NCBI RefSeq assembly: GCF_018336915.1
Contig: NZ_CP064923.1
Location: 90,001 to 122,000, forward strand
Direction: 5' to 3'
Origin: Acaryochloris marina S15
GTDB taxonomy: Bacteria > Cyanobacteriota > Cyanobacteriia > Thermosynechococcales > Thermosynechococcaceae
DNA length: 32,000 nucleotides
The position numbers and the translations under genes were made by a program. This document shows, piece by piece, positions 1-32,000 of this stretch; positions within the stretch are counted from its first letter, which is position 1, and every line of letters begins with the position of its first letter. Under the pieces are notes generated by a model that was not told the DNA's origin, did not search any database, and saw only the letters and a program-made list of their open reading frames with translations.

Positions 1-268
1 GGGGGAGCAACCCTAATCGTTTGGCAATGGCTTTGGTGGAGAGTTTGGCAATGGATTCACTCCCTAGATAGACGATGCCCTGTTTGGGTTTGAGTAAACG
101 CCCTAAGCCCTTCAGCAAGGTAGATTTACCACAGCCGTTCGGTCCCACTAAAATCGTGATTTTGCCTGTGGGAATCGCTAGATCGAGGGACTCAATCACC
201 ACTTTGCCTTCATAGGCTAGGGTGAGTTTGCGGGTTGTGAGGGCGTAGGCAGGTGTTGCAGGGATCAT
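1..268 (-). CDS. Ferric-siderophore ABC transporter ATP-binding protein (FecE/FhuC-like). Only the N-terminal 89 codons are present because the gene runs off the window start.
   Basis: Absent from the ORF track because no stop lies in the window. My minus-strand translation from ATG 268..266 is [69 protein letters not shown]. It has a Walker A motif (GPNGCGKST). The ATG overlaps the TGA of the upstream permease (ATGA at 265-268), which suggests translational coupling. Confidence 0.85.
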
Positions 269-1329
269 GAGTTGCGATCGCGAATCAATACATACAGAAA
301 ATAAGGCGCTCCCACGATAGCCGTAATAATTCCACAGGGCAGTTCAATGGGAGCAAATAGTAATCGACCCAGTAGATCAGCCACCACCACTACAAATCCT
401 CCGGTCAAGGCGGCCACGGGGAGTAATCCCTCATGGGAGGGGCCTACCATTTGTCGTCCCAAGTGAGGGGCCATTAAACCGACAAAACCAATGCTGCCTG
501 CGGTCGCAACTGCAGAGCCAGCTAGGGCTACGCTGCTCAGTAATAGTAGACTGCGCTGGAGTTCTAAACGACTGCCTAAACTGCGAGCCACTTCATCGCC
601 AAGTTGGAGTGCATTCAGTTCTCGACTCATTAACAGGCTCAGCAATCCAAACCCAGTGAGCCAGGGTAGAAATACCGTCAACTGCTCCCAACTGCGGCCA
701 TAGACACTACCAGCTAGCCAAACTAAGGCTTGGCTGACGTTGTAGATATTGCCAAAGGTCACCATCAAACTGGTCAAAGATCCAGCAATCAGGCTGAATC
801 CTACTCCCACTAAAATCAGCCGCACAGGAGAACTGCCGTCCTTCCAAGCCAGCAGGTAAATCAGCAGAGCCACTAAGAGTGCTCCACCAAAGGCTGCCAG
901 AGGAATGAGGGCAATGGGTAATTCAGGATAGAGAACAATTAAGGTTACGGCAGCTAAAGAGGCTCCAGCGTTGACGCCAATAATGCCAGGGGATGCTAAG
1001 GGATTGCGGGTGATGCCTTGGGTGATTGTGCCTGCGATCGCAAGTCCCATACCAACCCCCCAGGCCACTAGCGTTCTCGGTAAACGCAGAGTCATAACGA
1101 TAAAGCTAAAGTCTGGGTTACCCGTTTCTAACCCCAATACCGTCTTGATCACATCTAACGGTGGCACCGGATATTCCCCTTGCCCCACACTGAGAACTAT
1201 TGCTATTAAAGTTAAGATAATCAACCCTGATAGCACTCCTGGTACACGTCGATGCAGTCGGAATGATAGCCACTGCATTCGCCAGACAAGCCAAGGAGAG
1301 GCGGGAAGAGACTGTACTATTTTTGGCAA
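265..1329 (-). CDS. FecCD-family iron-siderophore ABC transporter permease
   Basis: 354 aa polytopic membrane ORF with typical FecCD/FhuB blocks ([45 protein letters not shown]; [15 protein letters not shown]; [11 protein letters not shown]). The codon at 1329 is TTG, and an internal ATG at 1278 is an alternative start. Confidence 0.9.
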
Positions 1330-1343
1330 AATGAAGAGTTAGC

Positions 1344-1370
1344 TTGATAATAATGATTTTCATTAATATT
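1344..1370. promoter_or_regulatory. Fur-box-like A/T-rich site between the binding-protein and permease genes
   Basis: The sequence is ttgataataatgattttcattaatatt. Its core AATAATGATTTTCATTAAT matches about 14 of 19 positions of the classical GATAATGATAATCATTATC box by eye. Confidence 0.4.
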
Positions 1371-1431
1371 AAGCGTTGCTGTACCGATTAAGCAACTGAA
1401 TGTGCAGTGCTTCATAGTCCAGTATTGTCTT

Positions 1432-2379
1432 CTATGGCTTTGCCTTCAGCAGGTATTTGAACAGATCATCAATGACCAGATCGGCTGCCATCGGATCACC
1501 TGCCCGCCAAATATTTGCATCAACAATGTGTACTTGTCCTGCTTGAACAGCCTTGAGTTGATTCCATAGCGGTTTCTGTTGCCAATCCTCTAATATTTGC
1601 TCAGACTCTGTGTCATATACGCTCACAAATATGATATCGGCATCTATTTCAGGAATACGCTCTTCTGAAAGGATAATTATTCCGTCCTCTACCGCAGCCT
1701 GAGCTTTTGGTCGACGGATACCAATATCGGCAAGGATACTGCCTGCAAATGAGTTCTCGGCATCAATTGTGATGGTGTCATCGTAAGTGTAAATAATTGA
1801 TATCTCGACATCCTGAAGTTGATTTCCTAAAGCTGCTCTAATTTTATTAATTCTCTGTTCATAACTATCCCAAACTTGCCTTGCTTCATCCTCTTTATCC
1901 AAGACATTAGCCACAAAGTTAAAGTGTTCACGCCAAGTCGGCAATCCATTCCAATTTCCCAAAGCAGTCGGTGCAATCTGAGATAACTGTTTGAAAATAG
2001 GCTTGCTAAATAAGTCAATACCAATGATTAGATCAGGCTTGATTCGTAGCATTTTTTCTAAGTTGGGCTGTTCACTTTTACCTAGTAGTATCATCTGGCT
2101 ACTGCGACTTGCTAAATAGTCTGCGACTAATCGCCCCTCTATTAAGCTAGCGCCAACGGATGGAACCCCAAGGGCTAGAGCATCGGCTAAGGTCGTATCG
2201 TCTAAACTAACCAAACGTTGAGGAGCGGTTGGCACACAAGCTTCACCTAAAGCGTGCTGGATAGTCCGGCAGTCAGTTAACGACTGTGAATTGGGAGATT
2301 GTTGAACTGAATTGCTTTGACAGGCAATGATCAGTAATGCTGCCAGAATGGACATTACAAAAAGGCGAAGGTTAGACAT
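1432..2379 (-). CDS. Periplasmic ferric-siderophore binding protein (FhuD/FecB-type, ABC substrate-binding), lipoprotein
   Basis: 315 aa. It has a signal peptide with a lipobox (LLIIAC) and type III PBP blocks (RLVSLDDTTLADALALGVP; NLEKMLRIKPDLIIG; IAPTAL...W). It sits between the receptor and the permease. Confidence 0.9.
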   Translation of the reverse strand: MSNLRLFVMSILAALLIIACQSNSVQQSPNSQSLTDCRTIQHALGEACVPTAPQRLVSLDDTTLADALALGVPSVGASLIEGRLVADYLASRSSQMILLGKSEQPNLEKMLRIKPDLIIGIDLFSKPIFKQLSQIAPTALGNWNGLPTWREHFNFVANVLDKEDEARQVWDSYEQRINKIRAALGNQLQDVEISIIYTYDDTITIDAENSFAGSILADIGIRRPKAQAAVEDGIIILSEERIPEIDADIIFVSVYDTESEQILEDWQQKPLWNQLKAVQAGQVHIVDANIWRAGDPMAADLVIDDLFKYLLKAKP

Positions 2380-4722
2380 ACTAGCTTTAACTGATTACTG
2401 CAACTGTTGTGACACCTCAAAATCCACGTCAAAACTTCCAAGACAAGGTAACTAAGACTGTAATTGGCTCAGCTGGAGAAACCCGGAGATCGTTTTCAGC
2501 AGCTTCAAAGTAATCGATATCAAACAGGTTACGCACGTTTACAGCCGCTTTGAACTGATCGCGTTCGTAAAAAATTGCTGCATCTGTACGCAAATAATCA
2601 GGGAGCGAAAAGGTATTGTCTAAATCACCCTGACGCTCATCTACATAAAATAGTCCAAGCCCAAACCCTAGACCAGACAAACTGCCTTTAGAAATACGAT
2701 AGGTGGTCCACAAACTGACAGCATTTGCTGGAGCATTATTTAAGCGATTGCCTTCTACAAAGGTATTGTCTTCAGTAATGTGGGCATCGTTGTAAGCATA
2801 GCCTGCTGTGATGTTCCATCCAGGTAGAATCTCGCCCGCAATATTGAATTCAATGCCTCGGCTACTCTGCTCACCCGCTTGAATCTCAAATTGTGGATTA
2901 TTAGGATCTGTGGTGAGTACATTAGACCGTGTCAAATCATAGAAAGCTAATGTTGCTGACAGCCGATCATTAATGTCTGCCTTAGCACCAACTTCGTATT
3001 GAGTACCACGCTGAGGACTAAAAATTGAATTGTCAAATGATCTCCCTACTTCCTGCTGAAATGAGCGGCTATAGCTGGCATAGAGGGAAATAGGCGCAAT
3101 AGGTTTGTAAACAATCCCCACTTGAGGGCTAAAGGCTTTATTTTGCTGAAACTCCGTCGTCACATTGATAAAATCATCATTTTTAACACTGACAACATCA
3201 AAGCGACCACCCAAAACTAGGGTGAGATTATCCAGCAGAGAAATTTGGTCTTGAATGTAGAGGCCAAGACCTCTTTTTCTTTCTCTATCATCGAAATTTG
3301 CGATGGGGGTAAAAACTAAATTTCCATATTCTGGATTGAATACATCAATTGGTGTTGTTTCTCCGAAAACGTTATCAGTGCTAGTTGTTACTTCCTGCGA
3401 TAATTCGACACCAGTAACGAGTTGATGCTGAATACTGCCGGTCTTAAATTTGCCTTTGATGTAGGTATCGAGTGTATAGGCACTGATGTCAAACCCTTCT
3501 GTCGAATCAAAAAAGCCTCTGTCTAAAGTGCGATTGTCGTCCTGCAGGCCAAATTCAAAAACTGCAAACTCATCTGAAAGTCGAAATCCTGCATTAAAGG
3601 CACTGCGAATCTGCCAGTTTTCGCTGAATTTATGTTCAAGATTGAGACCTACACGATACAGATCGGTCTTCCTTTCATCAGCATCGGGATCTCCAAGATC
3701 CCGTTCACGCGGAATCTCACCATTAGGGTTATCTAGAACCGTCCCAACTGCGGGTAGGCCAAAGGCGTTTGTATTTTGTCGAAATCTGCTGTATTCAGCA
3801 TCAAACATCAGCTTAGTATCTTCACTTAATTGCCAGTCCAATACAACAGCAGCGACGTAGCGGTCGCGGTCATAAAAGTCAACGAAGCTTCCTTCTGTCC
3901 CAGCGGCCAAGTTGAGACGATACCGCAGTGTTCCACTCTCATTGAGAGGGCCAGATAAGTCGGCCATACCCCGGTAGGTATCAAAGCTACCGATAGAGCC
4001 ACCAATTTCATAAAGTGGTTCACTCAGGGGTTTTTTGGTAACGATGTTAACAACACCTCCTGGAGTACCCTGACCATACAGCACAGAGGCAGGGCCACGT
4101 AGTACCTCAATACGCTCAACATTAGCGGTTTCCCCCGCAGAACTGGATATAAATGGATCTCTTAAACCATCTCTGCGGAAAAGGTCGTTGACTCCAGAAA
4201 AACCGCCAAATCCTCGAATGACTGGAACGACAAAAGGTGTTCTGGAAGAGTTGCCTGGTACAACACCCGGTACGTTCTCAAGAGCTTCATTAATGTTATT
4301 AGCTTGCTGATCTTCAATAACTCGGCGAGGGATCACCTGAACGGTTCGAGGTACATCCTTTAAGGGAGTGTTTGTTCGTGTCCCCACACTAGAATTTGAC
4401 GGGTTATACCCTTCATCCTGCCGATCTGCCGTCACCGTAATCTCAACTTCACTCTCCTCGGCAAAGTCTGCTGTCCCTAGTACCACCGCCATCACCAGTC
4501 CTGCCTTAACCGATGACACCTCAGCTATGGGTGGAGCATCTGTGCCCACAATTTCTACCTGCACCCGGTCTCCAGCCAAAGGCTTCACGTTAACCTGCTT
4601 AATTCCTACTGCTGGCTGAGCCTGAGAGAAAGGTTCTGTAAGCATCGCACTGGCAATCTCTGCAATCAAGATATTGCCTTCTACCCGAGTCACAGGTATC
4701 GCTAAAGTACCCTCAGTATCTA

Positions 4723-5956
4723 TAGATCTTCAGAAAAGCATCCGTGGTTTTAGCGACACTACATCTTCATTAAATATAGTAACTAGCTCCTGATACTCTT
4801 AGCTCTGGCAAGGATTTCAAGATTATCAGAGGTCATCCAGTATGCTCGCACAATTCAAACTGCGCTTTACCCAATCAACACGCAAAAAGATTGAAGCTAA
4901 ACTGCGCCAGGCATACGGGAGTCAGAATTTACGTCTGGTCAAACGTATTAGTGCTTTATTGCAGCTTGGTCAAGGTGGTTCAGTGGCACAGGTAGCTGAA
5001 ACATTGGCACTAGGCGAACAAACGATCAGGGATTATCTGCATGCATTTCTAAAACGAGGTATCGCTAGCTTTAGATACAAAGCGTCTCAAGGACGTCGCA
5101 GCAAACTCACTCCACGGCAACGACAACAGCTCAAGTCATGGATTAAAGCAGGTCCGCTCAAAGCTGGATACGAGTGTGGTTGTTGGAGTGCATTAATGGT
5201 TCAAGACCTGATTGCGAAACGCTTCAATGTTTCCTATCATCCCCATTATGTGAGTACTCTACTGAGGAACTTAGGCTTTTCATTTCAAAGAGCACGGTTT
5301 GTTGCAGCTCATCTCAATGAAGCCAAGCGACAAGAATGGATGACACACAAATGGCCTGAGATTTTGCGTTTATCAGCAGCCAAAGATGCCCTAATTTTAT
5401 TTGGGGATGAGGCCAGTTTTGCGCAGTGGGGGTCGTTAAGCTACACCTGGAGTCTTCGTGGAGACCAGCCAACATTGCCCACCAGTGGTAAACGGAAGGC
5501 TTACAAGGTGTTTGGATTAATTGATTATCATTCTGGTCAGTTCTTCTATCAAGGTCAGACGGGACGCTTCAATTCTGAAGGGTATACTGCTTTTCTAACT
5601 CAAGTACTCCAGCAGACTCACAAGCATATTATTCTCATTCAGGACGGGGCTAGATATCACACCAGTAAAGCAACTAAGCAGTTCTTTGACCAGCAATCCG
5701 CTCGCCTTACTCCTTTCCAATTACCCACATATTCTCCTGACTTCAACCCAATTGAATTCTTGTGGAAGAAACTCAAAAAACGCAGCACACACCTACGGTT
5801 CTTCAAGCAATTTGATGACTTAGTTCAGCAGGTCGATGAGGGGCTACTGTACTTTAGTCAGACTCCCAATGAAATTACTGTCTTAATGGGCAAATATTGC
5901 AAAACCTTGGGTACACAAGCTGCCTAGCTAATCACGGATCTTTATCTGTAGATCTA
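4723..5956 (+). mobile_element. IS630-family insertion sequence (1234 bp) with TA target-site duplication
   Basis: The terminal inverted repeats are TAGATCTTCAGAAAAGCATCCGTGG (left) and TAGATCTACAGATAAAGATCCGTGA (reverse complement of the right end). A TA dinucleotide flanks both ends (4721-4722 and 5957-5958). The element contains a single DDE transposase ORF. Confidence 0.9.
4842..5927 (+). CDS. IS630-family (Tc1/mariner-like) DDE transposase
   Basis: 361 aa with an N-terminal HTH region. Candidate DDE residues lie in LILFGDEASF, LIQDGARYHTS and FNPIEFLWKKLK. Confidence 0.92.
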   Translation: MLAQFKLRFTQSTRKKIEAKLRQAYGSQNLRLVKRISALLQLGQGGSVAQVAETLALGEQTIRDYLHAFLKRGIASFRYKASQGRRSKLTPRQRQQLKSWIKAGPLKAGYECGCWSALMVQDLIAKRFNVSYHPHYVSTLLRNLGFSFQRARFVAAHLNEAKRQEWMTHKWPEILRLSAAKDALILFGDEASFAQWGSLSYTWSLRGDQPTLPTSGKRKAYKVFGLIDYHSGQFFYQGQTGRFNSEGYTAFLTQVLQQTHKHIILIQDGARYHTSKATKQFFDQQSARLTPFQLPTYSPDFNPIEFLWKKLKKRSTHLRFFKQFDDLVQQVDEGLLYFSQTPNEITVLMGKYCKTLGTQAA

Positions 5957-6288
5957 TAGCAGCACCTGCATCCCCGTCTCGGTTGCTTCAACACGCACCT
6001 CGGTGATTTGCACCAACGAGGTCTCAATTTGAGCCATCCACTCCTGAACGGTTGCCGCAGGTGAGTCAAGATCTTTACCCTTCACTTCCTGTGCCCTGAG
6101 TGGAAGCGCCATCAGCACCACCAGACTGCCAGAGAAAAACGCCAATAGCTGCACCGAAGAAATCTGCTGCATCTAGACCTCACTCACATTCACAACTTTC
6201 TCTACTGCTAACTATTCCTGTTAAGCAGTACAGGGCAGTGTAAAGAAGTGACCTAGGGGCTGTCTATCCGAAAATGGCCAAAATAACT

Positions 6289-7281
6289 TTATTGTGCCTG
6301 GATTTTTCCTGCTAGACACTGGCTAGGGGTAATCCCAAACTGGCGCTTAAACCCAGCAGAAAAACGGCCTAAGTGGGCATAGCCTACTTGATTTGCTACC
6401 TCTGCTACTGTGCAGTTTCCAGCCCGTAAACGCTGCTCGGCCTGCTGCATGCGCTGCTGAGTTAGATAGCCGACAACGGTTGTACCAAACAAGTCTTGGA
6501 AGCCCCGTCGTAATGTCCGATCGCTCACCCCCACCTGCTTAGCTAGCTCCAGAAATCCTGGAGGCTGCTCTAACCGAGACTGCAAAATCTCTTGGGCATG
6601 ATAAATCCTGGTAATAGTTTCTGCTTTGCGTCCTGGGGCTGAGTGGATCAGATTTGTGTCTGCTAATAGGGGCTGAAGCTGAAGTGTCAGCAACTCATAT
6701 ACCTTATCCTGTAAATATAGTTGCTGAGTTGCCCCCCAGAAAGGAGCCTGCCAGATTTGTTGTGCCAGTTGCCGAGCAGCTAGGGTTACGGGTGGGAAAA
6801 ACGAAACTTTCCAGCCCTCTTGTTTGAGCAGTAGCTTCAATAGTGCAGTATTTGCATTTTTCAAACCCGCATAAAATTCCGCGAAGATGTCTGGTATAAG
6901 GTGGATGTGGAGCTCCATCTGGCGTTGAGATCGCCAGACTTGCTCGGTAAATGAAGGTGCAATCCCACTACCCGAGAAATACCCTCGCTCTGGGTCAAAA
7001 GTGGGATAGCGATCACTGTGTTCCTGACCTGTGAGCATCACACTACACTGCACCAAATGCGGATGAACGGGCACTTTCTGTTCAAAATCCTGATAAAAAA
7101 GGCGATCTGAACAGGCTAACCAGATGCCAGGGTGCAGTTCTAGCTCTCGACTATAGCCTCGCCCCAGATATTCTGGTACACCTTCAACGATCCATCCTTC
7201 CCACGCCAAATCATTGATTGGGGAGAGAGAAGTCTGCTCTTGGAGTTCATCCCAGTTCGCTGTGTTGAGCGTGAAAGTCAT
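6289..7281 (-). CDS. AraC-family transcriptional regulator (PchR-like siderophore-responsive type)
   Basis: 330 aa. The C-terminal double-HTH AraC domain reads LELAKQVGVSDRTLRRGFQDLFGTTVVGYLTQQRMQQAEQRL...VANQVGYAHLGRFSAGFKRQFGITPSQ. It lies directly upstream of the receptor gene. Confidence 0.9.
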   Translation of the reverse strand: MTFTLNTANWDELQEQTSLSPINDLAWEGWIVEGVPEYLGRGYSRELELHPGIWLACSDRLFYQDFEQKVPVHPHLVQCSVMLTGQEHSDRYPTFDPERGYFSGSGIAPSFTEQVWRSQRQMELHIHLIPDIFAEFYAGLKNANTALLKLLLKQEGWKVSFFPPVTLAARQLAQQIWQAPFWGATQQLYLQDKVYELLTLQLQPLLADTNLIHSAPGRKAETITRIYHAQEILQSRLEQPPGFLELAKQVGVSDRTLRRGFQDLFGTTVVGYLTQQRMQQAEQRLRAGNCTVAEVANQVGYAHLGRFSAGFKRQFGITPSQCLAGKIQAQ

Positions 7282-7370
7282 AGTGGACCTAAGCCTTATG
7301 AACTAATAAAAAATTTCTCTGAATACAAATATCATCGGACTCTACGGTCAAGGCTCCACTCTCGGTTCTC

Positions 7371-8396
7371 TTACCGCTTCACCTGCCAGCGCGTTAAGTA
7401 AATAAAGAAGGGGGCACCCAAAAGAGGCATTACCAGTCCCACAGGTAGTTCTTGGGGCTGAATCACTAATCGTGCCCCAATATCAGCGATCAGCAATAAG
7501 ATGGCTCCGACAATGGCGGCATAGGGCAAAATCCAGCGGTAATCGACCCCCACCCAAAACCGCACAATATGGGGAACAACCAGGCCCACAAACCCGATCG
7601 GACCTGCGATCGCAACGGAGCCACCTGCCAACAAAATAATGCTCACCGCCGCAGTCACTTTGATCCAGGCAGTGTTCTGACCTAAGCCTTGGGCAATATC
7701 CTCACCCAAGCTTAGGGTCGTGAGCTGTTTCCCCAGGGATAGGGCAATCACCATTCCCACGGCTAGATAGGGTAAAACTTGGACCACTAAGTTTAAATCG
7801 CGGCCTGCGATCGACCCTGCTAACCAAAATCGGATCTCTTCCAAGGTTCGCTGACTCAGAATGAGAACACCAGTGGTTATGGATGACACCAAGGCCGTAA
7901 ACGCAGCCCCAGCAATCGTTAGATTGAGAGGGGTCAATCCACCTCGTCCTAGGGAACCCAGAGCATAAACTGTGATGGCTGCGATTGCAGCCCCCAGCAG
8001 GGCAAATCCCGCATAAACCTTAAGGGAAGTCGTGCCTAACCAAAACACTGATCCGACGACAGCCAATGCCGCTCCGGAATTAATCCCTAAAATGCCCGGA
8101 TCAGCGAGGGGATTGCGCGTAAGCCCCTGCATCATGGCTCCTGCTACAGAAATGGAACTGCCTACCAGCAATGCAGTAATAGAGCGAGGAATTCGAACCG
8201 TTCGAATAATCAGTTGATCCGTCGACCCATCAAAAGCTGTTAGAGCTTGATACACGGTTCTGGGACTGATATCAGCGACCCCCAGTCCTATACTGGCCAT
8301 CACACAAACCCCTAGCAGTCCGATGCCCAGCACCAAGCCCAATCCTAGTGGAAGAGGGGACTGGATCAACTGACGCCGAGCAGGAACAGTAGACAC
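7371..8396 (-). CDS. FecCD-family iron-siderophore ABC transporter permease (second permease subunit)
   Basis: 341 aa with a GTG start. It is a paralog of 265..1329 ([44 protein letters not shown]; [15 protein letters not shown]; GAPFFIYL). Confidence 0.9.
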
Positions 8397-8635
8397 TTTA
8401 ATACTTATTGATAATACTTCTTAATAATACTACATGGATATGCCTAGGATTTCTATCTATAAATCATGAGAAAAGCTTGCCTTACATGACCTACAGGTTT
8501 ATCTGTGACTTCATGTCTGTATATTACAAAAGCAATAATTTGGATCTATCTTCAACATACTATAGGAATAATTCTAATTAAGCTAAAGAGAGAATTTGTT
8601 GTCAGAGCCCCTCCAGCCGTGTTTCATACTTATTT
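8198..8635. repeat. Copy A of a segmental duplication (5' end of the permease gene plus ~240 bp upstream region)
   Basis: It aligns by eye with 11744..12243. Blocks of perfect identity include gatttctatcta, gagaaaagcttg and tctgtatattacaaaa. Homology stops at about 8635, where the IS6-type inverted repeat begins. Confidence 0.8.
8404..8430. promoter_or_regulatory. Fur-box-like A/T-rich site upstream of permease 7371..8396
   Basis: The sequence cttattgataatacttcttaataatac lies 8-35 bp upstream of the GTG start. The equivalent position in copy B has a better box. Confidence 0.4.
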
Positions 8636-8636
8636 G

Positions 8637-9295
8637 GGTTGTGTTGCAAAAATAGGGTCATGGCTGAAAGTCAGGGGGCAATCGAGAGGCTGTGCTCTAT
8701 TTCTTTCCTGTAGATGAAAACTGCTGATCTTTGCAAATGGCGTCATTTTTAATCTGAGATCATCCTGCTCAATGTTCCTTGGTACTGCCGCTATCTCCTC
8801 AGCTATCGCGATTTGGAGGAGATGATGTTAGAGCGTAGTTTGGAGGTAGATCACAGCACCATTAATCGGTGGATTCTGAAATATTCTCCTAAACTAGTGC
8901 TTGACCACAGCGATTTCGAAAGCTTTGTTGCAAATAGAACACTTGCTAGGAAAGAATCTTGGGCTCATGCAACCTGTTATGATCGCTGTGGCCAAGCACT
9001 AGACACATGCTGGCGTTGGCATCTCAAATCAACCAATGATGCTTGGAGAGTAGACGAACCCTACGTCAAAATCCGAGGCGGTACTTAATATCGAGCCGTT
9101 GACTTTTGGGACAGATCTCTTTCCTCAATCAAAGTTTCGGATTATCTGCATAGTCTTGGAGGACACCCAGAGGAGTTGTGTACCAAGGACCACTATTTGC
9201 GACACAATCTGGCGCATTACTCTGTCTCTTAATTTGACAGAATAGTACGCCACTCTTCTGTGAGCAAACGGAGGTGAACTGCTATAGGTGAGCAG
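8637..9295 (+). mobile_element. Degraded IS6-family element (left inverted repeat plus transposase remnant; right end missing)
   Basis: GGTTGTGTTGCAAA at 8637-8650 matches the IS6-family terminal repeat (GGTTCTGTTGCAAA type). The transposase remnant starts about 65 bp later. I found no matching right repeat before the trxB-like gene at 9298. Confidence 0.65.
8714..9088 (+). pseudogene. IS6-family transposase pseudogene
   Basis: The frame from ATG 8714 reads MKTADLCKWRHF*SEIILLNVPWYCRYLLSYRDLEEMMLERSLEVDHSTINRWILKYSPKL, the conserved IS6 N-terminus with an in-frame TAA. An unrelated stretch of ~100 bp follows, then LKSTNDAWRVDEPYVKIRG, then a premature end. Later fragments (YRAVDFW) are out of register. 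Confidence 0.7.
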
Positions 9296-9297
9296 TG

Positions 9298-10254
9298 TTA
9301 GGAATGATCCCAATCTGGCTTAAACAGCTTACGACTATTGAGATAACGATCAATAGACATGGCTGCCACACATCCATCGCCAGCTGCCACAACCGCTTGC
9401 TTAAAAGGGGTATTGCGGATATCTCCAATCGCCCATACACCATCCGTACTGGTTGCCATCAGTTCATCAACCTTTACCCCGCCGTCTTCATTGAACTCAA
9501 CCTGATCGCCGACAAAATCAGTGACGGGTTTGGACCCATTCTGATAGACAAACACCCCATCAACCTCTAAAGACAGCGGATCTTCTTGATCTCTGACTTT
9601 GACTTGAACCCCTGTGACCCCCATATCGCTCCCCTGAATGGACAGCAGTCTGGATCGGCTCCAATGTTTCACATTGGGTAAACTCAGCAAATCCTGAGCA
9701 TGTGCATCCTCAGCCGGAGGAGTCTTCACGGTCAGCCAGTGAACCATAGATGAAAATTTAGTGAGCACTTGGGCTTCTTCTATGGCTTCTCGGTTCAGTC
9801 CTACCACTGCAACAGGGCGATCTTGATAAAAAGCAGCATCACAGGTGGCGCAGTAACTCACCCCCCGACCTAGAAAGTCAGCTTCTCCGTCAAAAGATGC
9901 CTTACGTCCCATTGCTCCTGTGGCTAGGACAATTGACCGCCCCACAAATGTCCCTTCTGGGGTGTAAACCTTTTTCTGGGCACCAGTAATATCCAGACCA
10001 AAAACTTGTGCTTGTTGATAGTGAGTGCCGAATTCAATCGCTTGCTCTCTCATTACAGCCAGCAGTTCTTCACCACTGACATCACCAGCAACGCCAGGGT
10101 AGTTAGCAATTTTATGGGTAATTGCCAGAGCGCCAACCGCAGGGTTTTTGTCTAAAATAACAGTCTTGAAATTCGCTCGTGATGTATAAAGAGCACAGGT
10201 ACAGCCTGCAGGGCCACCACCAATAATTACAACATCAAACTCGTAGGTATCCAA
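9298..10254 (-). CDS. Thioredoxin-reductase-like flavoprotein lacking the NADPH-binding motifs (FFTR/DDOR-like)
   Basis: 318 aa with a TTG start 5 nt after the upstream stop. It has an FAD motif (VVIIGGGPAGCTCALY) and a redox CATC in GVSYCATCDAAFY. Where E. coli TrxB has GGGNTAVEEA and HRRDGFR, this protein has GLNREAIEEA and TVKTPPA. The C-terminal tail is RKLFKPDWDHS. Confidence 0.85.
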   Translation of the reverse strand: MDTYEFDVVIIGGGPAGCTCALYTSRANFKTVILDKNPAVGALAITHKIANYPGVAGDVSGEELLAVMREQAIEFGTHYQQAQVFGLDITGAQKKVYTPEGTFVGRSIVLATGAMGRKASFDGEADFLGRGVSYCATCDAAFYQDRPVAVVGLNREAIEEAQVLTKFSSMVHWLTVKTPPAEDAHAQDLLSLPNVKHWSRSRLLSIQGSDMGVTGVQVKVRDQEDPLSLEVDGVFVYQNGSKPVTDFVGDQVEFNEDGGVKVDELMATSTDGVWAIGDIRNTPFKQAVVAAGDGCVAAMSIDRYLNSRKLFKPDWDHS

Positions 10255-10259
10255 GGTCT

Positions 10260-11072
10260 TTAGTCTCCAGGCAGTAGGACAGAATTGTTCATTCCCTTAC
10301 ATAACAGCGTCGTTATGAGCTGTTCCGTGTCGGAGGGTAGGAATGCAGAGGACATTGATGCGACCTGTTGCCAAAATTCTAAAATGATTTGGCTCGTCCG
10401 ACTGGGATGATCATAATGGAAAAAATGCCGTCCTTGGGGGCAGCTCCATAAACGATCGCCAGTTTTAAGCCAGGGTTGCCATTGTGCATGAGCGTGCGGG
10501 TCAACCACAGCATCATGTTCGCCATGACACACGAGTAATGAAGGCTCTACTCCTCCAGGTGCTAACTCATTGCGATGGGCCAAGGAGTGCGGAGCCAATT
10601 CAGTATCTAGGATGGTGGCTAAGAGTGATGCCAATGCCATCGTTCGGTCAGTACTCATAGCGCCGAATAGCATGGTCACCATTTGGAATAAAATTGCCTC
10701 TCGACTACAGGGTAAAAGCTCCCTCATCTTGTAGTAGTGGGCATGCCAACCTACAGATGGATTCGCCCCAACGGATAGTAAAGTTAACGATTTGACAGCT
10801 TGGGGATTGTAGCGAGCATACAGCAACCCCAATGTACCGCTGAGCCCGTGCCCTAACAGATGAATGGGCTGTGATTGATGTTGGATATCCTGGTGGAGTA
10901 ATGCTAAGGCAGTTTGTATAGAGCAAGGTTCATCCGCCGTTTGATGGTAGCTCCAAAATTTCACATGGGCATATTGCTTGAGCTGTTGGCATAAACTCCA
11001 GTCAAATTTTTTGAGGCGGGGGTTAACACATAACCAGAGTGCATCAAAAGTACTCACAAGCTCGGGGTCCAT
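10260..11072 (-). CDS. Alpha/beta-fold hydrolase family protein
   Basis: 270 aa. It has a nucleophile-elbow-like HLLGHGLSGTLGLLYA, a later acid/His region (CHGEHDAVVDP; GRHFFHYDHP), and is apparently co-transcribed with 9298..10254. Confidence 0.7.
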   Translation of the reverse strand: MDPELVSTFDALWLCVNPRLKKFDWSLCQQLKQYAHVKFWSYHQTADEPCSIQTALALLHQDIQHQSQPIHLLGHGLSGTLGLLYARYNPQAVKSLTLLSVGANPSVGWHAHYYKMRELLPCSREAILFQMVTMLFGAMSTDRTMALASLLATILDTELAPHSLAHRNELAPGGVEPSLLVCHGEHDAVVDPHAHAQWQPWLKTGDRLWSCPQGRHFFHYDHPSRTSQIILEFWQQVASMSSAFLPSDTEQLITTLLCKGMNNSVLLPGD

Positions 11073-11204
11073 AGACTTAAATCAACAAAAGCATTCTGAT
11101 GTCAGTAATAATGCCTGTCACACCTGCACCTATCTGAGATCTAGAGTATTGTCAGCGTTTATAAAAAAGGTAGTCTAGAGTTTAGCTTTTACGCTGATGA
11201 ACAA

Positions 11205-11230
11205 AGATTATTGATTAATATTCTCAACTA
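11205..11230. promoter_or_regulatory. Iron-box-like motif upstream of the hydrolase/TrxR-like operon
   Basis: The sequence is agattattgattaatattctcaacta. It contains ATTCTCAA and TTGATTAAT, the same elements seen at 29271-29297. Confidence 0.35.
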
Positions 11231-11743
11231 CAGTACAACATTTCGGCTGTGAAGGATATTTTGCACCAAAGTTTGGATGGACGGATGAATGCAGGATCTA
11301 GATCGTCTAAGCAATGAAAGTCACCATAGGCAATATTCCAGCATTCAGTCATGCCCAGCTGGCTTTGAGTGATATTCCATAAGTAAGCTGACCTTGCCCT
11401 TGTAGAGTAGGCTCCATGAGAACCACACCTACTACCTCCAACATAGGTGGTTAATTATCTTTGCCAGCAGCTAAAATGTCCCTCAACCAAAATGGGGTCT
11501 AGCAGCTTTGCGGATGAAAAATGACCGCCTTCCAGATTCACATAAGTTTGAAGTGACTAACGTCTGCTGATCTCCAGTCTTTCTAAGGTATTCATGTTAG
11601 CTGGGTGGTTTCCTTCAGGCCGAAGACAGAATTATGGAGAGCACTCACAGGCAGGAGAAGCAGAATTGAGTAGTTTGCTTGGAAGATTGCTCGACCTGGT
11701 TTTAGGGGTCAAGTTTTAGTCCGGCTGTAAAAAAATGAAAGCA

Positions 11744-12003
11744 GTTGTGAATGATTCATTGATCCGTAGACTGATTGAATGTTTTCAGGGCTTGATATAC
11801 CGTCTGATACCAATCTGTGCCTGAAGGTGTAACTCTCAAACTTGTGAAACCCAATACTGAGTTGGCTTAGAAAATAATCAAAATTACACTCTTAGGTGCT
11901 AATTGTTATGAGGACTCACACTGGCGAACAATCCTACAGCCAACATCAATCCATCTCAGTGGCACAGGGGACTAGAGCAACTGATGCCCAGCAGGAATAA
12001 CCG
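11744..12003 (-). pseudogene. Decayed FecCD permease 5' fragment (ghost paralog of 7371..8396)
   Basis: The minus strand reads ..VIPAGHQLL*SPVPL.. and ..VYQALKTFNQSTDQ*II.. These compare with [16 protein letters not shown] and [17 protein letters not shown] in the intact copy. The start codon is lost, and the fragment has stops and a ~65 nt indel. Only faint traces continue leftward. Confidence 0.65.
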
Positions 12004-12007
12004 ATAT

Positions 12008-12042
12008 TGAAATTATTGATAACGATTATTAGTAATAATGCA
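12008..12042. promoter_or_regulatory. Fur-box-like site in duplicated promoter copy B
   Basis: The sequence is tgaaattattgataacgattattagtaataatgca. Its core TGATAAC-G-ATTATTA matches the 7-1-7 TGATAAT-n-ATTATCA at 12 of 14 positions. Confidence 0.45.
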
Positions 12043-12582
12043 TAGATGTGCTTATGATTTCTATCTACGAATTAAGAGAAAAGCTTGTTGCAAAAGAATT
12101 TTAGGCTTGCCTATGGCTTCATATCTGTATATTACAAAATCAATAACTTATGTCTAATTTCAACGTAATATAAGAAAAATTGTAATTAATTTAGCAAGAG
12201 AATGAGTTTTAATACCTCCTGCACGCCCTGGCCATACTTATACAGGTGGCGATGCTAAGACCAACATTAGGAGGATTCAAATTTGACTGCTCTAGCTCTC
12301 GACAGTCACAGATTGTCTTTGAATTGTTTCAACAATGTTTTAGCGATGAATCGACTACTTTGAAAGATATAGCTCAGTTTTATTAGAGTAGACTGGCTTA
12401 TGATAGAGATTAGTGGCTATATATAAGCACTTTTGGGGCAAAATCTTGCTTCAAGAGACTATATCTACAAAATATGCTGAATATTGCCGATACTCTTCCC
12501 TCATTGTTGAAGACTCAATGTAGGAGAATACCAAATTAGTAATCCACTCGCTAACGATTCGAAATAATGTAAAACAACAACG

Positions 12583-13278
12583 ATGTCAAATATCTATCGT
12601 GGAATTGTTATTCCTGGGGAGACGGGCCTTGCTGGATGTTCTAGCCAATGGTGCTTTGAATCTTTGCAAACTTATTTCCGATGGGGACAACGAGAATTTG
12701 GACTTCGGGTTTACTATCCCCATTGGCTTCAGGGGCGACAATACCAAATTGATGTTGTGGACTGGGTGAATCAGTTCTATCCCGTCTATACCTACCAGTA
12801 TTGTTGCCAAGATGGCAGTGCCCTCACTGACCCTTCTTCATGGACGGGTGATTATCCTGATGTCGATGAAGATGAAAAACTTAAACTCGTCCAGCTCAGG
12901 ACCTTTACTAAAACCAAACACGGCTTTTACCTGGGAACTGTGAAGGATGCCTATGAACTGCTACAACAAGGCATTACCCACTGTGAACCCTATGACTACG
13001 ACACTAAGCTATTCCCCCAATCCCGACAGATGAGCAAAGTCTGTTCTATTGGTTCTGATGGAGAACGATGGGCCGCGTTCACTGATCATGGCTTTCAATG
13101 GGTTGATATTGGGCACGTCGTCCAAGCCGGCGATCCTGGTACTGACGTTCAAGAATTTCCTACCGTTCTTCAGAAATATACGGAGAAAAACTCTCCCTCT
13201 CTCCCCGTTGGCTTTAAGGTGAAAAATGTTTTAGATTCCAAGCGGGTCGCTATCATCATTGCTCGAAGTATGAGTTAA
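12583..13278 (+). CDS. Hypothetical protein (231 aa, aromatic- and Cys-rich, no signal peptide)
   Basis: A clean ATG ORF with no competing frame. I recognise no family. It lies about 340 bp downstream of duplicated promoter copy B, on the side opposite the permease ghost. Confidence 0.6.
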   Translation: MSNIYRGIVIPGETGLAGCSSQWCFESLQTYFRWGQREFGLRVYYPHWLQGRQYQIDVVDWVNQFYPVYTYQYCCQDGSALTDPSSWTGDYPDVDEDEKLKLVQLRTFTKTKHGFYLGTVKDAYELLQQGITHCEPYDYDTKLFPQSRQMSKVCSIGSDGERWAAFTDHGFQWVDIGHVVQAGDPGTDVQEFPTVLQKYTEKNSPSLPVGFKVKNVLDSKRVAIIIARSMS

Positions 13279-13310
13279 TCAACCTGAAAAATAGCATCAA
13301 TCACAGATGA

Positions 13311-14264
13311 CTATTGAGCAATGTCTATAGAAAATATTTGAGCAATGTCGTCTAAGATCTGGTTTGCCGCCAGAACATTACGGCCTGCTGTCCACACTTC
13401 GCTGTTGACTTCATAGATGCTCTTGTTCCTCACAGCCTTCAACTTTGACCATAGTGGATCAGTCACAAAGCTTTGATAGTCAAAGCTGCCTGATATCTGA
13501 GGATTATGGATTAAAAAGAGTAGATCGCCATTCATACTAGCCAAATCTTCCCGAGCAATTTGTACGACATACCCATTCGCGTTCTTTTGTTTTGAGGGCC
13601 GACCAAACCCTATATCTTTCATTACAGATCCTGAAAAGCTGTTTGCAGTATATAGGCCAATCCGACCTTGACCTGTGGCAACGATTGAAACAAGGGTTTG
13701 GTCAATGTCCTCTACCTGCTGTCGGAGGGCTTTGACCCGCTGTTGATAACCTGCCAGGACCTGCTGCCCTTCCGCCTCTTTATTGAGGGCTTGAGCAAAC
13801 AAACGGAAATTGTCTTGTCATTCTCCGTCTCGGCCGCTCCCTTGGGTTAAAACCGTTGGGGCGATCCGATCTAAGTGTTGGTATATTTTTCCAGAGCTGA
13901 TCTTACTTCCTAATATCAAATCAGGTTTCAGGCTGAGAATCGTTTCTAAGTTTGGTTGAGTGCCTTCTCCCACGGATGTAATGCCTTGGGTTTGGTCTCC
14001 CAAATAGGTGGGGAATTGATTGTAAATCACTGAACCAATCGGTTTTATCCCGAGCGCTAAAGCGGCATCTAAGGCCGCCGTATCCACTGTAATCACGCGC
14101 TGAGCTTGTTGGGGAACTTGGCTGATTCCCATGGCATGTTCTACAGATAGAGAGGTGCTTGTAGCCAGGGGAGAACGCTGTTGGGGAAGATTGGGTAACG
14201 GATCGGAGGCACAACTCATTAACAGACTGAGGAGCAAGCAGGCAGTAACACTGATCCATAGCAT
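13311..14264 (-). pseudogene. Periplasmic ferric-siderophore binding protein interrupted by one in-frame TGA
   Basis: Track ORFs 13818..14363 and 13311..13802 are in the same frame, separated only by TGA (13818-13820) and 5 sense codons. The likely start is the ATG at 14264 (MLWISVTACLLLSLLMSCAS, lipobox). The stop aligns with the Trp in paralog 1432..2379 (GLPTWREHFNFVANVL vs GRDGE*QDNFRLFAQAL). Confidence 0.8.
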
Positions 14265-14400
14265 CCGTCGGGGTTTGGGTAAGCGTAACCGACGAATTTC
14301 TATGGCAAGACTTGCCGCTAGCACTAGCCATATCAGCAACATGATCATGAACTCCCAATACACTGAAGATCTAAAAAACGGGGTGCGGGCTCACCTTTAC

Positions 14401-17109
14401 CTAAAACTCAAAACTATAGCGAATGCTATAAGTCCGACCTTGGCCGGGAAAGCGTCTTAATTCCTGAATACCCAGACGTTCTTGGGAACTCACAGGCACA
14501 TATTGGGTATCAAATAAGTTTTGGATGGCGAGCTGTAGCTTTCCAGGTCCTAAGTTCACAGTACTGAAGACATCGAAAACCGTGTAACCCTCTACTTGAA
14601 ACTGATCGATCGTGTCATTAAAGGCTCGATCTCGTCCCCCCACAAATAAAGCTTGAATCCGATTGCGCCAGCCGGGTAGGGTCTCATTCTCAACATAGAC
14701 CGTTGCGTGAATGGGCTGGACGTCCAGGGAGCTAAGGGCTGTAAAGATACCATCATCGTCTGGATCTGATTCGCCCTCATTCCAGGTAAAAACGGTCCCT
14801 AGGGTCCATGTGTCGCTGGGCTGCCAATCTGCGGTGAATTCAATGCCATAGTTCCGTTGAGGTGCCCGCACAATAGAAGTCAGCCCTACATTGTCAACCA
14901 CTAGCGAAGAACCTAGAGAAGAGGTACTCAAAAAGCCAGCCAGACTAAGCTTAACCGTATCAAAGTTGGCTTTAACACCCAGCTCATAGCTGTTAACTTT
15001 TTGAGGTTCTAGATTGAGGCTGTTAGCCACACTATTGCCAAATCGGGCGAGCCCTAGCGTTACCCCAACACCAGGAATCGAAAATCCTTGGGCAAAGTTT
15101 GCATAGATGTTCACTTCCTCCGTTGCTTTAAATACCGCCCCCGCATTGAAGACCACATCATCGGTATTGATCACTCCTCCTTGGATTTGGGCAGGTGGAG
15201 CAACTCCAAAATTTGCAAAGGGGCTGGCAGCATAGTCATCGACGGACAAGCGAATATTTTCGTATCGAATTCCGCCAGTGAGGGATAGCTGATCCACAAC
15301 ATCCCAGGTTAGTTGGCTAAACGCACCGATACTGCGTACGGTATAAAACGGGGATTGGGTTGCCGTACCGATCACTCGGGCCTGGCGATTGAGGTCAAAA
15401 TCTACTGGATCTAGAGAATTGAAAAACTGCTCATTCTCTTCATAGGACAGATCAGCACCCCAGAGGATTTTGAAGCGATCTGTAATGGGTGTATCGAGCT
15501 GAAACCGTCCCCCTACTTCTAGGGAATCTAAATTGGTTTGCGTAATGGCAGGCAAGAACGGGGGTGTACCAACGGGAAAGAGATTGCGAATATCACCTGG
15601 GATTTGGGTCAAATCAGTTTTGCGAAGGTAAGCCTGGGTCCGTAATTCAGCTCCAAATAAATTTTGATGGCGGTAGGTTAAATTGAGATTTTGAATGGTT
15701 TGGGACGGGCTATCATCAAACGTGATCGGCCCTACTCTCAATGCCTCAGCATCTTGCTCTCCTGGGGTTGCCAGAACAATTGGATTGGAAATAAAATCGC
15801 TGGCAAAATCGTTCTGAAAGAAGTTGTAGGAGACTTGCAGGCGTTGATCATCTGTAATATCAATACCTGCTTTTGTAAACACGTTAATGGTGTTGTTGTT
15901 CGAGGTTAAACCGTCAGGTGGAATACGATCGCCTTCACCATCAAAGATAGCGCCATCTAAATCAAATGCCGCCCCGACTAGAAAATCGAATTTTCCTTGC
16001 TTACCTGATAGGCTAGTATCCACTTTGAAGCCAAACCCATTCTCCGATAAGTGTTCAAAATCAGGGCGAAGTGTGAGTCCTAATTGTCCCTGAATGCCTT
16101 CCTCTACTGGGGCGCGAGTCAGAATATTGATGACCCCACCCGTTGCACCATCGCCAAAAACAGCGCTGGGTCCTCTAACCACTTCAATCCGCTCAATGAC
16201 GGATGGATCAATCGCGGATAACTCTGTGTCAAAGGACGCATTCCCTGTTTGGGGGATGCTATCAATCAGGATTTGAGCAGGGCGACCTCTTAAATCCTGT
16301 ACCCGAGTCCGACCATCCGCTGTTGGCGGTCCAAAGCCAGGTACAAACTTGCCCAGGGTTGAAGTCAGGTCATTGCTCAACAGGGCTTCTTGCTCTAACT
16401 GTTCACGGCTAATGATGGTGACGGCACGGGGAACATCTGCCAGGGCCTCCTCCGTTCGAGTAGCTGTGACGACAATTTCTAAATCATCCTCTTCGCTGGA
16501 GGGATTCTCCGCAGGTGAAGTTTCGGTAGAGTTTGAAGTCTCGGCTGTTTCCTGGGTGTTGATACTCAATATGAGAGTCTGAGAGTCTGGTTGAATTTGG
16601 TGACTTAATTCTGTCTGATCACCAATAACGGTCACCCGTACACGATTGATGTCTATGGGCATAACAGACACTGAGCGTATGCCTGCAATAGGGTTGTTTT
16701 CTTCGAAGATTTGCCCAGTGGATAAATTGAGCTGGGCCGCTTCAATATCTGCGATAAATGTTGACCCGCTCCCAGAAGGCGTCACCTGCAAGGCATCACC
16801 GTTGGCAACATTTAACACAATATTGACCCCACCTTCAGTTGGGACGAGGGTAATCTGCGTAATCACGGAAATGGGTACGGACTCAGTTTGGGCGATATGG
16901 TGATCAGACTTATTTGGGGACGGAGCTATTTGTTCAACCTTATAGCTCCTGCTTGTCCATTGACCCGAGTTTAATTGGGATGAGTCAAGGGTAGTTGATG
17001 GAGACTGAGATGCATGGGTAGTAGTAGCCAGAGTCCCTAGAGATGTCCCTATAACACCCACAAAAATATAAATGATATTCAAAGATGGTTTAATACTCAT
17101 TCCCCACAC
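14401..17109 (-). CDS. TonB-dependent siderophore receptor with N-terminal AMIN-like domain (apparently intact)
   Basis: 902 aa. The start is GTG at 17109 or ATG at 17100. It has a signal peptide, an AMIN-like segment (ITLVPTEGGVNIVLNV...VRVTVIGD), a plug (LEIVVTATRTEEALADVPRAVTIISRE; IEVVRGPSAVFGDGATGGVINILT) and a barrel ending YSIRYSFEF. Confidence 0.92.
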   Translation of the reverse strand: MWGMSIKPSLNIIYIFVGVIGTSLGTLATTTHASQSPSTTLDSSQLNSGQWTSRSYKVEQIAPSPNKSDHHIAQTESVPISVITQITLVPTEGGVNIVLNVANGDALQVTPSGSGSTFIADIEAAQLNLSTGQIFEENNPIAGIRSVSVMPIDINRVRVTVIGDQTELSHQIQPDSQTLILSINTQETAETSNSTETSPAENPSSEEDDLEIVVTATRTEEALADVPRAVTIISREQLEQEALLSNDLTSTLGKFVPGFGPPTADGRTRVQDLRGRPAQILIDSIPQTGNASFDTELSAIDPSVIERIEVVRGPSAVFGDGATGGVINILTRAPVEEGIQGQLGLTLRPDFEHLSENGFGFKVDTSLSGKQGKFDFLVGAAFDLDGAIFDGEGDRIPPDGLTSNNNTINVFTKAGIDITDDQRLQVSYNFFQNDFASDFISNPIVLATPGEQDAEALRVGPITFDDSPSQTIQNLNLTYRHQNLFGAELRTQAYLRKTDLTQIPGDIRNLFPVGTPPFLPAITQTNLDSLEVGGRFQLDTPITDRFKILWGADLSYEENEQFFNSLDPVDFDLNRQARVIGTATQSPFYTVRSIGAFSQLTWDVVDQLSLTGGIRYENIRLSVDDYAASPFANFGVAPPAQIQGGVINTDDVVFNAGAVFKATEEVNIYANFAQGFSIPGVGVTLGLARFGNSVANSLNLEPQKVNSYELGVKANFDTVKLSLAGFLSTSSLGSSLVVDNVGLTSIVRAPQRNYGIEFTADWQPSDTWTLGTVFTWNEGESDPDDDGIFTALSSLDVQPIHATVYVENETLPGWRNRIQALFVGGRDRAFNDTIDQFQVEGYTVFDVFSTVNLGPGKLQLAIQNLFDTQYVPVSSQERLGIQELRRFPGQGRTYSIRYSFEF

Positions 17110-17356
17110 GGCTGCAGACGACAGATGACAAAGGTGATCCAGGCCCCACGTTCAAGGTTGGGTTCTACTGGGCAGTTATTAAGAATACTTCTCAATATAA
17201 ATTACTAGAGTGGGATGCCACTTTTGGCAGGATGCTGTCTTGCAAACGGACTTTTTCTGTCTTATAGCAGGACTATTTTGTAGAAAGCAGAAAATAAGAG
17301 CGTTGCAGCAGGCGTTGGTATCGGCCCCCTCCAGCTGAGGTGGCCAGCAATTTTCC

Positions 17357-18358
17357 CTAAGGGCGATAGGTGTTGGGGTTCACCTTAAACTGCTTCGTAA
17401 AGGCGGCTACAAAGGCGGTTCGACTGGCATAACCCACAGCATGGGCCGTTTCCGTCACAGTCCATTGACCGGAGGTGAGCAGTTGGCGGGCTTTATCCAT
17501 GCGGTACTGGTACAAGTAGTTAAAGACAGAGGTGCCAAAGACGTAGCGAAACCCCTGCTTGAGTTTGCGATCGTTGATACCCACTTGACGGGCTAATTCG
17601 AGCAGAGATGGAGGATGCAAGTAGTTCTGAATTAAGATGTGACGGGCTTTGTGGATCTGTTCAACATCGGTGGGATGAAGAGAGCTAGGAAGTGCAGACG
17701 TGCTGAGGGCTTCCAATTGCAACCCCAGAAGCTCAAGGGCTTTGCCTGCAAGATAAACATTTCTGGCCATTCCTTGAAAGGGACAAGTCACCAGTTGTTC
17801 AAGCACTAAGTGCATTCTAGGTGTCGTTGGATTTTTGCAGTACAGGGGATAGGGGGTGTGAATGGGCTGGCTTAAATTCGATGATTGGGCAGCGAGGTGT
17901 TGGAGATTGAGTTGTGGAAAATGGTCCAACTCAAAATAGAGTTTTAAGCAATAGATCCGCTGATTTGCATGATATTTCTCAATTTCAGCAGTTTGAGGTA
18001 AATGGTATAAATAGTTGTTGCCAGCCTGTTCTGTTTGAGGAGTGGGTAAAGCTTCATTGGTTACAACTGCCTGCCCTGATAGATAAAAACTAGCGGTCAG
18101 AGGCATCTGGGGAGAATGGACCTGAATGCGATTGACATGGTTATAGTTCAGTTCAACATCAGCAATATCTAAGATTAGGCCTGGCTGTAAGAGGTGTCGT
18201 CGTATATATCCACTGCCAAACTGGACCGGAAGTGCAATACATTGTTCATCCTGAGTGATATGGGGCAGGGTATCGGAGTCACGATTGCTCTGTAGAAAAG
18301 CAATAATATCTGCGTTGGTGAGGGTTTTAGGCATACCCATGGTGGCGACATCCATCAC
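17357..18358 (-). CDS. AraC-family transcriptional regulator (paralog of 6289..7281)
   Basis: 333 aa. The C-terminal AraC HTH domain reads LLELARQVGINDRKLKQGFRYVFGTSVFNYLYQYRMDKARQLL...TAHAVGYASRTAFVAAFTKQFKVNP. Confidence 0.9.
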   Translation of the reverse strand: MMDVATMGMPKTLTNADIIAFLQSNRDSDTLPHITQDEQCIALPVQFGSGYIRRHLLQPGLILDIADVELNYNHVNRIQVHSPQMPLTASFYLSGQAVVTNEALPTPQTEQAGNNYLYHLPQTAEIEKYHANQRIYCLKLYFELDHFPQLNLQHLAAQSSNLSQPIHTPYPLYCKNPTTPRMHLVLEQLVTCPFQGMARNVYLAGKALELLGLQLEALSTSALPSSLHPTDVEQIHKARHILIQNYLHPPSLLELARQVGINDRKLKQGFRYVFGTSVFNYLYQYRMDKARQLLTSGQWTVTETAHAVGYASRTAFVAAFTKQFKVNPNTYRP

Positions 18359-18442
18359 TAGGTCTACCCTCCAGTCTAATCTAATAAGAATAATTCCTAT
18401 CTATCAAAATAAATTTAGAAGGTAGTGCTGCAAATGGAGGCG

Positions 18443-19534
18443 TTAAGGGTCGCACTGCACGACTTGTGTGACTTCGTATTGCCATTGCTCTTGGAGGGGC
18501 ATGGATTCATTCGCTTTTGCTGCTGATTTCACTGCCGTTTTGACCCTGCCTTTGGCTGCCAATCGGACCCGATAGCGACTGATTTGTGTGGTCTTGGGCA
18601 AGGCAAATTGGAGGTGCACCTCGACCCAATCGGCTTCTTGGGTCCATTGTTCTAACCACATCTGCAACAGTTGAAACGGAATCAACCGCAGTAAAGGATA
18701 TAAAAACTGCTTTATCCCTTTCAAGCCTTTTTGGGTGGTCCGTCCTGATTTGGGGTAGTCCAACCAAGCCCATCCTTCTCGCTTCCAGATTTCTCCTTCT
18801 GCCATCTGTTCAAATTTCTGTAAGCCAGACCAACCCCGATAATAAGGGCGCAGACTAGACACGTCTCCTTGGCGCTCAATGAGGGAGGGCAAAATTGCTG
18901 GATCAAGATGTCCCCAAAATTGTCCTGTTGGCAAATCTAGCAAGGTCGGTGCAAACTGATGGCCGCCAAAATGAGTGGCTTGCCAGACTCTGAGAGACTG
19001 AGGATGATGACCATAGTCTCGCTTAAGTTGGCGATAAATAGGGGTTCCATACCGGCCACAAGCCAAGTCTACTTGGGTATGGGTACAGACCAATAGCTCC
19101 CGAATATCGGTAGTGTCCTGCTGATATTGGTGATAGTGCTTCAAGTTATTAGGTTGTTTCAATAAAGACTGCAGCAACGCCATCGTGAAGTTGAGCCCTT
19201 CGGTTTCTGGGATTAAAAATTCCTGCTTGGCATACTGGGCAAACTGAGAACTAGGACGATGGTAGTAGAGCACCCGTGTCCAGCCTGTTTGGGAATAGTC
19301 GTGATCAGTTGCGATCGCAATCGGTCTGATCAAAATTCCTCTACGGAAAATCAGTTTCTTGAATAGGGGAATCAAGGGTTTAACTTGAGGATTCTCAACT
19401 AAAGAACCGGACCAGGGCTGTTTCATCTCAGTAATCAGCCAATGATCCGTTTTTGCTGCTGTACCCAGAGGATCTACACCATTCGCTTTAGCAATATCCG
19501 CACAATAGCGACAGTTCATGAGTGGTTGATCCAT
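18443..19534 (-). CDS. Sucrase/ferredoxin-like (thioredoxin-like [2Fe-2S]) protein with CX8C...HXGGH motif and a C-terminal extension
   Basis: 363 aa. VCTHTQVDLACGRYG gives C-x8-C and ATHFGGHQFAP gives H-x-G-G-H, the ligand pattern of the Suc_Fer-like / Apd1-Aim32 class. It is the first gene of the second siderophore cluster. Confidence 0.8.
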   Translation of the reverse strand: MDQPLMNCRYCADIAKANGVDPLGTAAKTDHWLITEMKQPWSGSLVENPQVKPLIPLFKKLIFRRGILIRPIAIATDHDYSQTGWTRVLYYHRPSSQFAQYAKQEFLIPETEGLNFTMALLQSLLKQPNNLKHYHQYQQDTTDIRELLVCTHTQVDLACGRYGTPIYRQLKRDYGHHPQSLRVWQATHFGGHQFAPTLLDLPTGQFWGHLDPAILPSLIERQGDVSSLRPYYRGWSGLQKFEQMAEGEIWKREGWAWLDYPKSGRTTQKGLKGIKQFLYPLLRLIPFQLLQMWLEQWTQEADWVEVHLQFALPKTTQISRYRVRLAAKGRVKTAVKSAAKANESMPLQEQWQYEVTQVVQCDP

Positions 19535-19954
19535 AGAAGTATTGTCTAGCAGAGAAAAACGATATCTATTCTCAATAATCTCAGTTTAAGGCGATATATG
19601 ATTTCTATATTGAGAATCTTTTTAGAAAAATTAGACTGATTTTTTAACGAAAGATATTGAACTGAGGCAAAGTAGAGTTTGATATTTCTATTCTCGATCA
19701 ATTTTTTCACCCATCACTGATCCATACATTTGCCAGTTACTGCGGGATGTAGTTATCTATCAATGGATTGTCTGAGATAGCCTAATTTAAAGACTTTTAG
19801 GCGTTTGAAGTCTGCTTTTGATCTTTGATGAACTGTACGACGAATATGTTTAGTCCAGTATTTATTTGCATGAAAATATAAATAAATATTGAGATGTTGC
19901 AGTTTTTCTTCGACTTTCACAACTCATATTTCCACAAAACGCAAGTCCTGATAA

Positions 19955-19973
19955 ATTGAGAATTAGTCTCAAT
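19955..19973. promoter_or_regulatory. Palindromic operator ATTGAGAATTAGTCTCAAT (iron-box-like), 35 bp upstream of pcb/isiA-like gene 1
   Basis: It is a TTGAGA-ATTAG-TCTCAA inverted repeat. Near-identical copies lie at 24376-24394 and 25066-25083. More ATTCTCAA/TTGAGAAT half sites occur at 19567 and 19609. Confidence 0.5.
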
Positions 19974-20007
19974 AGAATATGCAAGATTAGTCTGGAGAAT
20001 AATCTTT

Positions 20008-21054
20008 ATGCAAACCTATGGACAGCCCACAGTTAACTATCCTTGGTATGCGGGAAATGCTCGTTATACAGGGTTTAGTGCCCAGTTCCTAGCTGCGCAT
20101 ATCGGCCAAATTGCGTCGATGTGTTTCTTCGCTGGGACTTTTACTATCTATGAACTGTCTCGCTACGATCCCGATTTGCCGTTATATAGCCAAAACTTTG
20201 TTTGTCTACCACAATTAGCTCGCGAAGGGTTTGGGGTAGGGGCTGGCGGGGTAATTGTAGACACTTACATCTACTTCGCCATTGGCATGATTCACCTGTT
20301 TGCAGCGGCCGTGTTTGCGTCAGGGGCTTTGTACCATATTGTGACCGGACCTAAGAACTTTGCGGATAGCGAGTTTCCTGGGGTCAAACGGTTTCATTTC
20401 GAGTGGGATGATTTTGAAACCCAGGGCAGAATTCTGGGGCATCATCTCATTTTCTTGGGGTTAGGAACCTTTTTGTTTACGGGTTGGGGAGCCACTCATG
20501 GCTTCTATGATCCCAGTATTGGAGAGGTCAGAGCAGTCGTACCTGAATTTAATATCGTCAGACTGTTCAAATATGGATGGGCTGTTCCGGGTTTCAATCC
20601 GTTCTTTGTCGATAACCTAGAAGATGTGCAGATGGGCCACCTCTTTGTTGGCTTTCTCTATACTCTGGGCGGTGTTTTCCACATTTTGGTTAAACCCTGG
20701 CCCTATACGGATCGGCTATATCGCAAAAATGCTGATGCTATCTTGGCCTATGCCTTGGGTGGACTCGCCTTTTTAGGCTTTATTGCCTGTTACTTTACTG
20801 CTGTTAACGAAATCACATTTCCGCCGGAGTTCTTTGGTCCTGTCCTAGAGCTAAGGTTTGTATTTGCCCCGTATTTTGCTGACATCATTGATACAGCAAA
20901 CGGTATGCATACCTCCCGTTTCTGGATTTGCAATTTCCATTTCTATTGGGCTTTCTTTTGCCTTCAAGGCCATCTCTTTCACGCCTTGCGTGGGATGGGC
21001 TTCGATTTCCGAGATGTCCCCAAATATTTTGAGCAATTCGCTTCCGAAGTTTAG
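20008..21054 (+). CDS. IsiA/Pcb-family (CP43-like) chlorophyll-binding antenna protein
   Basis: 348 aa. The N-terminus MQTYGQPTVNYPWYAGNARYTG is characteristic of IsiA/Pcb. It has six hydrophobic helices, lacks the long CP43 loop E, and has the C-terminal motif CLQGHLFHALRGMGFDF. Confidence 0.9.
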   Translation: MQTYGQPTVNYPWYAGNARYTGFSAQFLAAHIGQIASMCFFAGTFTIYELSRYDPDLPLYSQNFVCLPQLAREGFGVGAGGVIVDTYIYFAIGMIHLFAAAVFASGALYHIVTGPKNFADSEFPGVKRFHFEWDDFETQGRILGHHLIFLGLGTFLFTGWGATHGFYDPSIGEVRAVVPEFNIVRLFKYGWAVPGFNPFFVDNLEDVQMGHLFVGFLYTLGGVFHILVKPWPYTDRLYRKNADAILAYALGGLAFLGFIACYFTAVNEITFPPEFFGPVLELRFVFAPYFADIIDTANGMHTSRFWICNFHFYWAFFCLQGHLFHALRGMGFDFRDVPKYFEQFASEV

Positions 21055-21327
21055 GCGCGGGGGAATATTTCCCAACGCCTAGCTAGTGCTGCTATAGGAG
21101 TCCGTCTTTGCTGGACTCATCGTTGGTCCAGCGTTAGTCAGTCGTTCCAGCTTATCCATCCTGGCGAATTTTTGAGGTGGATAGATCCCTTGCTTGAGGG
21201 AGACCTTAGGCTATCTATTGCTTTCATTGCCGGGTGAGCGATATTGGCTGGAACTTTTAGGACAAATTGTTCGAAACACACCAAGGTTTTGATTTTTAGT
21301 AACTATTCCCTATCGAGGATTTTATTT

Positions 21328-22389
21328 ATGACAGCATCTTTAACAAGACGCGACAAAATGGACAGGTCCCAGCTCACTGCGGGGACGGCAAGCCTGAGCG
21401 GTTATGAAGCGGAATGGTGGGCAGGCAATGTCCGCAACACTGATTTTTCTGGTACGCTTCTGGGTGCTCATTTATGCCATGCAGCTCTAATGAGCTGTGT
21501 TCCCGGCGCTTTTATTATTCAAGAGGCTGCTCGCTTTCAACCCGGCATTCCATTGTCGGAGCAAGGTATGGTCTTTATGCCTCACCTGGCGGGTTTAGGT
21601 ATAGCCGTGGGCTCAGGTGGAGAGGTTCTGAGTACGTATCCCTATTTTGTGATTGGCGTTCTGCACTTCTTTGTGGCGGCATTCTGTTGTGCGGGTGGGC
21701 TATTTCACACCATTGCTGGAGAGGCGAATCTAGGAGATTACCCTGAAGGTAGCTGGGCCGCTCAATTCGATTATGATTGGGACGATTTTGAGTCCACCTC
21801 CTCTATTTTGGGCCATCACCTGCTTTGCTTAGGGGTTGCTTGTCTATTGTTTGCAGGCAATGCTGCTTATGGGAATGGCTTATATGATCCCTTGGTCGGT
21901 GAAGTTCGTCAGATTACTCCCAACCTGAATCCGATTACCTTGCTCGGTTACTTATTCGGATTTGCGAATGGAGAATGGACGATTTTGGGAATGGCGGCGG
22001 TTAACAATATGGAAGACCTAGTCGGGGGACATTTCCTGGTTGCCATTGTTGATATTGCAGGGGCTGCCTTTCATATCATTAATAAGAAACCTACGGCCTT
22101 TTTCAAAAATCGGCTAATCTTTTCCTTCCCTAATGGAGGTTTGGTGCGCGCTGGTATTTGCAATAGCGAAGCTATTCTGTCTTATAGTGTGGCTTCAGTG
22201 GGTTTTATTGCCATCAGTTCTGCCATTTTTACCCAGTATTGCGATATCGCTTTTGCTCCTGAGTTTTACGGCGTTGATCGGTCTGGGGCCGCTTCCATCC
22301 AGCTCATTCTGGGAGTGAACTGGATGGTCGTCGGGGGGCTATGGCATAGCCTGCGTGGCGAAAGGCTTCATGCCCTCAAGAATAAATAG
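21328..22389 (+). CDS. Divergent IsiA/Pcb-family chlorophyll-binding protein
   Basis: I place the start at ATG 21328 (gagga 8-12 nt upstream) rather than the track start 21244. Supporting motifs are YEAEWWAGNVRNTDFSGTLLGAHLCHAAL, FDYDWDDFESTSSILGHHL (compare FHFEWDDFETQGRILGHHL in gene 1) and the helix VI variant VVGGLWHSLRGER. Confidence 0.8.
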   Translation: MTASLTRRDKMDRSQLTAGTASLSGYEAEWWAGNVRNTDFSGTLLGAHLCHAALMSCVPGAFIIQEAARFQPGIPLSEQGMVFMPHLAGLGIAVGSGGEVLSTYPYFVIGVLHFFVAAFCCAGGLFHTIAGEANLGDYPEGSWAAQFDYDWDDFESTSSILGHHLLCLGVACLLFAGNAAYGNGLYDPLVGEVRQITPNLNPITLLGYLFGFANGEWTILGMAAVNNMEDLVGGHFLVAIVDIAGAAFHIINKKPTAFFKNRLIFSFPNGGLVRAGICNSEAILSYSVASVGFIAISSAIFTQYCDIAFAPEFYGVDRSGAASIQLILGVNWMVVGGLWHSLRGERLHALKNK

Positions 22390-22393
22390 TTCT

Positions 22394-22590
22394 ATAGGCC
22401 AGCATTGAGATATAACGTTGTTCGAGTAAGGAATAACCATATCTGATGCTGGTCTATGCATTTTGTCAGTGACTCTTTTCTCTCGCTCGCGCAGCCTTGC
22501 TCACAATCTGTGCGAACGAGAGAAGACCTATAGATTTCCACTTTTATTTGTAGCAAGGAGTGCTGTGACTCAGTCAGTTCTTGCTACAAA
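22394..22590 (+). other. Three consecutive stem-loops downstream of pcb gene 2 (terminator, structured RNA or MITE-like remnant)
   Basis: Hairpin 1 pairs 22394-22413 with 22439-22457 (~18 bp, one mismatch and a bulge). Hairpin 2 pairs 22477-22494 with 22508-22525 (16 of 18). Hairpin 3 pairs 22547-22557 with 22580-22590 (perfect 11 bp), and its loop contains the palindrome tgactcagtca. Confidence 0.4.
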
Positions 22591-22631
22591 GTTTTCGTTG
22601 AACCGTTATTAATCATTTTTTGAATAGAATA

Positions 22632-23000
22632 ATGCAACTCAATACCCCTTATTTTAAGGACACGGCTGACTTGGCCGATGGTGTATTTAGTTCTCGTGCT
22701 TGGTTAGCCAATATTACTTACTATTTGGGCTTTTACTGCCTACAAGGGCACTTATTCCATAGCTTACGAGCGATGGGCGTAAAGTTTGAAGAGATCCCTG
22801 AGGCGTGCGCTCTCAACTTTGTCCAACAGCCGTCAATCATTACGGGAGCGGCTCCAACGATTGACGCTGCTTTAGACATAAAAGCAACTTTCCAAGAGGT
22901 GCCTGAAGAAGAAGATTATGCAGGGCTGTTTTTGCGCCACCACAGGATGCCATTGAACATTGCTCCAGCGATAAAGAGCATAAATGCCGGAATATTGTAG
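22632..23000 (+). pseudogene. Orphan C-terminal fragment of an IsiA/Pcb gene (helix VI only)
   Basis: MQLNTPYFKDTADLADGVFSSRAWLANITYYLGFYCLQGHLFHSLRAMGVKFEEI aligns with the last ~60 aa of gene 1 (FAPYFADIIDTANGMHTSRFWICNFHFYWAFFCLQGHLFHALRGMGFDF). An in-frame stop at 22599 leaves no upstream helices. The 3' tail overlaps the convergent gene 22916..23527. Confidence 0.5.
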
Positions 23001-23527
23001 AAAGGGATGTGCTGTGCTGCAGTCCCAAAGCCAAATGCCAAGGTAAAAATGAGCCAAATATACCAGAGCCCCAGGGTATACAAAATGCTCAGTCTTTTAG
23101 GAACATGGGCTTGATATAGATAATCAAAAATTTCGGGTTTCACCAATTCTGTGACTGAGAACAGCACCATAATGATCCAGAGTGGAGCGGTCACTAGCCA
23201 TGTTGTCCAAGAGCAAGTTTCCCCTAGTTGGTAGTACAGAACAATTTGGTAGAGATGGATGAGGTGAGATAGGGTCAGGGCTAGCCATAGATAGCTGCGA
23301 TTGCTTTTGAGCCATTTCCCTAGTTCATCCGTTGTGGCTGTGAGGGGCTGGGTTACAAACACTAGCAAAAATGGAATAGCGGTTGTTAATGAACTCAACC
23401 TTAGAGCAGTGAGAATGTTTTCGCTGGTTATCTTGGGATAAAGGGCCAAACCTGATGCAAGCAGCATAAATACTGTCGAGATTAAAACACCAGTCCAGCC
23501 TAAGGATGACTGTTTGTGGGTTCTCAT
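22916..23527 (-). CDS. Hypothetical integral membrane protein (about 6 predicted TM helices)
   Basis: 203 aa, strongly hydrophobic, with an ATG start. It shows only weak resemblance to YedZ/MsrQ-type heme-b membrane proteins (LALTLSHLIHLYQIVLYY), so no function is assigned. Confidence 0.6.
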   Translation of the reverse strand: MRTHKQSSLGWTGVLISTVFMLLASGLALYPKITSENILTALRLSSLTTAIPFLLVFVTQPLTATTDELGKWLKSNRSYLWLALTLSHLIHLYQIVLYYQLGETCSWTTWLVTAPLWIIMVLFSVTELVKPEIFDYLYQAHVPKRLSILYTLGLWYIWLIFTLAFGFGTAAQHIPFYNIPAFMLFIAGAMFNGILWWRKNSPA

Positions 23528-23799
23528 AGCCTGGAATTTAGATAAAATCGACCGATAGTTTTGTTTAAGTGATGATATTGGCTTTTGAAAGCTCTATTGT
23601 ATCGTTTTTCTCTTTTTATATCTAAAAATCTGCTGATTAAGTTCTAGTCAACGGGTTGAGAGTATGGGAGATCTGTGGTGGGTTGCGAGGGTCTCCGACT
23701 GGCCTTTGGCCATCGCACAATTGATACCCTCCAGTTGCTATCGTTCTGCAGCAGTCGCAAATTTAGCTATAAATCATCGAATTCGCGGTTGAAAAGAAT

Positions 23800-23833
23800 A
23801 CCCGCAGAATCTTACTGAGAAGATTCTGCGGGT
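23800..23833 (-). terminator. Rho-independent terminator of petE
   Basis: A perfect 14 bp stem (ACCCGCAGAATCTT / AAGATTCTGCGGGT) with a 6 nt loop lies 70 bp downstream of the petE stop. On the minus strand it is followed by attcttttc. Confidence 0.7.
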
Positions 23834-23905
23834 ACAAGCTTTTGAATAGGGAAAGAGCGTTGAAACCGTTGAAATGATTCAATAATCACCTGCACGGATG
23901 TGAAT

Positions 23906-24304
23906 TTAGCCTTGAACTGTAATAGTGCCAGTCATTCCTGCGCCCCTGTGGGGTTCACAGTAGAAAGAATAGCTGCCTGGAGTGGCATCGGCAGGGAAAG
24001 TTACATCAAATCCACCGGACATAGCAAAGGCCTGATGAGACAAAGGACCGACATCACCAGCAGAATTACCCGGATCAAACACCACATTATGGGGAGGTAC
24101 ACCTGCCACTTCGTAATGCACCGTATCTCCTGGAGCAATCGTCACTTCAGTCGGTTCAAACACTAGCATGCCTGTAGAAGAACCCATTTGAATCGTGGAT
24201 GTTGCAGCAAGAGCAGTTGAGCCTGGCCAAAACCCACCGATTACCAGCAGTACTGCCATTAAGGTGGTCGTTAGACCCAGACGTAAGGGGTTAAGGTAGC
24301 GCAT
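23906..24304 (-). CDS. petE: Plastocyanin
   Basis: The start is taken at ATG 24304 (ggaga upstream), giving the signal peptide MRYLNPLRLGLTTTLMAVLLVIGGFWPGSTALA. The copper ligands are present in PPHNVVFD and YSFYCEPHRGAGM. Confidence 0.92.
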   Translation of the reverse strand: MRYLNPLRLGLTTTLMAVLLVIGGFWPGSTALAATSTIQMGSSTGMLVFEPTEVTIAPGDTVHYEVAGVPPHNVVFDPGNSAGDVGPLSHQAFAMSGGFDVTFPADATPGSYSFYCEPHRGAGMTGTITVQG

Positions 24305-24375
24305 TGGTTTTCTCCAAAGCTGAAATAAACAAGTACGACAAGTTGTCATACTTCACAATACCATTGCTGCAGATA

Positions 24376-24394
24376 ATTGAGAATTAGTCTTAAT
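24376..24394. promoter_or_regulatory. Palindromic operator copy ATTGAGAATTAGTCTTAAT upstream of petE
   Basis: It matches 19955-19973 at 18 of 19 positions and lies 72-90 bp upstream of the petE start. Confidence 0.5.
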
Positions 24395-24592
24395 TACTTA
24401 AATGGCTGGAGTAGAAAATAGTGATCGAATGCCTGATATAGGCCTGAATTTTTTAACCTGGGTGCCTCCAATGCGGGCGAGGAGCAGGCCACTGGTTGGC
24501 AAAGTCAAACTGGGTCTGGCATAGAAGGGCTGATGAACATTCCATTGTCTTGTGGTGAAGGGGCTGTCAGCAGGCATAATTTGAGCCAACGA

Positions 24593-25039
24593 TCAGGGCG
24601 ACTCATGAGCGTTATCTGACTGTCCAAATAAGGCGTAAACATCTTGAAAAAACTGTTCTAGCTTTTTTCTAGCCAGTAATGTCGGAGGCGATTTACCATC
24701 AAAGTCCCAATCATTCGTTGTAGAACAGCATCGCCAATAGGGTTCGGTATGGGTATAGCCCATTGATTCAATACCAATGATGCGAGCGTCGGCAGATTTA
24801 GGACTCTCGGAAAAGCGGATTTGGGTCAGGACACAGTGACTATGGCAAGTGGGATGCCAACCTGGAAAATGAAAGCACAGATCAATCGAGTGAGGATCGA
24901 TCAAGTATCGGAGGGCAGGGTCATGGATCCAGGGACTCAAATCTGGGTGGGCATCCAGAAATTGCTCTTTGAATAGGGAGACAATGCGAGAGATTTTGCT
25001 GAGCATCTCATAGGTCTCTGTATGGTCAGTAGCATTCAC
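24593..25039 (-). CDS. Hypothetical protein (148 aa) with a His/Cys cluster
   Basis: GTG start with ggaga 9 nt upstream. It contains the motif CFHFPGWHPTCHSHC, and I recognise no family. An operator copy lies 27 bp upstream. Confidence 0.55.
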   Translation of the reverse strand: MNATDHTETYEMLSKISRIVSLFKEQFLDAHPDLSPWIHDPALRYLIDPHSIDLCFHFPGWHPTCHSHCVLTQIRFSESPKSADARIIGIESMGYTHTEPYWRCCSTTNDWDFDGKSPPTLLARKKLEQFFQDVYALFGQSDNAHESP

Positions 25040-25065
25040 AGCTCATTTCTCCAGCCAACTAATTT

Positions 25066-25083
25066 ATGAGATTAATTCTCAAG
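25066..25083. promoter_or_regulatory. Third operator copy (minus-strand reading CTTGAGAATTAATCTCAT)
   Basis: About 15 of 17 core positions are identical to the other two copies. It lies in the divergent region between 24593..25039 (-) and fda (+). Confidence 0.45.
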
Positions 25084-25306
25084 AAATAAAGATCTTTGCC
25101 GACAATTTTCACTTCAATTTCATACTGTTAGATTTATATTTTTCGTGTTTTTACAGATATTTCAGCAATATATCAAGGCTTTAGACTACTTCCTGATGGA
25201 CTCAATGCCTGAAAAGAACCCTTGACAATTCAAATTATTATTGACATTATATATCAATAAGAAAGAGATTTTTTATTTCATCTCAGCCCAATCTAGGAGG
25301 TTCGAT

Positions 25307-26347
25307 ATGAGTACCTATACCCAAGAATTAAGGGCCACTGCAAAAGCTTTGGTGGCAAGAGGTAAGGGCATCTTGGCAATTGATGAGAGTAATGGCACTT
25401 GTAATAAGCGATTTGCTCAGCTAAGCATTCCTACGACCGAAGAAAATCGGAGAGCTTATCGGGAGTTAATCCTAACAACACCTCGACTTTCTACTTACAT
25501 CAGTGGTCCCATTTTGTTTGATGAGACCATTCGACAGACGACTAGAAACGGTAAATCATTTGTACAAGTGATTACTGAAGCTGGCATGATTCCTGGGATT
25601 AAAGTAGATACCGGGGCCAAAGATTTAGCAGCTCGCCCTGGTGAAAAAGTAACGGAAGGATTAGATGGCCTGCGAGATCGCATTGCTGAGTACTACGGTA
25701 TGGGGGCTCGTTTTGCTAAATGGCGGGGTGTGATCACTATTGATAATGGCATTCCCAGTCAAGCCTGCATTGATGTGAATGCGCAGGCTTTGGCCCGATA
25801 TGCTGCCCTCTGTCAAGAAGGGGGTTTAGTTCCCATCGTCGAGCCAGAAGTCTTAATTGACGGTGACCATACCTTAGAACAGTGTTATCAGGTCACAGAT
25901 CGCACCCTCCATACCGTGTTTGGTCAGCTCTATGATCAAGGGATTGCTTTTGATCAAATGATTCTGAAGCCCAGCATGGTGGTTGCGGGCAAAGATTGTC
26001 CCCAACAGCCCAGTGTGGACGAGGTTGCAGAGGCAACGATTAATTGTCTTCGTAAAAATGTGCCTGCTTCGGTTGCAGGAGTGGCCTTTTTGTCGGGTGG
26101 CCAAAGTGCTGAACGATCTGCTGCCCATCTCAATGTTATGAATGCCCGGTATGCAGAGATTTGTCCATGGCCGGTCACGTTTTCCTATGCGAGAGCGATC
26201 CAGCAGCCGGCATTGGAACATTGGCGAGGTGAGAGTCAGCGCGTAACCGAAGCTCAACAGCGGCTGTTGCATCGTGCCAAATGTAATAGTGCTGCCCGAT
26301 TGGGTGAATATAGCTCTGAAGTTGAGCGAGAGCTGGCTCTCGTCTAA
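25307..26347 (+). CDS. fda: Class I (Schiff-base, metal-independent) fructose-bisphosphate aldolase
   Basis: ATG at 25307 with AGGAGG at 25295-25300. Class I signatures are present: GILAIDESNGT, VPIVEPEVLIDG, and the Schiff-base Lys in MILKPSMVV. Length is 346 aa. Confidence 0.93.
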   Translation: MSTYTQELRATAKALVARGKGILAIDESNGTCNKRFAQLSIPTTEENRRAYRELILTTPRLSTYISGPILFDETIRQTTRNGKSFVQVITEAGMIPGIKVDTGAKDLAARPGEKVTEGLDGLRDRIAEYYGMGARFAKWRGVITIDNGIPSQACIDVNAQALARYAALCQEGGLVPIVEPEVLIDGDHTLEQCYQVTDRTLHTVFGQLYDQGIAFDQMILKPSMVVAGKDCPQQPSVDEVAEATINCLRKNVPASVAGVAFLSGGQSAERSAAHLNVMNARYAEICPWPVTFSYARAIQQPALEHWRGESQRVTEAQQRLLHRAKCNSAARLGEYSSEVERELALV

Positions 26348-26392
26348 ATCGTCCTCTTTTTGCGCAGATCAGATTCTGAACACAGTCTACGT

Positions 26393-32000: not shown

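Follow-up and report, generated by a model that had tools for sequence, protein, structure and literature searches.

A putative Fur-controlled iron-stress neighbourhood of antenna, plastocyanin, aldolase and thioredoxin reductase genes in Acaryochloris

In the window, the 32,000-nucleotide stretch of DNA analyzed here, genes for iron-free stand-ins (positions 9298-26347) alternate with two clusters for TonB-dependent siderophore uptake. Do these genes share one iron response, as the first-pass annotation proposed when it described a regulon-like island, or do they lie together by accident? The host is a chlorophyll-d cyanobacterium (Acaryochloris), and the block is chromosomal. The supposed island consists of at least six transcription units, whose order differs among Acaryochloris MAGs. 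Judging from sequence comparisons, the block is probably a chromosomal iron-stress neighbourhood and not a single operon, with separate units (FecCD_b, hydrolase-FFTR, receptor b, Suc_Fer, pcbA(-pcbC), petE, orf148 and fbaI) that have their own Fur-type operators and would be derepressed from Fur at low iron.

Iron-uptake genes

Siderophore-uptake genes had been described beside the stand-ins, and they are indeed present at 265-8396 and 13311-18358:

265-4693, minus strand: siderophore-uptake cluster a (ORF translations; homologues in Acaryochloris loci), with FecCD permease (265-1329), periplasmic binding protein (1432-2379) and TonB-dependent receptor (2429-4693)
4842-5927, plus strand: IS630-family transposase (translation), splitting the uptake cluster
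6289-7281, minus strand: AraC-family regulator (AraC-like translation)
7371-8396, minus strand: FecCD permease b (Pfam FecCD, E 5e-93)
12583-13278, plus strand: conserved ORF within the siderophore cluster, weak Tad6-like Pfam match
13311-14363, minus strand: periplasmic binding protein b, with an in-frame TGA interruption
14401-17109, minus strand: TonB-dependent receptor b (AMIN, Plug and barrel)
17357-18358, minus strand: AraC-family regulator b (Pfam HTH_18)
18443-19534, minus strand: Suc_Fer-like (thioredoxin-like ferredoxin) protein (Pfam PF06999, E 5e-30)
28316-28993, minus strand: PiuC-type Fe(II)/2-oxoglutarate hydroxylase, weak Fur-like sites upstream (29124-29142 and others)

FecCD_a shares 91% identity with the gene directly 3' of FecCD_b in L003, an Acaryochloris MAG. 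The same transposase family is annotated as IS630-like on pREB3, and the TGA of periplasmic binding protein b (13818-13820) stands where relatives have Trp. The Suc_Fer-like family is recurrent in Acaryochloris TonB clusters, lying between the receptor and AraC genes on pREB1 and with FecCD/PBP genes in L004.

Transposase genes in the region, and the paralogues of the uptake genes carried by MBIC11017 plasmids, could point to a horizontally acquired mobile genomic island with iron genes as cargo. This origin is very improbable given that GC content (0.39-0.49) is like that of the rest of the window and that the block is chromosomal and syntenic in A. marina MBIC11017 and, judging by ortholog numbering (PMC3156569), in CCMEE 5410.

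Antenna, electron-transfer and metabolic genes

The genes interleaved with or adjoining the uptake clusters are:

9298-10254, minus strand: FFTR/DTR-type flavin thioredoxin reductase (PDB 5J60/6XTF alignment)
10260-11072, minus strand: alpha/beta hydrolase, IsiC-like by context (Pfam Abhydrolase_1), first gene of the hydrolase-FFTR operon
20008-21054, plus strand: PcbA-type antenna, ortholog of AM1_3362/PcbA4 (PSII/IsiA family, Pfam PF00421)
21328-22389, plus strand: PcbC-type antenna, ortholog of AM1_3364/PcbC1 (Pfam PF00421)
22620-23000, plus strand: third pcb remnant (PcbA5/AM1_3366 ortholog), about 860 bp including the start deleted
22916-23527, minus strand: 203-aa membrane protein, function not assigned, 92% conserved in MBIC11017
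23798-23835, minus strand: strong terminator-like hairpin 3' of petE
23906-24304, minus strand: plastocyanin PetE, ortholog of AM1_3369 (plastocyanin equivalog)
24593-25039, minus strand: orf148, conserved hypothetical, divergent from fbaI, homologues beside class I FBA
25307-26347, plus strand: class I (Schiff-base) fructose-bisphosphate aldolase, ortholog of AM1_3372 (class I FBA equivalog)
26393-26422, plus strand: terminator-like hairpin 3' of fbaI
26492-26965, plus strand: orf157, conserved hypothetical

Pfam, PDB and NCBIfam matches confirm the four gene identities of the first-pass annotation (antennae, plastocyanin, class I aldolase and thioredoxin reductase homolog) at these coordinates. 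The nearest PDB chains of the antennae, in 7YMI (A. marina), are PcbA-type for 20008-21054 and PcbC2 for 21328-22389. Both belong to the IsiA/Pcb family, as had been stated, but they are compensatory proteins and not metal-free substitutes; the third pcb of the locus is only a deletion remnant. In MBIC11017, the PSII-Pcb megacomplex isolated after normal growth contains none of the three Pcbs. The aldolase passes the class I FBA equivalog (510 bits, cut-off 250) and PetE that of plastocyanin (97.9 bits, cut-off 87.85), with the Cu ligands H, C, H and M all there.

The thioredoxin reductase homologue matches Gloeobacter DTR/FFTR (PDB 5J60/6XTF) with an E-value of 4.6e-148, has CATC and a C-terminal KPDW tail, is 94% identical to AM1_3352 and starts with TTG 5 nt past the hydrolase stop. 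It scores below the NCBIfam cut-off for NADPH-TrxR (285.7 against 343.45 bits), and the NADPH motifs are missing. That iron supply underlies the use of FFTR or FTR has been hypothesized before in the literature. In L008, L013 and L014, homologues of the hydrolase (54-60% identity) adjoin genes for FFTR, flavodoxin or TonB uptake, and Synechocystis isiC is likewise an alpha/beta hydrolase, encoded in the Fur-regulated isiAB operon. The orf148 family has 98 cluster representatives and no match in Pfam; in L008 and L013, homologues of orf148 (33-35% identity, E 1e-21 to 1e-25) adjoin class I FBA.

A Fur-type motif in the promoters

A 19-bp palindrome, ATTGAGAAT-N-ATTCTCAAT, precedes the uptake genes as well as hydrolase-FFTR, Suc_Fer, pcbA, petE, orf148 and fbaI. 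It matches the published Anabaena FurA consensus, whose sequence AAATAAATTCTCAATAAAT is the half-site of the palindrome. The sites and associated promoter elements (unstranded unless marked) are:

8407-8425: Fur-box-like palindrome, 3 mismatches, 11-29 bp upstream of FecCD_b
11210-11228: Fur-box-like site, 4 mismatches, 138-156 bp upstream of hydrolase-FFTR, in a 34-bp invariant island
17178-17196: Fur-box-like palindrome, 2 mismatches, 69-87 bp upstream of receptor b, kept in L001 and L003
19558-19576 and 19609-19627: Fur-box-like pair, 24-93 bp upstream of Suc_Fer, kept in MBIC11017
19955-19973: best Fur-box-like palindrome, 1 mismatch, 35-53 bp upstream of pcbA
24337-24347: PetR-type copper operator GACA-N3-TGTC in the petE promoter, kept in MBIC11017
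24376-24394: Fur-box-like palindrome, 2 mismatches, 72-90 bp upstream of the petE ATG
25065-25083: Fur-box-like site, 4 mismatches, 26-44 bp upstream of orf148, kept in MBIC11017
25222-25258, plus strand: fbaI promoter-like site TTGACA-17-CATTAT with overlapping inverted repeat TTATTGA-N9-TCAATAA

Four matches to ATTGAGAATNATTCTCAAT were detected with up to 3 mismatches (0.03-0.05 expected) and 12 with up to 5, all 12 of them intergenic (about 1.0 expected, from shuffles of intergenic DNA only). The separately published FurA core AATTCTCAATAA gives 13 matches with up to 2 mismatches at the same promoters, against 2-5 expected; the palindromic consensus was originally derived from this window, and therefore the FurA-core test alone is fully independent. 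At up to 4 mismatches the palindrome has no match in control loci totalling about 87 kb and one in 25 kb of pREB3 (zero at up to 3). On pREB1 it precedes feoA, a ferritin-like gene and two genes for TonB receptors; a de novo motif search of the pREB1 iron promoters did not recover it. The iron-box-like motifs previously noted upstream of most genes are real, non-random and intergenic, but pcbC, which starts 273 bp after pcbA, is without a box of its own. The boxes lie within islands conserved in MBIC11017, the remaining intergenic DNA being 81-84% identical; that of pcbA is inside a 70-bp identical stretch and is also found in L002. A Fur-like site with 5 mismatches (25240-25258) falls within the fbaI promoter inverted repeat, and this promoter element is found again before fbaI of PCC 7376 and CS-180.

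The palindrome might instead serve a Zur- or PerR-type Fur paralogue or a Crp/Fnr protein resembling IdiB. The genes would then respond to zinc, copper or oxidative stress, or form an iron regulon driven by an activator, and not a classical Fur-repressed one. Several Fur paralogues exist in MBIC11017, class II FBA can use zinc besides iron, and Crp/Fnr regulators lie beside feoA on pREB1 and, in Trichodesmium, beside an isiC-like gene and isiB, the latter regulator being itself strongly induced at low iron. The petE box is also centred at about -50 relative to the mapped TSS, where a repressor site would be unusual and an activator site more typical. We nevertheless consider another regulator unlikely: beyond its agreement with FurA, the motif stands before typical Fur targets (siderophore receptors, FecCD, feoA and ferritin-like genes), and its TTGA...TCAA spacing of 11 nt is a misfit to FNR/CRP-type boxes.

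Conservation of the gene set

The DTR...aldolase block is complete and syntenic in MBIC11017 (83-94% amino-acid identity), the closest complete relative, and part of the set is adjacent again in two distant lineages. The canonical counterparts that the earlier reading proposed to look for are all encoded in the MBIC11017 genome: petJ (AM1_2756 and AM1_3887), class II fba (AM1_1506) and ftrC (AM1_4031), along with isiB (AM1_6004). The neighbours in Leptolyngbya PCC 7376 are hydrolase-FFTR, a flavodoxin-like ORF broken by a stop codon, FBA-I and an orf148-like gene. Oscillatoria CS-180 has an orf157-like gene (47% identity, ending the isiA-like/cpcG2-like cluster), a cpcG2-like linker and three isiA-like genes, then hydrolase-FFTR, flavodoxin, FBA-I and an orf148-like gene. 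In Leptolyngbya SIO1E4, flavodoxin and then the hydrolase adjoin a TonB uptake cluster.

An accidental juxtaposition would assume that, in an IS-rich, rearrangement-prone genome, the genes drifted beside uptake clusters, that the AT-rich palindromes are generic promoter features, and that control is separate (copper/PetR for petE, light for pcb, carbon metabolism for fbaI, housekeeping for FFTR). The region does contain IS630 and IS remnants along with a MITE-like repeat, and it has undergone a nonsense mutation and a deletion. Its arrangement is altered in two Acaryochloris MAGs, L002 and L003, the latter lacking both a pcb beside Suc_Fer and the hydrolase-FFTR pair between FecCD and the Tad6-like ORF. 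FFTR is solitary (no hydrolase, iron genes or box) in Pleurocapsa/Waterburya genomes and two further assemblies examined, and petE has the PetR-type operator over its core promoter and high expression (2663) in iron-replete MBIC11017. Accident is nonetheless quite unlikely, considering that the motif is enriched about 10-fold or more even against intergenic-only shuffles and missing at up to 4 mismatches from the control loci, that the boxes are conserved as footprints, and that 4-6 of the same gene families are adjacent again in the two distant lineages.

Because the set has a common Fur-type motif and the greater part of it is found together again in two unrelated cyanobacteria, it looks like a real iron-starvation module. 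The regulon-like island idea gains support from an operator common to stand-ins and uptake genes in conserved intergenic islands, and at the sequence level every computationally testable prediction of the earlier reading is supported.

Proposed regulation and expression in other datasets

We infer that Fur is the motif-binding protein and a repressor, and that the products functionally replace iron-costly counterparts. With sufficient iron, Fe2+-Fur on the 19-bp palindromes would keep the promoters down; in iron shortage Fur would come off, raising siderophore uptake and four further functions. Extra PcbA/PcbC antenna would compensate for the loss of iron-rich PSI, the metal-free class I aldolase would replace the class II enzyme, the flavin-only, ferredoxin-dependent thioredoxin reductase would act beside or instead of the [4Fe-4S] FTR, and plastocyanin would be raised relative to cytochrome c6. 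Copper control through the PetR-type operator would be primary at petE, with iron as a second input.

In iron-replete MBIC11017, expression of the three pcb orthologs is low (38, 117 and 2), as is that of fbaI (54, against 2957 for class II fba). For Acaryochloris, Gallagher & Miller 2018 reported only iron-assimilation genes. Low Fe in Trichodesmium brings a 74-fold rise of fbaAI, with rises of 23-fold for the 146-aa neighbour divergent from it, 33-fold for the hydrolase beside isiB and over 300-fold for isiA2-4; plastocyanin increases, cytochrome c6 and FTR decrease, and the FFTR-type trxB (Tery_1699) shows no iron response (log2FC 0.49, not significant). The same kinds of gene are induced by low iron in marine Synechococcus/Prochlorococcus, and iron limitation of Synechococcus raises trxB, pcbA and isiB together with one gene for class I FBA. 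In a Southern Ocean study, a second such FBA gene increased upon iron addition.

Gene content of the window

The gene map rests on the ORF listing together with Pfam and NCBIfam scans, and comprises the following features.

265-4693, minus strand: FecCD_a permease, binding protein a and TonB receptor a
4842-5927: IS630 transposase
6289-8396, minus strand: AraC_a regulator and FecCD_b permease
9298-10254, minus strand: flavin thioredoxin reductase (FFTR)
10260-11072, minus strand: alpha/beta hydrolase, 5' of FFTR
12583-13278: Tad6-like ORF
13311-19534, minus strand: binding protein b, TonB receptor b, AraC_b and a Suc_Fer-like protein
20008-21054: PcbA (Pcb1)
21328-22389: PcbC (Pcb2)
22620-23000: remnant of a third pcb gene
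22916-23527, minus strand: 203-aa membrane protein
23906-24304, minus strand: plastocyanin (petE)
24593-25039, minus strand: orf148, conserved hypothetical
25307-26347: class I aldolase (fbaI)
26492-26965: orf157, conserved hypothetical, followed in order by an LCM-type methyltransferase and PiuC

The TonB-dependent siderophore uptake clusters have a receptor with Plug and beta-barrel domains, a periplasmic binding protein and FecCD permeases all present. The hydrolase and FFTR genes are separated by only 5 nt. Terminator-like hairpins follow both petE and fbaI, indicating that these are separate transcription units.

Identity of the proposed substitution genes

The first-pass annotation had assigned genes of this region to the flavin thioredoxin reductase, Pcb, plastocyanin and class I aldolase families, and alignments and curated models confirm these families and their positions. 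The FFTR aligns end to end with the Gloeobacter enzyme (DTR/FFTR, PDB 5J60/6XTF, E 4.6e-148), and its redox-active CxxC, CATC, is aligned to the CATC of that protein. Compared with the NADPH-dependent reductase 5UTH, GLNREA stands in place of GGGDSA and TVKTP-PA in place of HRRDEFRA (HRRDxFRA), so the NADPH motifs are gone, and the protein scores under the NCBIfam equivalog cut-off for NADPH-dependent thioredoxin reductases. Its C-terminal KPDWDHS aligns to the KPDWAH of the Gloeobacter protein (W315). By these features, the protein is predicted to belong to the ferredoxin-dependent, NADPH-independent class of thioredoxin reductases.

Plastocyanin passes its model (TIGR02656, 97.9 bits, cut-off 87.85), and its translation contains the type-1 copper ligands His, Cys, His and Met (PHN...YCEPHRGAGM). 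The class I aldolase likewise passes NF033379 (510 bits, cut-off 250; PF00274, E 8e-132) and contains ILKPSMV, which we take to be the Schiff-base lysine context of this enzyme class.

Pcb/IsiA proteins were defined as six-helix CP43-like proteins without the large lumenal loop, combined with the antenna subfamily model TIGR03041 (cut-off 335). Pcb1 passes with 367 bits and is nearest to the PcbA-type chains of 7YMI, the A. marina PSII-Pcb structure. Pcb2 scores 253 bits, under the cut-off, but matches the PcbC2 chain of 7YMI with an E-value of 1e-151. The pcb genes are annotated as 'high light inducible' in A. marina MBIC11017, the closest complete relative; a search for a true HLIP gene found no HLIP motif, and we regard this label as an annotation artefact. 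The third pcb (PcbA5, AM1_3366 ortholog; 22390-23000) has lost about 860 bp including the start and retains its last ~90 codons, a deletion in line with the variation in pcb copy number, and the pseudogenes, described for strains of A. marina.

The hydrolase has an alpha/beta-hydrolase fold by Pfam. Its homologues lie 3' of flavodoxin in Leptolyngbya SIO1E4 and between isiA-like genes and flavodoxin in Oscillatoria sp. CS-180. From gene context and size only, the window protein may be considered IsiC-like, with Synechocystis sll0249 as its putative counterpart.

Fur-like boxes in the intergenic regions

Reading of the intergenic regions revealed a recurring palindrome, ATTGAGAAT-N-ATTCTCAAT. 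Four sites have three or fewer mismatches (0.05 expected). They precede FecCD_b by 11-29 bp, TonB receptor b by 69-87 bp, pcbA by 35-53 bp (one mismatch) and petE by 72-90 bp (two mismatches). At no more than five mismatches there are 12 sites, all of them intergenic in a window whose DNA is 78% coding; in 300 intergenic-only shuffles the expectation was 1.0 and the highest count 5. Those with four or five mismatches precede hydrolase-FFTR, Suc_Fer (two), orf148, fbaI and PiuC, and two weak ones are at 12015 and 27099.

Given that this consensus was derived from the window itself, an independent one was also used, based on the published Anabaena FurA site AAATAAATTCTCAATAAAT (PMC4005646). Its core, AATTCTCAATAA, has 13 matches at no more than two mismatches, where 5.0 are expected over the entire window and 2.0 when intergenic DNA alone is shuffled, and all 13 fall in the promoters of FecCD_b, receptor b, Suc_Fer, pcbA, petE, orf148/fbaI and PiuC. 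The iron-box-like motifs that had been noticed upstream of most of the substitution genes are thus enriched over shuffles and recovered in the same promoters by an independent core. Sequence matches of this kind predict that these promoters carry Fur-box operators and belong to a Fur regulon.

In MBIC11017, the palindrome is also found on the plasmid pREB1, upstream of feoA, a ferritin-like gene and two TonB receptors. The phycobiliprotein plasmid pREB3 (25 kb examined) has no match at three or fewer mismatches, and roughly 87 kb from unrelated FFTR loci (L007, from Synechococcus PCC 7336, and L009-L012) have none at four or fewer. The IsiA-type gene of pREB3, considered as a positive control, has only a weak four-mismatch box 220 bp upstream and was set aside as not clean. 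A de novo EM motif search of the pREB1 iron promoters returned AAAGGTTTCCGAAACCTTT and not the Fur-like box; this motif is absent from the window and was dropped.

Under the proposed regulation, Fe2+-Fur would bind these palindromes and repress at least eight promoters, and scarcity of iron would derepress them along with the siderophore systems. At pcbA, orf148 and fbaI, the box is near or on top of the probable core promoter, with the fbaI box overlapping its -10 hexamer, a placement that fits repression. The petE promoter is arranged differently: a conserved GACA-N3-TGTC (24337-24347), the PetR copper operator described for Synechocystis, is at the mapped transcription start region and the Fur-like box is ~40 bp further upstream. 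Because of these positions, and because petE expression is high (2663) in MBIC11017 under iron-replete conditions (PMC5295598), petE is predicted to be copper-gated, with iron input at most modulating. The arrangement suggests a plastocyanin promoter able to take copper and iron signals together.

Conservation and expression in Acaryochloris

Four Acaryochloris loci were found when one genome per species was scanned. In MBIC11017 (NC_009925, 3385093-3406178), all genes from FFTR to the methyltransferase are present in the same order, with 83-94% identity, and the third pcb is full-length. The comparison of synteny proposed in the first-pass annotation therefore shows a block order that is kept in MBIC11017 but is not universal in the genus, as two metagenome-assembled genomes (MAGs L002 and L003) are rearranged. 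In L002, another receptor cluster separates pcbA from Suc_Fer. In L003, the Tad6-like ORF is directly followed by FecCD_b and FecCD_a, without hydrolase-FFTR, and an MFS transporter and acetyltransferases occupy the expected pcb position. Intergenic DNA is 81-84% identical overall between the window and MBIC11017, and the boxes lie within invariant islands (70 identical bases 5' of pcbA; the petE box; the orf148 box with the fbaI promoter; 34 bases 5' of the hydrolase). The pcbA box is also found in a third genome, L002.

Orthologs in MBIC11017 were assigned by coordinates and locus tags from the supplement of PMC5295598: FFTR (AM1_3352), Suc_Fer (AM1_3361), PcbA (AM1_3362), PcbC (AM1_3364), the third pcb (AM1_3366), petE (AM1_3369), class I aldolase (AM1_3372) and orf157 (AM1_3373). 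By accession-number order, the three pcb genes correspond to PcbA4, PcbC1 and PcbA5 of PMC10889353. Cells grown normally have a PSII-Pcb megacomplex with four Pcbs, A2, A6, A3 and C2 (PMC10889353), and none of the three is among them. In iron-replete controls, the PcbA, PcbC and third pcb orthologs have values of 38, 117 and 2, and class I aldolase 54 versus 2957 for the class II enzyme (AM1_1506) (PMC5295598). Low values of this kind in the pcb and class I aldolase orthologs are what repressed stand-ins would look like. Iron deficiency is reported to induce PcbC in Acaryochloris (Chen et al. 2005, as cited in PMC3156569).

The canonical counterparts that these genes could replace had been proposed as a check and are all listed for MBIC11017: petJ (AM1_2756, AM1_3887) and ftrC (AM1_4031), encoded elsewhere in the genome like isiB (AM1_6004), and class II fba (AM1_1506).

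Recurrence in other cyanobacteria

The contexts of FFTR and hydrolase homologues were examined in other cyanobacteria, and the occurrence of the module outside Acaryochloris is the strongest new evidence for the cluster. In Leptolyngbya sp. PCC 7376, hydrolase (54%) and FFTR (76%) are followed by a flavodoxin-like ORF, class I aldolase (74%) and a divergent orf148-like gene (33% identity, E 5e-25). In Oscillatoria sp. CS-180, a stretch of at most 12 kb holds genes for an orf157-like protein (47%) and a phycobilisome linker, then three isiA-like genes, one of them an isiA-PsaL fusion, and then hydrolase (58%)-FFTR (75%), flavodoxin, class I aldolase (74%) and an orf148-like gene (35%). The fbaI-proximal operator TTATTGA-N9-TCAATAA, or near variants, lies over the promoter in all three lineages. 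Parts of the module are found in Leptolyngbya SIO1E4, where flavodoxin and then hydrolase adjoin an ExbBD/FecCD/receptor cluster, and in Almyronema, where a lone hydrolase has two boxes upstream. In one Pleurocapsa genome, one Waterburya genome and two further assemblies, FFTR stands alone and no box was found. In Synechococcus PCC 7336 (L007, 8001-9868), the FTR catalytic subunit (PF02943) directly follows FFTR, and a DUF309 gene comes next; in Trichodesmium, DUF309 likewise adjoins the FTR beta chain.

The flavodoxin-like ORF of PCC 7376 (L008, 8958-9806) has a TAG at an expected Trp (DIQDD*NE) and carries no gene call. Either the gene is a pseudogene or the sequence contains an error.

Both orf148 and orf157 travel with the class I aldolase/isiA-like module in other cyanobacteria. 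The orf148 family is small (98 cluster representatives) and has no Pfam model. Pfam searches even at E<=5 gave no match for the 203-aa membrane protein, orf148 or orf157, and NCBIfam was empty for the first two. An AlphaFold2 model of orf148 is poor (pLDDT 58.7), Foldseek against the PDB returned nothing below E 0.29, and cluster look-ups of its relatives gave only 'hypothetical protein' entries from cyanobacterial MAGs.

Comparison with known iron-stress systems

The window resembles the Synechocystis isiA(E)BCD operon in that an antenna of the IsiA family occurs with an alpha/beta hydrolase and a substitute electron carrier free of iron, with Fur boxes there and predicted Fur-like boxes here. 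The alpha/beta hydrolase of that operon is the product of isiC, which is transcribed together with isiAB under three Fur boxes (PMC8634477). The window genes, by contrast, are divided among six or more transcription units that lie between siderophore clusters; the flavodoxin gene maps to another part of the genome (AM1_6004 in MBIC11017), the hydrolase shares an operon with FFTR, and plastocyanin and class I aldolase belong to the neighbourhood.

The tandem IsiA/CP43-like paralogues are shared with the isiA2-isiA3-isiA4-cpcG2 clusters of Leptolyngbya JSC-1 and Trichodesmium, which are induced 300-500-fold at low iron. However, the Acaryochloris copies are PcbA/PcbC-type chlorophyll-d antennae lacking the PsaL fusion and cpcG2, and one copy is deleted in the window strain. 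In CS-180, a cluster of this kind directly adjoins the hydrolase-FFTR/flavodoxin/aldolase/orf148 module.

The same enzyme pairs (FbaAI/FbaAII, plastocyanin/cytochrome c6, flavodoxin/ferredoxin) are exchanged in Trichodesmium IMS101, which also has a divergent small hypothetical gene beside fbaAI; there the genes are mostly dispersed and regulation was measured, whereas here it is inferred from operators. At low versus supplemented iron, Trichodesmium fbaAI (Tery_1687) is 74-fold up, its divergent 146-aa neighbour Tery_1686 23-fold, a 247-aa gene adjoining isiB 33-fold and isiA2-4 more than 300-fold; plastocyanin increases, and both cytochrome c6 and the FTR beta chain decrease (PMC12090762). 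The FFTR-type trxB of Trichodesmium does not respond to iron. By context and size only, orf148 can be likened to Tery_1686. In iron-limited marine Synechococcus and Prochlorococcus, isiA/pcbA, isiB, class I aldolase and trxB/trxR rise together (PMC11970481, PMC9723758).

The Gloeobacter violaceus FFTR shares CATC, the loss of NADPH motifs and the C-terminal Trp tail, which is required for ferredoxin binding. It is the sole reductase of that organism, which lacks FTR, whereas MBIC11017 has FFTR, FTR (AM1_4031) and a putative TrxR (AM1_3255), and the window FFTR is in a predicted operon with the hydrolase behind a Fur-like box. Similarly, the petE promoter has the GACA-N3-TGTC of the Synechocystis PetRP copper switch of petE/petJ but differs in its extra Fur-like palindrome ~40 bp upstream of the operator, nearly identical to the pcbA box.

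Every component, every substitution and Fur-controlled isiA clusters are already known, and FFTR has been noted in Acaryochloris before (PMC9025218). In the literature searched, we did not find a description of hydrolase-FFTR, class I aldolase and orf148-like genes bundled with IsiA/Pcb and flavodoxin or plastocyanin, of a shared Fur-type operator of the module, or of its recurrence across three lineages. We tentatively propose, with somewhat less than even confidence, that the flavin-only FFTR, transcribed with the IsiC-like hydrolase, is an iron-regulated back-up for the [4Fe-4S] FTR in cyanobacteria that have both reductases, a further iron-sparing swap beside flavodoxin/ferredoxin, plastocyanin/cytochrome c6 and class I/II aldolase; that these swaps are bundled physically and by regulation in one conserved module; and that the orf148-like proteins (always divergent from fbaI) and orf157-like proteins are new iron-stress proteins.

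Iron limits marine photosynthesis, and substitution genes serve as field markers of iron stress. Such a cluster is unsurprising in principle. Its value lies in a testable question. Buey et al. put forward iron supply as the factor behind FFTR versus FTR, and whether FFTR substitutes for FTR, duplicates it or engages in crosstalk was left open (PMC8154056). As Acaryochloris (at least MBIC11017) has both reductases, with FFTR behind a Fur-type box in an iron-uptake cluster, this question becomes directly testable. Candidate components of the cyanobacterial iron-stress response also emerge from the recurring module: an IsiC-like hydrolase and two small, unnamed protein families.

Other features of the window

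The binding protein of cluster b (13311-14363, minus strand) has an in-frame TGA at 13818-13820, where MBIC11017 and MAG L003 have Trp (GEW). This is likely a nonsense mutation, and because of it siderophore uptake system b may be decaying in the window strain. A fragment at 8700-9100, between FecCD_b and FFTR, resembles an IS transposase N-terminus by eye; FecCD_a and FecCD_b adjoin in MAG L003, which suggests that insertions (this fragment and the IS630 at 4842-5927) have split them here. A ~110-bp element at 11803-11915 looks like a MITE-like repeat: copies with 93-94% identity are present on four plasmids of Acaryochloris sp. 'Moss Beach', some within or beside transposase genes. It was the sole megablast match of 18 kb of the window to plasmids.

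The Suc_Fer-like (thioredoxin-like ferredoxin) protein (18443-19534) lies beside TonB receptor/AraC clusters in both the window and pREB1 (L006, 14653-15750), and with FecCD/binding-protein genes in MAG L004 (1609-2664); it could be a siderophore-associated redox protein. The Tad6-like ORF (231 aa) is 86-90% conserved within the siderophore cluster in MBIC11017 and MAG L003, and is a borderline match to the anti-Thoeris Tad6 family (28.8 bits, cut-off 27). Finally, an ORF of at least 826 aa on the plus strand (~29500-32000) runs past the window end and encodes RTX-type GGxGxD calcium-binding repeats and long (GES)n tracts, the latter in 9-bp tandem arrays with strong GC skew.

Follow-up and report, generated by a model that had tools for sequence, protein, structure and literature searches.

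Nearly the same short palindrome stands upstream of genes for a chlorophyll-binding antenna, plastocyanin and a hypothetical protein in Acaryochloris marina S15, raising the question of which regulator would recognise it and what these genes have in common. The window, the whole stretch of DNA analysed, comprises 32,000 nucleotides, and the comparison covered this window plus ~95 loci from other genomes. Coordinates are collected in the Table.

Distribution and placement of the palindrome

The palindrome ATTGAGAATnATTCTCAAT, of 7-1-7 geometry, was found at 19955, 24376 and 25065. The three sequences quoted in the initial annotation, ATTGAGAATTAGTCTCAAT (19955-19973), ATTGAGAATTAGTCTTAAT (24376-24394) and, on the minus strand, CTTGAGAATTAATCTCAT (25066-25083), are present as given. 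They do lie upstream of start codons, although the distances of 27-90 bp given there are corrected to 34 nt from box end to the pcb ATG at 20008, 71 nt at petE and 25 nt to the GTG at 25039 of the hypothetical gene. Scored against ATTGAGAATNATTCTCAAT, an idealised 19-mer partly derived from the scored sites themselves, the ~8.6 kb of non-coding DNA holds 3 sites with <=2 mismatches, 4 with <=3, 6 with <=4 and 12 with <=5, compared with means of 0.00, 0.02, 0.17 and 1.19, respectively, over 300 dinucleotide shuffles of the same DNA. The observed count was reached by 0/300 shuffles at every threshold, and no site with <=5 mismatches was found in the ~23.4 kb of coding DNA of the window. The 8-mer TTGAGAAT/ATTCTCAA occurs 9 times (1.93 +/- 1.35 expected; 9 copies reached in 0/100 shuffles). 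Seven copies are intergenic, in agreement with the earlier count of at least seven, but two rather than one are coding, the copy at 19391 having been overlooked, and the earlier coordinates were 0-2 nt off, with 5/8 exact.

Table. Boxes, operators and genes discussed in the text (mismatches are to the idealised 19-mer)
Feature	Positions	Strand	Sequence	Description
8-mer copies	11220, 14686, 19391, 19568, 19610, 19956, 24377, 25075, 29447		TTGAGAAT/ATTCTCAA	
Fur-type box	8407..8425		ATTGATAATACTTCTTAAT	3 mismatches; directly upstream of FecCD permease gene 7371-8396 (-)
Box	11210..11228		ATTGATTAATATTCTCAAC	4 mismatches; 138 nt upstream of hydrolase / pyridine-nucleotide-disulfide oxidoreductase pair 9298-11072 (-)
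Fur-type box	17178..17196		ATTAAGAATACTTCTCAAT	2 mismatches; 69 nt upstream of TonB-dependent receptor gene 14401-17109 (-)
Two exact half-sites	19558..19627		ATTCTCAAT (19568-19576), ATTGAGAAT (19609-19617)	upstream of sucrase/ferredoxin-like gene 18443-19534 (-)
Fur-type box, pcb/isiA-like promoter	19955..19973		ATTGAGAATTAGTCTCAAT	1 mismatch
Pcb/IsiA-family chlorophyll-binding antenna gene	20008..21054	+		348 aa; Pfam PSII 4.2e-47; NCBIfam TIGR03041
Second Pcb/IsiA-like gene	21325..22389	+		~353 aa; no own box
petE, plastocyanin precursor	23906..24304	-		132 aa with signal peptide; Pfam Copper-bind; NCBIfam plastocyanin equivalog
PetR-type copper operator	24331..24353		AAGTATGACAACTTGTCGTACTT	palindrome with 10-bp arms; core GACA-N3-TGTC at 24337-24347
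Fur-type box, petE promoter	24376..24394		ATTAAGACTAATTCTCAAT (gene strand)	2 mismatches
Conserved cyanobacterial hypothetical protein	24593..25039	-		148 aa
Fur-type box, conserved hypothetical gene	25065..25083		CTTGAGAATTAATCTCATA (gene strand)	overlaps TAAATT -10-like hexamer (25061-25066)
Degenerate box	25240..25258		ATTGACATTATATATCAAT	5 mismatches; over -10 CATTAT (25245-25250) of predicted class I fba promoter
Class I (metal-independent) fructose-bisphosphate aldolase	25307..26347	+		Pfam Glycolytic 7.8e-132; NCBIfam FrucBisAld_I 510 bits
Box/half-site cluster	29124-29142, 29272-29290, 29441-29459			upstream of YbiX/PiuC-type Fe2+-dependent dioxygenase gene 28316-28993 (-)

The pcb box occupies the spacer directly upstream of a TAGAAT -10-like hexamer (19973-19978) and is 19/19 identical in a diverged strain (L009), within an intergenic region that averages 87% column identity as a whole. 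The gene it precedes matches TIGR03041 with 367 bits (cut-off 335), and the second Pcb/IsiA-like gene may be co-transcribed with it. A match to the IsrR model is located on the opposite strand inside this second gene (21778-21952). The box of the conserved hypothetical gene retains TTGAGAAT unchanged in four lineages in which the proteins are only 50-80% identical and the flanks diverge. This gene had been described as a His/Cys-rich orphan; it belongs instead to a family of hypothetical proteins conserved in cyanobacteria, which numbers 86 representatives when clustered at 50% and in which its His and Cys residues show no conservation. The 90%-identity cluster of its product includes AM1_3371 of A. 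marina MBIC11017, and the structure model (pLDDT 88) gave no fold match in the PDB. Across the common intergenic region 25040-25306 lies a divergent class I aldolase gene, overlooked in the initial annotation. Its predicted promoter combines a -35 TTGACA (25222-25227) with an extended -10, and its box forms a conserved island in four lineages, the L008 copy ATTGATATATATTCTCAAT having a perfect right half. The divergent pairing is kept in L008, L009 and L095. Among the remaining boxes, that of the TonB-dependent receptor gene has an orthologous copy in L009 (10724-10742), where one of the two sucrase/ferredoxin-like half-sites is retained and the other carries a single-base change. No Fur gene was found in the window.

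Relation to Fur operators and other candidate regulators

In length, symmetry and AT-richness the palindrome equals the classical 7-1-7 Fur box, reportedly TGATAATnATTATCA (Baichoo and Helmann 2002), a repressor site over iron-uptake gene promoters, as the palindrome would be, from which it differs by a G instead of a T at position 4 of the half-site (TGAGAAT), a cyanobacterial variant. The footprint-derived FurA consensus of Anabaena sp. PCC 7120 is AAATAAATTCTCAATAAAT (Gonzalez et al. 2014, PMC4005646), the core of which is identical to the half-site ATTCTCAAT over an exact 9-mer, bearing out the earlier impression that the half-site is reminiscent of FurA boxes. A matrix built from 77 published Anabaena sites of that paper, AT-rich and noisy, placed 8/14 of its top window matches on boxes (25069, 29272, 8403, 19949, 29441, 19605, 17174 and 29128), while the petE box scored below its top 30 matches. 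Unlike this matrix, which is deliberately non-palindromic, the inverted repeat described here is far more symmetrical. Like the Anabaena and Synechocystis Fur boxes, it is palindromic and AT-rich, has one base at its centre and a 7-1-7 geometry, and is located at promoters of isiA-family, TonB-dependent receptor and iron ABC transporter genes. Riediger et al. 2021 (PMC8634477) give the Synechocystis 6803/6714 Fur box as a 21-23-nt palindrome and describe twin or bidirectional boxes in divergent promoters, as found here. In Table 1 and the passages reached by term searches of these sources (PMC4005646, PMC8634477), petE, class I fba and the conserved hypothetical gene are not named among Fur targets. 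Judged on these likenesses, the palindrome appears to be a known kind of operator (Fur-type) with new putative regulon members. It is probably recognised by a Fur-family iron-responsive repressor, most likely a FurA/Fur orthologue. The proposal that one repressor, of Fur type, acts on these genes is the best-supported reading, as the FurA consensus, the matrix, the iron-gene targets and the phylogenetic footprints suggest.

It is unlikely that Zur (FurB) or PerR (FurC), two further Fur paralogues, recognises the box and makes the genes respond to zinc or peroxide instead of iron. The 7-1-7 AT-rich geometry is common to all Fur-family boxes, the three cyanobacterial paralogues have related boxes such that sequence alone fits more than one, and cross-recognition has been reported among the Anabaena proteins. 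Some copies contain a TGATAA half-site (8407, ATTGATAAT; 12015, ATTGATAAC), which we take to be Zur-like or classical, but the strong copies display TGAGAAT/ATTCTCA, which is characteristic of the FurA consensus. Similarly, replacing a class II (metal-dependent) by a class I aldolase would also be sensible under zinc limitation; the neighbouring targets, however, are iron genes (siderophore receptors, FecCD, IsiA-family), no zinc-regulon genes (znuABC, COG0523, ribosomal paralogues) were found in the window, and the same gene set is iron-responsive in Trichodesmium (PMC12090762).

Less probable still is an activator site for an unrelated iron-stress regulator, either a CRP/FNR-type protein such as IdiB or an AraC-type protein of the window. 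Two AraC-family genes are present in the cluster (6289-7281 and 17357-18358), although direct repeats are usual for such proteins. TTGAG-N7-CTCAA is readable as a CRP/FNR-like inverted repeat, but its centre-to-centre distance of 12 bp misfits the half-site spacing of CRP or FNR, which is 11 or 9-10 bp. The petE box may stand 5' of the -35, where activators typically bind, whereas the boxes at pcb, the hypothetical gene and fba overlap or abut the -10, as expected of a repressor. An activator would also leave unexplained why nine consecutive bases match the FurA consensus exactly, and a literature search for an IdiB site returned nothing usable. Finally, a dispersed short repeat, a chance AT-rich palindrome without regulatory role or an RNA hairpin is largely excluded, since, although the three best copies are near-identical (a 20-nt family) and intergenic DNA is more AT-rich (GC 42% vs 47% in coding DNA), the observed counts are never attained by shuffles that retain the dinucleotide composition of intergenic DNA, likeness between copies ends at ~20 nt with unrelated flanks and no larger repeat unit found around them, the distance to start codons is fixed across lineages and genomic contexts, orientation relative to the gene flips among boxes, and any hairpins are predicted to be weak (-2.9 to -6.1 kcal/mol).

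The petE promoter

The petE product scores 97.9 bits against the plastocyanin equivalog (cut-off 87.85). Its start is most likely 24304, rather than 24349, because relatives have the gene annotated with a 132-aa product and a Shine-Dalgarno GGAGAA is located at 24310-24315; it is this start that sets the box-to-ATG distance given above. L009, L010 and L012 all keep the box at 72-73 nt from the ATG, even though the genomic context of L010 differs and the sequence upstream of the box is unalignable. It is present in Acaryochloris-clade orthologues, whereas 79 other cyanobacterial petE promoters lack it.

A PetR-type copper operator follows 29 nt after the Fur-type box, on its downstream side, and is kept in all petE orthologues examined. 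Published PetR motifs are GACN5GTC and, in petE promoters, GACA-N3-TGTC (Garcia-Canas et al. 2021; bioRxiv 10.1101/2020.07.31.226407), which the core GACAACTTGTC fits. The promoter thus resembles the PetR/PetP switch of petE and petJ, from which it differs by the Fur-type box added upstream in the Acaryochloris clade. In Synechocystis the PetR site is located between the -35 and -10 (bioRxiv 10.1101/2020.07.31.226407), and a 2026 review gives PetR as the sole petE/petJ regulator. A switch of petE from copper to iron control was rejected, as the canonical operator is retained. The iron-type operator that the initial annotation placed on plastocyanin is accompanied by a canonical copper operator, and the presence of both suggests that petE is under combined iron and copper control. 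Which -10 is real decides whether the petE box covers the core promoter or stands upstream of the -35, making repression less certain there than at pcb.

A putative iron-limitation gene set

Although previously regarded as three unrelated genes, the Pcb/IsiA-like antenna, plastocyanin and class I aldolase constitute a known iron-limitation substitution set. In Trichodesmium erythraeum IMS101, low Fe induces isiA, isiA-like genes, class I fbaAI and plastocyanin alike, and putative Fur boxes were described on other Fe-responsive genes, isiAB included (PMC12090762). The same gene set is found here, with the differences that the genes are physically clustered with a box on each promoter, and that the nine-gene Trichodesmium list of putative Fur boxes lacks petE and fbaAI (PMC12090762). 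The boxes thus appear to mark an iron-starvation gene set, iron-sparing genes beside siderophore-uptake genes.

For a Fur-type repressor, we infer both the binding protein and the direction of regulation from the DNA. With iron in sufficient supply, an Fe2+-Fur dimer would occupy the 7-1-7 repeat TGAGAAT-n-ATTCTCA, on or against the core promoter, blocking RNA polymerase; under iron scarcity, Fur would dissociate from the DNA and the regulon would be derepressed. The regulon would include a siderophore-uptake group (TonB-dependent receptor, FecCD permease, YbiX/PiuC-type dioxygenase) and an iron-sparing group (Pcb/IsiA-like antenna, plastocyanin, class I aldolase and the conserved protein of unknown function), in which copper plastocyanin would replace haem cytochrome c6 and the class I aldolase would be the metal-independent replacement. 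Given the spacing of the Fur-type box and the intact PetR operator, we infer an AND logic in which petE is probably expressed in full only when iron is low (Fur off) and copper is available (PetR degraded). At a more distant locus (L011), similar boxes are located near ferritin and M75-peptidase genes.

Fur-type palindromes upstream of iron-related genes

Genes for iron uptake and iron sparing in the window carry a strongly enriched, conserved, promoter-associated Fur-type palindrome, and petE, the plastocyanin gene, also carries a PetR operator. The initial annotation had proposed that one Fur-like repressor acts on three unrelated genes (a pcb/isiA-like antenna gene, petE and an orphan), and the three sequences on which it relied were found where it had placed them. 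All three are copies of one 19-nt palindrome, ATTGAGAAT-n-ATTCTCAAT, in which either a 9-1-9 arrangement or the 7-1-7 core TGAGAAT-n-ATTCTCA can be recognised. The three best copies depart from a perfect palindrome by 1, 2 and 2 mismatches and conform to an AT-rich 7-1-7 inverted repeat (15-19 bp). The 8-mer tallied in that annotation is indeed enriched, with nine copies against 1.9 expected, seven of them intergenic; two copies, rather than the single one reported, lie in coding DNA, that at 19391 having been missed. A search pattern tried initially, TGAGANTNNTCTCA, had the wrong spacing and gave no enrichment, the right spacing being 7-5-7 of the core, which is equivalent to 9-1-9. Scanning ~8.6 kb of non-coding DNA with the idealised 19-mer located 3, 4, 6 and 12 sites at up to 2, 3, 4 and 5 mismatches, respectively, against means of 0.00, 0.02, 0.17 and 1.19 when the same segments were shuffled with their dinucleotide content preserved; the observed count was attained in none of 300 shuffles. 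At up to 5 mismatches, the ~23.4 kb of coding DNA in the window contained no site. All sites are intergenic, upstream of TonB-dependent receptor, FecCD, YbiX/PiuC, Pcb/IsiA, petE and fba genes, and predicted -10 hexamers abut or overlap the boxes.

Fur-type boxes and half-sites in the window and their downstream genes
Element	Position	Mismatches	Downstream gene
Box	8407-8425	3	FecCD permease (directly upstream)
Box	11210-11228	4	Hydrolase/oxidoreductase gene pair
Box	17178-17196	2	TonB-dependent receptor (69 nt upstream)
Exact half-sites	19568 and 19609		Sucrase/ferredoxin-like
Box	19955	1	pcb/isiA-like antenna
Box	24376	2	petE
Box	25065	4	Conserved hypothetical ("orphan")
Box	25240-25258	5	Class I fba (overlaps -10)
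Several boxes and half-sites	29124-29459		YbiX/PiuC-type

The 9-nt half-site ATTCTCAAT matches exactly the core of the Anabaena sp. PCC 7120 FurA consensus, AAATAAATTCTCAATAAAT, as derived from DNase I footprints in PMC4005646 and repeated in PMC4788461. A matrix built from the 77 FurA sites in Table 1 of PMC4005646 was used to scan both strands of the window, and eight of its 14 top hits fall on boxes (25069, 29272, 8403, 19949, 29441, 19605, 17174 and 29128). Since the matrix suffers from AT-richness and noise, and since the petE box comes below its top 30 hits, the scan is taken as supporting rather than decisive evidence. The boxes share the anatomy of the Synechocystis Fur box described in PMC8634477, an AT-rich palindrome of 21-23 nt centred on one nucleotide; the Synechocystis box is located mostly between -100 and +50 of the transcription start and sometimes occurs as twin boxes in bidirectional promoters. 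In L009, a comparison locus from a diverged strain, the pcb box is identical at 19 of 19 positions, while the intergenic region averages 87% column identity. Taken together, the enrichment, the conservation, the match to the FurA core and the iron-related targets support, with the corrections made here, the Fur-type reading of the element as a cyanobacterial Fur box, a known kind of operator with putative new regulon members. Fur boxes and the Fur control of isiA-type genes are textbook knowledge, and nothing here is mechanistically unprecedented. What is new is which genes carry the box, and the box provides a cis-element for defining the iron regulon across Acaryochloris strains, which are known to differ in iron gene content.

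Binding of the boxes by another Fur paralogue, Zur or PerR, is considered unlikely, because both the half-site and the target genes fit poorly. Zur boxes display a TGATAAT-type half-site by zinc-uptake or zinc-sparing genes, whereas the strong copies here carry TGAGAAT and the window contains no zinc-regulon genes. A non-Fur activator of the CRP/FNR or AraC type is less probable still, since neither the geometry of the boxes nor their positions overlapping -10 hexamers fit such a protein; a literature search on IdiB as a rival regulator was uninformative. Chance or a dispersed repeat is hardly credible, being excluded by the shuffles and the conservation, and since the likeness between copies stops at ~20 nt they do not belong to a larger repeat or mobile element. 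An RNA hairpin or terminator was rejected as well, as any hairpin is predicted to be weak (-2.9 to -6.1 kcal/mol) and the sites flip in orientation relative to the genes, so that the element acts at the DNA level. In an Rfam search no family covered the boxes, the sole above-threshold match being IsrR within the second pcb gene.

The class I aldolase and its divergent partner

The class I fructose-bisphosphate aldolase gene, fba, which the initial annotation overlooked, is divergent from the so-called orphan gene. A good promoter is predicted for fba (TTGACA, 17 nt, TG-n-CATTAT), and its -10 is overlapped by the box; with the orphan box on the other side, the region 25040-25306 is therefore read as a divergent promoter region with one box per gene. 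When this intergenic region was aligned over four lineages, whose orphan proteins are down to 50% identical, only three conserved islands were observed. These comprise the fba ribosome-binding region, the fba-proximal box with its adjoining -35, and TTGAGAAT of the orphan box together with the orphan ribosome-binding site. The divergent pairing is kept in three lineages (comparison loci L008, L009 and L095), and the L095 neighbourhood also contains petE, ferritin, a pcb gene and ABC-transporter genes for a solute-binding protein and a permease. The orphan promoter at L095 (7930-7990; protein 50% identical) displays two direct repeats of CTAATTGAGAATnGTTTGAAC, each with one perfect ATTGAGAAT half-site while the other half is degenerate, an arrangement suggestive of half-sites being recognised in tandem in that relative.

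The label of orphan did not hold, as 86 representatives (50% clustering) emerged from a full HMMER scan. Those members that are named are annotated as hypothetical proteins and are nearly all cyanobacterial, with examples in Argonema, Aerosakkonema, Prochloron, Leptolyngbya and Pseudanabaenales; one family entry is labelled Candidatus Gracilibacteria, and the 148-aa protein of the window (24593-25039, minus strand) is identical to one from Acaryochloris sp. 'Moss Beach'. Invariant residues are M1, P36, W37, S51, D53, L71, W102, G115 and P119. His and Cys residues are not conserved in the family, and a metal-binding role is thus unsupported. The protein has no match in Pfam or NCBIfam. Its structure model is confident (pLDDT 88) and adopts an alpha/beta arrangement of a helix, a five-stranded sheet and a helix, with no match among PDB folds (best E = 0.11). 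In Trichodesmium the Fe-responsive gene Tery_1686 adjoins fbaAI, and the named family members include none from Trichodesmium. The AM1_3371-like family, of uncharacterised function, is nominated as an iron-stress gene. The ratio of class I to class II aldolase serves as a field marker of iron stress, and the fba box is a candidate direct mechanism for the aldolase class switch.

Adjoining Fur-type and PetR sites at petE

The petE start is most likely at 24304 and not at 24349, giving a 132-aa product with the Shine-Dalgarno sequence GGAGAA and an N-terminal signal peptide; the protein passes the NCBIfam equivalog cut-off for plastocyanin. A palindrome with arms of 10 bp, AAGTATGACAACTTGTCGTACTT (24331-24353), is situated between the box and the petE ribosome-binding site and contains GACAACTTGTC (24337-24347, gene strand), a PetR core GACA-N3-TGTC of the petE type. 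The PetR motif has the core GACN5GTC, extended to GACA-N3-TGTC in petE promoters; PetR, a BlaI/CopY-family regulator, acts in the absence of copper as repressor of petE and activator of petJ, and once copper is available it undergoes degradation by PetP (bioRxiv 10.1101/2020.07.31.226407). This pattern occurs twice in the window against 0.47 expected, one match being that of petE, and the petR-petP genes are not in the window. Two arrangements of the promoter are possible. The -10 may be TATTGT at 24355-24360, with TATGGT or TATGAT as its counterpart in relatives and the proximal box half (TTCTCA) as -35, and the PetR site would then lie just downstream of the start. Alternatively, the promoter may be Synechocystis-like, with -35 and -10 flanking the PetR site and the Fur box immediately upstream. 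Under either arrangement, the predicted core promoter of petE is crowded by both operators.

Five petE upstream sequences can be aligned only from the box downstream, the DNA upstream of it being unalignable, and the conserved elements are the box, the PetR palindrome and the ribosome-binding site. In L009, L010 and L012 (Acaryochloris sp. IP29b_bin.148) the ATG and the box are 72-73 nt apart, and in L010 petE is located in a different neighbourhood; the box therefore travels with the gene. In the more distant L011 the box is complete but located further upstream, 115 nt ahead of the called start, and in L093 and L092, with sequences of 67-68% identity, a half-site is kept. The 80 petE upstream regions listed for species-representative genomes form a sample rather than a census, mostly of Nostocales and exclusive of A. 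marina. Among these 80, only the Acaryochloris region has a box at up to 4 mismatches, and the best matches in the other 79 have 5-9. The PetR operator is present upstream of petE in L009, L010, L012, L092, L013 and L014 and degenerate in L093, L094 and L095. Retention of the PetR palindrome in all the petE orthologues examined, distant ones included, suggests that petE keeps copper control and that the Fur-type box is a lineage-specific addition.

On the regulatory side, Fe2+-Fur would be expected to repress the box promoters in iron-replete cells, and iron limitation would lead to their joint derepression. Output from petE would need loss of Fur plus copper-dependent loss of PetR, the gene being fully on only when iron is low and copper available. 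The full proposal, plausible but held tentatively on these sequence data, is that the Acaryochloris petE promoter has gained a Fur operator beside an ancestral PetR operator, that the choice between plastocyanin and cytochrome c6 is computed directly from iron and copper, and that the same Fur regulon switches aldolase class and drives the uncharacterised conserved protein paired with the class I enzyme. A physiological precedent comes from another genus: in Trichodesmium, isiA, isiA-like genes, class I fbaAI and plastocyanin are all induced when iron is low, fbaAI taking the place of the Fe2+-dependent class II enzyme and plastocyanin that of cytochrome c6, while the nine putative Fur-box genes named there exclude petE and fbaAI (PMC12090762). 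A 2026 review presents PetR as the only petE/petJ regulator (PMC13421787), and in a term search of an Acaryochloris low-iron RNA-seq paper (PMC6007379) neither pcb nor plastocyanin nor aldolase came up. Of greatest interest is the pairing of a Fur-type with a PetR operator at petE. This gene offers a concrete promoter for how a cyanobacterium weighs iron versus copper in choosing its photosynthetic electron carrier, a choice until now ascribed to copper (PetR/PetP) alone. If true, this would represent a direct cis-regulatory Fur link to the petE/petJ switch, of which no description was found.

The flank of the petE box (24393-24450, plus strand), ATTACTTAAATGGCTGGAG followed by a GTG at 24421, resembles the promoter and 5'UTR of the orphan gene in inverted orientation; next come an ORF of 6 codons and a hairpin of terminator type (24431-24443 plus a T run). 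L009 does not share this feature, which may be left over from a promoter duplication through which petE received its Fur box, or may represent a small divergent transcript under Fur control.

Gene content of the iron island

The window forms an iron island, with genes for two TonB-dependent receptors, two FecCD permeases, periplasmic binding proteins, two AraC-type regulators, a YbiX/PiuC-type Fe2+-dependent dioxygenase, plastocyanin and a class I fructose-bisphosphate aldolase, and with two Pcb/IsiA-family antenna genes plus a fragment of a third. Over 16.4 kb it is 98.5% identical to CP071717.1 (Acaryochloris sp. 'Moss Beach'). An IS630-type DDE_3 transposase gene (4842-5927, plus strand) lies within the siderophore-uptake cluster, flanked by one of the TonB-dependent receptor genes and one of the AraC regulator genes. 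The region 29500-32000 is internally repetitive, with several self-similar blocks in blastn against comparison locus L001 and low-complexity minus-strand ORFs containing SPDSPD-type repeats; the window lacks an intact counterpart of the 488-aa gene called there in CP071717.1.

The third pcb/isiA-like gene survives as a C-terminal fragment, a 126-aa ORF (22620-23000, plus strand) overlapping the 3' end of a 203-aa membrane-protein gene, and is intact in L009 (4115-5338, 407 aa). Within the second pcb/isiA-like gene, Rfam IsrR (RF01419, the antisense RNA of isiA) matches at 21778-21952 on the minus strand (56.7 bits, gathering score 52), and a weaker match of 29 bits lies in the first (20404-20575, minus strand); these may reflect mere coding-sequence homology with isiA or a real antisense regulator. 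A 1.5-kb stretch lacking long ORFs (11073-12582) holds two box-like sites (11210 and 12015), and is followed by a 231-aa ORF (12583-13278, plus strand) whose Pfam match, to the Thoeris inhibitor Tad6, is weak (28.8 bits, cut-off 27).
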